From the NCBI GenBank assembly GCA_035312025.1, contig DATGCJ010000060.1, forward strand, positions 1 to 60,900: 60,900 nucleotides of DNA, in the 5' to 3' direction. Below are positions 1-60,900 of the stretch, in pieces (the stretch's first letter is position 1; each line of letters starts with the position of its first letter). The position numbers were made by a program, and so were the translations under genes. This DNA comes from Halanaerobiales bacterium. Its GTDB lineage: Bacteria > Bacillota > Halanaerobiia > Halanaerobiales > M55B127. The notes beneath the pieces are model-generated. The model had not been told where the DNA came from. It made no database searches and worked only from the letters and a program-made list of their open reading frames with translations.

Positions 1-53
1 CTTTTTACTCCAAAACAAAAGCCAGCCTCATCCGCAGTTATTATCTCCAGCAC
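1..53 (-). CDS. ispH: 4-hydroxy-3-methylbut-2-enyl diphosphate reductase IspH, N-terminal fragment running off the window edge
   Basis: The minus strand from GTG at 53-51 (SD GGAAGGAGG about 5 nt upstream) reads MLEIITADEAGFCFGVK. This matches the conserved IspH/LytB N-terminal AGFCFGV motif. The position downstream of cmk-plsC is typical. Only 17 codons are visible. Confidence 0.5.
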   Translation of the reverse strand, partial: MLEIITADEAGFCFGVK

Positions 54-189
54 CTTCACCTCCTTCCAGAACAACAAAACAAGACCTGTACAACAACCTC
101 CAAAACAACTTTGTTTTTTCAAATAAGCGTTATGTTACTTGCTCATAGATATTTATAAAATAACATATTTTTTTCAAAAAGGCAAATAA

Positions 190-789
190 TTATTCAATTG
201 AATCAAGTTCTTCTTTGATTTTTTTCATGATTATTTCGCCCACTTCTGACTTTTCTTCCCGTGAAAGTTTTTTATCATAATATTGATCTAAAGAAAATGG
301 TTCCCCCACCGATACTTTTAAGGAAGAATCATCATCTGAATGTTTAATTCCGACCGGAAGAATAGGACTTTCACTCATTAGTGCAATTAAAGTAACACCT
401 GGTTTAGCATCACCTAATTTATCACCTTTTATCCGGGTGCCTTCTGGGAACATACAAAGTACCTTCCCGTTTTTTAATATCTCTAAAGAACGGCGGATTG
501 CTTTTTTATCCGGAGTTCCTCTTTTAACAGGGAAACTCCCGATTTGATGTAAGATAAAGCCGAACCATTTTTTATCAAAAAGCTCCTGTTTGGCCATAAA
601 ATGTAGTTGTCTATTTACAGCACATCCTACTATGGGAGGATCTAAATAACTTACATGGTTTGATACTACTATTAAAGGTCCTTCTTTTGGGACATTATTT
701 CTTCCTTTCACCCGCCAGTGGTGTACTATTTTAAAATATAGGTTAAGTAATACATAACTAACCCAATAGATTACTTTTCCCATCCTCAC
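190..789 (-). CDS. plsC: 1-acyl-sn-glycerol-3-phosphate acyltransferase
   Basis: Carries the acyltransferase HX4D motif (NHVSYLD) and the FPEGTR motif, and is about 200 aa. The true start is probably the ATG at 783 (SD GGGGAG 8 nt upstream) rather than the GTG at 789. Confidence 0.85.
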   Translation of the reverse strand: MRMGKVIYWVSYVLLNLYFKIVHHWRVKGRNNVPKEGPLIVVSNHVSYLDPPIVGCAVNRQLHFMAKQELFDKKWFGFILHQIGSFPVKRGTPDKKAIRRSLEILKNGKVLCMFPEGTRIKGDKLGDAKPGVTLIALMSESPILPVGIKHSDDDSSLKVSVGEPFSLDQYYDKKLSREEKSEVGEIIMKKIKEELDSIE

Positions 790-1451
790 TACTCCCCTCT
801 TATAATACGTAATATTTTTTTTAAAACCTGCTCTTTATTTAGATCTGTTGTATCTATTACAACCGCATCCTCAGCCTTTTTAAGCGGAGAATACTTTCGG
901 TTAGAATCTATTCTATCCCGTCTTATTATCTCTTGTTGGACTTCCTCAAAAGACTTATCTTCACCTCTATTAACCACGTCTTTATACCTTCGTTTGGCCC
1001 TTTCCTTGACAGTAGCTGTTATATAAAACTTATAATCAGCCTGAGGTAATACTCTGGTTCCAATATCTCTCCCGTCCATTACTATATCCTTGGTTTGGGC
1101 AATCATTCTTTGTTTTTTAACAAGTTCATCCCGGACAGCTTTTATCTTAGCTACGGCTGAAACATTATTATCTACTTTTTCTGTCCTAATTTCATTTGTA
1201 ATATCTTGGTCATCCATGTATATTTTAAAATTATTATTTTTGTATTCAATATCAATACTTAGATCTTTTACCAGTCTTTTTAACTTCTCTTTATTATTAA
1301 CATCCACACCATCCTCTAAGGCCGCTAAAGTCACAGCCCTATACATGGCACCACTATCTAAATATGTAAAGTTTAACTTTTCGGCCAGCTTTTTAGCTAC
1401 AGTACTCTTCCCTGCCCCGGCTGGACCATCAATAGCCACTGAAGTTGTCAA
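789..1451 (-). CDS. cmk: cytidylate kinase
   Basis: The N-terminal P-loop IAIDGPAGAGKST, the 220 aa length and overall Cmk-like sequence all fit. SD GAGGTGG lies upstream. Confidence 0.95.
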   Translation of the reverse strand: MTTSVAIDGPAGAGKSTVAKKLAEKLNFTYLDSGAMYRAVTLAALEDGVDVNNKEKLKRLVKDLSIDIEYKNNNFKIYMDDQDITNEIRTEKVDNNVSAVAKIKAVRDELVKKQRMIAQTKDIVMDGRDIGTRVLPQADYKFYITATVKERAKRRYKDVVNRGEDKSFEEVQQEIIRRDRIDSNRKYSPLKKAEDAVVIDTTDLNKEQVLKKILRIIRGE

Positions 1452-1469
1452 TTTACCACCTCATTTATT

Positions 1470-1897
1470 TTAATATAATATTTTAGCTAATTTGTCAAAA
1501 AATCCCGGAAAAGAATTCTTAATACAAGAGGTATCCATCAACCCAATTTCATACTATGTTATTAACCTTAAGACTGTAAATATCATGGCCATCCTATGGT
1601 CCATTTTAGGGTCTAAAACACCACTTTCCTCTATCTTTTGTGGTCCTCTTATTTCAAAATCATCTTTGCAAGTTTTCATATTTAAATTTAAAATATCAAA
1701 AGCACTCATTAAAACAAACAACCTATCACTTTCTTTTATTCTTAATACCTCAATTAAACTTACTGTTATCTTCCGGCTGCTTTAAGCGCTGCAACAACAA
1801 TTAAAGGTATTTCATCAATCATAGTTGGTATTAAATCTTAGTTTACATTTAACCCTGCTAAATCACCGTGCTTAATAACTATATCAACTATTAATAC
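1470..1897 (-). pseudogene. aroA: 3' remnant of 3-phosphoshikimate 1-carboxyvinyltransferase (EPSP synthase) gene, disrupted and 5'-truncated
   Basis: My own minus-strand translation gives VLIVDIVIKHGDLAGLNVN*DLIPTMIDEIPLIVVAALKAAG, then a frameshift near 1772-1778. It continues KITVSLIEVLRIKESDRLFVLMSAFDILNLNMKTCKDDFEIRGPQKIEESGVLDPKMDHRMAMIFTVLRLIT*YEIGLMDTSCIKNSFPGFFDKLAKILY. These match C-terminal AroA signatures (DEIP..A, LRVKESDR, DHR.AM, SFP.FF). In-frame stops are at 1838-1840 (TAA) and 1554-1556 (TAG). About 300 N-terminal codons are missing. Confidence 0.75.
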
Positions 1898-1915
1898 CTA
1901 TTTACCTACTTTTTA

Positions 1916-2905
1916 TTAATTACCGGTTCTCTTTGTTTTCTTTTTAATATTTTTCACTAACTTTTTGAAATTACTTAAGTTCAGGGATTGATAACCATCA
2001 CTTAAAGCCAGATGGGGTTCAGGATGAATTTCAACCATTACTCCCTGGGCTCCCAGAGTTAAAGCAGCAGCTGCGGCTGGCTGAATTAAATCCCACCTAC
2101 CGGTTCCATGGCTGGGATCTACTATAATCGGGTAATCGCTTAATTTTTTTAAGATAGGGACTGCCATCAGATCAAGTGTAAATCTTGTCTTCTCGACAAA
2201 GGTCCTTATCCCCCTCTCACAGAGGATTATATTCTTATTCCCCTGCCTATAGATGTATTCAGCTGCCATTACGAACTCTTCGTAGGTAGCACTCATGCCT
2301 CTTTTTAAAAGAACTGGTTTATCTGTTTTCCCGATTTCTTTAAGTAAACTGTAGTTATACATGTTTCTAGATCCGATTTGTAAGATATCTGAATACTCAC
2401 TTACTACCGGTATTTTATCTGTATCCATTACCTCTGTAACTATCTTAAAACCGTGTTTTTGGGCCTCGTCTTTTAGTAGCTGTAGTCCTTTCTCTTCTAA
2501 TCCCTGGAATTGATAGGGGGAAGTGCGGGGTTTAAAGGCCCCTCCCCTTATATATTCAATATTTAAATCAGAAAGGATTTGACCTATTTCTTCCATCTGA
2601 ACTTTATTTTCTACCGAACAGGGACCCGCGATAATTTCAAAGTCGGCCTGTTGAAAGGCTTTTTTACCTTCAATTTCAATAAATCGGGTTTCGTCTAGAA
2701 ACTGATGTGCTTCATCTTCCTCTAATATATTATCAGGTTTATAGGTTGTCCTTATTATATTTACAAACTTTTTACTAATATCAGAAATTATTATTATGGC
2801 AATAAGGTCATCTCTTTTTCTTTTTAAATAATTAATATCTTCATCCTTCAGAAAATCCACGAAATTTATATAATTTTCATTTTTCCCTTCATATATTATA
2901 ATCAT
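1916..2905 (-). CDS. aroF: 3-deoxy-7-phosphoheptulonate (DAHP) synthase, type I-beta with N-terminal regulatory-like domain
   Basis: The C-terminal roughly 250 aa resemble the KDO8P/DAHP synthase I-beta family (IAGPCSVE, GAFKPRTSPY.FQG, VDPSH). An N-terminal extension of about 85 aa resembles the Thermotoga-type enzyme. The start has an ATGA overlap with the upstream aroH fragment. Confidence 0.85.
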   Translation of the reverse strand: MIIIYEGKNENYINFVDFLKDEDINYLKRKRDDLIAIIIISDISKKFVNIIRTTYKPDNILEEDEAHQFLDETRFIEIEGKKAFQQADFEIIAGPCSVENKVQMEEIGQILSDLNIEYIRGGAFKPRTSPYQFQGLEEKGLQLLKDEAQKHGFKIVTEVMDTDKIPVVSEYSDILQIGSRNMYNYSLLKEIGKTDKPVLLKRGMSATYEEFVMAAEYIYRQGNKNIILCERGIRTFVEKTRFTLDLMAVPILKKLSDYPIIVDPSHGTGRWDLIQPAAAAALTLGAQGVMVEIHPEPHLALSDGYQSLNLSNFKKLVKNIKKKTKRTGN

Positions 2906-3280
2906 AGGTTTGGCTCCTCTGCCATATAATTAAGATCTTTTCTTAAATTTTTAGCCTTTTTCAGATAAATATGACGAATATTCTCTTTGTCTTTATCATC
3001 ATTTATAAAAATCATAACTCTTATACATTTTTCAAGTGAACCTTCAACATACATCTCCTGTAGACACATAATAGAGGTTCTTTGAAACCCCAACTTCCTT
3101 ACCCCCCTGGCCGGGATAAATAGAGTCCAGATCTTCGGTTGTGGAAAAGATAAAACTTATTATATCTTCTTTTTGTAGATTATTTACTTTAACTATTTTC
3201 TTTATTAAATCCTTAACTGCGTTTAAGATCTCATCTTCTTGATTGTTTTCTACTGTAATTGCACCTCTTATAGTATACAC
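2902..3280 (-). pseudogene. aroH: AroH-class chorismate mutase, split by a +1 frameshift into two ORFs (3044-3280 and 2902-3093)
   Basis: The N-terminal ORF reads MYTIRGAITVENNQEDEILNAVKDLIKKIV...FSTTEDLDSIYP. The second frame reads PARGVRKLGFQRTSIMCLQEMYVEGSLEKCIRVMIFIN...IRHIYL. Together they are collinear with B. subtilis AroH (IRGATTV...TPDLHAVFPAKAVREL...CMQEMDVTGGLKKCIRVMMTV). The frame switch maps to about 3111-3120 (TAT CCC GGC C on the minus strand). Confidence 0.8.
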
Positions 3281-3297
3281 GTCTAATCCCCCTCTTT

Positions 3298-3330
3298 CAA
3301 TAAAAATACACCCTCAAACAGGGTGTATGT
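3298..3330 (-). terminator. rho-independent terminator downstream of rnc
   Basis: The minus strand reads ATACACCCT-GTTTG-AGGGTGTAT, a 9-bp stem, followed by TTTTATT. Confidence 0.6.
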
Positions 3331-3335
3331 TAGGA

Positions 3336-4043
3336 TTACTTATCTAATTGCTTTAGAGCATGCTTAGCTGCTTCTTGTTCAGCTTCTTTCTTGCTTTTAC
3401 CCTTTCCAAAACCGAGTTCTCTCTCTTCAAAATTTACAACGACATAAAATTCTTTATTATGGTCAGGCCCTTTTTCTTTGACAACTTCATATTCGGGTCT
3501 ATTATTACTATTTTTTTGGATTACTTCCTGCAACATCGTTTTATAGTCCTGAATATAGTTACCGTTATCTACTTCATATATAAATGATTTAAAATTGCTA
3601 ATGATAAATTCAAAGGCAAAATCAAAACCTTTATCCAGATAAATAGCTCCTAAAATGGCTTCCATGGTATCTGCTAAAATTGAATCCCGGTTTCTACCCC
3701 CGGATAATTCTTCCCCTTTACCAAGCAGTAAAAACTTGCCTAAATTCAATTCTGAAGCTTTTTCAGCTAAAACCGGAGCGCTAACTATAACCGACCTTAT
3801 CTTGGCCAGTTTTCCTTCTTTATAATCATCATATTTATTAAAAATATAAGTACTGATCGATAAACTTAAAACTGAGTCTCCCAAAAACTCTAATCTTTCA
3901 TTATCCTTGATCTTTAGTTCGGCATTCTCATTCGCAAATGACTTATGGGTTAAAGCCCTGCGAAGTAATTTCTTATTACTGAATTTAATATTTAATTTAG
4001 ACTCTAATTCTACCAGCTTGTCAACTGAATAATATTCTGTCAT
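3336..4043 (-). CDS. rnc: ribonuclease III
   Basis: Carries the RNase III signature ERLEFLGDSVL and a C-terminal dsRBD (KSKKEAEQEAAK). Length is 235 aa and the gene lies downstream of acpP. Confidence 0.95.
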   Translation of the reverse strand: MTEYYSVDKLVELESKLNIKFSNKKLLRRALTHKSFANENAELKIKDNERLEFLGDSVLSLSISTYIFNKYDDYKEGKLAKIRSVIVSAPVLAEKASELNLGKFLLLGKGEELSGGRNRDSILADTMEAILGAIYLDKGFDFAFEFIISNFKSFIYEVDNGNYIQDYKTMLQEVIQKNSNNRPEYEVVKEKGPDHNKEFYVVVNFEERELGFGKGKSKKEAEQEAAKHALKQLDK

Positions 4044-4077
4044 CTAAGTTTCACCACACCTGTCATCATTATTTCTT

Positions 4078-4120
4078 TTCAAAAAGGGGTATAATACATA
4101 TCCATTATTATACCCCTTTT
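4078..4120 (-). terminator. hairpin terminator/attenuator downstream of acpP
   Basis: An 11-bp perfect stem GGGGTATAATA/TATTATACCCC (4086-4096 and 4106-4116) is flanked by A/T runs. On the minus strand it is followed by TTTTTG. Confidence 0.6.
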
Positions 4121-4137
4121 AATTTTATATTTAAAGT

Positions 4138-4374
4138 TTAAAGATTTCCCTCTATATAATCAACTGCATCAGATACAGTTGCGATCTCTTCCGCGTCTTC
4201 ATCAGGAATTTCAATATCAAATTCCTCTTCCAATGCCATAATTAATTCTACAACATCTAATGAATCAGCACCAAGATCATCAATAAATGAGGCATCTTCA
4301 GTGATTTCATCTTCAGAAATTGCAAGCTCTTCAGATACTACCTTCACTATTCTATCAAATACATCTGCCATCAT
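4138..4374 (-). CDS. acpP: acyl carrier protein
   Basis: 78 aa and acidic, with the DLGADSLD phosphopantetheine attachment motif. Confidence 0.95.
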
Positions 4375-4387
4375 TTTTCACCCCCTT

Positions 4388-5131
4388 TCACATTAACATT
4401 CCTCCATCGATATTTATAGTTTGTCCATTTACGTAATTAGCTAATGGAGAAACCAAAAACATTATTACATTTGCAACATCTTCTACTTCACCAAATCTAT
4501 CTAAGGGAATATTTTTTAACATATCTTCTTTTACTTTAGCAGGAAGTTCTTCTGTCATATCAGTGTTAATATAACCGGGGGCGACTGCATTTACATTAAT
4601 ACCCCTTTTTGACACTTCTCTGGCCACTGACTTAGTAAAACCGACTATCCCCGCTTTAGAAGCTGAATAGTTAGCCTGTCCGGCATTACCCATTAATCCA
4701 ACTACAGAACTTAAATTCACTATTTTACCATGGTGTTGTTTCATCATGTAACGGATTGCCTGTTTTGTACAGTTGAAAGTACCCTGTAAATTAACATTAA
4801 TAACATCATTAAAATCTTTTTCCTTCATTCTTAAAAGGAGTCCGTCTTTTGTGATACCGGCATTATTGACTAGAATATCAATTTTATCGAATTCTTTGAC
4901 AGTTGCTTTAATTAAATTTTTTGCGTCATCCATCTCAGCCACATTACCTTGAATTACTAAAGCTTGTCTGCCTAAATCTCTGATCTTTTGGGCTGTCTCT
5001 TCTGCGCTTTCTTTATCATTATTATAGTTTACAACAACATCTGCCCCTTCTTCAGCCAGTTTGATAGCAGTAGCTGCCCCAATACCGCGGGAACTACCGG
5101 TTACAACAGCAACCTGGTCTTTGAGTAACAA
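4388..5131 (-). CDS. fabG: 3-oxoacyl-[ACP] reductase
   Basis: An SDR with TGSSRGIG, NNAG and the YSASKAG catalytic motif. Length is 247 aa and it sits directly upstream of acpP. Confidence 0.9.
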   Translation of the reverse strand: MLLKDQVAVVTGSSRGIGAATAIKLAEEGADVVVNYNNDKESAEETAQKIRDLGRQALVIQGNVAEMDDAKNLIKATVKEFDKIDILVNNAGITKDGLLLRMKEKDFNDVINVNLQGTFNCTKQAIRYMMKQHHGKIVNLSSVVGLMGNAGQANYSASKAGIVGFTKSVAREVSKRGINVNAVAPGYINTDMTEELPAKVKEDMLKNIPLDRFGEVEDVANVIMFLVSPLANYVNGQTINIDGGMLM

Positions 5132-5146
5132 GCTATCATCTCCTCA

Positions 5147-5956
5147 TTATTCGACATATAGAGAACTAACATAAAAATTCAAGTTGTCTAGATAAAGTCC
5201 TGTAAACTTTTCAATTAATTCATTTAGTTTTACCTGCAGGGAATTTATGTATTCAACTATCTCTACACCATATTTTAATATAATTTCGATGTTAACACAA
5301 ATCTCATTATCTTCTTTTTCAATATGGATTGAATTTACTTCTATTATAATCTTTTCTTTGGAAAGTTCAAAAGAAATCAAATCCCGAATCACATGGTTAT
5401 ATATTACAAGGTTACCAAAATAAGAAAATTTCGGTCTCACAATTGTCTTTTCTTTTTTTATAGATCCCTTACCTTTGCCAAAAAACAGTTCAAGGGAATG
5501 AATAAAATAGCCGGGGAATCTTGATTTTACTTCAATCTTGGGAACCGGTATCACATGCTTACCTTCATTTTTTCTGGTATCAATTGCTTTTTTAATTTCA
5601 TCTTCTTTTGCAATATCATTAATTTTAATAATTTCATCTATTCCATCTAATTTCAAATTGGCAACAATTCTTTCTATCATCCGCATTGAAGTACCTAAGA
5701 TTAATATTTTATTTTCATCTACATCCTTTAGGGCTTCTTTTATTTCATTTAGATGATCTTCCTCCAGTAGGATGGCAGTCCGAATCGCCTGGATCTTTCT
5801 TTTATCCCTTTTAGCTGATTTACCTGCTAATACTCGTCCTTTATAGATTAGAAGGCCGTCATCCAGTATTAGAGGGATATCATATTTATCGGCAACAAAA
5901 GCCGCTCTATGGCTTTTTCCTGAGCCGCTGACACCTACCAGTGCATATACATACAA
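5147..5956 (-). CDS. hypothetical protein: N-terminal P-loop NTPase domain fused to a C-terminal Asp23/Gls24-like domain
   Basis: A Walker A motif GVSGSGKSH lies at residues 8-16. The C-terminal roughly 100 aa (GNLVIYNHVIRDLISFEL...ICVNIEIILKYGVEIVEYINSLQVKLNELIEKFTGLYLDNLNFYVSSL) are collinear with the Asp23 protein at 42277-42651. TTG start with SD AAGGGG. Confidence 0.6.
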   Translation of the reverse strand: MYVYALVGVSGSGKSHRAAFVADKYDIPLILDDGLLIYKGRVLAGKSAKRDKRKIQAIRTAILLEEDHLNEIKEALKDVDENKILILGTSMRMIERIVANLKLDGIDEIIKINDIAKEDEIKKAIDTRKNEGKHVIPVPKIEVKSRFPGYFIHSLELFFGKGKGSIKKEKTIVRPKFSYFGNLVIYNHVIRDLISFELSKEKIIIEVNSIHIEKEDNEICVNIEIILKYGVEIVEYINSLQVKLNELIEKFTGLYLDNLNFYVSSLYVE

Positions 5957-5989
5957 TATCTACACCCCTTAAAAAATATTCTTAAATTT

Positions 5990-6018
5990 ACTATAAATGA
6001 AATTTATTAAAATTTCAA
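5990..6018 (-). promoter_or_regulatory. sigma-A-type promoter upstream of the P-loop/Asp23-fabG-acpP unit
   Basis: The minus strand has TTGAAA (6018-6013), a 17-nt spacer and TATAGT (5995-5990). Confidence 0.4.
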
Positions 6019-6162
6019 GTGATTCATTTAAAAAGATAATAACTTATTGTGGTTATTCTTCTCAATTTTTAGTATTTTTCCAGATTAAGTATTTATAATT
6101 AATAACCAAATTTTTCTTATTATTTTACTAATAAAAATTAATTTTTACATTATAGGTTGTTC

Positions 6163-6212
6163 AAAATAAAATAAGCCCCCTAAATAAGTTTAAAAACATT
6201 ACTTAGGGGGCT
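6163..6212 (-). terminator. rho-independent terminator at the distal end of the catabolic island
   Basis: A 10-bp GC-rich stem AGCCCCCTAA/TTAGGGGGCT (6174-6183 and 6203-6212) is followed on the minus strand by a T-rich tract. It lies directly after the C-N hydrolase stop. Confidence 0.7.
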
Positions 6213-6227
6213 ATTTTAAATAAATAT

Positions 6228-7127
6228 TTAGTCATTATCTTTTTTATATGGTATTCTTTCATAAGGTTCGAACTTACTTTTTGCTTCCTTAGTTAACCCG
6301 TCATATACACTTAGATTTCTATCTTCTAGATGGTCAAAGATCATAGGTGATTTAACCCCATAAGAAACATGTTTTATGGGATCACTGTCTAAACGGGCGG
6401 AGACAATTTCTTCTGTTCCCCGAGCTAAGGCTATTTTTTCAGCAATAGGACTAATAATCATGCTGTGACCGAAATAATAATTTTCTTCTGCATCTGCTCC
6501 AACTGAATTAACACCGATCATGTAGATATGATTATCATAAGCACGAGCTTTATTGGTCATTTCCCAAATATCATAACTTCTCAGTAAGGCAGAAGGCCTA
6601 ACAATAACTTCAGCCCCTTTGATAGCTAAGATTCTGCTTAATTCGGGGAAGTCTCCCTCATAACAAATTGTAATTCCAATATTGGCCAGGTCAGTTTCAA
6701 AAACCTCTACTTTGTTACCTGGTGTTGTCCAGCCTCCCCCCTGTAATCTTTCGGAGGGGAAAAGGTGTGTTTTGGAATATTTTCCAATTATATTACCATC
6801 AGGACCAATCAAGACCGCACTATTATAAACAACTCCCCGCTTTTCACCTCGTTCATAGGTAGGTAAAACAACAAATACACTATTTTTTTTGGCTGCTTTT
6901 GCGATTGGACCTGTTAATTTTCCGGGTACATAATCAATTTTATCCCACAGTTCTTCTGGACTACAGCCAGGAGCAAATCCGGTTGTTATCGACTCGGGAA
7001 AAACAATTAGTTCAGCATTATGCTCATCAACTGCCTTATTTAACCAGGTTATTATCTTATTTATATTATATTCAATATTATCAGGTTTAACACTAATCTG
7101 AACCCCTGCAACAACAAAATCTTTCAA
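6228..7127 (-). CDS. carbon-nitrogen hydrolase (nitrilase superfamily) amidase/decarbamoylase
   Basis: The E-K-C triad context is present: FPE near residue 45, YSKTHLF, and ICYEGDFPE. Length is 299 aa. TTG start with SD GGGGGTG 5 nt upstream. Confidence 0.85.
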   Translation of the reverse strand: MKDFVVAGVQISVKPDNIEYNINKIITWLNKAVDEHNAELIVFPESITTGFAPGCSPEELWDKIDYVPGKLTGPIAKAAKKNSVFVVLPTYERGEKRGVVYNSAVLIGPDGNIIGKYSKTHLFPSERLQGGGWTTPGNKVEVFETDLANIGITICYEGDFPELSRILAIKGAEVIVRPSALLRSYDIWEMTNKARAYDNHIYMIGVNSVGADAEENYYFGHSMIISPIAEKIALARGTEEIVSARLDSDPIKHVSYGVKSPMIFDHLEDRNLSVYDGLTKEAKSKFEPYERIPYKKDND

Positions 7128-7138
7128 GCTAACACCCC

Positions 7139-8299
7139 CTAGCCTAAATATTTTTTGATTATCTCTTCAGTGTGTTCTCCTAACTTAGGAGCCCTTTCAC
7201 GTTCAGTCTCATCTTGAGTATCTGATAGTTTAATTGGATTACCAGCAATTGTAAATCTGCCATCGTCAGGGTCTACAACATCAACCAACATATTACGGGC
7301 TTCAACCTGAGGATGATTAAATAGGTCTTCTACATCATTGATAGGTCCAGCAGGAACTCCGTGATTATCAAGTAGTTCAATTACATCATCAGCCTTTTTA
7401 TCTATTACAAAATCATTAATTATTTCTACTAACTCTTCCCTATTTTCAGTCCGTTTATCGTTTGTTTTAAAACGAGGATCGTCAATAAGATCTTCTCTAC
7501 CAATTGCCTCGCAAAATTTAGCCCATATATTATCATTACCAACAGCAATAATAAACCATTCATCCTTTGCTTTAAATGCCTGAAATGGTGTAATTGAAGG
7601 ATGGCGGTTACCTAACGGTCCCGGGGCCTCCCCTGAAGCTGTATAACGGGCAATAGCATTTTCTAAAATCGCAATCTGACTATCTAACATCGCAATATCC
7701 ACTTTTTTACCTTTGCCAGTTTTTTTTCTTTCATGTACAGCTGCCAGTATTCCTACTGTGGCAAAAAGAGCTGCTACAATATCACCGATAGAGGCTCCTA
7801 CCCTTACCGGGGGACGATCTGGTTCTCCCGTTATACTCATGATTCCACCAGCAGCCTGGACTATCATATCATAAGCTGCTTTATCTGAATAAGGACCACT
7901 GTGTCCAAAGCCTGAAATTGCAGCATATATTAATTTTTCATTGTATTCTTTTAAGGTATTATAATCTAAGTTTAACTTTTCCATTGTTGTAGGTCTAAAG
8001 TTTTCAACTAATATATCTACTTTTTTGACTAATCCTAAGAATGTATTCCTGTCTTCTTCATCTTTTAAATTAAGGGTAATACTTTTCTTACCCCAATTTA
8101 GACTAATGAAATAAGCACTTCGGCCTTCAATAAAGGGTCCAAAATGTCTTGAATCATCGCCTGTTTCCGGTCTTTCAACTTTAATTATTTCAGCCCCTAA
8201 ATCCTTTAAGAGCATAGTACAAAAGGGACCTGCAAGTACTCTAGATAAATCTAGGACAACTAAGTCTTCTAAAGGTTTTTTATTATTAATGATAATCAC
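7139..8299 (-). CDS. family III CoA-transferase (CaiB/BaiF/Frc-like)
   Basis: The N-terminus PLEDLVVLDLSRVLAGPFCTMLLKDLGAEIIKVE and the central GASIGD (catalytic Asp region) are typical of CoA_transf_3. The exact start is uncertain because the GTG at 8299 abuts the SD AGGAGG. An in-frame ATC or ATT 6-9 nt downstream is possible. Confidence 0.85.
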   Translation of the reverse strand: MIIINNKKPLEDLVVLDLSRVLAGPFCTMLLKDLGAEIIKVERPETGDDSRHFGPFIEGRSAYFISLNWGKKSITLNLKDEEDRNTFLGLVKKVDILVENFRPTTMEKLNLDYNTLKEYNEKLIYAAISGFGHSGPYSDKAAYDMIVQAAGGIMSITGEPDRPPVRVGASIGDIVAALFATVGILAAVHERKKTGKGKKVDIAMLDSQIAILENAIARYTASGEAPGPLGNRHPSITPFQAFKAKDEWFIIAVGNDNIWAKFCEAIGREDLIDDPRFKTNDKRTENREELVEIINDFVIDKKADDVIELLDNHGVPAGPINDVEDLFNHPQVEARNMLVDVVDPDDGRFTIAGNPIKLSDTQDETERERAPKLGEHTEEIIKKYLG

Positions 8300-8367
8300 C
8301 CTCCTATTTATTTTCTTTTTTAATGAACATATTTTATATAATAATTAATACAGGTCTGGTCTAACGA

Positions 8368-8396
8368 TAGATAATAAAAAGTCTATATATTTTCAA
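8368..8396 (-). promoter_or_regulatory. candidate sigma-A promoter for the CoA-transferase/C-N hydrolase unit
   Basis: The minus strand has TTGAAA (8396-8391), a 17-nt spacer and TATCTA (8373-8368). A 14-bp perfect palindrome lies 8 bp upstream (8404-8417). Confidence 0.35.
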
Positions 8397-8584
8397 TATA
8401 ACCAATTTGATCAAATTAATCAATTTTTGCTTAGTATTATAAATCAATATTACTCTATCTATAGAAAATAAGCAAAGACCTCCTCTTTATTTTTTTGTTA
8501 TCTATCAGAGACCTTTAACTTATTTCCTTTATTTTTTAAAACTAAAGTATCCAATATTATCTTTGATTATTTATTTTAACTATT

Positions 8585-10909
8585 TTACTTCTCTTTCTCA
8601 ATATAATCATAAATTCTTTCCGGAATAACCGGCATTTCTTTGATATGGATCCCAATTGCATCCTGAACAGCATTACCTACTGCTGAAGGAATAGAAAGCA
8701 TGGGATGTTCTGCTACACCACGAGCTCCATAGGGTCCGTCTTCTTGAGCATTTTCTATTATAATTGGTTTTAATTCCGGTATATCAGCAATTGAAGGTAC
8801 TTTATAATCAGTAAAAGTATTTGTCAAGAGTCTACCGTCATCACTAAATTGATATCCTTCCATCACAGCGGAACCATAGCCTTGAATTACTCCACCTTCA
8901 ATTTGGCCAATTACATTCTGCTTATTTATAGTTTTACCTACATCGAAAGCAGAAGCGATCTTAATTACTTCCAGTTCACCTGTTTCTTCATCAACAATTA
9001 CTTCTACACCATGGGCTCCATAAGTCCAGTCAAGGGCAGGTAATCCCTGGCCTGTTTCTGGATCAATGTTAGTTAAGCCTTGAGCAATATAGTTACCTCT
9101 TGCAACTAAAGGCCCACCGATTGCATTACCATTTGGATAAGAATAACCCATTGCTAAATCTTTAAAGCTAATATACTTATCTTTATGATGTCTGATTTTT
9201 ACCTTTTCATCTTCTATAATTAAGTCTTCTACAGAACATCTTAAGGGCTCAGAAGCAACTTCTTTTAACTGTTGAGCCATATCCTGACATGCTTTGATGG
9301 TAGCATTACCGGACATAAATAGACCCTTAGAGGCAACAGTTTGCCAATCATAAGGTTGAGTTTCTGTATTTTGTTCCCAGACTACATTTACTTTATCAAT
9401 TGGTATATCAAGCTGATCTGATACAATCTGTGCCAAAGCAGTATAAGTACCTTGACCGTAATCAGTTAAAGAAACAGTTAAGTTAAGAGTACCATTTTCA
9501 TTAAACTTAAGAAAGGCTGCAGTCCCTGTATCGGTAGGCATTGCAGGTGCCTTGTGTAATAAAGCAAGTCCTTTACCTCTTTTTTTGCCGTCCGGCAGAT
9601 CATCAGAACTTCTATTTTCATAATCTATTTCTTCTGCAACAGCTTCCAGACATTCTAGCACTTTACCATGTGATTCACCAATATGTTCACCAGTAATTGT
9701 GACTGAACCTCTCTTTAAGCCATTTTTCATTCTAATATCATAAGGGCTCATTCCTATTTCTTCAGCTACAAGGTCCATCTGTCTTTCAACTGCCCAGAGA
9801 ATCTCTAAGTGGCCAAAACCTCTATAAGCAGTACCAAAAATCTTATTGGTATAGACTGTTTTTGAATCTAGTTTTACATTATCAACTTCATAAGGACCAG
9901 CACCAGCAGTTGCTGCTGCTCTAGTAACATTAACACCATAATCAGCGTTAGCACCACTATCCCATAAATATTCAGATTCAAAAGCAACAATTTTTCCTTC
10001 TTTTGTTACTCCTGTTTTCAATTTGGAATATAAACCTTGTCTAACTGGAACAGAATTAAACTCTTCCATTCTGGACATTACAATCTTAACAGGTCTTCCC
10101 TGAGAAGCCCTTGATAGACAGGTTACTAAAGGTTCAAAATGGATACCTGCTTTTCCACCGAAACCTCCCCCAACATATGGGATTTGTACTTCGATATCTT
10201 CATGGTTTAAATGAAGTCCATTTGCTAATAAATTTCTAACTGCAAAAGGAGATTGAGCAGATGTCCAAATTTTAACTTTCTTACCAGGCATCCACTTCGC
10301 TATTGAAGTATGGGTTTCCAAGGCAGTATGATCAACCATTGGTAATTCAAATTCATTTTCTATGATATAATCTGCTTCTTCGAAACCTTTCTCAATATCA
10401 CCTTTTCTGATCTTAGTATGGTGTGCAATATTGGTTCCCGGTTTTGGAAAAAAGACAGGCGCACTTTCTAATTCTCCTAAATTTTCATGAACTAATGGCG
10501 CGTCTTCTTTAACAGCTTCTTTGACATCTAATGCTGCCTCTAATTTTTCATATTCAATATCTATAAGTTCAATAGCTTTTTCTGCAATTTCTTCTGTTTC
10601 AGCTGCAACTGCAACAACTGGTTCACCTTGATACCTCACCTTGTCGACAGCTAATATGTCTTTATCTACCAGGTAAAGCCCTACTTTATAGGGAAGGTCT
10701 TTCCCGGTCAGTACTGTCCAGACTCCTGGTAATTTTTCTGCTTCTGAGGAATCTATATTAACTATTTTAGCATGGGCATGAGGGCTTAACTTCATTTTGG
10801 CATGCAGCATACCCTGTAATTCCATGTCATGAACAAAGGTTGCACTACCCGTAACTTTTTCTAATGCTTTAATTCTATTTACACTTTTACCAATCATCTC
10901 TTCACTCAC
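8585..10909 (-). CDS. xanthine dehydrogenase/aldehyde oxidase family molybdopterin-binding large subunit
   Basis: 774 aa, with an N-terminal a/b-hammerhead region (KVTGSATF), the VGGGFGGK motif and a C-terminal ARGVAEHP carrying the catalytic Glu. It is adjacent to the small and medium subunits. Confidence 0.9.
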   Translation of the reverse strand: MSEEMIGKSVNRIKALEKVTGSATFVHDMELQGMLHAKMKLSPHAHAKIVNIDSSEAEKLPGVWTVLTGKDLPYKVGLYLVDKDILAVDKVRYQGEPVVAVAAETEEIAEKAIELIDIEYEKLEAALDVKEAVKEDAPLVHENLGELESAPVFFPKPGTNIAHHTKIRKGDIEKGFEEADYIIENEFELPMVDHTALETHTSIAKWMPGKKVKIWTSAQSPFAVRNLLANGLHLNHEDIEVQIPYVGGGFGGKAGIHFEPLVTCLSRASQGRPVKIVMSRMEEFNSVPVRQGLYSKLKTGVTKEGKIVAFESEYLWDSGANADYGVNVTRAAATAGAGPYEVDNVKLDSKTVYTNKIFGTAYRGFGHLEILWAVERQMDLVAEEIGMSPYDIRMKNGLKRGSVTITGEHIGESHGKVLECLEAVAEEIDYENRSSDDLPDGKKRGKGLALLHKAPAMPTDTGTAAFLKFNENGTLNLTVSLTDYGQGTYTALAQIVSDQLDIPIDKVNVVWEQNTETQPYDWQTVASKGLFMSGNATIKACQDMAQQLKEVASEPLRCSVEDLIIEDEKVKIRHHKDKYISFKDLAMGYSYPNGNAIGGPLVARGNYIAQGLTNIDPETGQGLPALDWTYGAHGVEVIVDEETGELEVIKIASAFDVGKTINKQNVIGQIEGGVIQGYGSAVMEGYQFSDDGRLLTNTFTDYKVPSIADIPELKPIIIENAQEDGPYGARGVAEHPMLSIPSAVGNAVQDAIGIHIKEMPVIPERIYDYIEKEK

Positions 10910-10911
10910 TA

Positions 10912-11382
10912 TTAGTTGCCCCCCTTCTTCTCAGCTGCACGTTTTACCGCATTTCTAATAGAGTAATATCCTGTACAGCGACAAATATTACCTGATAAAG
11001 CAATATCAATATCTTCATCAGAAGGATTAGGATTTCTATCTAATAATGCCTTTGTAGACATAACCATACCTGGTGTACAAAAACCACATTGAATAGCATT
11101 CTCTTCAATAAAAGCTTTTTGTATATCGCTGATCTCTTCACCGATCGACTGTCCTTCAATAGTTTCTATTTCAGAACCATCCGCTTCTACAGATAAAATT
11201 AAACAACTTGTTACAGCCTTACCATCCATGATAACAGTACAGGCGCCACATTCTCCTTCTCCACAACCTTCTTTTGCACCAGTAAAATTTAATTTTTTTC
11301 TTAGGGTATCAAGAAGAATTTCATTTTCCTGTACTTCTAATTCAAAAATTCTTCCATTTACTGTTAGATTAATGGTTTTCAT
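10912..11382 (-). CDS. (2Fe-2S)-binding small subunit of the Mo hydroxylase
   Basis: Has both cluster motifs, CGEGECGACTV and CGFCTPG...CRCTGY. Length is 156 aa. Confidence 0.9.
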   Translation of the reverse strand: MKTINLTVNGRIFELEVQENEILLDTLRKKLNFTGAKEGCGEGECGACTVIMDGKAVTSCLILSVEADGSEIETIEGQSIGEEISDIQKAFIEENAIQCGFCTPGMVMSTKALLDRNPNPSDEDIDIALSGNICRCTGYYSIRNAVKRAAEKKGGN

Positions 11383-12236
11383 TATTTATCACCTGCTTCC
11401 CATAAACTGGAAAGAATTCTTTTTGTATAAACTTCAGATAGCTTTTTTCTATATTTTTTTGTACTTCTTACATCGTCAATCGGATTAATGTTATCTAAAA
11501 TTCTGTTAACAATTTTCCCCTGCTTTTCTTCAAAAGAGCCATCTGCAAATAAAAGATCACTAACATCTACATAAACTGGGGTTGGAGCTACTGCGCCTAA
11601 AGCAAATGCAAGATATTCTTCTGCTTTAGATAGATACCCTGCTACCCCTATTCCACTTAAATCAGGACCTTTAGTTCTTCTTTTTTTGAGATAAGCTCCC
11701 TTGCCATCTTCAGCATGTTTTTGTACTATTAAGCCTTTGACTACTTCTTTATCTTTTAATACATTGCTTTTTACTCCTGTCGCAAACTCATCTAAAGGAA
11801 CCTCTCTACTTCCCTCTTTACTTTCAATTAAAACGGTAGTCTTTAGTACTAATAAGCTGGGAAACATATCTGCACCCGGGGAAGTAGTACATAAGTTGCC
11901 AACAACTGTTGCTCTATTACGAACCTGGTGAGCTGCAACTTCTAAAGCTGCATCTGCTAATATTTTATAATCATTATTAACCAGTTCACTGTCGATTATT
12001 TCATTACAAGTTACAGTTCCACCTATAAATAAACCAGCATCTCTTTCTTCTATTTTACCAAAATCTTTAATACCTTTAACATCAATAATATAATCAGGTT
12101 TTCTTGTCTTATGTTTCATATCAACAAAAAGGTCTGTTCCACCCGCTAACAAGGCGGATTCGCCCTCATTATTATCTAAAATTTCAAATAATTCTTCTAA
12201 TTTTGTTGGTTTAAAATAATCAAATTTATTTAACAT
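11382..12236 (-). CDS. FAD-binding medium subunit of the Mo hydroxylase (CoxM/XdhB-like)
   Basis: 284 aa, with LLAGGTDL and the ATVGGNL FAD-binding motifs. The stop/start is coupled to the 2Fe-2S subunit. Confidence 0.85.
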   Translation of the reverse strand: MLNKFDYFKPTKLEELFEILDNNEGESALLAGGTDLFVDMKHKTRKPDYIIDVKGIKDFGKIEERDAGLFIGGTVTCNEIIDSELVNNDYKILADAALEVAAHQVRNRATVVGNLCTTSPGADMFPSLLVLKTTVLIESKEGSREVPLDEFATGVKSNVLKDKEVVKGLIVQKHAEDGKGAYLKKRRTKGPDLSGIGVAGYLSKAEEYLAFALGAVAPTPVYVDVSDLLFADGSFEEKQGKIVNRILDNINPIDDVRSTKKYRKKLSEVYTKRILSSLWEAGDK

Positions 12237-12267
12237 TAATATTTTTCACCTCCAACGAATTCCAAAA

Positions 12268-13200
12268 CTACTTGGTAATTCTGGTACCAGCATTACCATG
12301 AACGGCTTCTAACACTTTTTCTATAGAAGTTATTATAGCCATTTCTCCGCCGCTTTCTACAAAATCACAAGCAGCCTGTACTTTTGGTTTCATACTTCCT
12401 TCACCAAAATGACCTTTTTCAATATGTTCTTCCATTTCATTAACTTTAATTTCTCCGATTGCTTCTTCGTCTTTTTTACCATAATTAATATATGCATTTG
12501 AAACATCAGTTAAAACTAAGAAAATATCCGAATCTATTTCTTCAGCTAAAAGACAGCCTGCTCTATCTTTATCAATTACTGCCTCTACACCATGTATCTT
12601 ATTATCTTTATTAACAACTGGAATTCCTCCCCCACCTGATGCAATAACAATCTCTCCATTTCTTACAAGATCATTAATTATGGGAGCTTCAATAATTTTC
12701 TCAGGGATGGGTGAAGGTACAACTTTTCTCCAGCCTCTGCCACTGTCTTCAATCCAATCTTCTCCCTTTTCTTTTACCATCTTATCAGCATGTTCTTTGT
12801 CATAAAAAGGTCCAACAGGTTTGGTCGGGTTATCAAAAGCACTATCTTCTTTATTAACTAAAACTTGAGTTACTACAGTTGCTACATTTCTATCTAAACC
12901 TAATTCAGCAAAAACATTATGCAAACTATTTTGAAGCATATAACCGATAAATCCTTGAGTCTGAGAGCCACAAACATCAAGAGGCATAGCTGGAACAGAA
13001 TCTTTTGCCTTATCCTGTTGAATTAAAATATTTCCCACTTGAGGACCATTACCATGTGTTATTACTACTTCATGACCATCATTAACTAGTTGACCGATCT
13101 GTTTACTGGTAGATAAAACATTTTCAAACTGTTCTTTTGCAGTTCCATCCTGACCTGGTTGTAATATTGCATTCCCACCTAATGCGATAGTTAATTTCAT
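12268..13200 (-). CDS. arcC: carbamate kinase
   Basis: The N-terminus reads IALGGNAIL...VITHGNGPQVGN. Length is 310 aa and the sequence is collinear with the ArcC family. Confidence 0.9.
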   Translation of the reverse strand: MKLTIALGGNAILQPGQDGTAKEQFENVLSTSKQIGQLVNDGHEVVITHGNGPQVGNILIQQDKAKDSVPAMPLDVCGSQTQGFIGYMLQNSLHNVFAELGLDRNVATVVTQVLVNKEDSAFDNPTKPVGPFYDKEHADKMVKEKGEDWIEDSGRGWRKVVPSPIPEKIIEAPIINDLVRNGEIVIASGGGGIPVVNKDNKIHGVEAVIDKDRAGCLLAEEIDSDIFLVLTDVSNAYINYGKKDEEAIGEIKVNEMEEHIEKGHFGEGSMKPKVQAACDFVESGGEMAIITSIEKVLEAVHGNAGTRITK

Positions 13201-13227
13201 TTATATTCCTCCATTTATTGTATTTAT

Positions 13228-13267
13228 TTAAAAGTAAAGAAAGGAACCCTGTGGTAAGCAGGATTCC
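13228..13267 (-). terminator. terminator-like hairpin between the cyclase gene and carbamate kinase
   Basis: The minus strand reads GGAATCCTG-CTTACCA-CAGGGTTCC, 9 bp with one G-U pair. That pair would be a C-A mismatch on the plus strand. It is followed by TTTCTTTACTTTT. Confidence 0.4.
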
Positions 13268-13283
13268 ATCTTATTACTTATAT

Positions 13284-14042
13284 TTACTCTTCTTCTACAA
13301 AAGCAACTGCGCGTCCAATACTAGATTCTAAATCTACACCTTTCCATGGGAAGAATCCTATTTTACATCTCTTATTAAGAATTTTATCAATTTCTCCCCC
13401 AATGTTTTCAGCGTGGATAATTCCTTCTGGGAATAACTTAGTGTGCATTAGCTGTCTGCTTTCTGGATGAGAGAATACTTCATCTAATGGTGCACCAAGG
13501 TGTTCTTCGGCTTCTTTTGCCAGATCAGGTCTTAGCTTTTTACAAACTGTATTCATCGGGTGATCAGCAGAACCACAGTCAACACCGATCCATTTCAACT
13601 TTTTCTCCATTGCCCAATGAGCAAATTCCATGTTTGGACCAGGGTGTTTCATAAAGTATCTTTCTTCATCTGCCTCAGGTTGATCCCAACCATATTTATG
13701 GTAACCAGTATTGATTATTAAGACATCGCCTTCTTTTACTTCTACTCTTTCTTCAATCATTTCTGATGTATATATATCATAGTCTTCTACTGCATCGCTT
13801 AGATCTACTATTACTCCCTCACCAAATAGATCTTCTAATGGAATGCTGGCCATATCTCTTCCAGCAGTCCAGAAGTGTCTTTCACCATCTAAATGAGTAC
13901 CAATATGGTTACTAGTTTTAATAATTTGTCCGTTTACTCTTTCAGTTGAAAGACGCTTGAAGTATTTTAGTTCTAAAGGTTCATATGTTGGCCATGGGGG
14001 TGTAGAAACACCTATTTTTTGAGTTAAGTCATATAATTTCAT
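13284..14042 (-). CDS. cyclase-family metal-dependent amidohydrolase (kynurenine formamidase/isatin hydrolase-like)
   Basis: Has the HxGTHxD motif (NHIGTHLDGERH), then TGY...GVD and a HAENI-type C-terminal motif. Length is 252 aa. Confidence 0.8.
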   Translation of the reverse strand: MKLYDLTQKIGVSTPPWPTYEPLELKYFKRLSTERVNGQIIKTSNHIGTHLDGERHFWTAGRDMASIPLEDLFGEGVIVDLSDAVEDYDIYTSEMIEERVEVKEGDVLIINTGYHKYGWDQPEADEERYFMKHPGPNMEFAHWAMEKKLKWIGVDCGSADHPMNTVCKKLRPDLAKEAEEHLGAPLDEVFSHPESRQLMHTKLFPEGIIHAENIGGEIDKILNKRCKIGFFPWKGVDLESSIGRAVAFVEEE

Positions 14043-14057
14043 TAATAATCTCTCCTT

Positions 14058-15482
14058 TTATTTAATATATTTTTGGGCAAAAGCCCTTATTGCCTTTTTG
14101 AAACACTCTTCAGGTGGGTCTACTAAACCTGCTCCGATTTGTCCAATTCCTGGTTCTTTATGAGCAATACCGGTATTAATTGCCGGTAAGATTCCGGTTT
14201 CAATTATCTTACGGAGGTCGATACCGGTCGGAGTTCCTCTAAAGTTAAGAGGTGGTATAGTAAAGTTCTCATTTTCAGTAACTGTTATTTCATACATATC
14301 TCTTGTAAATTTAATAGAATCAGAAACAGTACCTCCTACAAATCCTACTATGGCTGGGGCAGCTGCCATTGCAAAACCACCTACAGCAGCAGTTTCAGAA
14401 ATTGTAGAATCTCCTAAGTCCCGGCAGGCATCTTCTTCAGTATAACCTGGGAAATAAAGTCCATCAACTTTTTGGGCTTCACCGACAAACCAATCATCAC
14501 CTAAGCCGCTTACTCTGATACCAAAGTGTACACCATTTCTAGCCATTGCTGTTAGGACTGTACTATATTCTATTCCATGTGCAGCATCCATAGTCGCTTT
14601 GGAGGCAGGCATTGATAAGTTTAAATAGAAATGTTCATTTCCAGACATAAATTCTATAATTTCTTTTATTGTTTCGTTATCATAATCAGTTTGTAAGAGG
14701 TAGGGTGTAATTTCTCTTATAAACAAGGAGGTGCCTGCTTTATTTCTATTATGAACTTCATCACCCATGTGAAGGGCTTGAGAAGTTATATTTTTTAAGT
14801 TTATACCATCTTCAGTTTTGCGCAAAGCCTCTCCTATGGCTGGACCTAACACTTTTTCCATCCATTTTAATTTTTCGATAACTTCCGGTCCATTGGCACC
14901 AAATCTTAATACTTTTCCTAATCCTTCATTAAGTGTTGTATAGGCTGTGTTACCATAAGTCTTATTTTCAACTACCCAAACAGGCATGGAGGGTGAAACA
15001 ATACCTGTCATAGGGCCTACAGCATTATGGTGGTGAGCAGGATCAAAAGTAACTTCACCAGCATCTAACATCGCCCGGGCAGATTCTTCATCTTCAGCCC
15101 AACCTTCATAAATACAGGCACCAATTGCTGCACCCTGCATTGGTCCAGACATATCTTCCCATTTTTCAGGAGGGGCAGCATGTAAAATCATTTTACCTTC
15201 AAAATTTGGTAAAACATCTTTAGCAGTTTGAACATCAACCACTACAGGTTCACTTTTTTGCATCCGTTCAACAGCTTCTTCATTCGCTTTTTCAATTTTA
15301 TCACTTATTTTTTCTATATCATCTAACAATGCAGCCATTTCTTTATCTCCACCCGCGGGTGGCTTCCAATCAACCTGGACTGCATCATAACCTTCATCTT
15401 TTAAATTCTCAGAAAAAGATTCTAATCCAATATTTATTACTTTCAAATCTTCTTTAAATAAATCTTCTAGTTTCTTACCCAT
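14058..15482 (-). CDS. DUF1116 protein (YlbE-like)
   Basis: 474 aa, immediately downstream of fdrA, as in the E. coli fdrA-ylbE-ylbF arrangement. The assignment rests on size, context and remembered family resemblance, not on a search. Confidence 0.7.
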   Translation of the reverse strand: MGKKLEDLFKEDLKVINIGLESFSENLKDEGYDAVQVDWKPPAGGDKEMAALLDDIEKISDKIEKANEEAVERMQKSEPVVVDVQTAKDVLPNFEGKMILHAAPPEKWEDMSGPMQGAAIGACIYEGWAEDEESARAMLDAGEVTFDPAHHHNAVGPMTGIVSPSMPVWVVENKTYGNTAYTTLNEGLGKVLRFGANGPEVIEKLKWMEKVLGPAIGEALRKTEDGINLKNITSQALHMGDEVHNRNKAGTSLFIREITPYLLQTDYDNETIKEIIEFMSGNEHFYLNLSMPASKATMDAAHGIEYSTVLTAMARNGVHFGIRVSGLGDDWFVGEAQKVDGLYFPGYTEEDACRDLGDSTISETAAVGGFAMAAAPAIVGFVGGTVSDSIKFTRDMYEITVTENENFTIPPLNFRGTPTGIDLRKIIETGILPAINTGIAHKEPGIGQIGAGLVDPPEECFKKAIRAFAQKYIK

Positions 15483-15496
15483 ATTATCTCTCCCCC

Positions 15497-17059
15497 TTAT
15501 TTAAGATCACTTAATATTTTATTCACTACGCGCACAGCCTGAACATTTGTGGGGAGTACCTTAGCTCCAACCTCACGTAATTTTTCTTCTTGTGCCTGAA
15601 GATTTTGAGGATCTTTATCAGTGCCGCATACAGAAGCGATAACTGATAGATAGCCGCCGCGTTCAGTGACTTTTTCTTTAGCTTCTTTAATAACTTTTGC
15701 TGCTTCTCCAGCTGGGTCCAGATGTGAACCATAGCCTAATACAATATCTAAAAGAATAACTGCTGTTTCTTTATCATCTGCTTCTTTTATTAGTCTCTCA
15801 TTTCTTAATGAGGGTTCAATCATAGGATGTGGTTTACCTCTTGTAAATTCATCTTCACCTAAATCAATAACTGTATCTTTTATACTTTTGAGATCTTCCT
15901 TTAATCCCAATTCTTCTTTTAATGGAATATTAGAATAAATATCTCCAGATTTCTCAGATAATAGTATAACTGCCTCACTGCATAAAGTTCCACCAGTATA
16001 TAATCCTCTAAGATATTTTTGTTCTGAAGACATTTTATTAACTTCTTCTTTGGCAATTTCAGCTATTTCTTCTTTTGTTAAACCAGCAGCAGAAACTTTA
16101 TCTTCACCTTTAACAAAGGCAGCTGCTTTTAAAGCTGCGTCCTCTAGGGTGTCTGCCCAAATAGCATCAGTACCTTCTATAACAGAAGGGTCACCACCTA
16201 AAAAGTTAACAATGACCGGTTTAGATAATTTCTTTACTTCATCCATTATTTTTTTACTTACTTCTTCAGCAGGGGGTTTAGATATAAGCACGATTACCTC
16301 AGTCTCATCATCTTTATCTAAAGCTTTCATATCTTTTATCATTTCAACACCTTTTACCTTAAACTTAAGGTCGCGTCCACCTGTACCTATAACCTGAGAT
16401 AATCCAACCCCCTGTCTATCAATTAAACTTGATACAGCTTGAGCGCCAGTACCTGAGGCAGCTACAATACCTACTGGGCCTTTATTTACAACATTAGCAA
16501 AAGCTAATGGTGCTCCATTGATTATAGCTGTACCACAGTCTGGTCCCATAAGTAAGAGATCTTTCTTACTAGCTATTTTCTTAAGTTCAATCTCATCTTC
16601 AACAGGTACATTATCACTAAACAGCATTACGTGCAGACCTTTTTTCAAAGCCTTCCGTGCTTCACGTGCTGCATATTCACCGGGTACTGAAATTATTACT
16701 AAGTTTGCATCCGGTTGAACATCTAATGCACCATCTAAAGAACCAGGCTTGTACTCTTTTTCTTTATCTGAAGAATCTTTTTGTTCTGCTAACATTTCAT
16801 TAGTTTTTTCAATTGCTTTGTTTAATACTTCTTCTTCACCATCTATCACAATTACCAAATCATTTGGCTTTGCAGATTCGGCTTCAGGTACTAAAAGTCC
16901 AGCGGACTCTAAAATACCTTTATTAGCTTCAGTACCCATTACTATTGTTGCTTCCTTAACTCCATTGATAGCCTTAACATCTTTGGAAATTGACATTAAG
17001 GTAACAGAATCAAAGTAGGTACCTTCTTTAATTAAAGCTTTTTTTGCCATCCTTAACAA
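15497..17059 (-). CDS. fdrA: FdrA family protein (succinyl-CoA synthetase alpha-like fold)
   Basis: The N-terminus KEGTYFDSVTLMSISKDV...VMGTEANK closely parallels E. coli FdrA (KKGCFQDSVSLM...MMGTPANK). There is a central CoA-ligase-like region, GPDCGTAIING. Length is 520 aa. Confidence 0.85.
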   Translation of the reverse strand: MLRMAKKALIKEGTYFDSVTLMSISKDVKAINGVKEATIVMGTEANKGILESAGLLVPEAESAKPNDLVIVIDGEEEVLNKAIEKTNEMLAEQKDSSDKEKEYKPGSLDGALDVQPDANLVIISVPGEYAAREARKALKKGLHVMLFSDNVPVEDEIELKKIASKKDLLLMGPDCGTAIINGAPLAFANVVNKGPVGIVAASGTGAQAVSSLIDRQGVGLSQVIGTGGRDLKFKVKGVEMIKDMKALDKDDETEVIVLISKPPAEEVSKKIMDEVKKLSKPVIVNFLGGDPSVIEGTDAIWADTLEDAALKAAAFVKGEDKVSAAGLTKEEIAEIAKEEVNKMSSEQKYLRGLYTGGTLCSEAVILLSEKSGDIYSNIPLKEELGLKEDLKSIKDTVIDLGEDEFTRGKPHPMIEPSLRNERLIKEADDKETAVILLDIVLGYGSHLDPAGEAAKVIKEAKEKVTERGGYLSVIASVCGTDKDPQNLQAQEEKLREVGAKVLPTNVQAVRVVNKILSDLK

Positions 17060-17267
17060 CTCCTTTATGATTTATCATTTTTTATAACTCACTAGTTCAA
17101 TGTAAAAATCATCTCTTATTTAAATTACTAAATCATATGCCTAAATAGTTATACCTAATAAAATATCGAATAAAGATTTTTTGGTACTAATCAATAACTT
17201 CTTGCAATATATTTAGAATTCCTTTGTAATATTTTACAAATATTTAATATTTCTTTTGTATGAAATC

Positions 17268-18398
17268 TTAAGCAAATATTGACATCATCACACCAGCTGC
17301 CACAGCAGATCCGATCACTCCAGCCACATTAGGACCCATGGCATGCATCAGTAAATAGTTGGAAGTATCTGCTTTTTGACCTTCTTTTTGTACAACCCGA
17401 GCTGCCATTGGTACAGCCGATACTCCAGCCGCCCCAATCATGGGATTGATCTTATCGGAAGAAAAATTATTCATAAGTTTACCCAGTAAAACTCCTGTCA
17501 TGGTACCGAAAGCAAATGCTAAAACACCTAAAATTATAATTTGTATAGTGTCTAACTTTAAAAATTTATCGGCAGAGGCACTTGCCCCGACAGCTACTCC
17601 TAATAATATCGTTACAATATTTATCAAAGAGTTTTGAGCAGTCTCACTTAAGCGATCTACAACACCACTTTCTTTAAATAAATTACCAAGCATTAACATA
17701 CCAATTAATGGTGCCGCATCTGGTAATAATAATAGCACCACAATTGTGACTAAAATAGGAAATAATATTTTTTCTGACTTTGAAACCGGTCTCAGCTGCT
17801 GCATCTTTATTTTTCTTTCCTTTTTACTGGTCAATGCTCTAATTATTGGTGGCTGAATAACTGGAACTAATGCCATATAAGAATAGGCTGCAATTGCGAT
17901 TGCCCCTAAATACTCTGGAGCTAACTGTCCTGATAAATAGATAGCAGTCGGTCCATCGGCTCCCCCGATTATGCCAATCGGAGCAGCTTGTTGGCCTGTA
18001 AAGCCCAAAAGAATTGCTCCTAAAAATGTTATGAAAATTCCAAACTGAGCGGCTGCCCCTAATAATAAGCTTTTAGGGTTGGCTATTAAAGGTCCGAAAT
18101 CTGTCATCGCACCGATTCCCATAAAAATCAAAGGGGGGAAAATACCAAGTGCATTTCCGGTATAGAAATATCTAAATAAGCCGGCGGGTTTCCCGTCTGC
18201 AGCATGGATCATTAAATTTGTCATCGGTAAATTCACTAAAAGCATACCAAAAGCTATTGGTACCAATAACAAAGGTTCATACTTTTTTACGATACCAAGA
18301 TATAAAAGGACTAAAGATACTATTATCATAATGATCTGAGGGATATCCAGAGCCATTATACCGGTTTTTTGGAAAAATTCTATAAAAACCTGTACCAA
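17268..18398 (-). CDS. sodium ion-translocating decarboxylase beta subunit (OadB/MmdB/GcdB family)
   Basis: A 376 aa polytopic membrane protein with conserved GIMALD, MTDFGPL and GAADGPT-type motifs. TTG start with SD TAGGAGGT 7 nt upstream. Confidence 0.9.
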
Positions 18399-18425
18399 TT
18401 TTCTTACCTCCTAACATATTGTGAC

Positions 18426-18842
18426 TTATTCTATAACTACTAATACTTCTCCCGCTTCTACTTTTTGGTTCTCATCTACATTTACCTCACTAACCTGGCC
18501 AGAAGTAGGGGCATATACTTCGTTTTCCATCTTCATCGCTTCCAGTACTAAAAGTAAGTCTCCTTTTGTTACTTCTTCACCTTGCTTAACCTTTACCTCT
18601 AAGACTGTCCCTGTCATAGGGGCTTCTACTGTGCCGGCTCCCCTACTGGAACTAGCAGATTTTCTTGGCTTTTTCTTGGCTTTTGAACTGGTCTCTGCGG
18701 TAGATGTTGAAGTTTTAGGTTGTGGTGCATGTTCTCTGTTTTGAGTTTCGGATTGAACTACTGACTGTTGGTCAGTTTCGACTTCTTCTACTTCAACTTC
18801 ATATAATTCATCATTAACTTTTACTTTAAATTTTTTAGTCAT
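18426..18842 (-). CDS. biotin carboxyl carrier subunit of the decarboxylase
   Basis: A C-terminal biotinyl domain carries EAMKMENE, preceded by a Ser/Thr/Lys-rich linker. ATGA overlap with the upstream gene. Confidence 0.85.
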
Positions 18843-19249
18843 AATAACTCTCCTTTATTATTTGCTGATATTCCGCCGCGGGTGACTCTACCCCAGATCG
18901 GCACATCGTCTTTAACTCTTGTAATCTTTTTTATCTTAAATTTTTTCTGCTTACTTGAACTTTCTATACTCATGATGGCCGCCATAATTGCTGCCACTTC
19001 TTTTTTATGGTCTATATCAGGTTCTAAATCTGCCACTTTAGGCTCAACTTTTTTTGCATCTTCTTTAAAGTCTATCTTTTCAGAATAAAAGATCTTCTTT
19101 AAAATATTTACCACTATCATCAAAAGAAAGAGAATCAAAAATACTATTAACATACCTAAAATAGCTACCTGTAGACCCGAAATTAATTTTTGATTTAAAG
19201 TCATTGACTGTACTAAATTGGGGTCTCTTAATAACTCGAGAGGATTCAC
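18839..19249 (-). CDS. OadG/MmdD-like small membrane-anchored decarboxylase subunit
   Basis: A single N-terminal TM helix ([20 protein letters not shown]) is followed by a charged tail. The gene lies between the carboxyltransferase and the biotin carrier. GTG start with SD AAGGAGG 7 nt upstream. Confidence 0.55.
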
Positions 19250-19269
19250 ATTAATGCCTCCTTTTTATC

Positions 19270-20814
19270 CTATAAAGGAATATTACCGTGTTTTTTATTG
19301 GGCTGATTTTCCCTTTTACCTATTACAGATTCTAAGGCCATGATAATCCTTGGTCTTGTATTACGGGGGTCTATTACATCATCTATATAGCCTTCGGCTG
19401 CTGCCCGGTAAGGATTTGCAAAGCTTTCTCTGTACTCTTCGATTTTCTCCTGCCTTTTTTCTTCCGGATTTTCGGCCTTTTTTATCTCTTTTCTAAAAAT
19501 TATATTGGCAGCACCCTGAGGCCCCATAACAGCAATTTCTGCATTTGGCCATGCAAATACATAGTCAGCACCAAGGTGTCTACTACTCATCGCTATATAA
19601 GCTCCACCATAGGCTTTTCTTAAAATAACAGTTATCATGGGTACGGTCGCTTCTGAATAAGCATATAATAATTTTGCGCCGTGTCTAATAACTCCACCGT
19701 ACTCCTGTTCTACTCCCGGTAGATAGCCAGGCACATCTGTGAAGGTAACAATCGGAATATTAAATGAATCACAGAACCTGATAAAACGAGCAGCTTTATC
19801 GGAAGAATCTATATCTAGAGTACCTGCTTTAACTCGGGGTTGATTTGCAATCACTCCCACTGAACGTCCATTTAAACGGGCAAAACCCACTACGATATTT
19901 TTGGCATAATACTTATGAACTTCAAAGAAATCTTGGTTATCAACGACTTTTTTTATTACATCTCTAATATCATAGGCTTTATTAGGATTAATCGGCACAA
20001 TATCTTTTAACTTATCTTCCACACGTTCCGGGGAATCGTTAGTTTCAACTACAGGGGCTCCTTCTAAATTGTTATTAGGAATAAATGAAATTAACCTTTT
20101 TATCTGTTCAAAACTATGCTCTTCATTATCAGCTAAAAAGTGTGCTACTCCACTTACTTCGTTATGAGTGGAACCTCCCCCTAGTTCTTCAGCACTAACT
20201 TCTTCTCCCGTTACTGATTTTACTACCTGTGGGCCTGTAATAAACATTTTAGAGGTGTGGTCAACCATAAAGACAAAGTCTGTAATGGCGGGAGAGTAGA
20301 CTGCTCCACCTGCACATGGTCCTAAAATTACAGATATCTGTGGGATTACACCAGAAATATCAGTATTCCTTTTAAAGATTTCTCCGTAACCTTTCAGGGC
20401 GTTAACACCTTCTTGGATTCTCGCTCCACCCGAATCTAAAAGTGCAATAAATGGTGAACCAGATTTTTGTGCTAAATCCATAATTCTACATATCTTTTTG
20501 GCGTGCATCTCTCCTAAAGAACCGCCCATTGTGGTAAAATCCTGAGCAAATAAATATACAGATCTTCCATTGATCGTTCCTTGGCCGGTTATCACACCAT
20601 CAGCCGGAATCTCTCTTTCGTCCATTCCTAAATCTTGTGAATGATGCTCTACAAACATGCCTATCTCTTGAAAGCTACCTTCATCCAACAATCTGTCGAT
20701 TCTTTCGCGGGCGGTTAACTTACCTTTGCTATGTTGTTTTTCAATCCTTTTTTCTCCACCGCCTTTAGAAACTTCTCCTCTTTTTTTGTGTAGTTCTTTA
20801 ATTTTATCTTTCAA
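19270..20814 (-). CDS. acyl-CoA carboxyltransferase subunit (methylmalonyl-/malonyl-CoA decarboxylase alpha, PccB-like)
   Basis: 514 aa and collinear with PccB/MmdA (GGGEKRIEKQHSKGKLTARERI, GGARIQEG, PCAGGAVYSPA, AYGGAY). TTG start with SD AGGGAGGG. Confidence 0.9.
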   Translation of the reverse strand: MKDKIKELHKKRGEVSKGGGEKRIEKQHSKGKLTARERIDRLLDEGSFQEIGMFVEHHSQDLGMDEREIPADGVITGQGTINGRSVYLFAQDFTTMGGSLGEMHAKKICRIMDLAQKSGSPFIALLDSGGARIQEGVNALKGYGEIFKRNTDISGVIPQISVILGPCAGGAVYSPAITDFVFMVDHTSKMFITGPQVVKSVTGEEVSAEELGGGSTHNEVSGVAHFLADNEEHSFEQIKRLISFIPNNNLEGAPVVETNDSPERVEDKLKDIVPINPNKAYDIRDVIKKVVDNQDFFEVHKYYAKNIVVGFARLNGRSVGVIANQPRVKAGTLDIDSSDKAARFIRFCDSFNIPIVTFTDVPGYLPGVEQEYGGVIRHGAKLLYAYSEATVPMITVILRKAYGGAYIAMSSRHLGADYVFAWPNAEIAVMGPQGAANIIFRKEIKKAENPEEKRQEKIEEYRESFANPYRAAAEGYIDDVIDPRNTRPRIIMALESVIGKRENQPNKKHGNIPL

Positions 20815-20853
20815 CTGGGTCCCTCCCTTGATATATCTATAGTTATATTGTAT

Positions 20854-20882
20854 GTTACCAATATAATATTTTCAATAATTAA
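20854..20882 (-). promoter_or_regulatory. sigma-A-type promoter upstream of the decarboxylase operon
   Basis: The minus strand has TTGAAA (20882-20877), a 17-nt spacer and TACAAT (20859-20854). An inverted repeat TATATTG-N8-CAATATA (20851-20872) overlaps the spacer and -10. Confidence 0.45.
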
Positions 20883-20935
20883 AAACAGTATACCTTTGTT
20901 TATTTTAACAATAATTTCATTTTTTTATTGAAACC

Positions 20936-21778
20936 TTACATAATTAAGCCAAAATATAATCCTGATAGCATATCTAGACCTGAACTATTACCCATTTCTA
21001 TTAACTTTTCAGTATATTTTCTATAATATTTTTCCCCATTTTCTATATTTTTGTATATATCAACTAATCTTTTATTATATCTATGATTAATTGCTCCTTT
21101 TAAATGAAGTGCACTAACGCGATTAGTTTTATCAAATAGCTCATCTGTTTCCATTTCATTAATCACATTCAATTTATCTTCTGCTAATTTTGCTTCTATG
21201 ACTGATAAATATCCCACTATAAAGTCATCTCCTGTTGGTGTAAGGCCAATTCCCAACCCCAACAAATTATTGATAGAAATCTTTTTTTCTAAGATATCTT
21301 TTAACTTATTATAAAATTCTCGCTGTAAAGTTGATAACTTAAATTCTTGTATGTTATTTATTATATTAGTAAACTTTAAGATTGTATGGTCTAAACTGCC
21401 TGAACGGTTGGTATTTTTAATAACCTTCTCAGTCCATTCTATTAAAAGATCCCTATCTACAAATGAACAATCCTTTATTTTGCCACTAAAAATGTTTTTA
21501 TTATTATAATTAAATATATTTTTATTATAAATTATTTGTTCGTTGTTTATTTTTATTTTTGTTTCTTCTTCTAAGCTATTTTTGATATTGTTGAATATAT
21601 AATTTGGTAACTTCACGTGGTAAGGAGCTAGGGTTACCTTACTGTCAGTTATTGCATAGCCTTTATTATTTTTTGTTTTTATATTTATAACATTATTAAA
21701 TTTGCTAATTATATTACCATTTAAGCTATAATTTTCTTTTACTAAATCACCTTCAATAATATAATCAAACATTTTCAT
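20936..21778 (-). CDS. DUF2877-like protein (YlbF-like)
   Basis: 280 aa, with internal GLGIGLTPTGDDF and C-terminal GNSSGLDMLSG motifs. Size and co-occurrence with fdrA/DUF1116/carbamate kinase fit the E. coli ylbF position. This is a family call from memory and needs an HMM check. Confidence 0.5.
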   Translation of the reverse strand: MKMFDYIIEGDLVKENYSLNGNIISKFNNVINIKTKNNKGYAITDSKVTLAPYHVKLPNYIFNNIKNSLEEETKIKINNEQIIYNKNIFNYNNKNIFSGKIKDCSFVDRDLLIEWTEKVIKNTNRSGSLDHTILKFTNIINNIQEFKLSTLQREFYNKLKDILEKKISINNLLGLGIGLTPTGDDFIVGYLSVIEAKLAEDKLNVINEMETDELFDKTNRVSALHLKGAINHRYNKRLVDIYKNIENGEKYYRKYTEKLIEMGNSSGLDMLSGLYFGLIM

Positions 21779-23444
21779 TACCTAATATATCAGTAAAGTT
21801 TAGCATTTTCAAAGCAATTTCAAGATTTAATTTATCGTCAGGATTATCAAGGCTTAAACCTGTAATTTTTTCTATTCTCTTTAATCTATAATGAACTGTA
21901 TTATAATGAACATATATTTTTTTGGCTACATTGGTAAGATTTCCATTTTCTTCGAAAAAAGCCTTTAATGTTTTTAAAAGTTCTGTATTATGGGCTTTAT
22001 CATATTTTAGTAAAGGAATTAAGGAATTTTTTAAAAACCTATTCTTTTCTTCCCTATCAACTTTATACAGTAATTTATAGACTCCTAAATCATCAAAGAA
22101 ATATACCTGATCTTTTTTATTTAATTTATTGGCTACATTTATGGTCCTTTTAGCTTGGGAATAACTTTCATGTAAATTAATTATTTCTTTTTTATAATTC
22201 CCTACTCCTACAGTTACTAAGTCTCTATCCTTTTGATCAAATACATTCAATACTTTTTGAGAAAATTCTTTGATACTCTTTTTCTCTTTGCCAGGATATA
22301 AAGCTACTAGATAAGTACCTAAATCTCCAATAATTACCTCTTCATCAATTATTCTATTAGCTGATTCTAAATAACTTTTTTGGATATTTTCGTTTAAAAT
22401 CCCCTTCTTTTTAAAATGCTTTGAAATTAACTCTTTTAATTCAAATACCACCACTGAAAAACCTTTATCTAACTCCATATCCATATTTTGACCGCGATTT
22501 AATATAGTCTTTTTGTTATTAATTTTCCCTTTTAAAATATCATAAAGTAACTCGTTTTTATATTTTAACTCCACATTTGCTATAGAGCGTTTATTTAAAA
22601 TATCAAGAGCAGCTATTGTACTAGCCCACTTTAATGTTGATATATCTAATTCATTTATACTCTTGCCATATTCCCAGGCAAATAGATAGCCAAAATGACT
22701 ATTAGGAGTGTTAATAGGAATCTTCATTAGATTAATTTCCTTACCATGCAAAGTAACATCAATTTTCTTACAGTGGTAATTAAAGACCTCTTCTTTAGAT
22801 TCTTTTTGATCATTAATAGATATGCTGTCAGTGAGATCTTTTTTAGTAACTTCATTGTTAAAATCATCTGGAATAGAATACGAGATAATAGCTCCATTGG
22901 AATCGGTAATTAAAACAGGATTTTTTATCATATCAACTAAAACAGTGGATAATCTATCAAGTCCATTTTCATAAAGTACTGTATTGGTAAGTACTTCATG
23001 GATATTTAAAGTTTTTTCTAAAAATCTGGTCTGAACATTAAGTATCTCACTTAAAATAGGGTTGATAAATACTGAATAGGAATAATCATAAGGAATTTTA
23101 AGTAAAGGAAAGTTATGTAGCTCAGCTTGTTCAATCATAAATGAAGGTATCTCATTAATATACCTACCTGGTTTTATACCTAATCCAGCTAAGTTTTTTT
23201 GAGCTAAATTAGGTATTAGATTTTTTAAGGCTTTTTCATCGTCTTTAATTGAATACAGTGTGGTGAATAAAAGTTCTCCTTCTTTAACCCAGTCTAAAAT
23301 ATCAGGAACTTCCATAATGTTGACCTTTGTAATATGACGTTCTAAACCATCTTTACCCGCTAAAATTTCAACTTCTTTCATCTTTTCTAGCTTTAAAGCA
23401 TCTGCCATAGTTATTCCAATTAACTCTTTCATCAATTTCACCAT
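21765..23444 (-). CDS. PucR-family transcriptional regulator
   Basis: Has an N-terminal PurC-like domain (ILAGKDGLERHITKVNIMEVPDILDWVKEGELLFTT) and a C-terminal PucR-type HTH (NLTNVAKKIYVHYNTVHYRLKRIEKITG). The start could be an internal ATG. Confidence 0.85.
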   Translation of the reverse strand: MVKLMKELIGITMADALKLEKMKEVEILAGKDGLERHITKVNIMEVPDILDWVKEGELLFTTLYSIKDDEKALKNLIPNLAQKNLAGLGIKPGRYINEIPSFMIEQAELHNFPLLKIPYDYSYSVFINPILSEILNVQTRFLEKTLNIHEVLTNTVLYENGLDRLSTVLVDMIKNPVLITDSNGAIISYSIPDDFNNEVTKKDLTDSISINDQKESKEEVFNYHCKKIDVTLHGKEINLMKIPINTPNSHFGYLFAWEYGKSINELDISTLKWASTIAALDILNKRSIANVELKYKNELLYDILKGKINNKKTILNRGQNMDMELDKGFSVVVFELKELISKHFKKKGILNENIQKSYLESANRIIDEEVIIGDLGTYLVALYPGKEKKSIKEFSQKVLNVFDQKDRDLVTVGVGNYKKEIINLHESYSQAKRTINVANKLNKKDQVYFFDDLGVYKLLYKVDREEKNRFLKNSLIPLLKYDKAHNTELLKTLKAFFEENGNLTNVAKKIYVHYNTVHYRLKRIEKITGLSLDNPDDKLNLEIALKMLNFTDILGNENV

Positions 23445-23555
23445 CCTGAGAAAAGTTTATTTGTAAATAATACATCTAGAATTATAACACAGATAAACTC
23501 AATATGGAAGAACTCACAACAATTTTTCCTTAAGCATTTTATTGTTTGTAAATAT

Positions 23556-23590
23556 TCAATAAAAAAAGGCAACCCATAAGGTTGCCTTTA
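23556..23590 (-). terminator. rho-independent terminator downstream of the permease gene
   Basis: A stem AAGGCAACC/GGTTGCCTT (23566-23574 and 23580-23588) with a 5-nt loop is followed on the minus strand by a run of 7 T. Confidence 0.75.
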
Positions 23591-23654
23591 TTGATAATTA
23601 TTATAAGTTTATTATTAACTTAATTATTATATCTCTATGATATTTAACTTGTTT

Positions 23655-24902
23655 TTACATTTGGGCAAATTCTTCTTCTCCATCGGGAAGAATTAGATTC
23701 AAGACAACACCGACAAGTGCTGCCAGAGCTAAACTAGAAAATTCTATTCTTCCGAGCTGGAGAGTTGCTCCACCAAGACCAAGTACAATAACTGTTGCAA
23801 CGATAACTAGGTTTCTTGAAATCTTAAGATCAGTTTGACTTTCTACTAAAGTCCTAATACCAATAGTAGCAATCATACCGTATAAGAGGAATGAAATACC
23901 ACCAATAACTGGATTAGGGATGGTTTCAATTAGTCCACCGAACTTCGGAACAATAGCCATTGCAATTGCAAAGGTAGCACCAATTCTCATAACAACTGGA
24001 TCATATACTTTAGTAATAGCTAAGACACCGGTGTTTTCTCCATATGTAGTGTTTGGAGGTCCACCAAAGATACCCGCAAGTGAAGTTGCCATACCATCAC
24101 CAAACATAGTTCTATGAATACCAGGATCTGTAACTAATTCTCTTCCCTTACCAATTGTTTCACTAATAGCTAAAATATCTCCAACGTGCTCAACCATTGA
24201 TACTAGTGCAACGGGAGCTATAATGGTAATAGCTGTAATATTAACTGCTGGAACTGTAAATTCAGGAAGACCAATCCAGGCATTATTAATTACTGGTGAA
24301 AAGTCAACCATGCCTACAATTACCGCCACGATATAACCAGTTACCAAGCCAACAATGATAGGAACAAGTTTAAAAAATCCTTTAGCAAAAATAGCAGCAA
24401 TAACCGCTCCAGCTAAAGCTGCAATAGCCACAACAACATTAAGTGCGCTTCCCGTTGACATATCAATTGCAGTTGGAGCTAAGATTGTACCGATAAGAAT
24501 AATAACTGGACCAGTAACAACTGGTGGGAATATTTTCTTAATTAAACTAGGTCCTACTTTATAAATGATAAAGGCAACAATAGCATAAATAAGACCAGCT
24601 GCTATAATACCACCCTGTGCAGCTGGAATGCCACCATGCTGTTCAATAACTAATGATATAGGTGCAATAAATGCAAATGAAGAACCTAGATAGGCAGGTA
24701 CCTTTTTCTTTGTAATGAAGTGAAATAGCCAGGTACCAACACCTGCAGTAAATAGTGCAACACTTACATGTAGCCCTGTTAAAATTGGTACTAAAATGGT
24801 AGCTCCGAACATCGCTAATGCGTGCTGTAGGCCAAGAAAGATCGCTTGCGATTTGGGAAGGTTACTAACATCCCTCACAGCTTGTTCTTCTCGTGATTCC
24901 AT
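23655..24902 (-). CDS. uraA: NCS2-family nucleobase permease, UraA/PyrP (uracil permease)-like
   Basis: Long collinear identity blocks with E. coli UraA: GLQHALAMFGATILVP, KVPAYLGSSFAFIAP, EHVGD, GGPPNTTYGENTGVLAITKVY and GGISFLLYGMIATIGIRTLVES. Length is 415 aa. Confidence 0.85.
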   Translation of the reverse strand: MESREEQAVRDVSNLPKSQAIFLGLQHALAMFGATILVPILTGLHVSVALFTAGVGTWLFHFITKKKVPAYLGSSFAFIAPISLVIEQHGGIPAAQGGIIAAGLIYAIVAFIIYKVGPSLIKKIFPPVVTGPVIILIGTILAPTAIDMSTGSALNVVVAIAALAGAVIAAIFAKGFFKLVPIIVGLVTGYIVAVIVGMVDFSPVINNAWIGLPEFTVPAVNITAITIIAPVALVSMVEHVGDILAISETIGKGRELVTDPGIHRTMFGDGMATSLAGIFGGPPNTTYGENTGVLAITKVYDPVVMRIGATFAIAMAIVPKFGGLIETIPNPVIGGISFLLYGMIATIGIRTLVESQTDLKISRNLVIVATVIVLGLGGATLQLGRIEFSSLALAALVGVVLNLILPDGEEEFAQM

Positions 24903-25190
24903 TAATTATTCCTCCTTTAAAAATAAGATATGATATTAATCTGTATTTAATATGATATTAATTTATACTCTCTACTCACCTCCTATTAATGGTTTAAAAA
25001 GATTATTATGGTAATTATTTCAAATACTACCCCTATATATTAATTCTCACTATATTCCTTATTCTCCTTTTGTAATATTAAACAATTTTACCTAACATTT
25101 TTCGTTATATTTTCTAATGTATTTATTATAATAATCTAATATAATGATAATGATTTAAAAACACGGGAAATTATAGAGGAGGATATTATA

Positions 25191-25673
25191 TTGGAAGGTA
25201 TCAAATTATTAAAATCTAGAAGATCCATTCGAGAATTCAAAGAACAAAAAGTAGAAAAAGAAAAACTGGAAAAAATAGTAGAAACTGCTCGTTATGCCCC
25301 GACTGCCAATAATGTGCAGCCCTGGCAGTTCATAATTGTGACAGATGAAAATAAGATAGAAACTTTAGAAAAATATATTGGTCAAGGCAAAGAATTTCCA
25401 GCCTGTATAGCAGTTTTTACAAAAGATGTAAAACATCATCTTGAAGATGGTTCTAATGCAACTACTTATATTTTATTAGCAGCAGAAGAATTAAAATTGG
25501 GCACATGCTGGATTGGAAGTTACGGAAAACCTTATTCCTCTGAAATTAAAGAACTTTTAAATGTACCAGAAAATTACAAGTTAATTTCTATGGTAACAGT
25601 CGGTTATCCAGATGAAAATCCACATCCTGATAAAAAAGAATTGGATGATGTAATTAATTGGGAAAAATTTTAA
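25191..25673 (+). CDS. nitroreductase-family flavoprotein
   Basis: The N-terminus RRSIREFKEQKV...ARYAPTANNVQPWQFIIV is typical of the family. Length is 160 aa. TTG start with SD GAGGAGGA 7 nt upstream. Confidence 0.8.
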   Translation: MEGIKLLKSRRSIREFKEQKVEKEKLEKIVETARYAPTANNVQPWQFIIVTDENKIETLEKYIGQGKEFPACIAVFTKDVKHHLEDGSNATTYILLAAEELKLGTCWIGSYGKPYSSEIKELLNVPENYKLISMVTVGYPDENPHPDKKELDDVINWEKF

Positions 25674-25697
25674 AGTATAAAATCAAGTTAGATAATT

Positions 25698-25728
25698 AAG
25701 GGTACGGATTTGAGCCGTACCCTTTTTT
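25698..25728 (+). terminator. rho-independent terminator after the nitroreductase gene (convergent with fabF)
   Basis: A stem AAGGGTACGG/CCGTACCCTT with a 7-nt loop is followed by TTTTTT on the plus strand. Confidence 0.75.
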
Positions 25729-25731
25729 ATT

Positions 25732-26982
25732 TTAATAATTTTCTTCTATTTTATTAATTACTAGACAAGCATTTTGTCCACCAAATCCAAATGAATTTGA
25801 GAGCACTGCTTTTAGGTCACTAACTTCTCTTGCCTTATTAGGTACATAATCCAAATCACATTCTGGATCTTTATTTTCATAGTTTACAGTAGGAGGTAGT
25901 ATGTCATTTTTGATAGCTAATGCTGAAACAATAGCTTCTATTCCCCCAGCTGCCCCTAATAAATGTCCTGTCATAGATTTTGTTGAGCTAACAGCCAAGT
26001 TTTCAATATGTTCTTTAAACAGATTTTTAATAGCTTTTGTCTCTAGTTTATCATTAAAAGGAGTAGAAGTACCATGGGCATTTATGTAGCCTATATCTTC
26101 ATATGCTACATTAGCCTTATTAACGGCCATTTCCATCGCCCTATAGGCTCCTTCTCCCCCGGGAGCAGGTTGGGTCATATGATAGGCATCAGCAGACATT
26201 CCATAGCCGCTTATTTCAGCTATGATATTGGCTCCCCGTTTTTTAGCAAATTCATAATCTTCCAGGACTAATATTCCACTTCCTTCACCTATTACAAAAC
26301 CATCTCTTTCTTTATCAAAAGGACGACTGGCTTTGGTTGGTTCATCATTGCGGGTGGAAAGAGCCTTCATATTACTGAATCCAGCTACTGCTGAAGGTGT
26401 AATAGAAGCTTCAGCTCCACCGGAAATCATTACCTTGGCATCTCCTCTTTTAATAATCTCCATAGCCTCACCTATCGAATGGGTACCAGACGCACAGGCA
26501 GTTACCTCATTACTGTTCGGACCTTTAGCATTTGCATAAATTGCCACTTGTCCGGCTGCCATGTTTGAGATCATCATGGGAATAAAGAAAGGACTGATTC
26601 TACGGGGCCCTCTTTTTACTAATCTTTCCATCTGTTTTTCAAATACTTCAATACCGCCAATACCTGAACCAATTATGACACCGGTATCATTGGCAATATC
26701 ATCAGTAACTTCCAACCCGGCATTTTCCACTGCTTTCATGGCTGCATAAACTGCATATTGAGTAAATTTTGCCATTCTTTTGGCGTCTTTCCGGTCAATA
26801 TAATCACCGGGATCAAAATCCTTTATTTCCGATGCAATCTGACTAGAATATCCTTCCGGGTCAAAACCTTCAATTTTAGAAATACCAGACTTACCATTTA
26901 TAATATTATTCCAGAACTCATCGATCTCCATACCAAGTGAAGATACAACACCCAGTCCTGTAATTACAACTCTATTACTCAT
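25732..26982 (-). CDS. fabF: 3-oxoacyl-[ACP] synthase II
   Basis: 416 aa, with the active-site ACASG and the HGTSTP and GHLLGAAG motifs. Confidence 0.95.
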
Positions 26983-27001
26983 AACAAAGTTACCTCCTGA
27001 T

Positions 27002-27931
27002 TTATATTTTTTTCATTGCTTTTTCTAAACTAGCACTATCCTGTATATTGTATGTTTTGATAGATCGATCTATTCTTCGCATTAATGACTTTAGTACTCT
27101 CCCTGGTCCAACTTCTAAAGCACATTCTATGCCATTTTCACCCATAAGTTCCATACTTTCTACCCATCTAACTGGATTTATTAACTGTTTTTCTAAAGCA
27201 GTTACTATTTCCTCTTTGTTTTTAACAAAATCAGCTGTACTATTTGCTATAACAGGAACTTTTGGATCTTTAAACTGAACACTTTGAATATATTCTTTCA
27301 GTTTATTTTTAGCAGGTTCCATTAGCTGAGAATGAAAGGCCGAACTTACATTTAATTCAACAATCTTTTTTGCGCCTGCTTCATCAGCTTTTTCCATTGC
27401 GGTATGGACTGCTTCTTCTTCACCTGATATTACAATCTGCATCGGGGAATTAATATTTGCTAGTTCACAAACTCCCGCAACTTTCCCACATATCTCTTCT
27501 ATTTTTTCACGGTCTAAAGCTATTATAGCTGCCATGGTTCCTTTAGAACCATCAGCCACAGCCGAAGCCATTAATTCACCTCTTTTTCTAACTAACTTCA
27601 AACCGGTCTCAAAATCAAATACTCCTGCAGCACAAAGCGCGGTATATTCTCCCAAACTATGTCCTGCTACCATGGAAGGTTCAACACCTTTATCTTTTAA
27701 TATTTCATAAGCTATCATACTAACCGTAAAGATAGCAGGTTGGGTGTTTTGAGTTTCGGTTAACTCATCTTCCGGACCTTCAAAACATAGTTTCTTTAAA
27801 TCTATATCTAATACCTGGTTTGCTTTATCGAAGTATTCTCTGGCCACAGCAAAGTTATCATAGAAATCTTTGCCCATTTCTACATACTGAGAACCCTGAC
27901 CAGGAAATAAAAAAGCTATATTCTCACTCAT
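27002..27931 (-). CDS. fabD: malonyl CoA-ACP transacylase
   Basis: Has FPGQGSQ and the GHSLGEY active-site motifs. Length is 309 aa. Confidence 0.95.
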
Positions 27932-27949
27932 TGTAGCTCACTCTCCTAT

Positions 27950-28939
27950 TTAAATATTTTGATTCCACTCTAACACGCCAGCTGCCCAGGTGAGTCCTGC
28001 CCCAAAGGCAACTAATAAAACGTGGTCTCCGTTTTGGATTTTACCTTTTTCAACTGCTTCAGTCAGAGCTATAGCAACGGATGCACTGGAAGTATTACCT
28101 ACCTTCGGTAAATTAACGTATACTTCTTCCTCATCTAATTTTAGCCTGCGACGGGCCGATTTTATTATACGGGTGTTAGCCTGATGTGGAATCAATAAAT
28201 CTATATCATCAGTTGTAAGATTTGCTTTTTTTAGGACGTCTTTAGAAGCATTTTTCATAGTTTTAACAGCAAACTTAAATACCGGATTACCTTCCATACG
28301 TATATAGTGCTGCCTGTTTTTTACCGTTTCTAGGCTGGCAGGTTTCTTGGAGCCACCTGCTTCCATATAGAGGGCATCGGCACCACTACCGTCTGAACCC
28401 AGATCAAAGGAAAGAAAACCACCTTTTTCTGTGGGTTGTAAAACAGCTGCTCCAGCTCCATCACCAAATAGGACACAGGTATTTCTATCATCCCAGTCCG
28501 TAATTTTGGAAAGAGTTTCAGCCCCAATTACTAATACATTATCATATAGTCCACTTTCAATAAATTGGGCTCCTACACTTAAACCATAGACAAAACCTGA
28601 ACAACCTGCTTCTAAATCAAAGGCAGCTGCATTTTCTGCCCCTATTGTATCCTGAATTATACAGGCAGTAGCTGGAAAAGCCATATCTGGTGTAACCGTG
28701 GAAACAATAATGAGGTCCAATTTTTTGGGATCTAAATTGGCTTTATTTAAAGCTTCATAGGTTGCTTTTAAGGCTAAATCAGAAGTGGAAGTACTTTCAT
28801 CCGCAATTCTTCTTTCTTTAATACCTGTTCTTTTTCGTATCCACTCATCAGTAGTATCAACTATTTTTTCTAAGTCTTTATTATTCATAACATTCGGAGG
28901 CAAGTATTTACCCCATCCTGTTATAGTTGCTCTTCTCAT
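27950..28939 (-). CDS. fabH: 3-oxoacyl-[ACP] synthase III
   Basis: Has TDEWIRKRTGIKERR, the active-site CSGF and HQAN..I motifs. Length is 329 aa. Confidence 0.95.
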   Translation of the reverse strand: MRRATITGWGKYLPPNVMNNKDLEKIVDTTDEWIRKRTGIKERRIADESTSTSDLALKATYEALNKANLDPKKLDLIIVSTVTPDMAFPATACIIQDTIGAENAAAFDLEAGCSGFVYGLSVGAQFIESGLYDNVLVIGAETLSKITDWDDRNTCVLFGDGAGAAVLQPTEKGGFLSFDLGSDGSGADALYMEAGGSKKPASLETVKNRQHYIRMEGNPVFKFAVKTMKNASKDVLKKANLTTDDIDLLIPHQANTRIIKSARRRLKLDEEEVYVNLPKVGNTSSASVAIALTEAVEKGKIQNGDHVLLVAFGAGLTWAAGVLEWNQNI

Positions 28940-29065
28940 TTATATATATCCACCTTTCTTACTTGCTTTGATAATTGTTGAAGAAAAAACCTGATCGACC
29001 ACCTGTTTTGCCCTTATCAACCTCCTTTAATTTAACCACAAAATTTTATATCAGAAAAGAGAATA

Positions 29066-30016
29066 TTATTCTCTTATATAATCTTTGTTTTTATTAATAA
29101 CTTCAATTGTTTCATTTATAATATCATCAATAATTTCTTGGACCGGTTTGCTATCTTCTATCATGCCGGCAATCTGACCGGCCATTACACTACCAGTATC
29201 TATATTACCTTCCCGAACTGCTTCTCTTAGTTTACCAGAACCCATTTCTTCAATTGTCTTTTTATCAATACCTTCTTTTTCCATATTATCAATTTTTCGG
29301 GTTAATTTATTTTTTAAGTTTCGGACCGGGTGACCGGTACTACGACCGGTTACCACCGCATCTCTATCTCGAGCAGAAAGAATAGCCTTCTTATATTTTT
29401 TATGAGCAGTACATTCTTCTGCACATACAAATCTGGTTCCCATCTGTACTCCGGACGCCCCTAAGGATAAAACAGCAGCTAAACCCCTTCCATCTGCAAT
29501 ACCACCTGCTGCAATCACAGGTACATCAATTGCATCTACTAGTTGGGGTATCATCGTCATAGTAGTTAAATCACCAATATGGCCACCGGCTTCTGTTCCT
29601 TCTGCTATTACAGCATCTATATCTGATCTTACGAGTCTTTTTGCCAGGGCAACTGAAGAAACGACCGGAACTACTTTTATATTATTAGCTTTAAATCTTT
29701 CTATATATTTACCGGGATTACCAGCTCCTGTAGTAACTACGGGAACCTCTTCCTCAATTACTAAATCTACTATATCATCAACAAAAGGAGATAAAAGCAT
29801 GATATTAACTGCAAAGTTATTATCTGTAATATCTTTTACTTTTTTAATTTCTTCTTTAATTACTTCTTTGGGAGCATTTCCGGCTCCAATAATACCTAAG
29901 CCGCCGGCCTTAGAAACTGCAGCAGCCAACTCTCCTGTGGCTACCCAGGCCATACCTCCCTGTAAAATTGGATGCTTTATATCAAATAAATCACATATTC
30001 TGGTATCAAGATACAT
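29066..30016 (-). CDS. fabK: enoyl-[ACP] reductase II (FMN-dependent, nitronate monooxygenase fold)
   Basis: The N-terminus reads HPILQGGMAWVATGELAAAVSKAGGLGIIG. Length is 316 aa and the gene is embedded in the fab cluster. Confidence 0.85.
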   Translation of the reverse strand: MYLDTRICDLFDIKHPILQGGMAWVATGELAAAVSKAGGLGIIGAGNAPKEVIKEEIKKVKDITDNNFAVNIMLLSPFVDDIVDLVIEEEVPVVTTGAGNPGKYIERFKANNIKVVPVVSSVALAKRLVRSDIDAVIAEGTEAGGHIGDLTTMTMIPQLVDAIDVPVIAAGGIADGRGLAAVLSLGASGVQMGTRFVCAEECTAHKKYKKAILSARDRDAVVTGRSTGHPVRNLKNKLTRKIDNMEKEGIDKKTIEEMGSGKLREAVREGNIDTGSVMAGQIAGMIEDSKPVQEIIDDIINETIEVINKNKDYIRE

Positions 30017-30037
30017 CTTAATTCACTCCCGTTTAAT

Positions 30038-31045
30038 TTATTCAATTTCAAGTTTACTTTCAATTATTTCTACTACATTGTTTTTTACCGCTTCTCTAGC
30101 TACTTTTATAGCCCCATATATTGCCTTTGCATCGGAACTACCATGGCTTATTATTACAAGCCCGTTAAGACCCAATAAAGGGGCTCCTCCGTACTGTCTA
30201 TAGTCAACTTTATCCTTCATCTTTTTTAATTCATCTTTTAGAAGAAGGGCTCCAATTTTGGCCTTTAAGTTACTGGTTAGGGTATCTTTTAATAAATCAA
30301 ATATATAGGAAGCTACACCTTCCGTGGTTTTCAAAACAATATTGCCCACAAAACCATCACAGACAATTACATCACAGCTACCGTTAAATATATCTCTACC
30401 CTCTACATTACCTATAAAGTTGTCTATTCTTTCTTCTTCCTCAAATAATTCATAGGATTCAGCATTTAACTTGTTTCCTTTTTCCTTTTCTTCTCCGATG
30501 CTTAAAAGTCCCACTCTCGGATTATTTATATTCAAGACCTGTTCTGCATATATTTGACCCATTATTGCAAATTGTATCAGATGTTGAGGTTTAGAGTCAA
30601 CATTTGCCCCTGCATCTAAGACAACCGTCTTCCCTATTTTAGAAGGAAATACAGTTGCTATTGGAGGTCTTTTTACTTCTGAAACCCGTCCTATTTTAAA
30701 GATACCGGCTGCCATGACTGCCCCCGTATTACCGGCTGAGATCAAGGCATCCGCCTTATTTTCTTTTACTAAGTTAGTCCCTACTACTAAAGAAGAATCT
30801 TTTTTTCTGCGGAGAACCTTTGATGGTTTATCTGCCATTGATACAGTTTGTTTTGCATCAACAACTTCAACAGATTCATTATTATAATTTAATTGTTCTA
30901 ATATACTTTTTATCTTGTTTTCTTTACCTGTTAAAATACATTTAATATCTTTAAATTCATCTACAGCTTTGACAACTCCCTTAATAATTTCTTCGGGAGC
31001 TTTGTCACCGCCCATTGCATCTACTGCTATTTTCAAAACCATCAT
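30038..31045 (-). CDS. plsX: phosphate acyltransferase PlsX
   Basis: Reads KIAVDAMGGD and is collinear with the PlsX family. The likely true start is the TTG at 31036, 7 nt after SD AAGGAG, giving MKIAVDAMGGD. Confidence 0.95.
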   Translation of the reverse strand: MMVLKIAVDAMGGDKAPEEIIKGVVKAVDEFKDIKCILTGKENKIKSILEQLNYNNESVEVVDAKQTVSMADKPSKVLRRKKDSSLVVGTNLVKENKADALISAGNTGAVMAAGIFKIGRVSEVKRPPIATVFPSKIGKTVVLDAGANVDSKPQHLIQFAIMGQIYAEQVLNINNPRVGLLSIGEEKEKGNKLNAESYELFEEEERIDNFIGNVEGRDIFNGSCDVIVCDGFVGNIVLKTTEGVASYIFDLLKDTLTSNLKAKIGALLLKDELKKMKDKVDYRQYGGAPLLGLNGLVIISHGSSDAKAIYGAIKVAREAVKNNVVEIIESKLEIE

Positions 31046-31124
31046 CTCCTTCTTTCTGGACTATAATTATATATTATATATTTAAATTAATATTCCTACT
31101 TAATTACTAAATTTTTTTATGTAT

Positions 31125-31162
31125 AATAAAAAAAGGCAGGCCCTTTTTAGCTAGACCTACCT
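31125..31162 (-). terminator. rho-independent terminator downstream of rpmF
   Basis: The minus strand forms AGGTAGGTC...GGCCTGCCT, 9 bp with two G-U pairs that are only possible on the minus strand. It is followed by a run of 7 T. Confidence 0.55.
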
Positions 31163-31171
31163 TGATTTGAA

Positions 31172-31345
31172 TTAAGTGTTAATTACTTTTTCACCTTTAT
31201 AATATCCGCAGCTTGGACATGCTCGGTGTGATAATATTAATTCATTACATTCCGGGCACTCTACCAAATTTGGAGACTTTAATTTCCAATGAGTGCGACG
31301 TTTTCTCTTTCTGGATTTAGAAGTTCGTTTCTTTGGAACCGCCAT
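31172..31345 (-). CDS. rpmF: 50S ribosomal protein L32
   Basis: Not in the ORF track because it is under 60 aa. My translation is [57 protein letters not shown], with the canonical MAVPK start and CxxC...CxxC. SD GGGAGGTG is upstream and the gene lies downstream of yceD. Confidence 0.9.
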
Positions 31346-31370
31346 ATCCTAACACCTCCCATTCTTTCTT

Positions 31371-31841
31371 CTATTTTTGTTTGAAATCTTTTAGTTTAGC
31401 CAGTCTCGGATCAACTATCTCTTCTTCACAATCGCATTCACCTTCATTTAAGTCCTGCCCACATACTGAGCAAAGGCCTTTACAATCTTCATCATGAAGG
31501 GGCTTGATTGGAATTTCCAAGATAATATCGCTTACCAAGATCGGAAAAACATTAACATTGTGTAAATCCTCAATATCTTCAATAAATAACTCATCGCTGA
31601 TTTCAACTTCGATTGGATAAGGAAATTCTTTGAGACATCGGCTGCACTCTAAGATCAAGGTACCTTCAATTTGTCCGGTTAATACAAATGAATCTTCTGC
31701 TTTTAATACATCTAAATTAACTTTTAAGGGACCTTCAATTTCAATTTCCTTATGCCGAAAGTCTATATGATCAATATCAAGTTCTTTTACGTACTCCCGC
31801 TTACTCCCTACTTCCATTAAATCACTAAGATCTAAAATCAC
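31371..31841 (-). CDS. yceD: YceD/DUF177 family ribosome-associated protein
   Basis: 156 aa and acidic, with a C-terminal Cys cluster (CKGLCSVCGQDLNEGECDC). It is in the conserved position directly upstream of rpmF. Confidence 0.85.
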   Translation of the reverse strand: MILDLSDLMEVGSKREYVKELDIDHIDFRHKEIEIEGPLKVNLDVLKAEDSFVLTGQIEGTLILECSRCLKEFPYPIEVEISDELFIEDIEDLHNVNVFPILVSDIILEIPIKPLHDEDCKGLCSVCGQDLNEGECDCEEEIVDPRLAKLKDFKQK

Positions 31842-31908
31842 TTTACTTCACCTCTGTATATTAACCAGAGTTAATTATATAAAATTTCATAAATCATTGT
31901 CAAGTAAT

Positions 31909-33108
31909 TTATTGATTTTCTATTATTTCTTTGGTATCTTGCGCAATAACTAACTCTTCATTAGTAGGAATTACAAATACCTTAATATCTGATTCAGATG
32001 TTGTAATTTCTTTCTCTTCTCCTCTAACTTTATTCGCCTGAGAATCTAAGTCAATACCTAGATTGTCCATTTTTTCTAGAATGTGTTCTCTTACCCCACC
32101 AGCATTTTCACCAATACCACCGGTAAATACAATTGCATCAACACCATTTAAAGCAGCCATGTAGGCTCCAATATATTTGCGTACTCTATAATTAAATACT
32201 TTATCAGCAAGGGCAGCTCTATGGTTGCCATTATGAGCAGCTTGTCTTACATCACGTGAGTCATTACTTACACCGGAAACTCCTAATAAACCGCTTTTTT
32301 TATTTAAAATATTATCTATATCTTGTATATCTAGGTCCTCTTTTTCCATTAAAAATGGAATTATAGCAGGATCAATATCTCCACTTCTGGTACCCATTAC
32401 TAATCCTTCTAACGGAGTCATACCCATACTGGTATCTACAGAATCTCCTCCATCAACGGCTGCTATGGATGCTCCATTACCCAAGTGACAGGTGATAATT
32501 TTTGCATCTTCAGCATCTTTATCCATTAATTCTGCACATCTATTGGAAACATATTTATGAGATGTACCATGGAAACCATAACGTCTTACTCCATATTCTT
32601 CATAATATTCATAAGGAATTGCATAAATATATGCTTCTTCCGGCATAGTTTGGTGGAAAGCAGTATCAAAAACACCGACTTGAGGTTTACCTGGTAATAA
32701 CTCTTTGCAAACCTTAATCCCTGATAGATTGTGAGGATTATGTAAGGGTGCCAAAGGAGTAACCTCTTCGATCTTTTCAATTACTTCATCTGTGATCAAT
32801 GTGGAATGGGCAAATTTTTCTCCCCCATGTACCACTCTATGACCGACAGCATTAATTTCATCAATATCCTCTAAAACACCTACTTCAGGATCTAAAAGGA
32901 TTTCTATTACATGTTCAATTCCTTCTTTGTGGTTGGCAATATCGATATCTTTTTCTACTTCCTGACCATTATCATTTTCATATTCAATAGCTGAATCTTC
33001 GATTCCGATTCTTTCTACAAGTCCTTTTGCTAATACTCTCTCTTCTTCCATATTAAATAATTGAAATTTAATAGATGAACTACCACTGTTTAATACTAAA
33101 ACCTTCAT
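31909..33108 (-). CDS. ackA: acetate kinase
   Basis: Has the MKVLVLNSGSSSIKFQLF N-terminus, HRVVHGG and GFHGTSH motifs. Length is 399 aa. Confidence 0.95.
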   Translation of the reverse strand: MKVLVLNSGSSSIKFQLFNMEEERVLAKGLVERIGIEDSAIEYENDNGQEVEKDIDIANHKEGIEHVIEILLDPEVGVLEDIDEINAVGHRVVHGGEKFAHSTLITDEVIEKIEEVTPLAPLHNPHNLSGIKVCKELLPGKPQVGVFDTAFHQTMPEEAYIYAIPYEYYEEYGVRRYGFHGTSHKYVSNRCAELMDKDAEDAKIITCHLGNGASIAAVDGGDSVDTSMGMTPLEGLVMGTRSGDIDPAIIPFLMEKEDLDIQDIDNILNKKSGLLGVSGVSNDSRDVRQAAHNGNHRAALADKVFNYRVRKYIGAYMAALNGVDAIVFTGGIGENAGGVREHILEKMDNLGIDLDSQANKVRGEEKEITTSESDIKVFVIPTNEELVIAQDTKEIIENQ

Positions 33109-33138
33109 TGTTTATTCCCCCTGTTGATTTAATTTTTT

Positions 33139-34146
33139 TTAAAGATTTTGAGCTTGTGCTGCCGTAATTGCTACTACATTGACAATGTCTTCCACTGAAC
33201 AACCTCTGGAAAGATCATTGACAGGTTTAGCCATACCCTGTAAGATAGGGCCAATTGCATTTGCTTTGGCTAATCTCTGTACTAATTTATATCCAATATT
33301 TCCAGCCTGTAGGTCTGGAAATACTAAAACATTTGCTCGTCCGGCCACATCACTATCAGGTGACTTTTGCTCCCCTACTTCCGGCACTAATGCGGCGTCA
33401 GCCTGCATTTCTCCATCAATTGGAAGATCGGGCTCCATCTTTTGGGCTAGCTCAGTAGCCTCAATGACCTTATCAGCTAGTTCATGTTTAGCACTACCCT
33501 TTGTTGAAAAGGAAAGCATTGCAACTACTGGATCTACACCGGGTAATAGACCAGCTGTGTCGGCAGAAGAAACTGCAATTTCAGCTAACTGTTTGGCATC
33601 CGGGTTGGGATTAACGGCTACATCAGAAAAAATAAATATTCCTTCATGGCCATATTCAGTATCAGGCACATCCATAATCATAGCGCCTGAGACAACCGAA
33701 ATATTTTCTTTTGTTTTAACAATTTGTAAAGCGGGCCTTAAAACATCTCCAGTAGCATTAATAGAACCAGCTACCATCCCATCCGCTTTTTCAGTATGTA
33801 CTAACATTACGCCGAAGTATAAGGGATCGACTATTTTATCTAAAGCATCGTCCCTGCTTATCCCTTTATGTTTACGCAACTCATAAAATTCTTCTGCAAA
33901 ATCTTCTTTTAGCTCGGATTTTGCCGGGTTAATAATTTGGACATCGGGAAGTTTAACTTGTTCCTGCTCGGCAATTTCTCTTATTTTAGCTTCTTCACCT
34001 AATAAAATTATATCAGCAAGATTTTCTTCTTTTATTTTAGGAAGAGCTTTAATCATTCTAGGTTCATAACCTTCCGGTAAAACTATCTTTTTTTTACTTT
34101 CGCGTGCTTTGTTTTTAAATTCTTTCATTACATCCATTTGTACCAC
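33139..34146 (-). CDS. pta: phosphate acetyltransferase
   Basis: A 335 aa PTA_PTB-family protein (KKIVLPEG, SGAMIM, NIGYKL, GP.LQG...P.NDLSRG). The likely true start is the ATG at 34137, 8 nt after SD GAGGAG. Confidence 0.95.
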   Translation of the reverse strand: MVQMDVMKEFKNKARESKKKIVLPEGYEPRMIKALPKIKEENLADIILLGEEAKIREIAEQEQVKLPDVQIINPAKSELKEDFAEEFYELRKHKGISRDDALDKIVDPLYFGVMLVHTEKADGMVAGSINATGDVLRPALQIVKTKENISVVSGAMIMDVPDTEYGHEGIFIFSDVAVNPNPDAKQLAEIAVSSADTAGLLPGVDPVVAMLSFSTKGSAKHELADKVIEATELAQKMEPDLPIDGEMQADAALVPEVGEQKSPDSDVAGRANVLVFPDLQAGNIGYKLVQRLAKANAIGPILQGMAKPVNDLSRGCSVEDIVNVVAITAAQAQNL

Positions 34147-34280
34147 TCCTCAGTTAGTATTATATTACAATAATATGTAAAATTCTATATATAAATTTAA
34201 TATAAATTAGACTTTGTTATTATAGATATTTTCTGATAATATATTATTGGAACTATTAATTTTAACAAAAGGTGGTCAAT

Positions 34281-35552
34281 ATGAAAGTAACAGGCATTAT
34301 TGTAGAATATAACCCCTTTCACAAGGGACATCAATATCATATCAACAAAGCAAGGGCAATTACAAAATCTGATTATATTATTGCAGTAATGTCCGGCCAT
34401 TTTACACAACGGGGTACCCCAGCTGTCTGTGATAAATGGAATCGGACCAAAATGGCCTTAGAAAGCGGAGTAGATCTATTAATAGAGCTGCCTTTGTGCT
34501 TTAGCATCCGCAGTGCGGAATACTTTGCCCAATCAGCCATGCAGCTGCTGGCTAAAACCAATTTAGTTGATGATGTAGTATTTGGTAGTGAGCATGGTGA
34601 TATCGATATCTTAAAAAACATTGCATCCCTTTTGTTAGAAAATAATCAGTATTATGAGAAAAGGTTGAAAAAATATTTAAAAGAAGGGTCCGGTTTCCCG
34701 GCCGCGCGCAAAAATGCCTTACTCGATTTAGTAAAATTAAAGAGCAATACTAACTACTGGTCACAACATAATATATTTGCAATCTTAAATGGTTCCAATA
34801 ATATATTAGGAATTGAATACCTAAAAGCCAAACAAAGATTTAATTTAAATCTGGAAGTAGATACAATAAAAAGGATCGGGCCTAATTATTATTCTGAAGA
34901 AAAAACAGATCACTATGTAAGTGCTACAGCTATAAGAAATTCTTTAAACAATAATGAATTAGATAGTGTAAAAGAAAAAATACCTGCTATTACTTATAAA
35001 ATTTTAAAAAAAGAAATAGCCGATAATAAGATACCTATTAAAAAAGAAAATTTGGGTTTAATCCTACTTGCTAAAATTAGAAAATTAAGTGTTGAGCAGC
35101 TTGTAAAAATACTTGATATAAATCAAGATTTAGCAGTTCGCATCAAAAATGCCGCTAATAATAGCGGTAATTATAAACAGTTGATGGCTTCCATAAATAC
35201 CCGCTCATATACAAAAACTAGATTTCAAAGGATTTTATTAAATATATTATTCAACATTAATAAAGATATCATAAATAATCATGATTATAAAGGGCCATCT
35301 TATATTAGAATCCTGGGCTTTAATCAAAAAGGTAAAGATCTATTATCAAAAATGAGTGAAAAATCTTCCCTACCCATTATTATAAATCCCTCTGAATATC
35401 TTAATAATTTAACTTTTAGTTCTGAAGATCTTTTAAAAAATTCACTCAGTTTGGATATCTATGCCACTGATGTGTATACCCTTTTATACCAGAACGCCAG
35501 CTATAGAAAGGCTAATCTGGACTTTACTAAAAAGGTGATTAAATCTTTTTAG
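34281..35552 (+). CDS. tmcAL: tRNA(Met) cytidine acetate ligase (YlbM/UPF0348 nucleotidyltransferase)
   Basis: The N-terminus MKVTGIIVEYNPFHKGHQYHINKAR parallels B. subtilis YlbM. The ATG at 34281 follows SD AAAGGTGG and is preferred over the GTG at 34272. Confidence 0.8.
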   Translation: MKVTGIIVEYNPFHKGHQYHINKARAITKSDYIIAVMSGHFTQRGTPAVCDKWNRTKMALESGVDLLIELPLCFSIRSAEYFAQSAMQLLAKTNLVDDVVFGSEHGDIDILKNIASLLLENNQYYEKRLKKYLKEGSGFPAARKNALLDLVKLKSNTNYWSQHNIFAILNGSNNILGIEYLKAKQRFNLNLEVDTIKRIGPNYYSEEKTDHYVSATAIRNSLNNNELDSVKEKIPAITYKILKKEIADNKIPIKKENLGLILLAKIRKLSVEQLVKILDINQDLAVRIKNAANNSGNYKQLMASINTRSYTKTRFQRILLNILFNINKDIINNHDYKGPSYIRILGFNQKGKDLLSKMSEKSSLPIIINPSEYLNNLTFSSEDLLKNSLSLDIYATDVYTLLYQNASYRKANLDFTKKVIKSF

Positions 35553-36562
35553 GCTGCCTTATCTAAATTTTGAGATTTTAAAAATTCAATTGCGTCATCA
35601 AAGGTTTCTACTGGGACCAATTTTAAATTTGTCTCCACAGTTTTAGCCTTTTCATAGTTTTCTTGGGGCACAATAAATATTTCTGCTTCTGCATTCTCTG
35701 CTGCTATAATTTTTTGAACAATGCCGTCTATTTGGCCAATTTCACCTTCTAAATTAATTGTGCCAGTCCCCGCTATTCGCTTTCCATCTGTTAAATCTTC
35801 TTCCACTAACTGGTTATAGATTTCTAAGGCAAACATACCGCCGGCAGAAGGGCCCACTATATTACCGGTATCATAACTTACCTGAATGGGAAATTCATAA
35901 TCTAAGTTCTTGGTACGAATTAAGATTCCGATAGAAGGTTTACCCGGACTTTCGGACAGTTCAATTGTCTCAACCGTAAAGGCCAATCTTTCATTATCTC
36001 TTATTACTTCAATATTAACCTTATCACCCACTTCTCTGTTTCTAATAATATCAACTGCTTCCGAGGCGATCTCCACTTTTTGACCATCTATATTCTTTAT
36101 TATATCTCCATTTTTTAATTCATTATAAGCTTGACTGGCTTCTAGAACTTCTATTATTTCAACACCTTCACCCTGAACTTTAACCTCATAGCCTAATTTT
36201 CTTAAAGCAACCGCTTCTGCGGTCATCTTGCTTTCTTCCATCAAATCAGACATCATCTGTAGATATTTTTCCATATCTATACCTTCCGGCAGCTGTTCAG
36301 ATAGTATTTCAAGTTCAAAACCGTCCGGATTAAAAGTATTAACATATATATAATCCCAGATCGTAGCCTTTTGACTTCCTACCGCTGTTAATAAGAAACT
36401 ACCTTTAATATTATCCTTATGACCATTTTCAACTGTAATGATAGGTCCTAGCTCTTCTGCAATCCCGGGTGACATCACATAATAGGGAGTGGGTATGAAA
36501 TTAATAATTATAAATAATATTATTAAGATACCTATTCCTTTTGTTAATTTATCTTTTCTCAT
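35549..36562 (-). CDS. PDZ domain plus Lon-protease-like (S16) membrane-anchored protein, YlbL-like
   Basis: Has an N-terminal TM helix, a central PDZ-like segment (GDIIKNIDGQKV) and a C-terminal Lon-like GPSAGGMFALEIY. The position next to coaD matches Bacillus ylbL. Confidence 0.75.
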   Translation of the reverse strand: MRKDKLTKGIGILIILFIIINFIPTPYYVMSPGIAEELGPIITVENGHKDNIKGSFLLTAVGSQKATIWDYIYVNTFNPDGFELEILSEQLPEGIDMEKYLQMMSDLMEESKMTAEAVALRKLGYEVKVQGEGVEIIEVLEASQAYNELKNGDIIKNIDGQKVEIASEAVDIIRNREVGDKVNIEVIRDNERLAFTVETIELSESPGKPSIGILIRTKNLDYEFPIQVSYDTGNIVGPSAGGMFALEIYNQLVEEDLTDGKRIAGTGTINLEGEIGQIDGIVQKIIAAENAEAEIFIVPQENYEKAKTVETNLKLVPVETFDDAIEFLKSQNLDKAA

Positions 36563-36592
36563 ATTTTATCCACTCCTTCTTTGAAGTATGTA

Positions 36593-37078
36593 TTACTCTA
36601 TTTCATATTTTTCTAGTAGTGCTTTTTCTACCGGTTTAGGAACAACATTGTCCATTTTCCCGCCAAATTGGGCTACTTCTTTGACAATACTGGAACTTAA
36701 AAAAGCATATTTAGAATCTGTCATTAAAAATATAGTTTCGATTTCAGGGTCCAATTCTTTATTCATGGAGGCCATCTGGAACTCCCCTTCAAAGTCAGAT
36801 ACAGCCCTTAAACCCCTTATGATTGCACAGGCATTTTTTGATTTTACATATTTTGTGGTAAGTCCAGTAAAGGAATCGATTTTAACACTGTTAATATCTT
36901 GTGTGGTTTCATTTAAAAGTCTAACTCTTTCTTCCATAGAAAAAATGGGTTCTTTATTGGGGTTTTGGAATACCGCCACAATGACTTCATCAAAAATATT
37001 GGATGCTCTTTTTATTATATTTAAATGCCCTTTTGTAACCGGATCGAAACTACCAGGATATACAACTCTATCTAACAT
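36593..37078 (-). CDS. coaD: phosphopantetheine adenylyltransferase
   Basis: Has the YPGSFDPVTKGHLNIIKRA motif. Length is 161 aa. Confidence 0.95.
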   Translation of the reverse strand: MLDRVVYPGSFDPVTKGHLNIIKRASNIFDEVIVAVFQNPNKEPIFSMEERVRLLNETTQDINSVKIDSFTGLTTKYVKSKNACAIIRGLRAVSDFEGEFQMASMNKELDPEIETIFLMTDSKYAFLSSSIVKEVAQFGGKMDNVVPKPVEKALLEKYEIE

Positions 37079-37081
37079 TTT

Positions 37082-37627
37082 CTATTCCCCCTCATAAAAA
37101 TATACTTTAATTACTGTTTCATTGTAATTTCTATCCTTTAAAATTTTAAATTCTTCAAAATCCTCAATCTCTTCATCCCTATGATGCTCGACTATAATCA
37201 AGGCTCCTGCCCTTAACAATTCATTATTAATTAGGGAACGGAGTGTCTTATTAACCATATTATTTTTATAGGGTGGATCCAAAAATACTATATCATGCTT
37301 TTTATTAACGGTTTGAGTATAGGTGAAAACATTTTCTGTCATTACCTCACAGCTCTCTTCAAACCCGCATTTTTTAATATTTTCTCTAATAATATCTGCA
37401 TATCTTCGGTTCTTTTCGATAAAAGTAACATGCTTTGTGCCGCGACTGGCCGCTTCTAATCCCAAGCTGCCAAATCCAGCAAATAAATCCAAACCTGCCT
37501 CGAAGGGGAAATATGGTAAGATCATACTAAATACAGCTTCTTTAACCCTATCTAAGGTGGGTCTAACTTCTTTAGTATCTATGCTTTTTAATCTAATTCC
37601 ACCTGCTTTACCCGCTATTACTCTCAT
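37082..37627 (-). CDS. rsmD: 16S rRNA (guanine966-N2)-methyltransferase
   Basis: Has MRVIAGKAGG..L, LDLFAGFGSLGLEA and FLDPPY motifs. Length is 181 aa. Confidence 0.9.
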   Translation of the reverse strand: MRVIAGKAGGIRLKSIDTKEVRPTLDRVKEAVFSMILPYFPFEAGLDLFAGFGSLGLEAASRGTKHVTFIEKNRRYADIIRENIKKCGFEESCEVMTENVFTYTQTVNKKHDIVFLDPPYKNNMVNKTLRSLINNELLRAGALIIVEHHRDEEIEDFEEFKILKDRNYNETVIKVYFYEGE

Positions 37628-37641
37628 TTGAGAATCCCTAC

Positions 37642-39696
37642 CTAAATAATTATTTCTAGTTCCTTTAACTTTTCAGCTAACTTATCATATTTTAAAGCCC
37701 AATCTTTTTGATTGGTTAATTCATTTGCTTCCCGGTTTGCTTTGGCCAAAATCTTGGTATCTTTCAAGATATCAGCTACCTGTAAATCAGTAACCCCATG
37801 TTGTTTTGTGCCAAAAAATTCACCTGGTCCTCTTATTTCAAGATCCGCTTCTGATATTTTAAATCCATCATTGGTCTCTGACATAACTTCTAACCTTTTT
37901 TTGGCTTCCTCTGTCTTGGGATTGGCAATCATAATACAGTAGGCCTGACTTGCACTCCTGCCTACCCTTCCCCGCAGTTGGTGGAGCTGTGCCAATCCGA
38001 ATCTTTCTGCATTTTCAATAACCATAACATTGGCAGTTTTAACATCAACACCAACTTCAATTACAGTAGTGGAAATTAAGACATCAATTTTTTGATTTAC
38101 AAAATCACTCATTATTTTATTTTTCTCATCATTACTGAGCTGACCATGCATGGCTTTAATTATATAATTAGATAAATAAGTTTCTTCTAACATTTTTTTA
38201 ACTTCTTCAACTGAATATGCATCTAAATCTTCTGAAGGTTCAATTAAAGGACAGACCACATAGACTTGTTCTCCCTCATCTATTTTATCTTTCACAAAAT
38301 TATATATCTTACCACGGCTTTTTTCGGTCCGCCAGGTGGTGATGACCGGTTTCCGGCCGGGCGGCATTTCATCGATGATAGAAAGGTCCAAGTCCCCATA
38401 AAGGGTTAAGGCTAAAGACCTCGGTATAGGAGTGGCGGTCATAACTAACAAGTCGGGATTGTCTCCTTTTTGTTTTAACTGATACCTTTGTTCAACTCCG
38501 AACCTATGCTGTTCATCAATTACAATTAATCCTATATTTGAATAATCAATATCTTTTTGAAAGAGGGCATGGGTCCCAATTATTAAATCTGACTCACTAT
38601 TTTTTATCTTATCTGTGATTTCTTCTCTTTTTTCACCTTTTATACTACCAATTAATAGCTCTATATTATAGTCAAAATTTTTTAGTATCTTTTTAATTTT
38701 TATGTAATGCTGTTCGGCTAAAATTTCCGTGGGGGCCATTAAGATCCCCTGATAACCGCTTTCTATGGTCTTTATTAGTGACATGACGGCAACTATTGTT
38801 TTCCCGGAACCTACATCTCCCTGCAGTAATCTCTGCATGGGATGCTTGTTTTCCATATCTGCTTTTATCTGCTGCCAGACATTTTTCTGGGCATCAGTTA
38901 AATCAAAATGCAGCTGATTTAAAAAGTCGTCAATCAGCCCGGCTGTCTGAGAATGCTTTATCCCCTTTTGTTTTCGATAGTCTTTCTTTCTTTTAAGCAT
39001 CGCTATTTGAAATAAAAAGAGCTCCTGAAAGGCTAATCTATTTCTGGCCTGGACAAAGGTCTTTCTATCCTGGGGAAAGTGCATGTTGAAAATTGCATTT
39101 CTAATTTCAATATAATTATGCTTATCAATAATATAATCAGGCAAGAAATCATCAATATTTTTTAAATATTTCTGCAAAGCCTGATATATTATATACCTTA
39201 TTCTTTTTTGAGTTATTCCTTCTGTTAGAGGATAAATAGGTACTACCCTGCCGGTATGAATGGTAGGAGAATCTTCTTCGATCTCTTCATAAACTGGATT
39301 TACTATTTCTTTTTTATTATATTGATGGTAACTGTTTTCATTTAATTCTCCATAAAGATTAAACTTCTTTCCCTTTTCAAATACATCTTTTAAGTAGGCT
39401 TGATTAAACCAGGTACAGATGACTGTATCTGTCCCATCGGAAAAGGTTACCTTGAAAATGGATTTATACCTGCCGCGTCTTATTAATTCCTTATTTAATA
39501 CTTCGGCCTGGATACTAACCGCCTGACCGGGTCTAATAAATCTAATTTCCTTAAAATCTCCCCTATCTTCATAATCACGGGGGAAGTAGTAAAATAGATC
39601 TTTTAAAGAGTATATCCCCAGATTGTTTAATCTCTTTTCAAACTTGGGACCTACCCCTTTTAAATACCTAATTTCCTCTGCACTTGTTTTACTCAT
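37642..39696 (-). CDS. recG: ATP-dependent DNA helicase RecG
   Basis: 684 aa, with a wedge domain and SF2 helicase motifs (GDVGSGKT, DEQHRFG, TATPIPR, QLHQLRGRVGR). Confidence 0.95.
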   Translation of the reverse strand: MSKTSAEEIRYLKGVGPKFEKRLNNLGIYSLKDLFYYFPRDYEDRGDFKEIRFIRPGQAVSIQAEVLNKELIRRGRYKSIFKVTFSDGTDTVICTWFNQAYLKDVFEKGKKFNLYGELNENSYHQYNKKEIVNPVYEEIEEDSPTIHTGRVVPIYPLTEGITQKRIRYIIYQALQKYLKNIDDFLPDYIIDKHNYIEIRNAIFNMHFPQDRKTFVQARNRLAFQELFLFQIAMLKRKKDYRKQKGIKHSQTAGLIDDFLNQLHFDLTDAQKNVWQQIKADMENKHPMQRLLQGDVGSGKTIVAVMSLIKTIESGYQGILMAPTEILAEQHYIKIKKILKNFDYNIELLIGSIKGEKREEITDKIKNSESDLIIGTHALFQKDIDYSNIGLIVIDEQHRFGVEQRYQLKQKGDNPDLLVMTATPIPRSLALTLYGDLDLSIIDEMPPGRKPVITTWRTEKSRGKIYNFVKDKIDEGEQVYVVCPLIEPSEDLDAYSVEEVKKMLEETYLSNYIIKAMHGQLSNDEKNKIMSDFVNQKIDVLISTTVIEVGVDVKTANVMVIENAERFGLAQLHQLRGRVGRSASQAYCIMIANPKTEEAKKRLEVMSETNDGFKISEADLEIRGPGEFFGTKQHGVTDLQVADILKDTKILAKANREANELTNQKDWALKYDKLAEKLKELEIII

Positions 39697-40576
39697 CTAA
39701 GTATTTACCACCCTTGAAAAGAATTATACCATAAACTGTCGGACCAGTGTGACTACCGATTACGGGTCCTACATTATTTTCATAATAAATATGTCTAATA
39801 TTTGCTTCCTCTATCTTAGAATTAAATTTTTCTCTAAAATTTGCTGCATACTCTTCTTCCCCATAAAGAAAACCAAACCAATACTGTCCAGGGGATTCCA
39901 GATTTTTATTTAAGTAATCATCTAAAAATTCCAATAATCTTTGATGAGTGTTTTTTCTACCCCTAACTTTATCAATTGGTTCAACACTGGTTGAATTAAA
40001 ATCTAACTTCAAAACCGGTTTTAAGTTGATTAAATTGCCTATAAAAGATTCTGCTTTATTAATTCTACCCCCTTTTTGTAAGTAGGAGAGGTCATCAACT
40101 GTTAAATATATTTCCAAATCTTCTCTCGCCTTTTTTATAATGTCTACTATATTTTCTAATTCCAATCCTTTATCAACTAATTTAGCAGCCAATATTACAA
40201 GAAAGCCCAAGCCCATTGAGGCTGATTTAGAATCAATTAATGTTATATTATAGTCGGGGTTTTTTTGTATCGCTAATTGGGCTGACTGCTTTGTACCACT
40301 CAAATGACTGGAGAGATGAATTGATAATATATGATCATACTGTCTGTTCATCTCCCTGTATTTTTGTTCAAATTCACCGGCTGAGGGCTGTGATGTAGAG
40401 GGCATTACATCAGCCTGTTTTATCCTTTTAAAGAACTGTTGAGAGGTAATTTCTGTCTTATCTTTATACTGCTCCTCCCCAATTCTAACTGTCAATGGTA
40501 CAAATTCTATATTATATTCTTCTAAAATATTCTCCGGCAGATCACAAGTACTATCAGTTAAGATACCTATCTTCAT
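39689..40576 (-). CDS. DegV family fatty-acid-binding protein (FakB-like)
   Basis: Has the MKIGILTDSTCDLP N-terminus and is collinear with the DegV family. The ATG at 40576 follows SD GAGGGG. The GTG at 40591 in the ORF track overlaps that SD. Confidence 0.9.
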   Translation of the reverse strand: MKIGILTDSTCDLPENILEEYNIEFVPLTVRIGEEQYKDKTEITSQQFFKRIKQADVMPSTSQPSAGEFEQKYREMNRQYDHILSIHLSSHLSGTKQSAQLAIQKNPDYNITLIDSKSASMGLGFLVILAAKLVDKGLELENIVDIIKKAREDLEIYLTVDDLSYLQKGGRINKAESFIGNLINLKPVLKLDFNSTSVEPIDKVRGRKNTHQRLLEFLDDYLNKNLESPGQYWFGFLYGEEEYAANFREKFNSKIEEANIRHIYYENNVGPVIGSHTGPTVYGIILFKGGKYLDE

Positions 40577-40598
40577 AAATAATCCCCTCACTTATAGT

Positions 40599-42290
40599 TT
40601 ATTCCATAGATATAATATATGGGTATAGAGGTTGGCCGCCTTTGTAAATTTCAACTTCAGCCTCTTTAGATTTGGCTTGGAACTTCTTTTTAATCTCTTC
40701 TGCATCCTGTTGGCTGGCTCCATCACCATAATATATAGTAATTAAGTCTTCATCTTCCCATACTTCATCTATTAGATCGCTTATTACCTCTATTTCACTA
40801 TTACCAACCGCTCTAATATCTCCGTTTACAATACCTATTACATCATCTTCATTTATTTCAAAACCATTTACTTTGGAGTCTTTAACTGCATTAGTTATTT
40901 CGATTGTTTTAACATAACTAATTTCTTCTTCCATGGAACTTCTTAACTCATCCAATTCTTTATTATCATTAAAGACTAATAAGGCAGCAATTGCTTCTGG
41001 AATTGCTTTTGTTTCTACAACTTTAATTTCTTTATCTGATAAAGAAGAAGCCTGTTGGGCAGCTGATATTATATTCTTGTTATTAGGGAAGATAATTACC
41101 TTTTCCTGTTCCATCTGTTCAACTGCTTCTACAAAATCATTGATACTGGGATTCATAGATTGTCCACCGTCAATAATTAAGTCAACTCCCAATTCCATAA
41201 GGATATTTTTAATTCCTTTTCCCTTTGCTACCGCTATAATACCCACTTTACGGTCCAGCTGTTCGCTTTTTGCACTTTTAATCAGTTTCTCTTCATAATC
41301 TTCAGTACTCTCGTCTTTAAGTTGTTCAAAATCTTCTTTTTGTTCTTCTTCATGTTTTTTTCGCATTTCAGCATTTTGCATTCTCATATTATCAATCTTA
41401 ATATCTCTCAGACTACCTGTTTTTAGCGCATATTCTAAAATTATCCCGGGATGATTGGTATGAATATGAACCTTAATTATATCATCATCTCCTACTACCA
41501 TTAAGGAGTCTCCAAACTGTTCAATATCATTTTTAATCTCATCGATATTTACATTCTGTTCTTTGACATTTATTAGGGTCTGAGTACAGTAACCGTACTT
41601 TAATTCTTCAGCAACTTCTTCTTTAATTTCTCTTTTTTCTTTAACTTCTTCTCTAACCTCTACTTTACCGGTCAATCCGGCTTTCATACCTTCTAAAATG
41701 GTTAAATAACCCTGCCCGCCTGCATCTACTACCCCTGCTTCTTTTAGTTGTGGTAGTTGGTCAGGTGTTTTATTTAAAGCCTTATGAGCAGTCTCAATTA
41801 CTTTTTCTAAGAATACTTCAATATTTTTTTCGTCTTCTAATTTTTCTGCTCTGCGGGCCGCTTTTCGGGCAACTGTTAATATTGTACCTTCAACGGGTTT
41901 CAAAACACCCTGATAGGCAATCTTAGAAGCCTTAGATAAAGAATTTATAAGATCGTCATTTCTCATTACCCTATTGTTTTTATTTGCTTCTGAAAATCCC
42001 CTTAGCAGCTGAGATAAAATCACGCCGGAGTTACCTCTGGCCCCCATTAGCGCTCCTTTGGAAAGGGCCTGTGTTAACCTATCAATTCTTTCCGATTTAG
42101 CTTTATCAAGGTTTTCAACGGCTTCCTTGAAAGTTAATAACATATTTGTTCCCGTATCTCCATCTGGTACGGGAAAAACATTTAAAGAATCAATATAGGA
42201 CTGTTGATCTTCAAGTCTATTTAGTGCTCCATAGCACATATTTTTAAATGCTTCACCGTTTATTACTTTAATTTCCTCATTCTGTGCCAT
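40599..42290 (-). CDS. DAK2 domain fusion protein YloV (fatty acid kinase FakA-like)
   Basis: Has an N-terminal Dak2 domain (NVFPVPDGDTGTNM) and the YloV-type C-terminal domain. Length is 563 aa, and the gene sits between asp23 and degV as in other Firmicutes. Confidence 0.85.
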   Translation of the reverse strand: MAQNEEIKVINGEAFKNMCYGALNRLEDQQSYIDSLNVFPVPDGDTGTNMLLTFKEAVENLDKAKSERIDRLTQALSKGALMGARGNSGVILSQLLRGFSEANKNNRVMRNDDLINSLSKASKIAYQGVLKPVEGTILTVARKAARRAEKLEDEKNIEVFLEKVIETAHKALNKTPDQLPQLKEAGVVDAGGQGYLTILEGMKAGLTGKVEVREEVKEKREIKEEVAEELKYGYCTQTLINVKEQNVNIDEIKNDIEQFGDSLMVVGDDDIIKVHIHTNHPGIILEYALKTGSLRDIKIDNMRMQNAEMRKKHEEEQKEDFEQLKDESTEDYEEKLIKSAKSEQLDRKVGIIAVAKGKGIKNILMELGVDLIIDGGQSMNPSINDFVEAVEQMEQEKVIIFPNNKNIISAAQQASSLSDKEIKVVETKAIPEAIAALLVFNDNKELDELRSSMEEEISYVKTIEITNAVKDSKVNGFEINEDDVIGIVNGDIRAVGNSEIEVISDLIDEVWEDEDLITIYYGDGASQQDAEEIKKKFQAKSKEAEVEIYKGGQPLYPYIISME

Positions 42291-42651
42291 TACCTATTCT
42301 CACTCCTTGGACGTTTATCTCGATACTCTCTACTTCTATTCCTACTCTGTTTTTGAGCGTATATTTAACTCTTTCAATAATATTATTTGCGACTTCATGG
42401 ATGTTGGTTCCATATTCTACTACGATATTCAAAATGATATTAACTGCATCTTCTTCAATTTCTACAGAAACACCTTTACTTAAATTATCCCAGCCAAGGA
42501 GATCTGCTATTCCATCCTGCATGTTTTTAGAAGACATCCCCACTAGACCATAGCATTCCATTGCAGACAATCCTGCTATAGTCTCTATGACTTCTTCAGC
42601 TATTAATATCTTACCATATTCGGTATTAATCTCTTTTACCATGATTCTCAC
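42277..42651 (-). CDS. Asp23/Gls24 family envelope stress protein (YloU-like)
   Basis: 124 aa with the typical Asp23 pattern (GKILIAEEVIETIAG...VNIILNIVVEYGTNIHEVANNIIERVKYTL). It is divergent from rpmB. Confidence 0.85.
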   Translation of the reverse strand: MRIMVKEINTEYGKILIAEEVIETIAGLSAMECYGLVGMSSKNMQDGIADLLGWDNLSKGVSVEIEEDAVNIILNIVVEYGTNIHEVANNIIERVKYTLKNRVGIEVESIEINVQGVRIGNGTE

Positions 42652-42726
42652 CTCTCTTTATATACATTGTAATTTTACTATATATTAATAAATCTTGCAA
42701 CATTCTTAAAATATAACAATAAATAC

Positions 42727-42756
42727 TTGTCACAACCATAAGTTTTGTGTTAAAAT
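42727..42756 (+). promoter_or_regulatory. candidate sigma-A promoter for rpmB
   Basis: TTGTCA (42727-42732), an 18-nt spacer ending in TGT (extended -10-like) and TAAAAT (42751-42756), about 45 nt upstream of the rpmB ATG. Confidence 0.4.
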
Positions 42757-42801
42757 AATATTTGACTGAAAAAGTTATATAAGATACAGGAGGTGTAACA
42801 A

Positions 42802-43032
42802 ATGGCTAAATATTGCGAGATATGTGGTAAAGGTAGCAATAATGCAAATAGAGTAAGAAGAAGAGGTAAAGCTAAGAAAAAAGGTGGTGTCGGTCGTAAC
42901 GTAACAAGTGTAACCAGCCGCACCCAAAAACCTAACCTTCAAAAAGTTAAAGCCATCGTAGATGGTAAGAAAAAAAGAATAACAGTCTGTACTAGTTGTT
43001 TGAAAGCAGGTAAAGTTAAACGTGCATATTAA
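42802..43032 (+). CDS. rpmB: 50S ribosomal protein L28 (atypical, with basic insertion)
   Basis: The MAKYCEICGKG N-terminus and PNLQKV...VCTSCLKAGKVKR C-terminus match L28. SD AGGAGGTG is upstream. At 76 aa it is longer than the usual roughly 62 aa. Confidence 0.85.
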   Translation: MAKYCEICGKGSNNANRVRRRGKAKKKGGVGRNVTSVTSRTQKPNLQKVKAIVDGKKKRITVCTSCLKAGKVKRAY

Positions 43033-43047
43033 TAGATATTTAATGAT

Positions 43048-43090
43048 GGGGTTTATTCATGAGTAATGGATAAACTCCTTTTTATTTTTT
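43048..43090 (+). terminator. rho-independent terminator of rpmB
   Basis: A stem GGGGTTTATTCAT/ATGGATAAACTCC (43048-43078, with G-U pairs) and loop GAGTA is followed by TTTTTATTTTTT. The T-run overlaps the stop of the convergent malic enzyme gene. Confidence 0.65.
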
Positions 43091-44302
43091 GCTTAAGTTA
43101 TTTTTAACCTTTTCTGTAATTATCTCTAAGGTTAAATCCTGATGGGCTACACCAGTTTTAACCGCTTCTTCAGCAACTGCCAAAGCAGTTACATAAGCTA
43201 CCTCTTTATTAAATACCTCTGGTATAATATTTTCCTTATTTAAATTATCCTTTACAATTTCAGCAATCTTTTCTGCTGCTTTTAACTTCATCTTTTCATT
43301 AATCTCACTAGCCCTTGCATCTAAAACACCCCTGAATACACCGGGAAAAGCCAAAACATTATTGATCTGATTCGGATAATCGGAACGACCTGTAGCTACA
43401 ATAAAAGCTCCCGCCTGATAGGCTTCTTTGGGGTTGATTTCAGGCTCCGGATTAGCCAGGGCAAATATTATCGGCTTCTCATTCATTGTTTTCACCATAT
43501 AGGATTTTAATATACCGGCTGTGGAAACTCCAATAAATACGTCCGAGCCTTTTATAGCCTCTTCTAATCTACCTTCTTTTTTACTTTCAGTCATCTCGGC
43601 TAGTTTTTCATTGTATTCATTATTACTTTTTCTACCCTTATATACTACCCCTTTGGAGTCCAGTACTTTAATATTTTTAGCACCAGCAGTTTTAAGTAAT
43701 TTAGTTACTGCAAAACCGGCCGCTCCTGCCCCTGTAATTATGATCTTGATCTCTTCTATTTTTTTATCTGCTAATTTGAGGGCATTAAATAAACCAGCTA
43801 AAACTACAATTGCAGTTCCATGCTGGTCATCATGAAAAATCGGAATATCAGTTTTTGCTTTAAGTTTCTCTTCTATTTCAAAACAATAGGGGGCTTTAAT
43901 ATCTTCTAAATTAATACCGCCAAAAGAATGACTGAGATTAACTATATTTTGGACAAATTCATCCACATTTCTACGTGTTATACATAAAGGATAGGCATCT
44001 ACATCAGCAAATTCTTTAAAAAGAACGGCTTTTCCTTCCATAACAGGTAGGGCTGCTTTCGGACCAATATCTCCTAACCCCAATACGGCACTACCATCAG
44101 AAACAATCGCCACACTATTATTTTTAATAGTATAATCATAAATACTTTCTTCATCTTTATAAATTTGTTGACAGGCTTCAGCTACACCGGGCGTATATAA
44201 TAAGCTTAAATCCCTTTTGTTTTTGATCTTTTGCTTGCTTTTAATACTTAATTTCCCTTTTAATTTTTTGTGTAGTTTTAAGGCTTCTTCTTTTGTATCC
44301 AT
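43082..44302 (-). CDS. NAD(P)-dependent malic enzyme (short form)
   Basis: Has [35 protein letters not shown] and the GAGAAG Rossmann motif. Length is 406 aa. Confidence 0.9.
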
Positions 44303-44306
44303 ATGA

Positions 44307-44858
44307 TTACCCCAGTTCTTCTTTATATTTGTTTTGCCCTATTTCATATAAATCTTGTCCGTAAATATCATTGATTACTACCACGGGAAAATTCTTTACT
44401 TTAAGAAGACGGATAGCTTCAGTTTGTAACTCGGGATAGGCAACAATTTTAGATTCCATTATACTTTTCGATAGGAGGGCAGCTGCCCCACCTACCGCTG
44501 CAAAATAGACTGCTTTATTCTTTTTAATGGCTTTTTTTACTACCTCAGACCGGGGACCTTTTCCTATCATACCACTTAACCCCTGTTCTAATAGAGCGGG
44601 CGTATATTCATCCATTCTATAACTGGTGGTAGGACCACAGGAACCTATAACCTGTCCTTCTCGGGACGGAGCTGGTCCCGTATAATATATTACTGCATCC
44701 TTAAGATCAATGGGAAGCTTTTTATTTTTTTTTATTAAATCATTAAGCTTCTTATGAGCCTGGTCCCTTGCGGTATAAATATAACCACTCAGTTCTACCT
44801 TATCACCAGCCCTTAATTTTTTAACCTTTTTTTCTGTTAAAGGAGTTTCTAGTTTCAT
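44307..44858 (-). CDS. class I (Fe-S) fumarate hydratase, beta subunit (C-terminal domain)
   Basis: Has GYIYTARDQAHKKL, GPTTS.RMD and GKG motifs typical of the FumA/TtdB C-terminal domain. The ATG at 44858 follows SD AGGGGGGA and is preferred over the upstream ATG at 44900 that starts the tracked ORF. Confidence 0.85.
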   Translation of the reverse strand: MKLETPLTEKKVKKLRAGDKVELSGYIYTARDQAHKKLNDLIKKNKKLPIDLKDAVIYYTGPAPSREGQVIGSCGPTTSYRMDEYTPALLEQGLSGMIGKGPRSEVVKKAIKKNKAVYFAAVGGAAALLSKSIMESKIVAYPELQTEAIRLLKVKNFPVVVINDIYGQDLYEIGQNKYKEELG

Positions 44859-44868
44859 CTTTTCCCCC

Positions 44869-45699
44869 CTAAATTTCGATTGAAAAATGCCGGGAAGCAT
44901 GGCAGTTGATATTTACTGCAACAGGCAAAGAAGCGATGTGACAGGGATAGGTTAAAATTTTAACATCTAAGGCCGTTACTTTTCCGCCTAATCCAGCCGG
45001 TCCAATCCCCGTTTTATTAACTTCCCTTAATATCTCTTCTTCAAATTGATTAATCTTCTCATCTTTACTTTCTTTTTTTAACAAAGCTTTCTTGGATAGA
45101 TAGGCAGCTTTTTCAAAAGTTCCCCCAATACCAACCCCTAGAATATAGGGAGGACAGGCATTAGCGCCCGCATTTTTCACGACATCAATTATAAATTTTT
45201 GAATATCTTTTTTATCAGCAGTTGGATTAAACATCCTTATTTTACTCATGTTTTCACTGCCCGCACCTTTGATTAATACATTTAACTTCAGTTTATCTCC
45301 CGGTACATCCTCAATATAAATCACGGCTGGTGTATTATCATCAGTATTTTCTCGTCGAAAGGGAGTTTCAACTACGGATTTTCTAAGATATCCTTCATTA
45401 TATCCTATTTTCACCCCATAATTTATGGCTTCTTCTAAACTTCCTTCTATATATACTTCATTACCTATTTCAACAAAGACAACTACAATACCGGTATCCT
45501 GACAGATCGGTATCTTTTCTTTTTCAGCAATTTTAGCATTTTCTATGAGTTCTTTCAAAACATTTTTACCCAAACGTGATTCTTCTTTTTTGACCGCCTG
45601 TTCTAATCTATTATACATATCCTTATTAAGTGAGAAATTAGCAGTCTGGACTGCATCTGTTATCTCTTTTGTTATAATTTCACTATCAACTCTTCTCAT
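44869..45699 (-). CDS. class I (Fe-S) fumarate hydratase, alpha subunit (N-terminal domain)
   Basis: Has PICQDTGIVVVF, GSENMS and a CHAS region that provide the cluster Cys ligands. The ATG at 45699 follows SD AAGGGAGA. Confidence 0.85.
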   Translation of the reverse strand: MRRVDSEIITKEITDAVQTANFSLNKDMYNRLEQAVKKEESRLGKNVLKELIENAKIAEKEKIPICQDTGIVVVFVEIGNEVYIEGSLEEAINYGVKIGYNEGYLRKSVVETPFRRENTDDNTPAVIYIEDVPGDKLKLNVLIKGAGSENMSKIRMFNPTADKKDIQKFIIDVVKNAGANACPPYILGVGIGGTFEKAAYLSKKALLKKESKDEKINQFEEEILREVNKTGIGPAGLGGKVTALDVKILTYPCHIASLPVAVNINCHASRHFSIEI

Positions 45700-45712
45700 A
45701 AAATATTCTCCC

Positions 45713-46366
45713 TTAACATTTTTCACAGACGAAGTATAATAATTTACCTAAATCTACTTCAATTACTGCTTTGTTTGCATTTATTATATTACTTAATCCC
45801 CGACTGCTGGCTCTTTCTAACCAGTAATTATCTAATTCATACTTACAACCTTTTAATTTTTTAATTAAAACTTGATCAGTAATAGAAAAAAGTGAAAGGG
45901 TATTTCCCTTTTTGTTATCAATTATCCTTTTATTATCGATTAAACCAACCTCTAAACCCGGTTCAATTATTTTAGCATCAATATCACTATTTAATGCATA
46001 TTCTAAAAGTAATAAATTGCCAAACTGCTGGTCAATTCTCCCCCCGGTGGCACCTATAAAACTGATTTTGTTTAAACCGTTTTTTACACAGTAATCAATA
46101 GATAATTCCCCATCAGTTTTATCTTTATCACTGGGAAATTCATATATTTCACCGTTGAAATCTTTTAACATTGCAGAATCCCTATCAATAGAATCAAAAT
46201 CTCCAATCAAGGTATCAGGTTCTGTATCTACAAACTTCTTTAAAAATTTATAGCCGCCATCAACGGCAATAATATTCTCAAAGGAATTTACAATCTCTTG
46301 ATATTTTTCTTTTTGGTCTTTATATACACCATTTAATACAACCAATACTTCTTTCACAATGATCAC
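45713..46366 (-). CDS. thiN: thiamine diphosphokinase
   Basis: Has the pattern VLNG...AVDGG...GDFDS...DKD.TD...GATGGR.DQ. Length is 217 aa, in the conserved position after rpe. Confidence 0.8.
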   Translation of the reverse strand: MIIVKEVLVVLNGVYKDQKEKYQEIVNSFENIIAVDGGYKFLKKFVDTEPDTLIGDFDSIDRDSAMLKDFNGEIYEFPSDKDKTDGELSIDYCVKNGLNKISFIGATGGRIDQQFGNLLLLEYALNSDIDAKIIEPGLEVGLIDNKRIIDNKKGNTLSLFSITDQVLIKKLKGCKYELDNYWLERASSRGLSNIINANKAVIEVDLGKLLYFVCEKC

Positions 46367-47022
46367 TAACCTTTTAGAATTCTTCTAAATTTTTTTAAAT
46401 TCTGGGCTGGATTACCTTTAAAAATGGTAGAACCACTTACTATGATATCAACTCCGGCCTCCACAACCTCTTTTACATTATCAAAGTTAATACCACCATC
46501 AATTTCAATTAAAGTTTCTGTATTACTTTTATCAATCATTTTTCCTAACCTTTTTACTTTATCAAGCATCTGGGGAATAAATTTTTGTCCTCCAAAGCCG
46601 GGATTGACAGACATGATTAAAACCAAATCCACATCATCAATAATATTTTCTATAGTTGATAAAGGAGTAGCTGGGTTTAACGTAACTCCAGCCTGACAAC
46701 CTTCATTTTTTATCATTTGAATTGCTCTATGTACATGATCAGTCGCCTCTACATGTACAGTAATGATATCACTACCCGCTTCAGCAAAATCTTTAATATA
46801 CTTTTCGGGCTCTACAATCATAAGATGGGTATCAAAAATATTATCACTATATGGTCTGATTGCTTTAACTACTAAGGGTCCATAGGTAATATTGGGCACA
46901 AATCTACCATCCATAATATCTAAATGAAGGTACTTAGCGTCTTTCACACTTTCAACTTCTTTTTTTAATTTACTGAAATCCGAAGCTAGAATGGAAGGTG
47001 CAAAATTAACCATATAAATCAT
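46366..47022 (-). CDS. rpe: ribulose-phosphate 3-epimerase
   Basis: Has APSILASDF, HLDIMDG.FVPN, MSVNPGFGGQ.F and DGGI motifs. Length is 218 aa. Confidence 0.95.
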   Translation of the reverse strand: MIYMVNFAPSILASDFSKLKKEVESVKDAKYLHLDIMDGRFVPNITYGPLVVKAIRPYSDNIFDTHLMIVEPEKYIKDFAEAGSDIITVHVEATDHVHRAIQMIKNEGCQAGVTLNPATPLSTIENIIDDVDLVLIMSVNPGFGGQKFIPQMLDKVKRLGKMIDKSNTETLIEIDGGINFDNVKEVVEAGVDIIVSGSTIFKGNPAQNLKKFRRILKG

Positions 47023-47869
47023 CCTCTTTCTGCTGAAGTTCTTTATATATATCTTTATAACTATTGTAGCGCTCCTGTGAAATAAAACCTGCTTCTAATG
47101 CTTCTTTTACTTTACAGCCTGGTTCATGAGTATGGCTGCAGGTACTAAATTTGCAGCTGTTTTCATACTCTTCAAACTCGGGAAAATAATATTTTAAATC
47201 TGAGGAATCAATATTTTCTATCTCTATACTGCTGAAACCCGGGGTATCAGCCACAAAACCACGGCTGGGTAAAGTAATTAACTCTATATGTTTTGTAGTA
47301 TGTTTACCACGATTTAATTTTTTACTTACTTCTCTGGTCGGAAGATCTATATCTTCAACAATACTATTTATCAAAGTAGACTTACCACTGCCACTGGGGC
47401 CAGCTATAACCGAAATATTATTTTCCAACTTTTTATATAGTTCATTTAGACCGAGGTGTTTTTTGGCACTAATATAGAAAACGTCATAGCCAATATTTTT
47501 ATAAATTTGAAGTTCTTCTTTGACTTCTTCTAAATTATCAACTAAATCAACTTTATTAAAAACAACTAGAGGTTTTAACTCAGAAGACTCAACCATTAAA
47601 ATAAATCTATCCAGTAATTTTTTATCAAAGGGCGGTTTCTTTAAAGAGTGTAATACAATAACCTGTTCTACATTGGCAACCTTGGGCCTCATTAAGAGGT
47701 TTCCCCTTTCTTTAACAGACTCTACTATCTTGTCTTCTAAATTAATTTCAGCTACATCACCGGGATAGACTTTTTTTTGTATTTTGCCTCTAATCCGACA
47801 TTTATATACATCATTATTTGTCTTGACAAAAAAGAAACCACCCAGTGTTTTAGTTATTATACCTTCCAT
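47006..47869 (-). CDS. rsgA: ribosome small subunit-dependent GTPase A
   Basis: Has an OB-fold N-terminus, NKVDL, the GPSGSGKSTLIN P-loop and the C-terminal Zn motif C..C.H..EPGC. Confidence 0.9.
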   Translation of the reverse strand: MEGIITKTLGGFFFVKTNNDVYKCRIRGKIQKKVYPGDVAEINLEDKIVESVKERGNLLMRPKVANVEQVIVLHSLKKPPFDKKLLDRFILMVESSELKPLVVFNKVDLVDNLEEVKEELQIYKNIGYDVFYISAKKHLGLNELYKKLENNISVIAGPSGSGKSTLINSIVEDIDLPTREVSKKLNRGKHTTKHIELITLPSRGFVADTPGFSSIEIENIDSSDLKYYFPEFEEYENSCKFSTCSHTHEPGCKVKEALEAGFISQERYNSYKDIYKELQQKEDDLYG

Positions 47870-47883
47870 TAAAAACCTCCCAG

Positions 47884-49839
47884 TTAAGCACCTATTTCTT
47901 TTGATTTTATTAACTCCCCATCCCTATATATTTCCAGGACGGTTGGTCCCACACTATATATCGTTTCATTAACGTATTCGCCGGGACTATGAGTTTTTTG
48001 ATAAGCAACTTCTTCACCATTACTATCTTTTACAACAATTTTGATTTCCTGATTATTACTACCCACAATATTGATTCCGATATTGGTTTTATGTTCTTGG
48101 AAATCACCTTTGTTGACTAAACCAGTACTAATACCAAGATCTACCGTTGAATTTTCCGGTACATTTTCGCCTGCCTCATACTGCTGGTTCATAATTAAAC
48201 CTTCTTCATATCGGGTAGATTCTCCATAATTTAATTTTCCCACTTTTAATCCATTTCGTTGGATTAAGTTAAAGGCCCTCTCTTTATCCACCCCTAAAAG
48301 GGACGGCATAGTTACCATGATGGGTTGAGGTCCTTTACTCACTACAAGTTCCACCTGCGTATTTATCTCAGTTTCGCTGCCTGGTTCAGGACTCTGTGAA
48401 ATTATATAATTCTCGCGGTACTGTTCACTATACTCATAACTTACTTCTTGTAAAGACAGGCCGAGATTATCTAAAATTACTTCAGCCTCTCTCAGAGGCC
48501 TATTATTGAAATCAGGTAGTTCAACAATTTTAGGTCCTTTACTTACCGTGACAACTACATTTCTGGTCTGTTTGATACGTTCACCTGGTTTCGGTTCCTG
48601 GGTAACTATATATCCTTCTTCAATATCATTATGAAATACTGCTTCCTCCGATTTTTCAAGGTTCAAACCCTGTTGGGCAGCAATATCCTCTGCCTCACTG
48701 AATTCTTTTTCTACTAAATTTGGCACCTTAACAATCGGAACCTCAGTATATACTTTAAAGAAATATACTAGTCCAAACACGGAAGCAGATGCCAAAATAA
48801 CTACTACTAACGCCCAGATCACCCATTTATTTAACTTAAAACCTTTCTTTTTCTCAGGTGTGAAGAAACTTTTATCGGTTTTTGATGTTTTAGAGTTAAC
48901 TTTTTTATCCTGTTCTTTTTCTTTTTCTAAACCTTCTTTTTTGATATCTGATTTATTTAAAATTTTGGTTTGACTACCTTCTTCGCCTGTTTTTTCTTCC
49001 TTGAACTGGTCACTAGCTTCAATATTTTTTATAGCCATGATAATTTCTTCCCTTAACTGGGAAGCACTTTCCTGCCTATCTTCTGGCTCTTTAGAAAGAG
49101 TTTTCATCACCAGTTCGTTAACTTCTTCTGGTACAGAAGGAAAAACTTCTTTTAATTCTTTGGGCTCTTTTTGAATGTGCTTTAATGCTACCGAAATAGG
49201 GCTTTCCCCTTTAAAAGGCACCCGCCCGGAGAGCATCTCATATAATACGACCCCAATAGAATAAATATCTGAATATGTATTTATTTCTTTCCCCTGAGCC
49301 TGTTCAGGAGAAAAATAATGGGCACTGCCCATTATAGTATCTGTAATTGTCATTGTAGAAGAAGATACAGCTCTGGCAATACCAAAGTCTGTAACCTTTA
49401 CCTGGTTATTATCAGTAATTAATATATTATGAGGTTTAATATCACAATGTACAATATTGTTTTCATGGGCCACCTCTACCCCGGCTGTAACCTGGTTAGC
49501 AATATCTAAAGCTTCCACTACAGATAGTTGGCCTCTCTTTTTAATAAGGCTTTTTAAATCTTTGCCTTCAATATATTCCATTACTAGATAAAGGCTCTCT
49601 TCACTTTCTACAATATCATATATACTAACCACGTTCGGGTGGGTTATTCTTGCCACGGCTTTGGCTTCATGGCGAAATTTGTTAATGAAGTCTTCATCCG
49701 AAACAAATTCTGGTCGAAGCATTTTTATAGCTACTTTACGATCAAGTAGTATATCCTGTGCTTCATATACCAAGGCCATACCACCGCTGCCTCTCTGTTT
49801 TTTAATCTTATATCTGTCATTTAATAATTTACCAATCAT
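47884..49839 (-). CDS. prkC: Ser/Thr protein kinase with extracellular PASTA repeats
   Basis: Has a Hanks kinase domain (GGMALVY, HCDIKPHN, DFGIA), a single TM helix and three PASTA-like repeats. Length is 651 aa. Confidence 0.9.
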   Translation of the reverse strand: MIGKLLNDRYKIKKQRGSGGMALVYEAQDILLDRKVAIKMLRPEFVSDEDFINKFRHEAKAVARITHPNVVSIYDIVESEESLYLVMEYIEGKDLKSLIKKRGQLSVVEALDIANQVTAGVEVAHENNIVHCDIKPHNILITDNNQVKVTDFGIARAVSSSTMTITDTIMGSAHYFSPEQAQGKEINTYSDIYSIGVVLYEMLSGRVPFKGESPISVALKHIQKEPKELKEVFPSVPEEVNELVMKTLSKEPEDRQESASQLREEIIMAIKNIEASDQFKEEKTGEEGSQTKILNKSDIKKEGLEKEKEQDKKVNSKTSKTDKSFFTPEKKKGFKLNKWVIWALVVVILASASVFGLVYFFKVYTEVPIVKVPNLVEKEFSEAEDIAAQQGLNLEKSEEAVFHNDIEEGYIVTQEPKPGERIKQTRNVVVTVSKGPKIVELPDFNNRPLREAEVILDNLGLSLQEVSYEYSEQYRENYIISQSPEPGSETEINTQVELVVSKGPQPIMVTMPSLLGVDKERAFNLIQRNGLKVGKLNYGESTRYEEGLIMNQQYEAGENVPENSTVDLGISTGLVNKGDFQEHKTNIGINIVGSNNQEIKIVVKDSNGEEVAYQKTHSPGEYVNETIYSVGPTVLEIYRDGELIKSKEIGA

Positions 49840-49856
49840 ATTGACACCTCATAGAA

Positions 49857-50567
49857 TTATAACTTTCCCATTATAATTGTAATATTATCAGTACCACCAT
49901 TTGTTAACGCTTTCGAACCTAACTCTTCAATCATCTCTTTTATAGATTGATCCTTTTTGAATATCTCTTGAATATTTTCAAATCTAATCATATCACTTAA
50001 ACCATCTGTGCACAACATAATGATGTCTTCCTTTGATATATCTACTTTATCAGTTTGAATTTCCAAATCTTTATCAATACCTAAAGCCTGTGTAATAATG
50101 TTTTTCTTGGGGTGATCAAAGGCTTCATCCGGACTAATTGATTTATTTTCAATTAAATCATTTACCAGGGAATGGTCAGTGGTAATTTGGTTTAAATCAC
50201 CGTTAAAAAGGTAAATCCTACTATCGCCAACATGACCATAATATAGTTGATTATCTTTTAATATCCCCAAGGTAAGGGTGGTTCCCATATCCTGGTAATT
50301 TTCATAATCCTGAGAACAATCCCTGATATTTTGGTTAGCCTCTGTAATCACAGACTTTATCTGGGGGATGATCTCCTGGTCAAATTCAAACGTATAATCT
50401 CTTATACTCTCAATTGCAATTTCACTGGCAACTTCACCGGCATTATGGCCTCCCATACCATCGGCAACGGCCAGCACTGCAGTCTTTTCCTCCGGCTGAA
50501 GTATTAGATAACTATCTTCATTTTTTTGTCTGTTATTCCCGATATTGGTAAAGATATGAAAACTCAT
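49857..50567 (-). CDS. prpC: PP2C-family Ser/Thr phosphatase
   Basis: Has NEDS, ADGMGGH, LCTDGL and DNIT motifs. Length is 236 aa, directly upstream of prkC. Confidence 0.9.
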   Translation of the reverse strand: MSFHIFTNIGNNRQKNEDSYLILQPEEKTAVLAVADGMGGHNAGEVASEIAIESIRDYTFEFDQEIIPQIKSVITEANQNIRDCSQDYENYQDMGTTLTLGILKDNQLYYGHVGDSRIYLFNGDLNQITTDHSLVNDLIENKSISPDEAFDHPKKNIITQALGIDKDLEIQTDKVDISKEDIIMLCTDGLSDMIRFENIQEIFKKDQSIKEMIEELGSKALTNGGTDNITIIMGKL

Positions 50568-50569
50568 GA

Positions 50570-51628
50570 TTAACCTCCATTTTGATAACTAGCACGCAGC
50601 TGTCCACAGGCTGCTTTTATATTAGTACCTTTTTCAATTCTAATGGTAACAGGAATATTGTTTTTTTCCAAATTATCTTTAAAATAGTTGATGATATCTT
50701 TATTAGGTCGTTCAATATTTAATTCCGGTACTGGGTTGACCGGAATTAAATTGACATGAACTAACTTATTTTTTAACAGTGAAACTAACTGTTCGGCATG
50801 AACTTTCTTATCATTAATTCCTTTCATCAATACATATTCAAAGGTTACCCTTCGATTAGTTTTATCAATATAGTATTGGACGGACTCCATTAATTTGTCT
50901 AAATCATATTTTTTATTAATGGGCATTAAATAATCCCTGAGCTCATCATTGGGGGCGTTTAAAGAAATAGCCAGACCGATCTGCTGATTTTCATCAGCTA
51001 ATCTTTTGATCTTATCAATAATACCGGAAGTAGAAATTGTCATTTTCCGCATGCCGATATTTAAGCCTTTCTTATCATTTAAAATTGAAACAGCCTTATT
51101 TAAATTATCATAATTTAAAAAGGGTTCTCCCATCCCCATAAAAACTATATTTGTTACCGGGGTATCTTTATATTGCTCTTCACTTATATCAATCTGTATT
51201 TTCAGGATCTGTTCAATAATTTCTCCCGCGTTTAGATCTCTCTTTAAACCACCGATCCCGGTCGCACAAAATTTACAGCCAATTGAACAACCAATCTGGC
51301 TGGAGACACAGATCGAATATCTATTTTCATCATAATATGGTAAAAAGACACTTTCTACTAATTTATCATCAGCTGTTTTCCAGAGGTACTTTTGGGTACC
51401 GTCTTCAGCTATTAATTTTTTGTCCAAAGAAAACTTTGAAATTGTATATTTACTATCTAATTTTTTTATTAAATCAACCGGTAAATTAGACATCTTATCA
51501 AAGTCTAATACACCGTTTTGATATATCCAGTTAAAAACCTGTTCGGCTCTATATGAAGCTATATCACTTTGTTGAAATTCTTTTTTTAAACCATTTAAAT
51601 CAAAACTTAAGATATGCTTTTTATTCAT
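50570..51628 (-). CDS. rlmN: 23S rRNA/tRNA (adenine-C2)-methyltransferase, radical SAM
   Basis: Has the radical SAM CSIGCKFCATG motif, MGMGEP and a C-terminal ACGQL. The ATG at 51628 overlaps the upstream stop as GATGAATAA and is preferred over 51652. Confidence 0.95.
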   Translation of the reverse strand: MNKKHILSFDLNGLKKEFQQSDIASYRAEQVFNWIYQNGVLDFDKMSNLPVDLIKKLDSKYTISKFSLDKKLIAEDGTQKYLWKTADDKLVESVFLPYYDENRYSICVSSQIGCSIGCKFCATGIGGLKRDLNAGEIIEQILKIQIDISEEQYKDTPVTNIVFMGMGEPFLNYDNLNKAVSILNDKKGLNIGMRKMTISTSGIIDKIKRLADENQQIGLAISLNAPNDELRDYLMPINKKYDLDKLMESVQYYIDKTNRRVTFEYVLMKGINDKKVHAEQLVSLLKNKLVHVNLIPVNPVPELNIERPNKDIINYFKDNLEKNNIPVTIRIEKGTNIKAACGQLRASYQNGG

Positions 51629-52307
51629 CGCTACCCATTCCAAATAATACAACTATCCTCAGCAGATTTACCAGGGCCACTAAAGTAGCGGAAACATAAG
51701 TGAAAGCAGCTGCTCGCAGAACCTTTTTAGCACCCTTTAATTCTTTCTGGTTTAAGATGTTGTTTTTCTTAAGCATCGTTAACGCTCTATTGCTAGCATT
51801 AAATTCAACAGGCAGGGTAACTAAATGAAATACAAAGGCCCCTAAAAACATAATAAATCCGAGAGCGATCATAAACTGTGATTGCAGGAAAAATCCGATA
51901 ATAGCCATTGGTAATCCCCAATTAGAACCTATACTGGCTGCAGGTACTATCTTAGCCCTGATCTGCAGGGGGGTATAACCCTTTGCATCCTGAATAGCAT
52001 GGCCTGCTTCATGGGCTGCCACTCCAATGGCAGCAATGGATTTACTATTATAAATACTTTGGGATAAATTTAATACTTTATTTCGAGGATCATAATGGTC
52101 ACTTAATTCTCCCTGGATTCTTTTTATACTTACATCCTTGATACCGTTTTTTGCTAAAAGCTCGCTGACGATATCAGCAGCGGTCCGATTTACATTTGTA
52201 TTTATTTCCGAATACTTATTAAAAGTACTTTTGACTTTATATTGAGCATACATTGCAATTAATAACACGGGTATTAACATTAAAATTGTGGGGTCATAAA
52301 AAAACAT
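51621..52307 (-). CDS. membrane zinc metallopeptidase (Zn_peptidase_2-like)
   Basis: Has a HEAGHA zinc motif, TM helices at both ends and a length of 228 aa. Confidence 0.8.
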   Translation of the reverse strand: MFFYDPTILMLIPVLLIAMYAQYKVKSTFNKYSEINTNVNRTAADIVSELLAKNGIKDVSIKRIQGELSDHYDPRNKVLNLSQSIYNSKSIAAIGVAAHEAGHAIQDAKGYTPLQIRAKIVPAASIGSNWGLPMAIIGFFLQSQFMIALGFIMFLGAFVFHLVTLPVEFNASNRALTMLKKNNILNQKELKGAKKVLRAAAFTYVSATLVALVNLLRIVVLFGMGSDE

Positions 52308-52313
52308 AATAGA

Positions 52314-53261
52314 TCACTCCTTTTTGCTTTCTAACCTTGTTCCTTCCTCTATCTCATATCCTCTTAAAAAATCTGGTGTAGACATTCTTTTTTTACCCGC
52401 TAATTGTAACTTTTCAATTTTTAAAAGACCTTTACCGGTTTGAATATATAAACCTTCCTCCGGCTCAGCTTTTATTACTGTACCGGTTTTTTTATCTGTA
52501 TTATCATCTACCGGTTTTACTTCAAATATCTTTAATAATTTACCGTCAAGATAGGTAAAAGAGCCCGGCCAGGGATTCATAGCTTTGACAAAGTAATACA
52601 AGTCCTGACTGGACTTTTGCCAATCTATAAGACCGTCTTCTTTACTTAATTGGCCGGTGTAACTAGCTTTATCTTCTGTTTGACTAAGTCGGGGTACTGA
52701 ACCTTCTTTTAGCTTAACAACCGTTTCTCTTAACAGTTTAGCACCAACTTCGGCCAGTTTATCATGCAGGTCACCGGCATTATATTCTTCTTTTATTGCA
52801 ACCTCTCTTTGGTATATTATATCACCGGTATCAAGCCCCTCATCCATAAACATAGTGGTAACTCCGGTGGTATCTTTACCATCCATTATCGCCTGTTGTA
52901 TAGGGCTAGAACCCCTATATTCAGGTAATAAGGAGGCGTGCAGGTTGATACAGCCTGCCCGGGGTAGATCAAGCAGCTCTTTTGATAAAATCTGCCCATA
53001 AGCAACTACCACCATTAAGTCTATATCTCTTTTATTTAACTTCTTTATAAAATCATCATCGTTTATATTTGCGGGCTGTAATACCTCTATATCATGTTTT
53101 AATGCCTCTTTTTTGACAGGAGTATACCTAACCTTTTTACCCCTGCCCCTTCTTTTATCGGGTTGTGTTATAACTGCCTCAATATTTATTTTATCTTCTT
53201 TTACTAATTCTTTTAGGCTTGGTACGGAAAAGTCCGGAGTACCCGTAAATATAATCTTCAT
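52314..53261 (-). CDS. fmt: methionyl-tRNA formyltransferase
   Basis: Has MKIIFTGTPDF, HASLLP.YRG and a C-terminal tRNA-binding domain. Length is 315 aa. Confidence 0.95.
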   Translation of the reverse strand: MKIIFTGTPDFSVPSLKELVKEDKINIEAVITQPDKRRGRGKKVRYTPVKKEALKHDIEVLQPANINDDDFIKKLNKRDIDLMVVVAYGQILSKELLDLPRAGCINLHASLLPEYRGSSPIQQAIMDGKDTTGVTTMFMDEGLDTGDIIYQREVAIKEEYNAGDLHDKLAEVGAKLLRETVVKLKEGSVPRLSQTEDKASYTGQLSKEDGLIDWQKSSQDLYYFVKAMNPWPGSFTYLDGKLLKIFEVKPVDDNTDKKTGTVIKAEPEEGLYIQTGKGLLKIEKLQLAGKKRMSTPDFLRGYEIEEGTRLESKKE

Positions 53262-53270
53262 TTTTTATTA

Positions 53271-53741
53271 TCACTCCACCATTTCCGGTTCTTCATCTTT
53301 TACTTCAAGGGCTTTATCTACAAAAAGGATACCATTTAAATGATCTATCTCATGTAAGAAAGCCCTTGCTTTTAATCCTTCTAATTCATATTTAACTTCA
53401 TCACCTTGCTCATTAAGGCCTTTGATTGTAACTTCTTCTGCCCTTTTTACAAGACCAGTTTTACCGGGCACACTTAAACAGCCCTCTTCAGCAACCGCTT
53501 CCCCTTTCTTTTTAACCGCTACGGGATTTACAGTTACCTTAAGATCTTCTTCTATTTCAACAATGATAACTCTCTGTAAAACCCCAATCTGAGGGGCCGC
53601 TAAACCAATACCTTCAGCTGCTTCCATTGAATCTATCATATTATCTATTAATTCTCTTGTTTTATCAGTAATCTCTTCCACTTCTTTTGCTCTACTGCGT
53701 AAGACTGGATCACCAATCTCTCTTATGGGAAGTACTGCCAT
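53271..53741 (-). CDS. def: peptide deformylase
   Basis: Has the GIGLAAPQ, EGCLSVPG and HEIDHLNG motifs. The ATG at 53741 follows SD GAGGTGG and is preferred over 53750. Confidence 0.95.
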   Translation of the reverse strand: MAVLPIREIGDPVLRSRAKEVEEITDKTRELIDNMIDSMEAAEGIGLAAPQIGVLQRVIIVEIEEDLKVTVNPVAVKKKGEAVAEEGCLSVPGKTGLVKRAEEVTIKGLNEQGDEVKYELEGLKARAFLHEIDHLNGILFVDKALEVKDEEPEMVE

Positions 53742-53762
53742 CTTTACCACCTCTTTAAAATA

Positions 53763-55997
53763 TTATAACATCGATATTGGATCCACATCAATATTATACT
53801 TTACATTCATACTAATGTTTTTTAAAAATTCATCTTTTAGTTTTTTTAATATACTTGTCCTATTATCAAGGTCATCGAATTTTAATAACAACTGCACCCT
53901 ATACCTACCCCTGATCCTTTCAATAGGAGCTGGGGAAGGTCCAATTATCTTCTTTATTTTATAATCTTTTATATGATTATACAACTTTTTTGCAGCTTTT
54001 TCAGCTTTATTTTTCTTTTTATGATTTATTGTAATGTTGACCAGATTTGTAAAAGGCGGGTACTGCAGTGCTTTACGCAGTCCAATTTCCTTTTTGTAAA
54101 AATATTGATAATCATGTTCTTTAGCCGCTAAAATACTATAATGATCGGGATTATAGGTCTGAATCGCTACAACCCCTTTCTTTTTGCCACGACCTGTTCT
54201 GCCAGCTACCTGAGTCAATAATTGAAAGGTTCTCTCGGAAGATCTAAAGTCAGGTAGATTCATCATAGTGTCAGCTGTGATAACACCTACCAAGGATATA
54301 TTAGGATAATCATGGCCTTTTGCCACCATCTGAGTACCAATTAAAATATCAATTTCATTATTTTCTAACTTATTTAAAATCCTTCGGTGAGATCCTTTTC
54401 TAGTGGTAGTATCGTGGTCCATCCTGGCCACTTCAGCCTCGGGCAGCAATTTTTTAACTTCCTTTTCTATTCTTTCGGTCCCGATACCAAAATCCTTGAT
54501 ATACTTGCTGCTGCAGTTCGGACAATATTTTGGAATATCACGGGTTGCCCCACAATAATGACAGATTAATTTATCTTTCCCCTGGTGGTAGGTCATCGAT
54601 ATATCACAATTCTCACATTTAATGACCTCACCACAACTTCGACATAAGACAAAACTGGAATAGCCCCTGCGATTTAAAAATAAGATGGCTTGCTCACCTT
54701 TACTTAAAGTCTGTTTTAAACCATCCTCCAATTTACTGCTAAAAATAGATGGGTTCCCCTTTTTTAATTCTTCCGTCATATCTATAACTTCTACCGGGGG
54801 CATTTCTTTGTTGTCGATTCTAACTGGTAGAGAAAGATAAGTATAATCTCCTTCCTTAGCTTTATAATAACTTTCCAAAGAAGGTGTCGCTGAACCTAAA
54901 ACCAGATCAATATTATTTATTTCAGCCCTTTTTTGGGCAACTTCACGGGCGTGGTAATAAGGATGGTTGCCCTGTTTATAGGAATTTTCATGTTCTTCAT
55001 CGATAATAATTAGGCCGAGATCTTTAACCGGTGCAAAGATGGCCGAACGGGCCCCGATAACAATTTTAGCTTTACCTCTTTTTATATTCCGCCATTCATC
55101 ATATCTTTCTCCTGATGATAGGGCAGAATGTAAAACGGCTATTTGTTCACCAAAGCGACTATAAAATCGTTTCACCATTAAAGGAGTTAACGATATTTCG
55201 GGTACTAATAAAATAGCTCCTTGGCCGGCCTGTAATACCTCTTTGATTAACTGCATGTAGACTTCTGTTTTACCAGATCCGGTCACCCCATGCAGAAGGT
55301 AGGTATTGCTTTTGGGCTCAAATAGGTTGTTATTGATAGTTTGAAGCACTTCGGCTTGTGCTTTAGTGGGTTGTAATTCTGCTTTAAGCTCATTGTCATA
55401 ATCCTTATAGGGAATCCTTCTTTCTATGTTCTCTGTATATTCTAGATAATCTTTTTTAACCAGATAATTTATCGCACCCCGATATACATCTAATTTATCT
55501 AAAAGTCTTTTTACCTCAATTTCTTCGTTTTCATTCTCTTTAAAATAATTTAAAACCTTAAATTGACTGGGAGCACGATTTTCAAGCTCCTTAAGCTTTT
55601 TATCTATTTGCTTTTTTTCTAATTTTAATCTTACCGCTTTAACCGTTTTTTTACTTATCTTACCCTTAAAAACAGCTGTAGGAACAGCTGCTTTAATTAC
55701 ACTGATTAAAAGTGCACAGTAAAATTCACATATCCATTTATATAGTTTTAAATCACTTTCTTTAAAAAATATTTCATCTGTAATAAGACTATCTATCTCT
55801 TTTAATTTCTCTTTTTCAACCTCTGTTTCATCTTTGATATTTAAAATAAAAGCCCTTATTTTTCGCTTTCCAAATCTAACCTTAACAGCCATGCCAATCT
55901 TCAGTTTATCTACAAGTTCTTCCGGTACAACATAGTCATATATTTTATCAAATTTGGGTACAGGTAAATCAACTATTACTTCAGCAAATTTATTCAT
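53763..55997 (-). CDS. priA: primosomal protein N' (replication restart helicase)
   Basis: 744 aa, with GVTGSGKT, DEEH and the Cys-rich Zn-binding insert CRSCG..C..C...C.YCG...CP.C. Confidence 0.95.
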   Translation of the reverse strand: MNKFAEVIVDLPVPKFDKIYDYVVPEELVDKLKIGMAVKVRFGKRKIRAFILNIKDETEVEKEKLKEIDSLITDEIFFKESDLKLYKWICEFYCALLISVIKAAVPTAVFKGKISKKTVKAVRLKLEKKQIDKKLKELENRAPSQFKVLNYFKENENEEIEVKRLLDKLDVYRGAINYLVKKDYLEYTENIERRIPYKDYDNELKAELQPTKAQAEVLQTINNNLFEPKSNTYLLHGVTGSGKTEVYMQLIKEVLQAGQGAILLVPEISLTPLMVKRFYSRFGEQIAVLHSALSSGERYDEWRNIKRGKAKIVIGARSAIFAPVKDLGLIIIDEEHENSYKQGNHPYYHAREVAQKRAEINNIDLVLGSATPSLESYYKAKEGDYTYLSLPVRIDNKEMPPVEVIDMTEELKKGNPSIFSSKLEDGLKQTLSKGEQAILFLNRRGYSSFVLCRSCGEVIKCENCDISMTYHQGKDKLICHYCGATRDIPKYCPNCSSKYIKDFGIGTERIEKEVKKLLPEAEVARMDHDTTTRKGSHRRILNKLENNEIDILIGTQMVAKGHDYPNISLVGVITADTMMNLPDFRSSERTFQLLTQVAGRTGRGKKKGVVAIQTYNPDHYSILAAKEHDYQYFYKKEIGLRKALQYPPFTNLVNITINHKKKNKAEKAAKKLYNHIKDYKIKKIIGPSPAPIERIRGRYRVQLLLKFDDLDNRTSILKKLKDEFLKNISMNVKYNIDVDPISML

Positions 55998-57048
55998 TAT
56001 TATTCCTTCTTTTACTTATTTCTCTTAAAGCAAAAATACCGCCGATTACCAGGATTGTATAAAAGGTAAATAGTCTCCAGCCAAAGGTGACCAACCCTAC
56101 AATATCACTGGGAATAAAGGCCACAAACAAAGAGGCGAAACCAATTTCTGCTACACCACTTGCCCCTGGAGTTGGTGAATAAGGCAGCATCAGATAAAAA
56201 ATTGTCTGCATTATATAAGCCTGGAGAAAATGGGGTTCAGCCCCAAAGGACATTAAAACTACAGGCATGATCATAAACATACTGCTCCAGAAAACAATGG
56301 TATAAAAGGCGCCCCAAAATAAGCTCTTTTTGTTTTTTCTTAAGATACCAAACGACCTTCTAAAGTCTCTTAATTCTCTTCTGCTTTTAACCAACCATCT
56401 TTTTGCTTTATAACTTTTTTTAATAAAATTATTTATCTTGTTGATATTCAGGACATAATCTGTTAATTTATCCCCAATTTTAGGTATTAAGGTTAATAAA
56501 ATTATTCCTACAGAGATTAAAACACCCATTCCAAATGCTAAATAAAATATATAATCGGGTAGTACTCCCGCCGAAATATATTCATTAAAAAATATCAAAA
56601 AAATGGGGGTTAAAATACCAAAGTAAAATAATCTTAATAAAAAATTAGTAACAACTGCTGTAGAAGCTTTGCCCACATTAACTCCCTTCTTATGGAGAAA
56701 ATATATTTGAAATGGTCCGCCCCCACTTGCAAAAGGAGTAACATTAGAAACGAAAGCACCTGAAATATGGATAATCATACAGTCCTTTAAACTCAATTTT
56801 TTATCCACAGATGAGATCATTACTCTCAATCTCTGGCCAGCCGAGGCAATATTAATTAAGATTAACCCCATAATTATCCAGAGATATTTCATATCCATAC
56901 TTTTAAGTACTCTCTCCAAAGTATCTTCATCAATTGTAATTACTATAATAATAGCAGAGATCAATAAACTTAATACCACTGCCATTCTTAAACCCTTAAA
57001 TACGGTCTGTCGATCTATTCTACTTTCTTGTGTTTGCATAATTTCCAC
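55990..57048 (-). CDS. UPF0104/flippase-like (lysyl-PG synthase TM-region-like) membrane protein
   Basis: 352 aa and polytopic with about 8 TM helices. It has an N-terminal basic stretch and a central KK/RR loop, a pattern like the LPG_synthase_TM family. Function is unknown. Confidence 0.65.
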   Translation of the reverse strand: MEIMQTQESRIDRQTVFKGLRMAVVLSLLISAIIIVITIDEDTLERVLKSMDMKYLWIIMGLILINIASAGQRLRVMISSVDKKLSLKDCMIIHISGAFVSNVTPFASGGGPFQIYFLHKKGVNVGKASTAVVTNFLLRLFYFGILTPIFLIFFNEYISAGVLPDYIFYLAFGMGVLISVGIILLTLIPKIGDKLTDYVLNINKINNFIKKSYKAKRWLVKSRRELRDFRRSFGILRKNKKSLFWGAFYTIVFWSSMFMIMPVVLMSFGAEPHFLQAYIMQTIFYLMLPYSPTPGASGVAEIGFASLFVAFIPSDIVGLVTFGWRLFTFYTILVIGGIFALREISKRRNNNE

Positions 57049-57059
57049 CTCTTATAGGC

Positions 57060-57091
57060 AAGGCAAAACCGAAGGAAACAACTCCTCCGGT
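57060..57091 (-). terminator. possible terminator downstream of metK
   Basis: The minus strand reads ACCGGAGGA-GTTGTT-TCCTTCGGT, with 8 of 9 bp paired, followed only by TTTG. The U-tract is weak. Confidence 0.35.
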
Positions 57092-57102
57092 AAAAATATA
57101 TT

Positions 57103-58278
57103 TTATACTTTATTTTTAATAATTTCTACTTTATCTAACTCTTCCCAGGGAAGTTCTAAATCCAATCTACCAAAATGACCATAATTTGTGATCTGGCTGT
57201 AGATTGGTCTCATTAAATCAAATTTATCAATTATGCCGCCCGGAGTTAAAACAAAATTGTCCTTAATGACCTTAACTAGTCTATCTTCACTTACTTTGGA
57301 AGTATTAAATGTCTCCACCATCACAGATAAAGGATGGGCTACTCCGATAGCATAAGAGAGTTGTACTTCACATTTTTCAGCTAAACCGGCTGCCACAATA
57401 TTTTTAGCTATATAACGGGCAGCATAGGAAGCAGATCTATCCACTTTGGTGGGATCTTTACCTGAAAAAGCACCGCCACCATGACGGGCAGTACCACCAT
57501 AAGTATCAACAATTATCTTACGTCCAGTTAAACCTGCATCACCATGTGGTCCACCGATTACAAATCTACCGGTCGGATTTATCAATATCTCAGTTTGTTT
57601 ATCCAGCATATCAGCCGGAATTATCTTTTTAATCACAAATTCACAGAGATCTCTTTTTATGGTCTCCTGAGCTACTTCCGGATGGTGTTGGGCTGAGATT
57701 AATACTTTATCAACCCTTTTCGGTTTATCATCTTCATACTCTATAGTGACCTGGGTTTTACCATCAGGTCTTAAGTAATCAACTATATCTTTTTTCCGAA
57801 CTAAGGCTAAGCGTTGGGCTAATTTATGGGCCAGGGTGATTGGTAAAGGCATATATTCTTCGGTTTCATTTGTTGCATATCCGTACATGATGCCCTGGTC
57901 ACCGGCCCCAATCTGTTCCTCGTCTCTACCTTCTTTGGACTCAATAGAATGGTTGACCCCTAAAGCAATATCAGCGGACTGCTCTTTAATAGAAGTAATC
58001 ACACCACAGGTCTCTCCATCAAAACCATATTTTGCTCTATCATAACCGATATCCATGATTGTCTGTCTGGTTATATCGGTAACATCTACATAACAATCTG
58101 TTGTTATCTCACCGGAAATAAAGGCCAGGCCTGTTGTTACAAAGGTTTCACAGGCGACCCTTGCATCCTTGTCGTTCTTTAAGATTTCGTCTAAAATACT
58201 ATCAGATATCTTATCTGCTACTTTGTCGGGATGACCTTCAGTTACAGATTCTGAAGTCATCAAGTAATTTTTTGCCAT
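57103..58278 (-). CDS. metK: S-adenosylmethionine synthase
   Basis: Has [38 protein letters not shown] and related motifs. Length is 391 aa. Confidence 0.97.
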
Positions 58279-58314
58279 TATACCACCTTCATTTATATAT
58301 TTATTAATACTTAA

Positions 58315-58343
58315 AGTTTAGCACATAGATAAAACTGTGTCAA
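58315..58343 (-). promoter_or_regulatory. sigma-A promoter for metK
   Basis: The minus strand has TTGACA (58343-58338), a 17-nt spacer ending in TGC (extended -10-like) and TAAACT (58320-58315), about 36 nt upstream of the ATG. Confidence 0.5.
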
Positions 58344-58348
58344 TTAAG

Positions 58349-59695
58349 CTAAGAGCCTGAAATATCCAAACTTTTTATCAAAACTGAAGCCGAACCAATA
58401 TGTCCACTACTGGGTAGACCCATTTTGAAGTCATCACCAATAAGTTTTATATCTTTTAACAACTGTAAAAAGTTACCAGATATTGTGATCTGTTCAACCG
58501 GTTTATCAATATTACCGTCTTGTACATAAAAACCGCGGGCTGAAAGGGAAAAATCACCTGAAACCTGGTTTGCACCTGAGTGCAGTCCCTGTACATCCTC
58601 AATAACTAAGCCTTCTTTCATTTCTTTTAATAGTTGTTTAAAAGTATATTCCCCTTTTTGTAAGTACATATTGGTGGGAGAAATACTTATCTTGCTTTTA
58701 TGAGAGGAGCGGTAGGCATTACCGGTTGTTTCCGTATTACTTTTTTTAGCAGTTTTTAAATTATGGAGATAGGTGGTAAGTTCACCATCTTTTATAACCT
58801 CTTTATATTTCGCTGCCGCTCCCTCTGAATCAAAGGGGGTCCTTCTATACCCTTTTTCATAAAAGGGATCATCAACTATATTAACCTTAGCTGCTGCCAC
58901 CTTTTCTCCTAATTTATCTTTAAATAGTGATAGCCCTTTTTGTACATTTTCGGCTGAGAAAGTTGAACTGAAAGTTGATAAAATATCAATAAAAACTTCA
59001 TTTCTTAGAATTATAGGGTAGGAGCCCGATTTTACTGTTTCGGCTCCAAACTGACTTACGGCATCCTTCACTACTTTTTGAGCAAATTTATCCGGATCAA
59101 CTTCCTTGATGTCTCTGAATAACTTATAATGGGTAGAAGTGTGAACCTCGCCTTTTTCTTCCGCTATTATAGAAATATAGATATAGGCGATATCATTTTC
59201 ATAAGTTAGCTCTAAATCTTTATTATTTAAAATATGTTCCCCGGTCTTTTCATCCGCATAAATACAGTAGTTGATATTCCTTATCCTGTCATCTAAATCA
59301 TATATCTTTTTTTCTATAGTTTTTAAAAGTTCAATCTTCTTTTCTCTATCAAACTCATAGATGCCCGTTAAAGCCGGTAACTCTTTATACTTTTTATCAC
59401 CAGCAAAGATCTCTTCTTCCTCTTCATCCATTATTTCAGCATTACTCTTAGCATTTTTTAAAACTGTATCTATTATTGATTGATCTATTCGTTCTGTATA
59501 GGAATAACCCATTTTATCCTGATATTCGCCTCTAAAAGCTACCCCATACTCTTCATTTTCTTCATAATAATCAACTTCACCTTTATATAATCTAAATTCG
59601 AAGTTTTCGGATTTATTTAAATATATCTCACTATTATCAAATTCATTTTGCTCTGCTCTTTTTAAAATTTCTTTCATAAATATATTTAATTCCAT
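58349..59695 (-). CDS. pmbA: PmbA/TldE family metalloprotease component
   Basis: 448 aa and collinear with TldD/PmbA-family proteins (GSYPIIL, GNAYR, GANQVSGDFS). It is translationally coupled to the upstream tldD. Confidence 0.85.
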   Translation of the reverse strand: MELNIFMKEILKRAEQNEFDNSEIYLNKSENFEFRLYKGEVDYYEENEEYGVAFRGEYQDKMGYSYTERIDQSIIDTVLKNAKSNAEIMDEEEEEIFAGDKKYKELPALTGIYEFDREKKIELLKTIEKKIYDLDDRIRNINYCIYADEKTGEHILNNKDLELTYENDIAYIYISIIAEEKGEVHTSTHYKLFRDIKEVDPDKFAQKVVKDAVSQFGAETVKSGSYPIILRNEVFIDILSTFSSTFSAENVQKGLSLFKDKLGEKVAAAKVNIVDDPFYEKGYRRTPFDSEGAAAKYKEVIKDGELTTYLHNLKTAKKSNTETTGNAYRSSHKSKISISPTNMYLQKGEYTFKQLLKEMKEGLVIEDVQGLHSGANQVSGDFSLSARGFYVQDGNIDKPVEQITISGNFLQLLKDIKLIGDDFKMGLPSSGHIGSASVLIKSLDISGS

Positions 59696-60900
59696 TACTC
59701 ATTTCCACCTCTTCCCCCAACGGTTAATTCCGAAACTCTGATAGTCGGCTGGCCGACACCGGCCGGTACACTACCACTTAAGGAACCACACATACCTTCT
59801 GCTAAATCTAAATTATTGCCAACTAGATCTATCTTTTTTAAGATATCGGCCCCTTTTCCAATTAGGGTTGCACCACGTACCGGTTTTTCAATAGAGCCAT
59901 CTTTTACGATATAACCTTCTCTCACATTAAAATTAAACTCGCCGGTGGCAGTATTTACAGAACCACCGCCCATATGTTTTGCATAAAGACCATACTCAGT
60001 TTGAGAAATAATATCTTCTAAAGAATGTCCACCATTATCGATAAATGTATTTGTCATCCGGGAAGTGGGTGAATAACGGAATGACTGGCGGCGCCCGGAA
60101 CCGGTCGGTTCCATCTCCAGTCGACGGCCGTTTAAATAATCAATCATATAACCCTTTAAAACTCCCTTTTCAATCAGCACATTACGCTGTGTAGTATGCC
60201 CTTCATCATCAAAGTTTTGGGAACCCCAGGCATTTGGTAAGGTCCCGTCATCAATAGCTGTAACCTTTTCACTGGCAATTTTTTCTCCCAATTTATTAGC
60301 AAAAACCGAATTATTTTTTGCAACTGAGGTTGCTTCTAAGCCGTGTCCACAAGCTTCATGGAATATTACGCCCCCAAATTTATTATCTATGATAACCGGC
60401 ATTTTACCCTGAGGTGCATGACCGGCTTTAATCATTGTTACCGCCATGCGGGCCGCATCTTCGGCCTGTTTTTCTACATTTATTTCATCAAAGAATTCAA
60501 AACCCATATGGCCGCCCGGTCCCAAATAACCGGTCTGTTTTTCATCCTGCAAAGTGGCTACTGCCTGGATACCAAGCCTAACCCTGGTTCTCTCATCTTC
60601 AACAAAGACCCCTTCTGAATTGGCAATCTGAACATTTTGGGTATAATCAGTTAAACCCACTACCACCTGTGTAATTAACTCATCATAACCATCAGCTGCC
60701 CGATAAGCTTTTTTGATAAAATTTACTTTTTCAATTTGATCGACATCGGCCGGCATGATAGTTATGGGATGCAGGTTTTTATAATCAACGTACTTTAAAT
60801 TAATATTATCTTTTTTAGTTTTATCAAACATTGAAGCAGCCTTTTTGGCCAACTTCAGCAAGTTATCTTTTTTATCCTTATTGGTATAAACATATATTTC
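59695..60900 (-). CDS. tldD: TldD family metalloprotease, 5'-truncated by the window edge
   Basis: Has HEACGHGLE (zinc site), GNAWGSQNFDDEG and GMCG..SGSVP motifs. The reading frame stays open from 60861 to 60900 (EIYVYTNKDKKDN precedes the tracked TTG), so the gene starts beyond the window. Confidence 0.9.
   Translation of the reverse strand, partial: EIYVYTNKDKKDNLLKLAKKAASMFDKTKKDNINLKYVDYKNLHPITIMPADVDQIEKVNFIKKAYRAADGYDELITQVVVGLTDYTQNVQIANSEGVFVEDERTRVRLGIQAVATLQDEKQTGYLGPGGHMGFEFFDEINVEKQAEDAARMAVTMIKAGHAPQGKMPVIIDNKFGGVIFHEACGHGLEATSVAKNNSVFANKLGEKIASEKVTAIDDGTLPNAWGSQNFDDEGHTTQRNVLIEKGVLKGYMIDYLNGRRLEMEPTGSGRRQSFRYSPTSRMTNTFIDNGGHSLEDIISQTEYGLYAKHMGGGSVNTATGEFNFNVREGYIVKDGSIEKPVRGATLIGKGADILKKIDLVGNNLDLAEGMCGSLSGSVPAGVGQPTIRVSELTVGGRGGNE

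What the first reader, a model, noticed from the sequence alone, without database searches (positions are those of the whole stretch)
6228..24902. Candidate undescribed anaerobic, energy-conserving oxidative pyrimidine (uracil/thymine) degradation island
All 16 co-directional genes between 6228 and 24902 can be ordered into one chemically coherent route that is not a textbook pathway. (1) A UraA-type permease imports the base. (2) A three-subunit Mo/FAD/2Fe-2S hydroxylase converts uracil/thymine to barbiturate/5-methylbarbiturate, the first step of the aerobic oxidative pyrimidine pathway known from Rhodococcus and Mycobacterium. (3) A cyclase-family metallo-amidohydrolase opens the ring to ureidomalonate (malonurate). 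(4) FdrA + DUF1116 + DUF2877 split it with phosphate into carbamoyl phosphate + malonamate. These are homologues of the E. coli fdrA-ylbE-ylbF set associated with oxamate carbamoyltransferase, and malonurate is oxalurate plus one CH2. (5) Carbamate kinase makes ATP. (6) The C-N hydrolase converts malonamate to malonate + NH3. (7) The family III CoA-transferase makes malonyl-CoA. (8) The four-subunit biotin Na+-pumping decarboxylase gives acetyl-CoA (or propionyl-CoA from thymine) + CO2 and a sodium gradient. The product acyl-CoA can re-prime the transferase, analogous to the Frc/Oxc oxalate cycle. A PucR-family regulator sits in the middle. The window contains no barbiturase/AtzD-like gene, ureidomalonase, urease, allantoinase, allantoate amidohydrolase, uricase, dihydropyrimidine dehydrogenase or Rut genes. 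None of the known purine or pyrimidine routes therefore explains this gene set. The pathway assignment is inference from gene content only.
Basis: partly seen in the sequence, partly recalled or inferred. Interest (0 to 1): 0.9.

Follow-up and report, generated by a model that had tools for sequence, protein, structure and literature searches.

The report
Anaerobic uracil-to-acetate breakdown gene cluster
A salt-loving anaerobe carries a 16-17-gene cluster, found in variant forms in hundreds of other anaerobic species, that most likely breaks down uracil or thymine by an undescribed route that yields ATP and a sodium gradient; this rests on sequence comparison only.

Summary

The cyclase-family hydrolase is 60-70% identical in more than 590 species across many phyla. 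In 82 loci it repeatedly sits beside:
- the three-subunit Mo hydroxylase
- AllF/AllG
- a uracil-type NCS2 permease
- the Na+-pumping malonyl/methylmalonyl-CoA decarboxylase
- CoA-transferase plus amidase

Some loci add pyrimidine entry genes: uridine phosphorylase, two kinds of cytosine deaminase, and a nucleoside ABC transporter. No urate, allantoin, urease, Rut, barbiturase or oxalyl-CoA decarboxylase gene was seen near the cluster.

Two module swaps point to malonyl-CoA as the hub:
- A sister genome replaces CoA-transferase + C-N hydrolase with a GNAT-fold protein.
- The decarboxylase and a thiolase/DUF35 pair never co-occur.

Ten literature searches found no description of this route.

Best reading, confidence about 0.6: uracil/thymine -> barbiturate -> ureidomalonate -> carbamoyl phosphate (ATP) + malonamate -> malonate -> malonyl-CoA -> acetyl-CoA + CO2.

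I class it as a new variant of the oxidative pyrimidine pathway. It can be tested in Moorella thermoacetica and Anoxybacter fermentans.

The parts
25191..25673 (+). Small nitroreductase-family flavoprotein (160 aa), divergent from the permease. Candidate 17th cluster member; role unknown.
   Evidence: Pfam PF00881/PF14512. Homologues lie inside the orthologous clusters of Anoxybacter (L007, 32% identity) and Acididesulfobacillus (L093, 33% identity). A plus-strand terminator-like hairpin at 25698-25724 follows it.
23655..24902 (-). NCS2 nucleobase:cation symporter of UraA (uracil permease) type. Proposed role: uptake of uracil/thymine.
   Evidence: Pfam Xan_ur_permease. NCBIfam UraA 396 bits, ahead of RutG 310 and PbuX 222. 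303-307 bits to E. coli UraA structures, with F73, E241 and G289-E290 conserved and H245 replaced by D.
23565..23589 (-). Intrinsic-terminator-like hairpin plus U-run after the permease gene.
   Evidence: 11-bp stem.: -15.3 kcal/mol, z = -4.6.
21765..23444 (-). PucR-family transcriptional regulator (PucR N-domain, GGDEF-like domain, HTH_30).
   Evidence: PucR homologues occur in 8 of 82 orthologous loci and in Moorella.
20936..21778 (-). AllH/DUF2877, the third subunit of an AllFGH-type carbamoyltransferase.
   Evidence: Pfam PF11392, 77.5 bits. The GLTPxGDDF motif is shared with AllH-like neighbours in other loci.
19270..20814 (-). Carboxyltransferase (alpha) subunit of a biotin-dependent Na+-pumping malonyl/methylmalonyl-CoA decarboxylase.
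   Evidence: NCBIfam mmdA 901 bits (cut-off 999). PDB best hits are PCC-beta 1vrg and 12S transcarboxylase 1on3. Motif KAYGGAYIAMS.
18839..19249 (-). Small membrane subunit of the decarboxylase (OadG/MmdD type).
   Evidence: Pfam OAD_gamma. TIGR01195 48.7 bits (cut-off 36).
18426..18842 (-). Biotin carboxyl carrier subunit (MmdC type).
   Evidence: Pfam Biotin_lipoyl; NCBIfam MmdC 99.6 bits. AMKM biotinylation motif at residue 102.
17268..18398 (-). Na+-translocating carboxybiotin decarboxylase beta subunit.
   Evidence: TIGR01109 536 bits (cut-off 191). Pfam OAD_beta 544 bits.
15497..17059 (-). AllF/FdrA subunit (succinyl-CoA-synthetase-alpha-like) of the AllFGH-type carbamoyltransferase. Proposed role: phosphorolysis of ureidomalonate.
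   Evidence: NCBIfam FdrA 525 bits (cut-off 433). 272 bits to E. coli FdrA structure 3dmy.
14058..15482 (-). AllG/DUF1116 subunit.
   Evidence: Pfam PF06545, 327 bits. 50-66% identical orthologues lie next to the cyclase in 39 loci.
13284..14042 (-). Cyclase-family (PF04199) metal-dependent amidohydrolase. Proposed role: barbiturate ring opening.
   Evidence: Pfam 120 bits. Invariant HxGTHxD motif. 60-70% identical in more than 590 species. The model's structural neighbours are Mn isatin hydrolases and kynurenine formamidases.
13243..13267 (-). Hairpin between the cyclase and carbamate kinase genes. Possible partial terminator.
   Evidence: -14.2 kcal/mol, z = -3.5.
12268..13200 (-). Catabolic carbamate kinase (carbamoyl phosphate + ADP -> ATP).
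   Evidence: TIGR00746 433 bits, above the cut-off of 358.
11382..12236 (-). FAD-binding subunit of the Mo hydroxylase.
   Evidence: Pfam FAD_binding_5 and CO_deh_flav_C. At 284 aa it is shorter than the 321-position 4-hydroxybenzoyl-CoA reductase beta profile and has no [4Fe-4S] Cys motif. That this reductase's beta subunit carries an Fe-S insertion is from my memory.
10912..11382 (-). 2x[2Fe-2S] subunit of the Mo hydroxylase.
   Evidence: Pfam Fer2 and Fer2_2.
8585..10909 (-). Molybdopterin subunit of a three-subunit XDH-family hydroxylase. Proposed role: uracil/thymine C6-hydroxylase.
   Evidence: Pfam Ald_Xan_dh_C, MoCoBD_1 and MoCoBD_2. No NCBIfam equivalog passed. PDB best hits are 4-HBCoA reductase alpha, 6-hydroxypseudooxynicotine dehydrogenase and quinoline oxidoreductase. 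Mo hydroxylase subunit genes lie within 10 kb of the cyclase in 51 of 82 loci.
7139..8299 (-). Family III CoA-transferase. Proposed role: acetyl-CoA:malonate CoA-transferase.
   Evidence: Pfam CoA_transf_3, 447 bits. Best PDB hit is YfdE, the acetyl-CoA:oxalate CoA-transferase. Co-occurs with an amidase in 11 of 15 loci.
6228..7127 (-). C-N hydrolase (nitrilase superfamily). Proposed role: malonamate amidase.
   Evidence: Pfam CN_hydrolase, 172 bits. E44/K119/C155 triad. PDB neighbours include the omega-amidases Nit2 and Nit3.
6163..6212 (-). Strong intrinsic terminator that ends the cluster.
   Evidence: sequence.: -23.2 kcal/mol, z = -4.6, followed by a U-run.

Best explanation
The cluster encodes an anaerobic, ATP- and Na+-gradient-yielding variant of the oxidative pyrimidine pathway.

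Inferred steps:
1. A UraA-type permease imports uracil or thymine.
2. The Mo/FAD/2Fe-2S hydroxylase adds water-derived oxygen at C6, giving barbiturate or 5-methylbarbiturate. Electrons pass to an unidentified acceptor, possibly through the small nitroreductase-like flavoprotein.
3. The cyclase-family metallo-amidohydrolase opens the ring to ureidomalonate (malonurate).
4. The AllFGH-type enzyme phosphorolyses this N-acylurea to carbamoyl phosphate + malonamate.
5. Carbamate kinase makes ATP.
6. The C-N hydrolase gives malonate + NH3.
7. The family III CoA-transferase gives malonyl-CoA, with acetyl-CoA as the likely donor.
8. The four-subunit biotin enzyme decarboxylates it to acetyl-CoA (propionyl-CoA from thymine) while pumping Na+.

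Shown here: the family identity of every protein, intact catalytic motifs, and conserved co-localisation of these families across phyla. Inferred: every substrate and product, the electron acceptor, and the CoA donor.
For: Carbamate kinase and the Na+-decarboxylase beta subunit pass their curated cut-offs.

Conservation and synteny:
- The cyclase is 60-70% identical in more than 590 GTDB species.
- In 82 cyclase-anchored loci (+/-10 kb), the counts are: Mo hydroxylase genes 51, AllF/G 45, AllH 30, NCS2 permease 21, Mmd genes 19, CoA-transferase 15, amidase or C-N hydrolase 19.
- The Mmd genes are interleaved with the other genes in three different orders. In the window the order is PucR-AllH-Mmd-AllF. 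In Anaerolineae it is MoL-Mmd-cyclase. In Anoxybacter it is Mmd-PucR-AllH-AllF.

Pyrimidine link:
- The permease is UraA-like with the uracil-contact residues kept. All cluster-linked permeases have Glu at both UraA Glu positions.
- Uridine phosphorylase sits directly beside the cyclase in L089 and L037 (277.8 bits, cut-off 280.3).
- Fcy1-type cytosine deaminase is present in L076 and L066.
- CodA-like deaminase is present in 5 loci.
- A cytosine/purine permease-family gene (PF02133) and a CodA-like amidohydrolase lie upstream in L093.
- A BMP-type ABC uptake system is present in 9 loci. I read it as a nucleoside transporter from the BMP family; its only NCBIfam match was weak.
- pyr biosynthesis genes are adjacent in Moorella and in an Anaerolineae locus.

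Malonyl-CoA hub:
- The carboxyltransferase is of the mmdA/PCC-beta/12S type, with Ile after GGAY.
- Mmd and thiolase+DUF35 never co-occur (0 shared among 19 and 21 loci).
- The GNAT-fold U240 and the CoA-transferase never co-occur (0 shared among 28 and 15 loci).
- In a sister genome with 96%-identical flanks, U240 cleanly replaces CoA-transferase + C-N hydrolase.

Precedents for individual steps:
- The cyclase fold matches isatin hydrolases, which open a cyclic amide.
- The C-N hydrolase's structural relatives include omega-amidases, which act on dicarboxylate monoamides.
- AllFGH phosphorolysis of the one-carbon-shorter oxalurate is established in E. coli (PMC11326118).
Against: - There are no biochemical or physiological data for any protein of this cluster.
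- AllFGH is proven only with oxalurate/oxamate. In nitrifier genomes it sits with biuret and triuret genes (PMC12625717), so its substrate range is open.
- No cyclase-family enzyme is known to hydrolyse barbiturate. The known barbiturase belongs to the unrelated AtzD family.
- The Mo subunit's nearest characterised relatives act on 4-hydroxybenzoyl-CoA, pyridine or quinoline rings. I know of no sequence for uracil dehydrogenase to compare with.
- PucR regulators are typical of purine catabolism.
- The CoA-transferase's best structural relative is an oxalate enzyme, YfdE.
- 31 of 82 loci show no Mo gene within 10 kb. Many of those contigs are short, and in Anoxybacter the upstream side is unseen.
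- Carbamate kinase lies within 10 kb in only 6 loci.
- The loci are not phylogenetically independent, so the Fisher p-values are only indicative.
Confidence: 0.6

Rival explanations
1. Same architecture, different ring. The cluster degrades another cyclic ureide or N-heterocycle, such as a 5-substituted uracil, isocytosine/isobarbiturate, or an unknown environmental ureide. Oxidation and ring opening of that compound still yield an N-acylurea of a malonate-type acid. Uracil would be only a relative of the true substrate.
For: - No NCBIfam equivalog passes for the Mo subunit, cyclase, permease, CoA-transferase or C-N hydrolase.
- The Mo subunit is closest to enzymes acting on non-pyrimidine rings.
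- The permease has H245 replaced by D relative to UraA.
- The Anaerolineae permeases are only 30-35% identical to the window's.
Against: - The accessory genes seen in other loci all funnel into uracil itself: uridine phosphorylase, two types of cytosine deaminase, and a nucleoside ABC transporter.
- The extreme conservation and breadth of the cyclase fit a universal metabolite better than an exotic compound.
Confidence: 0.2
2. Purine/oxalurate route. The Mo enzyme is a xanthine dehydrogenase. AllFGH is a true oxamate carbamoyltransferase acting on oxalurate. The C-N hydrolase is an oxamate amidase. The CoA-transferase is a YfdE-like oxalate CoA-transferase. The decarboxylase genes are unrelated passengers.
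For: - AllFGH is characterised only with oxalurate (PMC11326118).
- The CoA-transferase's best PDB hit is YfdE.
- The regulator is of the PucR family.
- The XdhA model scores 510 bits.
Against: - No uricase, allantoinase, allantoate or ureidoglycolate enzyme and no oxalyl-CoA decarboxylase is present in the window. None appears among the recurrent neighbours in 82 loci.
- The Mo subunit falls well below the XdhA/PucD cut-offs and is nearer to non-purine hydroxylases.
- The permease carries Glu, not the Gln of xanthine/urate carriers (the Gln rule is from my knowledge of the NAT family).
- The Mmd genes are interleaved with the other genes in three independent gene orders.
- A biotin carboxyltransferase cannot decarboxylate oxalyl-CoA (established chemistry).
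Confidence: 0.08
3. Anabolic or dual role. The cluster sits inside the plsX-fab-acpP region. It would mainly supply malonyl-CoA to fatty-acid synthesis, either from salvaged pyrimidines or with the Na+ decarboxylase running backwards as an acetyl-CoA carboxylase.
For: - The cluster lies between fabF and fabG-acpP-rnc.
- No acc genes are present in the window.
- Anaerolineae clusters abut yceD, a gene that here sits by rpmF-plsX.
Against: - The permease, PucR regulator, carbamate kinase and amidases are hallmarks of catabolism.
- In most phyla the cluster is not next to fab genes.
- Acc genes may lie elsewhere in this incomplete genome.
Confidence: 0.05
4. Chance mosaic. Several unrelated operons merely lie side by side: a Mo hydroxylase, an OXTCase/carbamate kinase pair, a methylmalonyl-CoA decarboxylase for succinate fermentation, and a CoA-transferase with an amidase.
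For: - Hairpins or long gaps split the region into about four predicted transcription units.
- No shared operator motif was found.
Against: The same families recur together, in shuffled orders, around the cyclase in Bacillota, Chloroflexota, Spirochaetota, Myxococcota, Thermotogota, Bipolaricaulota, Synergistota and other phyla.
Confidence: 0.02

Closest known systems
Oxidative pyrimidine pathway of Rhodococcus/Mycobacterium: uracil/thymine dehydrogenase EC 1.17.99.4, barbiturase EC 3.5.2.1, ureidomalonase EC 3.5.1.95
   Same: The proposed first three intermediates are the same: uracil -> barbiturate -> ureidomalonate. Both routes end at a malonate-level C3 unit.
   Different: - The ring opener here belongs to the cyclase family, not the AtzD/barbiturase family.
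- The ureide is proposed to be phosphorolysed to carbamoyl phosphate, which yields ATP. The known pathway hydrolyses it to urea.
- An amidase, a CoA-transferase and a Na+-pumping decarboxylase are attached here.
- The hosts here are strict anaerobes.
- No urease or ureidomalonase gene is present.
E. coli anaerobic allantoin branch: AllFGH oxamic transcarbamylase + AllK carbamate kinase (PMC11326118, PMC9843812)
   Same: All three subunits are homologous; AllF scores 272 bits against E. coli FdrA. A co-located carbamate kinase is present. The logic is the same: N-acylurea + Pi -> carbamoyl phosphate -> ATP.
   Different: - The genomic context has no allantoin or ureidoglycolate genes.
- The proposed substrate is one CH2 longer (malonurate rather than oxalurate).
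- The amide product is metabolised further, whereas E. coli excretes oxamate.
- AllH is separated from AllF-AllG by the decarboxylase genes.
Na+-translocating methylmalonyl-CoA decarboxylase MmdABCD of Veillonella and Propionigenium, and malonate fermentation via malonyl-CoA in Sporomusa malonica (from my knowledge)
   Same: The four subunit types are the same, and the gene order is A-D-C-B. A biotin carrier with an AMKM motif is present. CoA transfer followed by decarboxylation serves as an energy-conserving step.
   Different: Here the genes are embedded in a nucleobase-catabolic cluster. The MmdA score is below the curated cut-off (901 vs 999). Specificity for malonyl versus methylmalonyl substrates is unknown.
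Clostridial Mo-hydroxylase-initiated fermentations of N-heterocycles (nicotinate in Eubacterium barkeri; purines in Clostridium species)
   Same: An anaerobic, water-dependent hydroxylation by an XDH-family enzyme activates the ring for hydrolytic opening.
   Different: The ring class differs (pyrimidine), as do the downstream enzymes. No selenium-related or split large-subunit features were examined here.
Isatin hydrolase and kynurenine formamidase (cyclase family PF04199)
   Same: The fold and the HxGTHxD metal site are shared. Isatin hydrolase opens a cyclic amide.
   Different: Sequence similarity is only E ~1e-5. The window's protein belongs to a separate, very tightly conserved subfamily with its own genomic context.

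Membership tests
Classical oxidative pyrimidine pathway | Barbiturase of the AtzD/TrzD cyanuric-acid-hydrolase family | tested here: not met
   No such family appeared among the Pfam/NCBIfam hits for the ORFs of 80 aa or more that I scanned across the window. It was also absent from the recurrent neighbours in 82 loci.
Classical oxidative pyrimidine pathway | Ureidomalonase releasing urea, usually with a urease | tested here: not met
   No urease genes are present. An AllFGH + carbamate kinase set occupies that position instead.
Classical oxidative pyrimidine pathway | Uracil/thymine dehydrogenase activity forming barbiturate | not testable with these tools
   A three-subunit Mo hydroxylase is present. 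I know of no reference sequence for EC 1.17.99.4, and activity cannot be computed.
AllFGH oxamate carbamoyltransferase (OXTCase) | All three subunits AllF, AllG and AllH encoded together | tested here: met
   FdrA model 525 bits (cut-off 433). PF06545 327 bits. PF11392 77.5 bits. AllF scores 272 bits against 3dmy.
AllFGH oxamate carbamoyltransferase (OXTCase) | Adjacent catabolic carbamate kinase | tested here: met
   TIGR00746 433 bits, above the cut-off of 358.
AllFGH oxamate carbamoyltransferase (OXTCase) | Allantoin/ureidoglycolate context and oxalurate as substrate | tested here: not met
   No allB/allC/allD-type genes are present in the window or in the related loci. Substrate specificity itself is not testable.
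Na+-translocating methylmalonyl-CoA decarboxylase | Alpha carboxyltransferase, beta Na+ pump, biotin carrier and small subunit | tested here: met
   AMKM motif. The beta subunit passes TIGR01109.
Na+-translocating methylmalonyl-CoA decarboxylase | MmdA at the curated score | tested here: inconclusive
   901 bits against a cut-off of 998.8. No HMGL-type oxaloacetate carboxyltransferase (OadA) gene is present among the cluster genes, and the best models and structures are methylmalonyl/propionyl-CoA-type enzymes.
Xanthine dehydrogenase (XdhABC/PucCDE) | Equivalog-level match of the Mo subunit | tested here: not met
   XdhA 510 bits against a cut-off of 780. PucD 448 against 784. The PDB ranking puts XDH (about 235 bits) behind 4-HBCoA reductase (339 bits) and the nicotine and quinoline enzymes.
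Uracil permease UraA | Curated score and uracil-contact residues | tested here: inconclusive
   396 bits against a cut-off of 477. F73, E241 and G289-E290 are conserved, and H245 is D.
Kynurenine formamidase / cyclase family | PF04199 domain with the HxGTHxD metal motif | tested here: met
Kynurenine formamidase / cyclase family | Arylformamidase equivalog | tested here: not met
   TIGR03035 38 bits against a cut-off of 223.
Family III CoA-transferase (YfdE/Frc type) | CoA_transf_3 domain; equivalog to a named enzyme | tested here: inconclusive
   The domain scores 447 bits. The three best named models score about equally, all below their cut-offs: mesaconate 392/700, oxalate 386/522, glutarate 380/750.

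The most novel reading that the evidence does not exclude
This is one variant of a previously unrecognised, modular pathway of anaerobic pyrimidine fermentation. It is spread over hundreds of bacterial species and some archaeal ones, including Anaerolineae, Bacillota such as the model acetogen Moorella thermoacetica, Spirochaetota, Thermotogota and Bathyarchaeia.

In this reading:
- A new cyclase-family 'barbiturase' and the long-orphan uracil dehydrogenase are identified.
- AllFGH-type enzymes are general N-acylurea phosphorylases that give substrate-level ATP from pyrimidines.
- The malonyl unit is handled by interchangeable modules. The first choice is a GNAT-fold amide-to-CoA acyltransferase versus an amidase plus CoA-transferase. 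The second choice is a Na+-pumping decarboxylase versus thiolase/DUF35.
Probability: 0.45. Interest if true: 0.85.

Novelty: new variant of a known kind. Interest (0 to 1): 0.78.

Why it matters
- Only four pyrimidine degradation routes are currently listed: reductive, oxidative, Rut and URC (bioRxiv 10.1101/2025.05.19.654654). The oxidative one is regarded as aerobic, and I know of no gene assigned to its first enzyme.
- A widespread anaerobic variant that gains ATP and a sodium gradient from uracil would change how nucleobase turnover, nitrogen release and energy budgets are modelled. This applies to sediments, brines, digesters and subsurface communities.
- It would give sequences to orphan activities: uracil dehydrogenase and a second type of barbiturase.
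- It would widen the chemistry of the newly discovered AllFGH enzyme family.
- It would give functions to several large uncharacterised families: the cyclase subfamily, the GNAT-like U240, and DUF2877.

Tried and rejected
- **Literature.** All ten full-text searches found no paper on this cluster or route. The terms covered barbiturate, ureidomalonate, malonamate, uracil dehydrogenase, AllFGH, the DUF names and Moorella. Subscription-only papers cannot be excluded.
- **RNA elements.** Rfam found no riboswitch or other RNA element in the window.
- **Operator motifs.** A search for a shared operator in the six intergenic regions gave only AT-rich noise. The promoter and terminator scan counts equal the shuffle expectation. 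I therefore kept only the three hairpins that sit right after stop codons and fold well.
- **U240 by sequence.** Pfam, NCBIfam and a PDB profile search gave nothing. Only the predicted fold identified it as a GNAT.
- **Cyclase model.** It has pLDDT below 50 over residues 17-55, which include the metal motif. I did not interpret active-site geometry or attempt docking.
- **Accessory gene census.** I planned a Pfam census of about 150 accessory ORFs but abandoned it as impractical. Accessory genes were instead identified by clustering and by reading individual sequences.
- **Spurious ORFs.** Several apparent neighbour families (c15, c35, c36, c57, c71, c74) are antisense ORFs in high-GC genomes and were discarded.
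- **Rejected hypotheses.** The purine/oxalurate hypothesis and the chance-mosaic hypothesis were considered and rejected for the reasons given under the rival explanations.

Full report
**Observation**

The window has about 34% G+C, and nearly all its genes are on the minus strand. It is identical to a whole 60,900-bp NCBI contig of an uncultured Halanaerobiales MAG (P0241).

Between 6228 and 24902 there are exactly 16 minus-strand ORFs, several of them translationally coupled. In transcription order they are:
- a UraA-like NCS2 permease
- a PucR regulator
- AllH/DUF2877
- a four-gene biotin/Na+ decarboxylase in the order mmdA, oadG-like, biotin carrier, oadB-like
- AllF/FdrA
- AllG/DUF1116
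- a cyclase-family hydrolase
- carbamate kinase
- the FAD, 2Fe-2S and Mo subunits of an XDH-family hydroxylase
- a family III CoA-transferase
- a C-N hydrolase

Carbamate kinase, FdrA/AllF and the Na+-decarboxylase beta subunit pass their curated cut-offs. The biotin carrier has an AMKM motif, and the C-N hydrolase has its E-K-C triad.

Hairpins that fold well and sit right after stop codons suggest about four transcription units. These would be the permease alone, pucR to the cyclase, arcC to the Mo subunit, and the CoA-transferase with the C-N hydrolase. A strong terminator at 6163-6212 closes the cluster.

The rest of the window is housekeeping: plsX-fabKHDF upstream, Asp23-fabG-acpP-rnc downstream, then ackA/pta, recG, priA, metK and others. 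It has no barbiturase/AtzD, urease, allantoinase, uricase, DPD or Rut gene and no riboswitch.

**Is the grouping meaningful?**

I used the cyclase as an anchor because it is the least generic protein. Its relatives are unusually conserved, at 60-70% identity. They occur in Halanaerobiales, other Bacillota, Anaerolineae/Chloroflexota, Spirochaetota, Myxococcota, Thermotogota, Synergistota, Elusimicrobiota, Bipolaricaulota, Fermentibacteria and even Bathyarchaeia and Methanosarcinales MAGs.

I analysed 82 loci (+/-10 kb) with tblastn and de novo ORF clustering. The cyclase sits with:
- Mo-hydroxylase genes in 51 loci
- AllF/AllG in 45
- AllH in 30
- an NCS2 permease in 21
- the Mmd genes in 19
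- the CoA-transferase in 15
- a C-N hydrolase or amidase-signature amidase in 19
- PucR in 8
- carbamate kinase in 6

Gene order is shuffled between lineages. The window has PucR-AllH-Mmd-AllF-AllG-cyclase-ArcC-Mo-CoAT-CNhyd. Anaerolineae have CoxG-permease-Mo-Mmd-cyclase. Anoxybacter has Mmd-PucR-AllH-AllF-AllG-CoAT-cyclase-CNhyd. That pattern is the signature of functional rather than accidental linkage, so the chance-mosaic reading is effectively excluded.

**Which substrate?**

Four independent lines point to uracil-type pyrimidines.

1. The permease scores best against E. coli UraA. It keeps the residues that contact uracil in the UraA structure: F73, E241 and G289-E290. All cluster-linked permeases, including the distant Anaerolineae type, have Glu at both Glu positions. 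From my knowledge of the NAT family, xanthine/urate carriers have Gln at the second position.

2. Accessory genes in other lineages are pyrimidine entry enzymes:
   - A near-cut-off uridine phosphorylase lies directly beside the cyclase in L089 and L037.
   - Yeast-type (Fcy1) cytosine deaminase is present in L076 and L066.
   - A CodA-like deaminase is present in five loci.
   - A cytosine/purine permease-family gene and a CodA-like amidohydrolase lie upstream in Acididesulfobacillus.
   - A BMP-type ABC uptake system, which I read as a nucleoside transporter, is present in nine loci.
   - pyr biosynthesis genes abut the cluster in Moorella and in an Anaerolineae locus.

3. The decarboxylase's carboxyltransferase is of the mmdA/PCC-beta/12S type. 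It therefore needs a malonyl- or methylmalonyl-CoA-type substrate, which is exactly the C4-C5-C6 fragment of uracil or thymine. It carries Ile after the GGAY motif, as do all cluster-linked homologues. From memory, that position is Asp in propionyl-specific PccB and Ile in acetyl-accepting AccB. I treat this as weak evidence.

4. No urate, allantoin, urease or oxalyl-CoA decarboxylase gene was seen among the neighbours.

**Individual steps**

- **Mo hydroxylase.** The Mo subunit fails every named equivalog. By sequence it is closest to 4-hydroxybenzoyl-CoA reductase alpha, 6-hydroxypseudooxynicotine dehydrogenase and quinoline 2-oxidoreductase rather than to xanthine dehydrogenases. The FAD subunit is only 284 aa and has no [4Fe-4S] Cys motif. 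From memory, 4-hydroxybenzoyl-CoA reductase carries an Fe-S insertion in this subunit. The enzyme therefore looks like an ordinary hydroxylase with an unassigned substrate.
- **Cyclase.** It is only remotely related to kynurenine formamidase (E ~1e-5), but it keeps the HxGTHxD metal motif. A moderate AlphaFold model has Mn-dependent isatin hydrolases among its best structural matches. Those enzymes open a cyclic amide, which is a fair precedent for opening barbiturate.
- **AllFGH.** AllF scores 272 bits against E. coli FdrA. E. coli AllFGH has been shown to interconvert oxalurate + Pi and oxamate + carbamoyl phosphate (PMC11326118). Ureidomalonate is the next homologue of oxalurate.
- **C-N hydrolase.** Its structural relatives include the omega-amidases Nit2 and Nit3, which hydrolyse monoamides of dicarboxylates.
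- **CoA-transferase.** It is closest to YfdE, an acetyl-CoA:dicarboxylate (oxalate) transferase.

All substrate assignments are inference.

**Module swaps that support the logic**

Two families that are absent from the window are frequent neighbours elsewhere:
- a roughly 240-aa protein with no Pfam, NCBIfam or PDB sequence match, which I call U240 (28 loci)
- a thiolase + DUF35 pair (21 loci)

U240 never co-occurs with the CoA-transferase (0 shared among 28 and 15 loci). Thiolase/DUF35 never co-occurs with the Mmd decarboxylase (0 shared among 21 and 19 loci). The CoA-transferase and the amidase travel together in 11 of 15 loci. The loci are not phylogenetically independent, so the p-values are only indicative.

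The sharpest case is a sister Halanaerobiales genome, L011:
- Its Asp23-fabG-acpP-rnc flank is 96% identical to the window.
- Its cluster is only 80-83% identical.
- It has U240 cleanly inserted between oadB and allF.
- It cleanly lacks the CoA-transferase + C-N hydrolase pair.

U240 is predicted to have a GNAT acyl-CoA acyltransferase fold. The simplest reading is that the amidase + CoA-transferase pair and the GNAT protein are alternative ways to turn an amide-bound malonyl group into malonyl-CoA. Likewise, the Na+ decarboxylase and thiolase/DUF35 would be alternative sinks for malonyl-CoA.

**A probable extra member**

A 160-aa nitroreductase-family gene lies divergently upstream of the permease (25191-25673). 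Homologues lie inside the clusters of Anoxybacter and Acididesulfobacillus. Its role is unknown. It could be an electron outlet for the hydroxylase or a reductase of a reactive intermediate.

**Rivals**

- **A related but different heterocycle** cannot be excluded, because no protein reaches an equivalog score. I give it 0.2.
- **The purine/oxalurate reading** (0.08) rests on three points: AllFGH's only known substrate, the YfdE similarity, and the PucR regulator. It fails on context, on the permease residues, on the Mo subunit's affinities, and on the chemistry of a biotin decarboxylase.
- **An anabolic link to fatty-acid synthesis** (0.05) is suggested only by the cluster's position inside the fab region.
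- **Chance adjacency** is about 0.02.

**Comparison with the known, and novelty**

The proposed intermediates are those of the classical oxidative pyrimidine pathway. Its defining enzymes, however, are absent: the AtzD-family barbiturase and the urea-releasing ureidomalonase. They are replaced by unrelated families and by a phosphorolytic, ATP-yielding step borrowed from the anaerobic allantoin branch, and the route is extended by a malonate-fermentation module.

A 2025 survey of nucleobase catabolism lists only the reductive, oxidative, Rut and URC pyrimidine routes (10.1101/2025.05.19.654654). None of my ten full-text searches found this cluster. I class it as a new variant of a known kind. 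Confidence is about 0.6 for the specific route. By my estimate, confidence is about 0.85 for the more general statement: a nucleobase or cyclic-ureide catabolic cluster that makes carbamoyl phosphate for ATP and a malonyl-type CoA ester that is decarboxylated.

The cluster is present in cultured, partly genetically tractable organisms: Moorella thermoacetica, Anoxybacter fermentans, Fuchsiella and Acididesulfobacillus. The hypothesis is therefore directly testable.

Noticed in passing
L011 6039-6976 vs window 17066-17177; window 6034-8585 vs L011 15461-15509: A sister Halanaerobiales genome has 96%-identical flanks, but its cluster is only 80-83% identical. It carries a GNAT-fold gene (U240) where the window has about 110 bp. 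It lacks the CoA-transferase + C-N hydrolase pair. This looks like a non-orthologous module swap, probably by recombination or horizontal transfer of the cluster.
   Followed up: yes
82 cyclase-anchored loci (L007-L090): Thiolase + DUF35 (21 loci) and the Na+ decarboxylase (19 loci) are never found together. U240 (28 loci) and the CoA-transferase (15 loci) are never found together. This suggests interchangeable modules around malonyl-CoA. The chemistry of U240 and of thiolase/DUF35 is unexplained.
   Followed up: partly
window 25191-25673 (+); L007 12023-12502; L093 18196-18669: A small TM1586-type nitroreductase-family protein recurs beside or inside the cluster in three distant lineages.
   Followed up: partly
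window 3336-5956 and 25732-33108; L024, L038, L040, L052, L074: The cluster is embedded in the yceD-rpmF-plsX-fabKHDF ... fabG-acpP-rnc region. In Anaerolineae it also abuts yceD. A malonyl-CoA-producing cluster next to malonyl-CoA-consuming FAS genes may be coincidence or a functional link. No acc genes are present in the window.
   Followed up: no
window 14058-15482 (AllG residues 9-56); L007 7293-7472: The N-terminal ~50 residues of AllG match the C-terminal tail of the E. coli-type FdrA model. In Anoxybacter a separate 59-aa ORF lies between allF and allG. The AllF/AllG domain boundary appears to shift between lineages.
   Followed up: no
L036, L047, L054, L058, L063, L073, L090: An AllH/DUF2877 gene often directly follows the Mo-subunit gene, without AllF/AllG beside it. 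This hints that DUF2877 may have a role tied to the hydroxylase as well as, or instead of, the carbamoyltransferase.
   Followed up: no
window 24903-25190 (upstream of the permease): The 12-mer TTAATATCATAT occurs twice in direct orientation about 22 nt apart, just upstream of the permease ribosome-binding site. It may be an operator. No matching motif was found in the other intergenic regions.
   Followed up: partly
L092 (Moorella thermoacetica CP136551.1, 2,127,710-2,150,055): The model acetogen carries a complete variant of the cluster: AllH-AllF-AllG-cyclase-FAD-FeS-Mo-permease-PucR-U240-thiolase-DUF35-carbamate kinase. It lies right after pyrK/pyrD-like and phosphoribosyltransferase genes. 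In one record its Mo subunit is annotated as '4-hydroxybenzoyl-CoA reductase alpha', which is probably a misannotation.
   Followed up: partly
L009 18048-20280: In one Anaerolineae locus, the FAD and 2Fe-2S subunit genes are followed by a sulfite-oxidase-type Mo domain (PF00174) rather than an XDH-type Mo subunit. This is an unusual combination.
   Followed up: no

Follow-up and report, generated by a model that had tools for sequence, protein, structure and literature searches.

Uracil/thymine dehydrogenase (EC 1.17.99.4) belongs to the aerobic oxidative pyrimidine pathway of Rhodococcus, Mycobacterium and Corynebacterium, in which barbiturase and ureidomalonase then act. The first-pass annotation of the present locus had called its gene poorly documented, and indeed no gene for the classical enzyme was found in the searchable literature; therefore, no sequence comparison with it can be drawn. 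In the related xanthine dehydrogenases (XDH) of Rhodobacter and cattle, the purine-binding glutamate is Glu232/Glu802. Bovine Glu802 is the equivalent of R. capsulatus Glu232 (PMC3311054), and the compound split by E. coli AllFGH is an N-acylurea, oxalurate (PMC11326118).

The window analysed here, a 60,900-nucleotide stretch of contig DATGCJ010000060.1 from a Halanaerobiales bacterium, contains three genes whose fold, domains and cofactor-binding motifs are those of a Mo-cofactor/FAD/[2Fe-2S] hydroxylase of the xanthine oxidoreductase (XOR) superfamily. Based on computational evidence, the physiological substrate is probably a pyrimidine base that is hydroxylated at C6, with uracil and/or thymine the likeliest (a probability of roughly 0.6). 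The cluster comprises the following genes.

23655-24902, minus strand: UraA-like NCS2 permease, presumed substrate importer (best NCBIfam match uracil permease PRK10720)
21765-23444, minus strand: PucR-family transcription regulator (PF07905 and PF13556)
20936-21778, minus strand: AllH-like (DUF2877) protein (PF11392, E 1.5e-21)
17268-20814, minus strand: Na+-translocating biotin decarboxylase, four subunits (NCBIfam and domain matches), as follows
19270-20814, minus strand: decarboxylase carboxyltransferase (mmdA subfamily, 901 bits, cut-off 998.8)
18839-19249, minus strand: decarboxylase gamma subunit (OAD gamma)
18426-18842, minus strand: decarboxylase biotin carrier (biotin-carrier domain)
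17268-18398, minus strand: decarboxylase beta pump (Na_pump_decarbB 536 bits, above cut-off 190.6)
15497-17059, minus strand: AllF (FdrA), oxamate carbamoyltransferase homologue (FdrA PRK06091 525 bits, above cut-off 433)
14058-15482, minus strand: AllG, oxamate carbamoyltransferase homologue (PF06545, E 7.9e-98)
13284-14042, minus strand: cyclase-fold metal hydrolase, presumed ring-opening amidohydrolase (PF04199, E 1.2e-34)
12268-13200, minus strand: catabolic carbamate kinase (TIGR00746 arcC 433 bits, above cut-off 358)
11382-12236, minus strand: FAD-binding (medium) subunit, 284 aa (PF00941, E 5.7e-45, and PF03450)
10912-11382, minus strand: [2Fe-2S] (small) subunit, 156 aa (PF01799 and PF00111)
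8585-10909, minus strand: molybdopterin (large) subunit, 774 aa (PF01315, PF02738 and PF20256)
7139-8299, minus strand: family III CoA-transferase, presumed malonate/methylmalonate activation (PF02515, E 5.7e-134; all NCBIfam equivalogs under cut-off)
6228-7127, minus strand: C-N hydrolase, presumed malonamate amidase (PF00795, E 2.2e-50)

The hydroxylase genes follow the FAD-FeS-Mo (coxMSL) order, and the open reading frames and Pfam domains (FAD_binding_5/CO_deh_flav_C, Fer2/Fer2_2 and Ald_Xan_dh_C/MoCoBD_1/MoCoBD_2 in the FAD, small and Mo subunits, respectively) confirm the subunit organisation initially described. The carbamate kinase gene ends 31 bp upstream of the FAD gene, which has a GGAGGTG Shine-Dalgarno sequence 10 nt upstream of its ATG and a stop codon overlapped by the ATG of the 2Fe-2S gene. 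For the Mo subunit, the position of the Shine-Dalgarno sequence and the N-termini of homologues favour GTG 10909 (774 aa) as the probable start over ATG 10897 (770 aa).

The AF2 model of the Mo subunit (pLDDT 91.9) matches all solved family members with TM scores of 0.85-0.90, and its key residues are Q219, F250-G251, A254, R330-A331-A332, R363-G364-F365 and E734. The motif VGGGFGGKAG occupies residues 246-255, with Ala254 directly after Lys. HMMER aligned residues 212-396 with R. capsulatus XdhB 190-375 and residues 197-399 with bovine XDH 744-948, placing Ala254 on R. capsulatus residue 232 and bovine 801-803, a mapping that for the bovine enzyme rests on the aligned ranges and the invariant GGFGGK motif. 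The motif register assumed in the first-pass annotation was therefore right, as was its reading of alanine at the Glu802 position. All 121 homologues with at least 55% identity have alanine at the position of Ala254, which is therefore no sequencing accident. The Arg880/Arg310 position is likewise alanine (Ala331/Ala332), although an arginine, Arg330, is conserved in the same predicted helix at a distance of one or two residues towards the N-terminus, and R363-G364-F365, the Arg912/Phe914 equivalents, are invariant across homologues; the alignment of purine-binding residues thus gives alanine at both the Glu802 and Arg880 positions and retains the Phe914 equivalent, F365. The catalytic glutamate said to be retained in GVAEHP (residues 731-736) is E734; it does not vary among homologues, and quinoline oxidoreductase, KdhL and 4-hydroxybenzoyl-CoA reductase (4-HBCR) have their active-site Glu at the aligned position. 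Further invariant polar residues are H257, E259, R330, H367, E369 and H735. The pocket is not that of an XDH.

Public annotation as a 'xanthine dehydrogenase family protein' implies a genuine xanthine/hypoxanthine dehydrogenase, in keeping with XdhA as the second-best NCBIfam match of the Mo subunit (510 bits) and with the PucR-family regulator and NCS2 permease, both typical of purine loci. Moreover, the absence of this Glu by itself says little against XDH because E. coli XdhA has Gln at this position (GGGFGNKQ); nor does a Glu follow the motif in nicotinate dehydrogenase, quinoline oxidoreductase or PaoC. Hence, the earlier verdict against XDH is supported in its conclusion, but not by the motif argument alone. 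In the NCBIfam search, every equivalog fell under its cut-off for the Mo subunit, with none of the curated XDH, PucD, 4-HBCR, CODH and PaoC models reaching it; the XDH models scored 510/780, 487/916, 448/784, 360/850 and 356/830 (bits/cut-off). The best match of the FAD subunit was XdhB (151.8 bits vs cut-off 287), and the best matches of the small subunit were all under cut-off. The Mo-hydroxylase cluster contains no purine-ring-degrading genes, and a separate, complete uric-acid/purine cluster lies on contig C9 of the same genome, with YgeX, YgeY and YgeW homologues, two amidohydrolases, a UacX-like gene, a PbuX-type permease (465 bits, cut-off 414) and two further Mo hydroxylases. Together with the two alanines and a permease of uracil type rather than PbuX type, these data support the conclusion that the enzyme is not a genuine xanthine dehydrogenase, a function we consider very improbable.

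It is also highly unlikely that the enzyme acts reductively, stripping a heterocycle of an oxo or hydroxy group in the manner of 4-HBCR or E. coli XdhD (urate reduction). The 4-HBCR alpha subunit is the top match in the NCBIfam (516 bits), PDB sequence (339 bits) and Foldseek (TM 0.90) searches, and XDH homologues working reductively in anaerobes are documented (PMC12507026), but all three 4-HBCR models remain far under cut-off (alpha 516 vs 995, beta 113 vs 405, gamma 179 vs 258). The beta model (TIGR03195, 112.8 bits vs 404.55) matches the 284-aa FAD subunit in two short stretches, and this subunit is without the extra length of 4-HBCR beta, the [4Fe-4S]-bearing insertion or loop not being evident. 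Reduction would yield no N-acylurea for AllFGH-type enzymes, and a ligase that would form the CoA ester of an aromatic acid is absent from the cluster.

Since the XOR superfamily includes aldehyde oxidoreductases, an enzyme acting late in the pathway could also be envisaged, e.g., one that turns malonic semialdehyde into malonate once uracil has been opened directly by hydrolysis to ureidoacrylate. PaoC has a hydrophobic residue right after GGGFGGK, the Mo subunit has other residues in place of the purine-binding Glu and Arg, and such a route would likewise end in malonate and malonyl-CoA. However, uracil is not known to undergo hydrolytic ring opening unless it has first been oxidised, reduced or oxygenated, as summarised for the four known pyrimidine pathways (PMC12507026), and AllFGH is known to act on an N-acylurea rather than an N-vinylurea (PMC11326118). 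The PaoC and pterin-aldehyde oxidoreductase models score 286 and 359 bits, under the heterocycle hydroxylases, and the stacking Phe365 and invariant polar residues would suit a polar planar ring over a small aldehyde, making this alternative improbable.

Genomic context provides stronger evidence than the missing Glu. In seven of seven lineages picked by Mo homology alone (including Moorella, Halanaerobium, Thermoanaerobacteraceae, Hydrogenedentes, Acididesulfobacillus and Ignavibacteriales), AllF, AllG and the cyclase lie beside the Mo genes, often with carbamate kinase, and the synteny of the Mo enzyme with AllF/AllG/AllH-type genes, the cyclase-fold hydrolase and carbamate kinase extends across phyla. 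Within a 401-genome phylum sample, 14 genomes encode a Mo orthologue (at least 55% identity), with AllG within 11 kb in 10, on other contigs in three and 165 kb from the Mo operon in one (G361). The cyclase-fold hydrolase gene adjoins AllG in 24 of 25 related places, a PucR-family regulator recurs in many related clusters, and C-N hydrolase homologues are present. As a point against the pyrimidine reading, about one quarter of the clusters have a thiolase/DUF35/GNAT-like set in place of the malonate module.

The same cluster type harbours Mo subunits of two divergent clades (at least 55% and ~45% identity), as well as a third, aberrant one (L048; GGSFGYKSD) that is accompanied by a CodA-like gene. 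In the source genome, a paralogue on contig C21 (44% identity) shares the KAG and RGFGH motifs, has no AllFGH nearby and nests among the cluster-linked Mo subunits, which therefore do not form one exclusive clade; a split NdhL/M-like paralogue lies on contig C9. Elsewhere, AllF/AllG directly adjoin ring-opening amidohydrolases of the AtzD family, which is known to act on two trioxo rings, cyanurate and barbiturate, and clusters of a Mo hydroxylase with AllF, AllG and an AtzD-family gene are present in metagenomes. It should be noted that the Mo hydroxylases adjoining AtzD/barbiturase-type genes fall into a separate, CoxL-like clade (~29% identity, GGGFGTKIML motif), and therefore function is not transferred by orthology. 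Canonical barbiturase (PF09663) was not found in the source genome (85% complete) or in five near-complete cluster-bearing genomes checked, G361 among them.

Sequence comparisons indicate that the permease linked to the Mo enzyme, the UraA-like transporter of the first-pass annotation, is of uracil rather than xanthine type. It scores 396 bits against uracil permease PRK10720 (cut-off 477) and 222 bits against xanthine permease pbuX, and reads G-E-N around the equivalent of UraA Glu290, in contrast to the Q-N (Gln) of XanQ, UacT and the contig C9 permease; Glu occupies this position in all five cluster permeases aligned. Permeases beside related clusters are mostly UraA-type, and that of Moorella passes the uracil permease equivalog cut-off (650 vs 477); one cluster permease (L034) has a more PbuX-like score. 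The Acididesulfobacillus cluster is adjoined by a cytosine deaminase (569 bits, cut-off 483) and an NCS1 permease, and another cluster (G252) contains a CodA-like gene and an NCS1 permease.

We infer the substrate, product, order of steps and electron acceptor of the following route. The base would be imported by the UraA-type permease and converted by the Mo enzyme to a 2,4,6-trioxo ring (uracil + H2O -> barbiturate + 2[H]), with C6 hydroxylated by water-derived oxygen and electrons passing from Mo through two 2Fe-2S clusters and FAD to a further acceptor. The AllFGH-type partner module implies that upstream steps must deliver an N-acylurea, and ring opening by the cyclase-fold hydrolase would give one, malonurate (ureidomalonate), the one-carbon homologue of oxalurate. 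The AllFGH-like enzyme may then phosphorolyse malonurate, giving carbamoyl phosphate and malonamate. Carbamate kinase would yield ATP, the C-N hydrolase malonate, the CoA-transferase malonyl-CoA (methylmalonyl-CoA if thymine), and the Na+-pumping decarboxylase acetyl-CoA (or propionyl-CoA) and a sodium gradient. The downstream genes match the needs of malonamate, malonate and malonyl-CoA, and the C-N hydrolase, CoA-transferase and MmdA-type decarboxylase fit the sequence uracil, barbiturate, malonurate, malonate. Synteny, permease type and this step-by-step gene set thus support the proposal of a candidate uracil/thymine dehydrogenase.

The same logic of hydroxylation, ring opening and N-acylurea phosphorolysis could serve another N-heterocycle, such as a 5-substituted uracil, 4-pyrimidone, an isocytosine/cytosine-derived base or a natural heterocycle entering by the UraA-like carrier. 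This is unlikely but a real possibility: the substrate is read from context only, the window permease falls under the UraA cut-off and has Asp for UraA His245, and the two Mo clades and aberrant subunit in the same cluster type hint at several specificities. Nevertheless, the decarboxylase/CoA-transferase/amidase set fits the malonyl/methylmalonyl C3-C4 skeleton left by uracil or thymine minus the ureido group, and the Moorella permease and the cytosine deaminase that pass their cut-offs also argue for pyrimidines. A literature search found no description of such a route. If uracil and/or thymine are indeed the substrates, the enzyme would initiate a previously undescribed way of gaining energy from pyrimidine breakdown in a salt-loving anaerobe, and its genes would be the first candidate in anaerobes for an enzyme known since the 1950s.

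Known systems include no characterised orthologue, and the substrates of the closest solved structures, 4-HBCR and nicotinate dehydrogenase, are unrelated. The three-subunit 4-HBCR of Thauera aromatica (HcrCAB, PDB 1RM6) is the best whole-length match in both sequence and structure, yet identity is only 30%, and nothing in the cluster makes a CoA thioester of the kind that it reduces. Over the active-site region 195-400, the highest PDB score (98.7 bits) is that of nicotinate dehydrogenase NdhFSLM (PDB 3HRD), with which the anaerobic Firmicute Eubacterium barkeri hydroxylates an N-heterocycle; the two Mo chains of this enzyme score 205 and 180 bits. It likewise has an RGFG motif and a GGGFGGK motif whose next residue is non-acidic (Leu), but its Mo subunit is split into L and M chains, whereas a single Mo chain is found here, with no nicotinate-fermentation genes nearby. 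Bovine XOR and R. capsulatus XdhAB share the fold (TM 0.85-0.87), the cofactor set, Q219 (Gln767-like), F250/G251 (Phe798/Gly799), R363/F365 (Arg912/Phe914) and E734 (Glu1261/Glu730); they differ in having Glu802/Glu232 and Arg880/Arg310 for Ala254 and Ala331/332, and the present enzyme, ~25% identical, has three subunits in coxMSL order and no purine context. The E. coli allFGHK module (oxamate carbamoyltransferase and carbamate kinase; PMC11326118) resembles the partner module of nearly every Mo cluster, but serves allantoin/oxalurate with no Mo hydroxylase partner, whereas here allantoin genes are absent and the predicted substrate is malonurate. The reaction proposed here is that of the classical uracil/thymine dehydrogenase, which converts uracil to barbiturate and thymine to 5-methylbarbiturate; it would take place at the same position and likewise open a barbiturate route. 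In contrast to the classical aerobic pathway, the proposed one belongs to a strict anaerobe, has a cyclase-fold hydrolase where PF09663 barbiturase would be expected, and is predicted to release carbamoyl phosphate from the ureide by phosphorolysis, yielding ATP, rather than urea by hydrolysis.

Three adjacent minus-strand genes encode the hydroxylase, and all seven Pfam domains of their products exceed the gathering scores, giving a complete three-subunit molybdenum hydroxylase set:

11382-12236, minus strand: FAD subunit, 284 aa (PF00941, PF03450)
10912-11382, minus strand: 2Fe-2S subunit, 156 aa (PF00111, PF01799); its ATG overlaps the stop of the FAD gene
8585-10909, minus strand: Mo (large) subunit P0001, 774 aa (PF01315, PF02738, PF20256); starts 2 nt past the 2Fe-2S stop

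The large subunit comprises an a/b-hammerhead and two MoCo-binding domains, the [2Fe-2S] subunit is two-domain, and the FAD subunit is of the FAD_binding_5 type. By domain content the three genes belong to the xanthine oxidoreductase (XOR)/Mo-hydroxylase superfamily, with CoxMSL-type organisation. The subunit sizes and the motifs reported in the first-pass annotation (VGGGFGGK followed by Ala, and GVAEHP) agree with the open reading frames, Pfam matches and motifs recovered here. The Mo gene could start at GTG 10909 or ATG 10897; the GTG is favoured because of the position of a Shine-Dalgarno sequence (AAGGGGGG, 11 nt 5' of it) and the N-termini of homologues. Promoter and terminator scans returned the same counts as shuffled sequence, the only notable hairpins from the terminator scan being those 3' of the permease gene and 3' of the cyclase gene. 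No RNA run was found among the public runs listed as containing the sequence.

The hydroxylase genes form part of a catabolic block of ~19 kb between fabF (25732-26982) and fabG (4388-5131), which contains:

minus strand: UraA-like NCS2 permease
minus strand: PucR regulator
minus strand: AllH-like protein
minus strand: Na+-translocating biotin decarboxylase, four genes (carboxyltransferase MmdA-type, 901 bits)
minus strand: AllF (FdrA) and AllG
minus strand: cyclase-fold metal hydrolase (PF04199), presumed ring-opening
minus strand: carbamate kinase, then the three hydroxylase genes
minus strand: family III CoA-transferase and C-N hydrolase

The flanks (4388-5131 and 25732-31045) are an otherwise ordinary plsX-fabK-fabH-fabD-fabF ... 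fabG-rnc lipid-synthesis region, and this position between fabF and fabG suggests that the block is an insertion. In Escherichia coli, AllFGH has lately been identified as the oxamic transcarbamylase, which converts the N-acylurea oxalurate to carbamoyl phosphate and oxamate (PMC11326118).

The active-site register was taken from HMMER-aligned ranges (P0001 212-396 with Rhodobacter capsulatus (Rc) XdhB 190-375, and P0001 197-399 with bovine xanthine dehydrogenase (XDH) 744-948) and from the published residue correspondence, rather than from a printed P0001-bovine alignment. In that correspondence bovine Glu802, Arg880, Glu1261, Phe914 and Phe1009 are Rc Glu232, Arg310, Glu730, Phe344 and Phe459 (PMC3311054). 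The aligned ranges place Ala254 on Rc 232 and bovine 801-803, so the motif register proposed in the first-pass annotation holds: VGGGFGGK is followed by A254-G, with an alanine that is invariant within the clade at the purine-binding Glu802/Rc Glu232 position. It also proposed scoring the other purine-pocket residues. By aligned ranges, F365 of the invariant R-G-F-G is Phe344/Phe914, while the position of Arg310/Arg880, which in XDH stabilises the negative charge of the substrate, maps to Ala331 or Ala332, with an arginine nearby (Arg330, in 119/121 homologues, 1-2 residues before the Arg880 position in a predicted helix, 325-333); around the Phe1009 position P0001 reads LHKAPAMP. The catalytic base near the C-terminus, E734 of GVA-E734-HP (bovine Glu1261), is retained as had been claimed, being invariant in 121/121 and 40/40 homologues and paired in printed alignments with the active-site Glu of quinoline oxidoreductase, KdhL and 4-hydroxybenzoyl-CoA reductase (4-HBCR). 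On these alignments P0001 retains its catalytic machinery and one of the two stacking phenylalanines, and the Glu802 and Arg880 positions map to alanine. The AF2 model (pLDDT 91.9) matches every solved family member almost equally (Foldseek TM 0.85-0.90), and hence fold comparison cannot separate substrates.

It should be noted that the missing glutamate, offered initially as an argument against XDH, is indeed absent but carries less weight than was claimed, since E. coli XdhA itself reads GGGFGNKQD. Nicotinate dehydrogenase (GGGFGGKL), quinoline oxidoreductase (GGGFGQKA) and PaoC (GGGFGGKL) also have no Glu there. A stronger sequence argument appears to be that no curated family claims P0001. 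A genuine XDH is what public annotation suggests, 'xanthine dehydrogenase family' being one of only two annotations, with '4-hydroxybenzoyl-CoA reductase', found among the best 120 of ~6,800 matches; all XDH equivalogs nevertheless fall below cut-off (bits/cut-off: NF043082 (XdhA) 510/780; NF007426 487/916; TIGR03196 (PucD) 448/784; TIGR02965 (XdhB) 360/850; TIGR03311 (Se-dependent XDH) 356/830) and the Glu802 position is Ala, so that we consider this reading very improbable. A reductive 4-HBCR/XdhD-like role seems equally remote: 4-HBCR is one of the two closest solved structures by sequence (339 bits), but its alpha (516/995), beta (113/405, two stretches only) and gamma (179/258) equivalogs all score below cut-off, and the FAD subunit, at 284 aa, gives no sign of the additional [4Fe-4S] loop of the 4-HBCR beta chain. 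Aerobic CO dehydrogenase was rejected because CoxL equivalogs are below cut-off (363/950 and 309/991) and the Cys-containing loop AYxCSFR is absent, P0001 having TAYRGFGH vs AYACSFR in Mycobacterium smegmatis CoxL in the printed alignment. A late aldehyde-oxidising role, for which PaoC offers a comparison with the same GGFGGK core, is also improbable, the PaoC equivalog giving 286 bits vs a cut-off of 1180.

Two further observations bear on what the substrate may be. First, purines appear to be handled elsewhere. On another contig of the same genome (C9, ~5000-25000) there are homologues of genes from the anaerobic uric-acid cluster of PMC12507026, namely YgeX-, YgeY- and YgeW-like genes, two amidohydrolases and a PydA/UacX-like flavoprotein. 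The permease encoded there is PbuX-type, scoring above the xanthine-permease cut-off (465 bits vs 414), and two further Mo hydroxylases are present, one a PucD-like trio (GGSFGGKDE) and the other with its Mo subunit split like NdhL/M. Judged by gene content, purine degradation in this genome is accounted for by C9, away from the P0001 cluster. Second, the permeases of P0001-type clusters are, by profile score and key residue, pyrimidine-type. The window permease scores best with UraA (396 bits vs 222 for PbuX), that of the Moorella cluster passes the uracil-permease equivalog (650 bits vs 477), and a glutamate occupies the Glu290 position of UraA in all five cluster permeases that were aligned, whereas XanQ, UacT and the C9 permease have Gln. 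Likewise, the Acididesulfobacillus cluster is adjoined by a cytosine deaminase (569 bits vs cut-off 483) and an NCS1 permease, and a CodA-like gene (410 bits vs cut-off 438) and an NCS1 permease lie inside the cluster of genome G252.

The association of these genes is conserved. Among seven homologues picked solely by Mo-subunit similarity (56-69% identity), AllF, AllG and the cyclase-fold gene adjoin the hydroxylase in all seven lineages, and the NCS2 permease, PucR and carbamate kinase are also present in most. Orthologues with identity of 55% or more occur in 14 of 401 genomes sampled from the phylum; 10 of the 14 carry AllG on the same contig at a distance of up to 11 kb, three carry it on another contig, and in one (G361) the distance is 165 kb. 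In that complete genome FAD-FeS-Mo-NCS2 is kept (1295000-1315000 of contig C1, 60% identity), the next four ORFs match the YqeC, MocA-like and XdhC maturation genes of locus L020 by size only, and the allG copies lie 165-190 kb from the Mo operon, the better copy with two in-frame stops. Downstream, clusters carry either a C-N hydrolase with a CoA-transferase and/or Na+ decarboxylase, as in the window, or, alternating with this, a thiolase, a DUF35 protein and a ~215 aa GNAT-like protein.

That last protein, conserved at ~215-240 aa, has no Pfam or NCBIfam match (15898-16545 of locus L016, 3704-4432 of L018 and 3098-3757 of L006) and is GNAT-like according to a language-model search/atlas, a lead only. 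Many clusters have it together with the thiolase/DUF35 module, and in the 86-93% relatives of the window its gene sits between the Na+ pump gene and allF; the window itself has just 208 bp at that place (17059-17268) and lacks it, and no copy turned up elsewhere in the MAG. As to selenium dependence, a search of the genome (85% complete) did not detect the SDMH accessory genes yqeB and yqeC, although yqeC is present in the Thermoanaerobacteraceae cluster. The genome does have selD (selenophosphate synthetase; contig C17, 6667-7593), whose one in-frame TGA presumably encodes selenocysteine.

About 6,800 proteins match P0001 at E <= 1e-50. The best 120 of these (55-100% identical) come from Halanaerobiales, Moorella, Thermoanaerobacteraceae, Desulfitobacteriaceae, Spirochaetota, Hydrogenedentes, Ignavibacteriales, Coprothermobacterota and others; the window's own genome is a Halanaerobiales MAG (2.28 Mb, 85% complete). 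Within these 120 a pocket signature made up of four stretches is near-invariant: K253-A254-G255-I256-H257-x-E259; D323-Y-G-V-N-x-x-R330-A331; T-A-Y-R363-G-F365-G-H367-x-E369; and R730-G-V-A-E734-H735-P-M. A second Mo clade (~45% identity) occupies the same cluster type. In the tree, the cluster-linked Mo subunits fall into two clades within a single superclade, and an unlinked paralogue from contig C21 nests between them; their monophyly was accordingly rejected, and cluster linkage is not a clean clade property. This paralogue (C21, 6739-12778), the fourth Mo hydroxylase of the genome, is 44% identical to P0001 and shares KAG and RGFGH but has GEQG in place of AEHP; its genes run Mo-FAD-FeS, without AllFGH, and adjoin a PfkB-family kinase and an MFS nucleoside-symporter-like gene. 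In the G252 cluster (contig C70, 4125-12279) the order is AllF-AllG-cyclase-CodA-like aminohydrolase-NCS1 permease-Mo-FeS, and the Mo pocket deviates (GGSFGYKSD, RGYGH, without Arg330), so that this enzyme may act on a different substrate, e.g., an amino-pyrimidine.

P0001 has an intact XOR-type core and a non-purine pocket, with conserved linkage to AllFGH, the cyclase, carbamate kinase and uracil-type permeases. Uracil/thymine dehydrogenase (EC 1.17.99.4) is defined by activity alone, uracil being oxidised to barbiturate and thymine to 5-methylbarbiturate, and no reference sequence for it was found in the searchable literature; gene context supports P0001 as a candidate. We propose that uracil (or thymine) would stack on F365 while E734 deprotonates Mo-OH, which would attack C6; hydride would pass to Mo=S and electrons via 2Fe-2S and FAD to NAD+ or ferredoxin. 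The remaining cluster genes fit the fragments that uracil would leave. The cyclase-fold enzyme would hydrolyse the product, barbiturate, the AllFGH-type enzyme would cleave malonurate by phosphorolysis to carbamoyl phosphate and malonamate, and carbamate kinase would form ATP from the carbamoyl phosphate. The C-N hydrolase would convert malonamate to malonate, the CoA-transferase would yield malonyl-CoA, and the Na+ pump would decarboxylate this to acetyl-CoA. Thymine, via methylmalonyl-CoA to propionyl-CoA, would fit the MmdA-type carboxyltransferase equally well. On the computational evidence, we give this route as a whole a probability of roughly 0.6. Another heterocycle entering the same scheme is less likely. 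Nicotinate dehydrogenase is, with its two chains summed (205 + 180 bits), the other of the closest solved structures by sequence, and it is the top match over the active-site region. A nicotinate dehydrogenase of the Eubacterium barkeri type was rejected on the single Mo chain (774 aa, not split L/M) and the neighbours (AllFGH, cyclase, carbamate kinase, decarboxylase).

Uracil/thymine dehydrogenase activity has been known since the early 1950s, and oxidative breakdown of pyrimidines is regarded as something rare that belongs to aerobic actinomycetes. Neither an anaerobic barbiturate route nor a cloned uracil/thymine dehydrogenase was found in the full-text literature, subscription journals excepted. 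We would give even odds to the broader proposal that enzymes of this clade catalyse the first step of a widespread and so far undescribed fermentation of uracil and thymine by anaerobes, with energy conserved at two points: carbamoyl phosphate would yield ATP, and decarboxylation of (methyl)malonyl-CoA would build up a sodium gradient. On that view the clade would be the first uracil/thymine dehydrogenase of anaerobes to be defined by sequence, recruited independently of barbiturase-linked CoxL-like Mo hydroxylases. If so, the pathway would be common among organisms of sediments, salt lakes and digesters that live by fermentation, acetogenesis or sulfate reduction, turning nucleobases from decaying biomass into ATP without oxygen. 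The superfamily would gain a substrate class marked by the pocket signature K-A-G-I-H..E, R330, RGFGH.E and AEHP, and proteins labelled 'xanthine dehydrogenase family' or '4-hydroxybenzoyl-CoA reductase' would have their annotation corrected by the thousands. The pathway would be open to direct testing, since some carriers, such as Moorella thermoacetica, can be cultivated.

An independent parallel is offered by the AtzD family (PF09663, canonical barbiturase/cyanuric acid hydrolase), which was not found in the window's own genome (85% complete) or in five complete genomes with a P0001-type Mo operon, including G361. PF09663 occurs in nine of the 401 genomes, within 2.5 kb of AllG in seven and directly adjacent in six, in clusters with PucR, AllF, an NCS2 permease and usually carbamate kinase, without a hydroxylase; none of these genes has a P0001-type neighbour. 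The homologues there pass the cyanuric acid amidohydrolase equivalog, and the one from Moorella has been characterised as a cyanuric acid hydrolase (PMC6557486). This sibling cluster without Mo hydroxylase (PucR, AllH-like, AllF, AllG, AtzD equivalog, NCS2 permease, usually carbamate kinase, sometimes a CodA-like aminohydrolase) was seen in genomes G061, G124, G240, G148, G246 and G347 (loci L063-L067 and L069) and among metagenome loci L072-L088. It looks like an undescribed ATP-yielding anaerobic cyanuric acid/barbiturate route in Moorella-like and other genomes. Among 80 metagenomic AtzD-family loci, AllG is adjacent in 14 and a Mo hydroxylase in eight, and Mo hydroxylase, AllF, AllG and AtzD occur together in four; L117, L139, L140 and L145 are of this four-gene type and L105 and L108 are FAD-FeS-Mo-AtzD, with L136 as a further locus of this group.

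The Mo hydroxylases of these metagenomic loci, on high-GC contigs, belong to a CoxL-like clade with ~29% identity to P0001 and the motifs GGGFGTKIML (GGGFGTKIMLFYPEE) and PYRGAGRP, and the contigs may represent an aerobic-type oxidative pyrimidine cluster with a non-orthologous hydroxylase. Orthology of P0001 to barbiturase-linked Mo hydroxylases was therefore rejected and no function can be transferred in this way, but the parallel architecture remains. The AtzD-AllG linkage in both genomes and metagenomes indicates that AllFG-type enzymes are recurrent partners of 2,4,6-trioxo-ring hydrolases, with a hydroxylase presumably added where the imported ring is not yet a trione, as the barbiturate hypothesis predicts. 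The P0001 enzyme is a typical member of a well-studied superfamily, with a probably new specificity in a probably new pathway.

Follow-up and report, generated by a model that had tools for sequence, protein, structure and literature searches.

The 16 genes at positions 6228-24902 of the analysed DNA form a single cluster of co-directional open reading frames (ORFs) on the minus strand, which on balance probably encodes a form of the oxidative pyrimidine pathway that works anaerobically and conserves energy, leading from uracil via barbiturate to malonate with formation of ATP. The window, i.e. the whole stretch of DNA that was analysed, has a length of 60.9 kb and belongs to a salt-loving anaerobe. 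In aerobes, the breakdown of uracil to malonate is known to pass through barbiturate and ureidomalonate; the route proposed here differs in being anaerobic and in conserving energy. The gene content of the cluster, the family memberships of its products, a gene linkage that persists across phyla and a phylogeny in which the allantoin-linked enzymes stand apart are observations, and from this comparative genomics we infer every assignment of an enzyme to a substrate. No account of a cluster combining AllFGH, cyclase and hydroxylase, or of its uracil-to-malonate route, was found in the searchable literature.

Gene content and organization of the cluster

The cluster comprises the following genes, all on the minus strand:

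23655-24902, minus: NCS2 permease, uracil type, 415 aa (PF00860; NF007995; TTYGEN)
21765-23444, minus: PucR-family transcriptional regulator, 559 aa (PF07905, GGDEF_2 and HTH_30)
20936-21778, minus: AllH/DUF2877 subunit, 280 aa (PF11392 AllH, 77.5 bits, cutoff 25)
19270-20814, minus: carboxyltransferase (alpha) subunit of a Na+-translocating (methyl)malonyl-CoA decarboxylase, 514 aa (PF01039, 696 bits)
18839-19249, minus: decarboxylase gamma/delta-type small membrane subunit, 136 aa (PF04277 OAD_gamma, 53 bits)
18426-18842, minus: biotin carrier subunit, 138 aa (PF00364 Biotin_lipoyl, 72 bits)
17268-18398, minus: Na+-pumping carboxybiotin decarboxylase beta subunit, 376 aa (PF03977 OAD_beta, 544 bits)
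15497-17059, minus: AllF/FdrA subunit, 520 aa (CoA_binding and Ligase_CoA; NF004760; E. coli AllF match)
14058-15482, minus: AllG/DUF1116 subunit, long form, 474 aa (PF06545 AllG, 327 bits)
13284-14042, minus: cyclase-family metal-dependent amidohydrolase, 252 aa, proposed barbiturate ring-opener (PF04199, 120 bits)
12268-13200, minus: carbamate kinase, 310 aa (TIGR00746 arcC, 433 bits, cutoff 358)
11382-12236, minus: molybdenum hydroxylase FAD subunit, 284 aa (PF00941 and PF03450)
10912-11382, minus: molybdenum hydroxylase 2x[2Fe-2S] subunit, 156 aa (PF01799 and PF00111)
8585-10909, minus: molybdenum hydroxylase molybdopterin subunit, 774 aa, proposed uracil/thymine dehydrogenase (PF01315, PF02738 and PF20256)
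7139-8299, minus: class III CoA-transferase, 386 aa, proposed malonate CoA-transferase (PF02515, 447 bits)
6228-7127, minus: CN-hydrolase family amidase, 299 aa, proposed malonamate amidase (PF00795, 172 bits)

The original prediction had named fdrA, DUF1116, DUF2877 and arcC genes, and all four were recovered as exact ORFs on the minus strand with confirmed family matches. Its span of 12268-17059 contains real genes but is too narrow, as the cluster adds the hydroxylase (8585-12236), CoA-transferase, CN hydrolase, PucR regulator and permease. The genes are closely packed: within the sub-operons, neighbours either overlap or lie no more than 31 nt apart, and the end of pucR overlaps the start of allH by 14 nt. 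The decarboxylase block is set apart from the AllF-to-hydroxylase block by a gap of 208 nt, and the CoA-transferase-amidase block by one of 285 nt.

Proposed route from uracil to malonate

In the proposed pathway, uracil and perhaps thymine would be imported by the UraA-like permease, and the three-subunit molybdenum hydroxylase would hydroxylate uracil at C6 to barbiturate. The cyclase-family metallohydrolase would open the barbiturate ring to ureidomalonate, an N-acylurea, which the AllF-AllG-AllH complex may cleave with phosphate to carbamoyl phosphate and malonamate, as E. coli AllFGH does with oxalurate. Carbamate kinase would use carbamoyl phosphate and ADP to form ATP, CO2 and NH3. Malonamate would be converted to malonate by the CN-hydrolase amidase and malonate to malonyl-CoA by the class III CoA-transferase, before the biotin-dependent Na+-pumping decarboxylase yields acetyl-CoA and CO2 and keeps the energy as a sodium gradient. 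PucR would control expression of the cluster. Malonate fermentation via a CoA-transferase and a malonyl-CoA decarboxylase is known from Sporomusa malonica.

AllF, AllG, AllH and the allantoin pathway

AllF matches the NCBIfam model "acyl-CoA synthetase FdrA" (NF004760) with 525 bits at a cutoff of 433 and shares 37% identity with E. coli FdrA/AllF. AllG is 48% identical to E. coli YlbE/AllG and has a solved relative in 3CLQ (E=9e-146); its residues 9-56 align with the C-terminal tail of E. coli FdrA. The identity of AllH to E. coli YlbF is just 18% (E=2e-5). For comparison, 79 related genome-scan loci from many phyla were used, of which 50 contain an AllH-family gene. Only 15 of the 79 have carbamate kinase as a neighbour, which counts against the favoured reading; it recurs beside AllG in several contexts. 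The original prediction regarded the system as poorly characterised, which no longer holds: E. coli AllFGH was purified in 2024 and is an oxamic transcarbamylase with the reaction oxalurate + Pi <-> carbamoyl phosphate + oxamate (PMC11326118). The complex of the window is proposed to cleave ureidomalonate instead of oxalurate, likewise with phosphate.

Allantoin-pathway genes had been described as absent, and indeed none of the ORFs in the 60.9-kb window was a homologue of E. coli AllA, AllB, AllC, AllD, AllE, Gcl or GlxK in blastp searches (E<1e-8, at least 50% coverage); nor were allantoin genes found in any of the 79 related loci. Oxalyl-CoA decarboxylase and formyl-CoA transferase were missing from the window and from the neighbour proteins scanned against Pfam and NCBIfam. 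In the AllG tree, allantoin-linked gammaproteobacterial proteins, including those of E. coli, Salmonella, Gilliamella and Photobacterium, form a clade on a long branch (100% bootstrap) apart from the window AllG and its 79 relatives. The checked neighbours of allG in Gilliamella and Photobacterium are AllC/AllE/AllD-type genes and carbamate kinase, joined in Photobacterium by an AllB-type amidohydrolase. A distinct clade had been suggested as a check, and this phylogeny together with the gene context supports the predicted use of a different acyl-urea substrate. The window AllG is 56% identical to the cyclase-linked group and 57% to the AtzD-linked group, the latter having a bootstrap of only 19% and no clean split from the former, so that AllG sequence alone does not predict the substrate.

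Conserved linkage with cyclase, hydroxylase and permease

Among the 79 loci, which come from Spirochaetota, Bacillota, Chloroflexota, Thermotogota and Elusimicrobia among other groups, the AllF-AllG-cyclase unit is found repeatedly together with this hydroxylase and permease; most loci have cyclase, molybdenum hydroxylase and a uracil-type permease. The cultured Selenihalanaerobacter shriftii (L087) carries hydroxylase, permease, PucR, AllH, AllF, AllG, CoA-transferase (a CoA_transf_3 gene), cyclase, carbamate kinase and CN hydrolase (the amidase, a CN_hydrolase gene) in one run. A PucR gene adjoins AllH-AllF-AllG in 18 related loci.

In 45 of the 66 loci with enough sequence, AllG is followed within two genes by an orthologue of the cyclase (~60% identity), and 31 of 34 loci carrying the molybdenum hydroxylase also have the cyclase. 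The metal motif HxGTHxDxxxH is present in all 52 cluster-linked orthologues, and kynurenine formamidase 4COB is a distant relative (E=1.6e-5). To our knowledge, the cyclase family has no barbiturase member, which counts against the proposed ring opening. The known barbiturase belongs to the AtzD/TrzD family, which also includes cyanuric acid hydrolase, and no AtzD-family gene was found in the 60.9-kb window. Three loci without the cyclase (L030, L038 and L088) have an AtzD/TrzD ring-opening amidohydrolase followed by an AllH-AllF-AllG-carbamate kinase block, an arrangement that would fit AllFGH acting on an acyl-urea from ring opening.

For the molybdopterin subunit, every NCBIfam equivalog scored below its cutoff, including all xanthine dehydrogenase models. 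The residue aligned with Glu802 of bovine xanthine dehydrogenase, which binds xanthine, is Ala (GGGFGGKA), as in 37 of 37 cluster-linked orthologues, and the RGFG and GVAE motifs are kept. An identity as xanthine dehydrogenase was ruled out by these sub-cutoff scores and the exchange of Glu802. The best NCBIfam match of the permease is uracil permease (NF007995, 396 bits, below the cutoff of 477), compared with 222 bits for the xanthine permease pbuX model; identity is 42% to E. coli UraA and 30% to XanQ, and the signature TTYGEN is that of UraA and not the TTFAQN of XanQ. The E-N pair occurs in 25 of 34 cluster-linked permeases, and the position of UraA His245 is Asp in the window protein. 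A terminator-like hairpin follows the permease gene (23589-23565).

Genes linked to the probable carbon product

The partners named originally, a cyclase and malonyl-CoA-type chemistry, correspond to the PF04199 protein at 13284-14042 and to the four Na+-decarboxylase subunits, whose genes (17268-20814) lie between allH and allF. The alpha subunit reaches 901 bits with TIGR01117 mmdA, slightly below the cutoff of 999, and the translated biotin carrier contains the biotinylation motif AMKM. MmdA and its partner subunits lie within the cluster in Halanaerobiales, and MmdA stands beside AllF in a Chloroflexia genome (L042).

All NCBIfam equivalogs scored below cutoff for the CoA-transferase, and none above for the CN hydrolase. 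Among solved structures, the CoA-transferase is closest to E. coli YfdE, an acetyl-CoA:oxalate CoA-transferase (E=9e-101), which counts against a malonate role. Within their clusters, 9 genome-scan loci have orthologues of the window's CoA-transferase (49-56% identity), and L020, L042, L046 and L059 have orthologues of the CN hydrolase (56-62%); in S. shriftii and Alkaliphilus, both genes lie inside the core cluster. In L009, the cyclase is directly followed on the same strand by MdcA, ACP, MdcD and MdcE (all above equivalog cutoffs) and an OAD-beta subunit, i.e. a complete malonate decarboxylase, and L019 shares this gene order. Five loci combine an amidase-signature enzyme with a CoA-transferase; malonamidase E2 is the best solved relative of the copy tested (L068, E=5e-47). 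These independent neighbours (Mdc, malonamidase-like amidase with CoA-transferase, and MmdA) point to malonate as the probable carbon product and thereby favour the ureidomalonate or methyl-ureidomalonate suggested earlier. The nearest relatives L002-L004 carry a GNAT-like gene (f13) in place of CoA-transferase and CN hydrolase, so the part of the route beyond AllFGH is not fixed. In about 20 loci, f13 is paired with a thiolase-like and a DUF35 protein, for which the proposed scheme does not account.

Alternative explanations

The same logic may serve another heterocycle (thymine only, a 5-substituted uracil, a deaminated aminopyrimidine or imported barbiturate) or another order of steps, e.g. 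with ureidomalonate CoA-activated or decarboxylated to acetylurea before AllFGH cleavage. We consider this possible, at a clearly lower probability than the uracil route. The name of MmdA-type enzymes refers to methylmalonyl-CoA, a compound to be expected from thymine, the cyclase-linked loci L053 and L055 have two deaminase-like amidohydrolases in place of the hydroxylase, and aliphatic amidases and formamidases are as good a match to the CN hydrolase as any; the sub-cutoff permease score with Asp for His245 and the f13 module, which hints at CoA-ester chemistry unused by the simple scheme, lean the same way. However, the malonate decarboxylase and malonamidase-like neighbours directly indicate free malonate and malonamate, and uracil is the simplest fit to the permease signature and to C-H hydroxylation beside a ring nitrogen. 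It is rather unlikely that AllFGH is an ordinary oxamic transcarbamylase fed with oxalurate by a non-canonical purine/ureide route or by allantoin genes elsewhere in the genome, with oxamate passing via oxalate to oxalyl-CoA. The only characterised family member is the E. coli oxalurate enzyme (PMC11326118), a 2025 paper interpreted allFGHK genes that lie outside allantoin clusters as serving to degrade oxalurate (PMC12625717), PucR belongs to a purine-catabolism family, and YfdE is an oxalate enzyme. Against this stand the missing allantoin homologues in the window and the 79 loci, the separate AllG clade, malonate-type instead of oxalyl-CoA enzymes among the linked proteins scanned, a hydroxylase without the xanthine-binding Glu and a permease unlike the xanthine/urate type.

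That the decarboxylase genes, perhaps with the CoA-transferase and amidase, are an unrelated energy-metabolism module in a chance position, uninformative on the AllFGH substrate, appears improbable. The four genes lie inside the cluster only in Halanaerobiales, the closest relative L002 lacks CoA-transferase and CN hydrolase, and intergenic gaps delimit both blocks. Nevertheless, unrelated lineages join the same core to three different ways of decarboxylating malonate or malonyl-CoA (Mmd in Halanaerobiales, MmdA in the Chloroflexia locus L042, Mdc in L009/L019), and the core clusters of S. shriftii and Alkaliphilus include both missing genes. The E. coli complex needs allH, and because allH lies upstream of the decarboxylase genes these are embedded in the cluster and not merely adjacent. 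Least probable is an ADP-forming acyl-CoA synthetase function of AllF-AllG-AllH, e.g. on malonate or malonamate, as suggested by the succinyl-CoA-synthetase-alpha-like domains of AllF, its NCBIfam name and the closest relatives' clusters without CoA-transferase: E. coli AllFGH, once purified, proved to be a transcarbamylase (PMC11326118), and the carbamate kinase repeatedly found beside AllG would be needless for such a synthetase.

The uracil-to-malonate route thus remains our preferred reading, and the original interpretation as a whole is supported by the comparisons. The hydroxylase, permease, CoA-transferase and amidase, which it had left unlinked, suggest a source of the acyl-urea and a fate of its carbon. 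The three-part enzyme recently identified at the end of the E. coli allantoin pathway is found here in a widely conserved cluster that likely serves another pathway.

Gene content of the cluster

The original prediction had named genes of the AllF (FdrA), AllG (DUF1116, YlbE) and AllH (DUF2877, YlbF) families together with a carbamate kinase gene, and all four proved to be real, at the positions given there and with matches to the respective families:

15497-17059, minus strand: AllF/FdrA, with CoA_binding and Ligase_CoA domains (NF004760, 525 bits against a cutoff of 433)
14058-15482, minus strand: AllG/DUF1116 (PF06545, 327 bits)
20936-21778, minus strand: AllH/DUF2877 (PF11392, 77.5 bits against a cutoff of 25)
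12268-13200, minus strand: carbamate kinase (TIGR00746, 433 bits against a cutoff of 358)

The window proteins share 37% identity with E. coli AllF, 48% with E. coli YlbE and, in the case of AllH, only 18% with E. coli YlbF. All three subunit families are encoded together, with allH located 3.9 kb upstream of allF and four genes between them, and the carbamate kinase gene is co-located two genes past allG. The predicted lack of allantoin genes was borne out by a BLAST panel of E. coli proteins, which detected no AllA, AllB, AllC, AllD, AllE, Gcl, Hyi, GlxR, GlxK, AllW or YbbY in the 60.9-kb window. The description of the system as poorly characterised is out of date, as the purified E. coli AllF-AllG-AllH was characterised in 2024 and catalyses the reaction oxalurate + Pi <-> carbamoyl phosphate + oxamate (Kim & Kim 2024, PMC11326118); for this reason, the Pfam name for DUF1116 and DUF2877 is now "oxamate carbamoyltransferase subunits AllG/AllH".

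A segment of about 50 residues, matching positions 507-554 of NF004760 and residues 427-473 of 3DMY, was found to swap its host gene. It forms the N-terminus of AllG in the window (15317-15458, AllG residues 9-56), whereas in E. coli it makes up the C-terminal tail of AllF (3' end of fdrA in L001; L numbers denote the loci with AllG relatives used for comparison). In Selenihalanaerobacter shriftii (L087, 9755-9931), a separate ORF of 58 aa lies at the corresponding place between allF and allG. The segment may be an AllF-AllG interface element.

The stretch singled out originally (12268-17059) is too narrow, since these genes belong to a much larger cluster of 16 co-directional genes on the minus strand (6228-24902). 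In the direction of transcription, the genes for an NCS2 permease and a PucR regulator are followed by allH, which overlaps the end of the PucR gene by 14 nt. Then come four consecutive decarboxylase genes, encoding a carboxyltransferase (PF01039, 696 bits; mmdA model, 901 bits, slightly under the cutoff of 999), an OAD-gamma-like subunit (PF04277, 53 bits), a biotin carrier (PF00364, 72 bits) and the OAD-beta Na+ pump subunit (PF03977, 544 bits). The remainder comprises allF, allG, and the genes for a cyclase-family hydrolase, carbamate kinase, a molybdenum hydroxylase of the xanthine dehydrogenase family with three subunits in the order FAD, 2Fe-2S and molybdopterin (8585-12236), a class III CoA-transferase and a CN-hydrolase amidase. 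According to Pfam scans, the cluster harbors no member of the AtzD/TrzD barbiturase family (PF09663), with the cyclase-family hydrolase standing in its place, and no urease or allophanate hydrolase genes.

Both flanks consist of housekeeping genes, namely plsX-fabK-fabH-fabD-fabF, pta-ackA, recG, fakA, prkC, rlmN and priA on one side and an Asp23-like gene, fabG and rnc on the other. The window has a GC content of about 34%, and its composition and best protein matches fit Halanaerobiales. The cluster of about 19 kb sits as an insertion within the conserved fatty-acid-synthesis/rnc housekeeping locus, with fabF on one side and the Asp23-like gene and fabG on the other (5147-26982). A 94% identical relative (GCA_964526845.1, L002) shows the same downstream junction, consisting of the Asp23-like gene, fabG, acpP and rnc. 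Its cluster differs from that of the window in lacking the CoA-transferase and the CN hydrolase and in carrying f13, an uncharacterised GNAT-like gene family; gene gain or loss inside the island is therefore taken to be recent. The pucR-allH stretch has a GC content of 29-31%, compared with 35-37% for the rest. A nitroreductase-family gene of 160 aa (25191-25673, plus strand) is the sole plus-strand gene in that part of the window; flanked by fabF and the permease gene, it lies on the border of the insertion.

Searches for regulatory signals did not name a ligand. No riboswitch or other ligand-naming RNA was found with Rfam in the whole window at gathering thresholds or in the cluster region at E<=1, and matches to promoter consensus sequences were no better than in shuffled sequence (89 vs 78), as were terminators (11 vs 11). 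Within this terminator scan, which overall was not above shuffled sequence, two hairpins on the minus strand were recorded, one with an 11-bp stem after the permease gene (23565-23589) and one with a 9-bp stem in the 83 nt that separate the cyclase gene from that for carbamate kinase (13243-13267). The latter could be an attenuator or the border between two sub-operons.

Related loci and phylogeny of AllG

A genome scan with an AllG alignment yielded at least 599 matching stretches, 595 of them encoding an AllG relative. From these, 80 loci from many phyla were examined by panel BLAST and unbiased clustering of neighbouring ORFs; most of them share the context found in the window. The following counts are based on 79 loci, those in which the AllG call was usable. 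AllF, AllG and the cyclase form a conserved unit, with cyclase orthologues about 60% identical and the cyclase gene located at most two genes after allG in 45 of the 66 loci with a downstream stretch of 1.5 kb or more. Of the 79 loci, 50 have a gene of the AllH family and 31 a permease orthologue, while carbamate kinase is adjacent in only 15. Each of the three hydroxylase subunits occurs in 33-35 loci, and 31 of the 34 loci with the molybdenum subunit also carry the cyclase. Allantoin-pathway genes are absent from all 79 loci, in which only two weak AllB-like amidohydrolases (25-31% identity) were seen.

Photobacterium and Gilliamella encode AllG proteins 72-73% identical to that of E. coli, next to M20 AllC-type, cupin AllE-type and Ldh_2 AllD-type genes and carbamate kinase; in Photobacterium, an AllB-type amidohydrolase is found in addition. 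In a neighbour-joining tree of AllG (91 sequences, 455 columns, 100 bootstraps), the allantoin-linked gammaproteobacterial proteins form a clade with 100% bootstrap support on a branch of 0.32. The window AllG lies outside this clade, which contains the characterised E. coli protein, and joins other Halanaerobiales, among them the cultured S. shriftii, with 100% support. The proposed distinctness from the allantoin-linked copies was supported in this way for AllG.

The prediction of substrates from AllG sequence was abandoned, because identity does not separate the cyclase-linked copies (56% to the window protein) from those linked to AtzD-family genes (57%).

Permease, molybdenum hydroxylase and cyclase

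Judged by its sequence, the permease of the window is probably of the uracil type. The NCBIfam model that fits it best is uracil permease (NF007995, 396 bits against a cutoff of 477), whereas pbuX reaches only 222 bits. Identity to UraA amounts to 42%, that to XanQ to 30%. The NAT signature TTYGEN is that of UraA, XanQ having TTFAQN instead. Glu241 of UraA is kept and His245 is replaced by Asp; the Glu-Asn pair is found in 25 of 34 linked permeases.

The molybdopterin subunit of the hydroxylase passes no NCBIfam equivalog (XdhA NF043082, 510 bits against a cutoff of 780; pucD, 448 against 784). Query residues 4-162 align to residues 789-948 of the bovine enzyme, which places the Ala of the motif GGGFGGK-A opposite Glu802, the xanthine-binding glutamate. 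Each of the 37 cluster-linked orthologues likewise has this Ala. The window subunit retains the arginine of RGFG as well as the C-terminal motif with the catalytic Glu. The alanine and the model scores below cutoff rule out a true xanthine dehydrogenase, and the protein is therefore assigned to a distinct subfamily of N-heterocycle hydroxylases. We know of no sequence-defined uracil dehydrogenase for comparison.

The cyclase-family protein shares with kynurenine formamidase and isatin hydrolase the PF04199 fold family and the metal-binding motif HxGTHxDxxxH, which occurs in 52 of 52 copies. Isatin hydrolase provides a precedent for the opening of cyclic amides in this family. In contrast to kynurenine formamidase, from which it is remote (4COB, E=1.6e-5; arylformamidase model, 38 bits against a cutoff of 223), the window protein belongs to a separate conserved subfamily, which is about 60% identical across phyla and encoded directly after AllG.

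Neighbouring genes and the proposed acyl-urea substrate

Three kinds of neighbour evidence point to a C3 malonate skeleton. In the Bacillota locus L009, the order hydroxylase-permease-PucR-AllH-AllF-AllG-cyclase continues on the same strand with OAD-beta and the full set of malonate decarboxylase genes (bits/cutoff: MdcA, 887/789; acyl carrier protein, 94/84; MdcD, 339/228; MdcE, 271/237), and L019 has the same gene order. In five further loci (L005, L011, L027, L036 and L068), the cyclase is followed by a CoA-transferase and an amidase-signature enzyme; the one copy compared, that of L068, matches eight malonamidase E2 sequences best among solved proteins (E=5e-47), above all other amidases. 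Thirdly, decarboxylase and amidase genes lie within the core itself: MmdA adjoins AllF not only in Halanaerobiales but also in a Chloroflexia genome, the Alkaliphilus cluster (L059) contains orthologues of the window CoA-transferase and CN hydrolase with 55-62% identity, and that of S. shriftii has the order hydroxylase-permease-PucR-AllH-AllF-AllG-CoA-transferase-cyclase-carbamate kinase-CN hydrolase, with CoA_transf_3 and CN_hydrolase genes.

The separation in the tree, the absence of allantoin genes from the window and the related loci, and these malonate-type neighbours support the original proposal of an acyl-urea substrate different from oxalurate. The oxalurate reading stays weakly alive, because the best solved relative of the window CoA-transferase is YfdE, an oxalate enzyme. 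For the preferred substrate, ureidomalonate, the CN hydrolase could in principle itself be the ureidomalonase; AllFGH and carbamate kinase are predicted to replace such a hydrolytic enzyme. Another reading is a reductive uric acid cluster (XdhD/YgfK/SsnA/YgeW/YgeX/YqeA, PMC12507026). These clusters, like B. subtilis puc, have in common with the window a xanthine-dehydrogenase-family enzyme, a PucR-type regulator, an NCS2 permease and carbamate kinase, and they follow the same logic of gaining ATP via carbamoyl phosphate. However, Pfam scans found no homologues of YgfK, SsnA, YgeW, YgeX, YgeY or hydantoinase in the cluster, and this reading was rejected because its marker genes are absent; the transcarbamylase of the window is of the AllFGH and not of the YgeW/OTC type.

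Other genomic contexts of AllFGH

In three loci, AllH-AllF-AllG-carbamate kinase follows an AtzD ring-opening amidohydrolase of the cyanuric-acid/barbiturase family (NF052395, 555 bits against a cutoff of 360), with neither cyclase nor hydroxylase:

L030, 2497-12325: AtzD-linked context, Tissierella pigra
L038, 2341-12362: AtzD-linked context
L088, 6243-16926: AtzD-linked context, Carnobacterium

Taken together with the cyclase loci, AllFGH therefore recurs directly after openers of ureide-type rings. The context suggests that the AtzD-linked AllFGH phosphorolyses biuret, carboxybiuret or a related acyl-urea from s-triazine/cyanurate breakdown. A cytosine-deaminase-like amidohydrolase is also among the neighbours, and the Carnobacterium locus has in addition two genes of the isochorismatase family, to which BiuH/TrtA belong.

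In L053 (12294-17203) and L055 (Clostridium sp. OF09-36, Lachnospiraceae), AllH-AllF-AllG-cyclase is followed by 8-oxoguanine-deaminase-like and cytosine-deaminase-like amidohydrolases. Genes for a DUF6198 protein, a transporter of short-chain fatty acids, carbamate kinase and a permease complete the run, and in neither locus was a molybdenum hydroxylase found within range. In this variant, an aminopyrimidine may be the compound from which the same ring-opened intermediate is reached.

The nearest relatives of the window cluster (L002-L004, AllG 81-94% identical) are without the CoA-transferase and the CN hydrolase and carry in their place, between the pump subunit gene and AllF, the f13 family, which is absent from the window:

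L002, 7618-8343: f13, about 230 aa
L074, 1334-3207, and L013, 6797-7174: further examples of f13

For f13, only a sub-threshold GNAT match (20 bits) and, even with a profile of 20 sequences, no solved relative was obtained. About 20 loci pair it with a thiolase-like protein (PF22691/PF00108) and a DUF35 zinc-ribbon protein (PF12172), and this module may serve as an alternative CoA-dependent processing of malonamate. The pathway proposed here gives no role to the f13, thiolase-like and DUF35 proteins.

Proposed pathway and comparison with known systems

The genes present, their family membership, their conserved linkage and the phylogenetic separation are established; every substrate assignment in the following pathway is one that we infer from them. 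Uracil would enter via the permease and be hydroxylated at C6 by the molybdenum hydroxylase to barbiturate, which the cyclase-family hydrolase would open to ureidomalonate. With phosphate, AllFGH would convert ureidomalonate to carbamoyl phosphate and malonamate, and carbamate kinase would then yield ATP from carbamoyl phosphate. Malonamate would be converted to malonate by the CN hydrolase and malonate to malonyl-CoA by the CoA-transferase, and the putative Na+-pumping (methyl)malonyl-CoA decarboxylase (Mmd) complex would form acetyl-CoA with pumping of Na+. Thymine could take the same route to methylmalonyl-CoA and propionyl-CoA.

The cluster resembles E. coli AllFGH with AllK (fdrA-ylbE-ylbF-ybcF) in the three subunit families and the co-located carbamate kinase. 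The presumed common chemistry is the phosphorolysis of an N-acylurea to carbamoyl phosphate and an amide, followed by formation of ATP. In contrast to E. coli, allB/C/D/E neighbours are missing in the window, four decarboxylase genes split allH from allF-allG, and the predicted substrate is ureidomalonate instead of oxalurate.

The predicted intermediates uracil, barbiturate, ureidomalonate and malonate are those of the aerobic oxidative pyrimidine pathway of Rhodococcus and Mycobacterium, which proceeds through uracil/thymine dehydrogenase, barbiturase and ureidomalonase (PMC3758960, PMC4051656). The ring opener of the window belongs to the PF04199 cyclase family, whereas that of the aerobes is an AtzD/TrzD "Toblerone" barbiturase. 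Aerobes hydrolyse ureidomalonate to urea and malonate, while the predicted cleavage with phosphate in the window, the host of which is a strict anaerobe of the Halanaerobiales, would conserve ATP, and malonate would further be coupled to a Na+ pump.

The decarboxylase genes resemble the Mmd of Veillonella and Propionigenium in comprising carboxyltransferase, small membrane subunit, biotin carrier and OAD-beta pump. Unlike known Mmd genes, they lie between allH and allF, within a catabolic cluster of nucleobase type. Malonate fermentation in Sporomusa malonica uses a CoA-transferase and malonyl-CoA decarboxylase, and similarly a class III CoA-transferase is available in the window to make the CoA ester. 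With regard to the Mad/Mdc systems, related clusters carry an ACP-dependent malonate decarboxylase in place of Mmd.

Novelty and biological meaning

Full-text literature searches, covering work accessible without subscription, returned no paper on the cluster or on a ureidomalonate transcarbamylase. The nearest mention, from 2025, describes allFGHK beside biuret/triuret hydrolase genes in nitrifiers and takes it as oxalurate degradation (PMC12625717). All enzyme families are already known, as are the pairing of AllFGH with carbamate kinase, Na+-pumping decarboxylases and malonate fermentation by way of a CoA-transferase. What appears to be new is their combination, together with the implied anaerobic, ATP- and Na+-conserving oxidative pyrimidine pathway and AllFGH as a ureidomalonate phosphorylase. 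To our knowledge, anaerobic pyrimidine breakdown is known only via the reductive dihydropyrimidine route, and the oxidative barbiturate route is an aerobic curiosity with genes only partly known.

If true, the proposal would add a third, energy-yielding and widespread route of pyrimidine breakdown, given at least 595 stretches with an AllG relative and a context shared by most of the 80 loci examined. Automatic labels such as "oxamate carbamoyltransferase" or "xanthine dehydrogenase" for these genes would be corrected. S. shriftii, as a cultured carrier, would make the pathway idea directly testable.

For the family as a whole, we tentatively suggest, at slightly under an even chance, that AllF-AllG-AllH are general acyl-urea phosphorylases, with the oxalurate enzyme of E. 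coli as one derived branch, and that most members, including that of the window, serve undescribed anaerobic pyrimidine- or triazine-type ring-opening pathways in which the ureido group passes via carbamoyl phosphate to ATP. In that case, the window would give the first genetic description of an anaerobic oxidative fermentation of uracil and thymine (uracil -> acetyl-CoA + 2 CO2 + 2 NH3), with energy conserved through carbamate kinase and the Na+-pumping malonyl-CoA decarboxylase, and also the first for a uracil dehydrogenase dependent on molybdenum and for a barbiturase with a cyclase fold. The pathway would provide functions for a large orphan group of molybdenum hydroxylases, for a cyclase subfamily and for most DUF1116/DUF2877 members, and the AllFGH transcarbamylase would gain a second natural substrate for mechanistic work.
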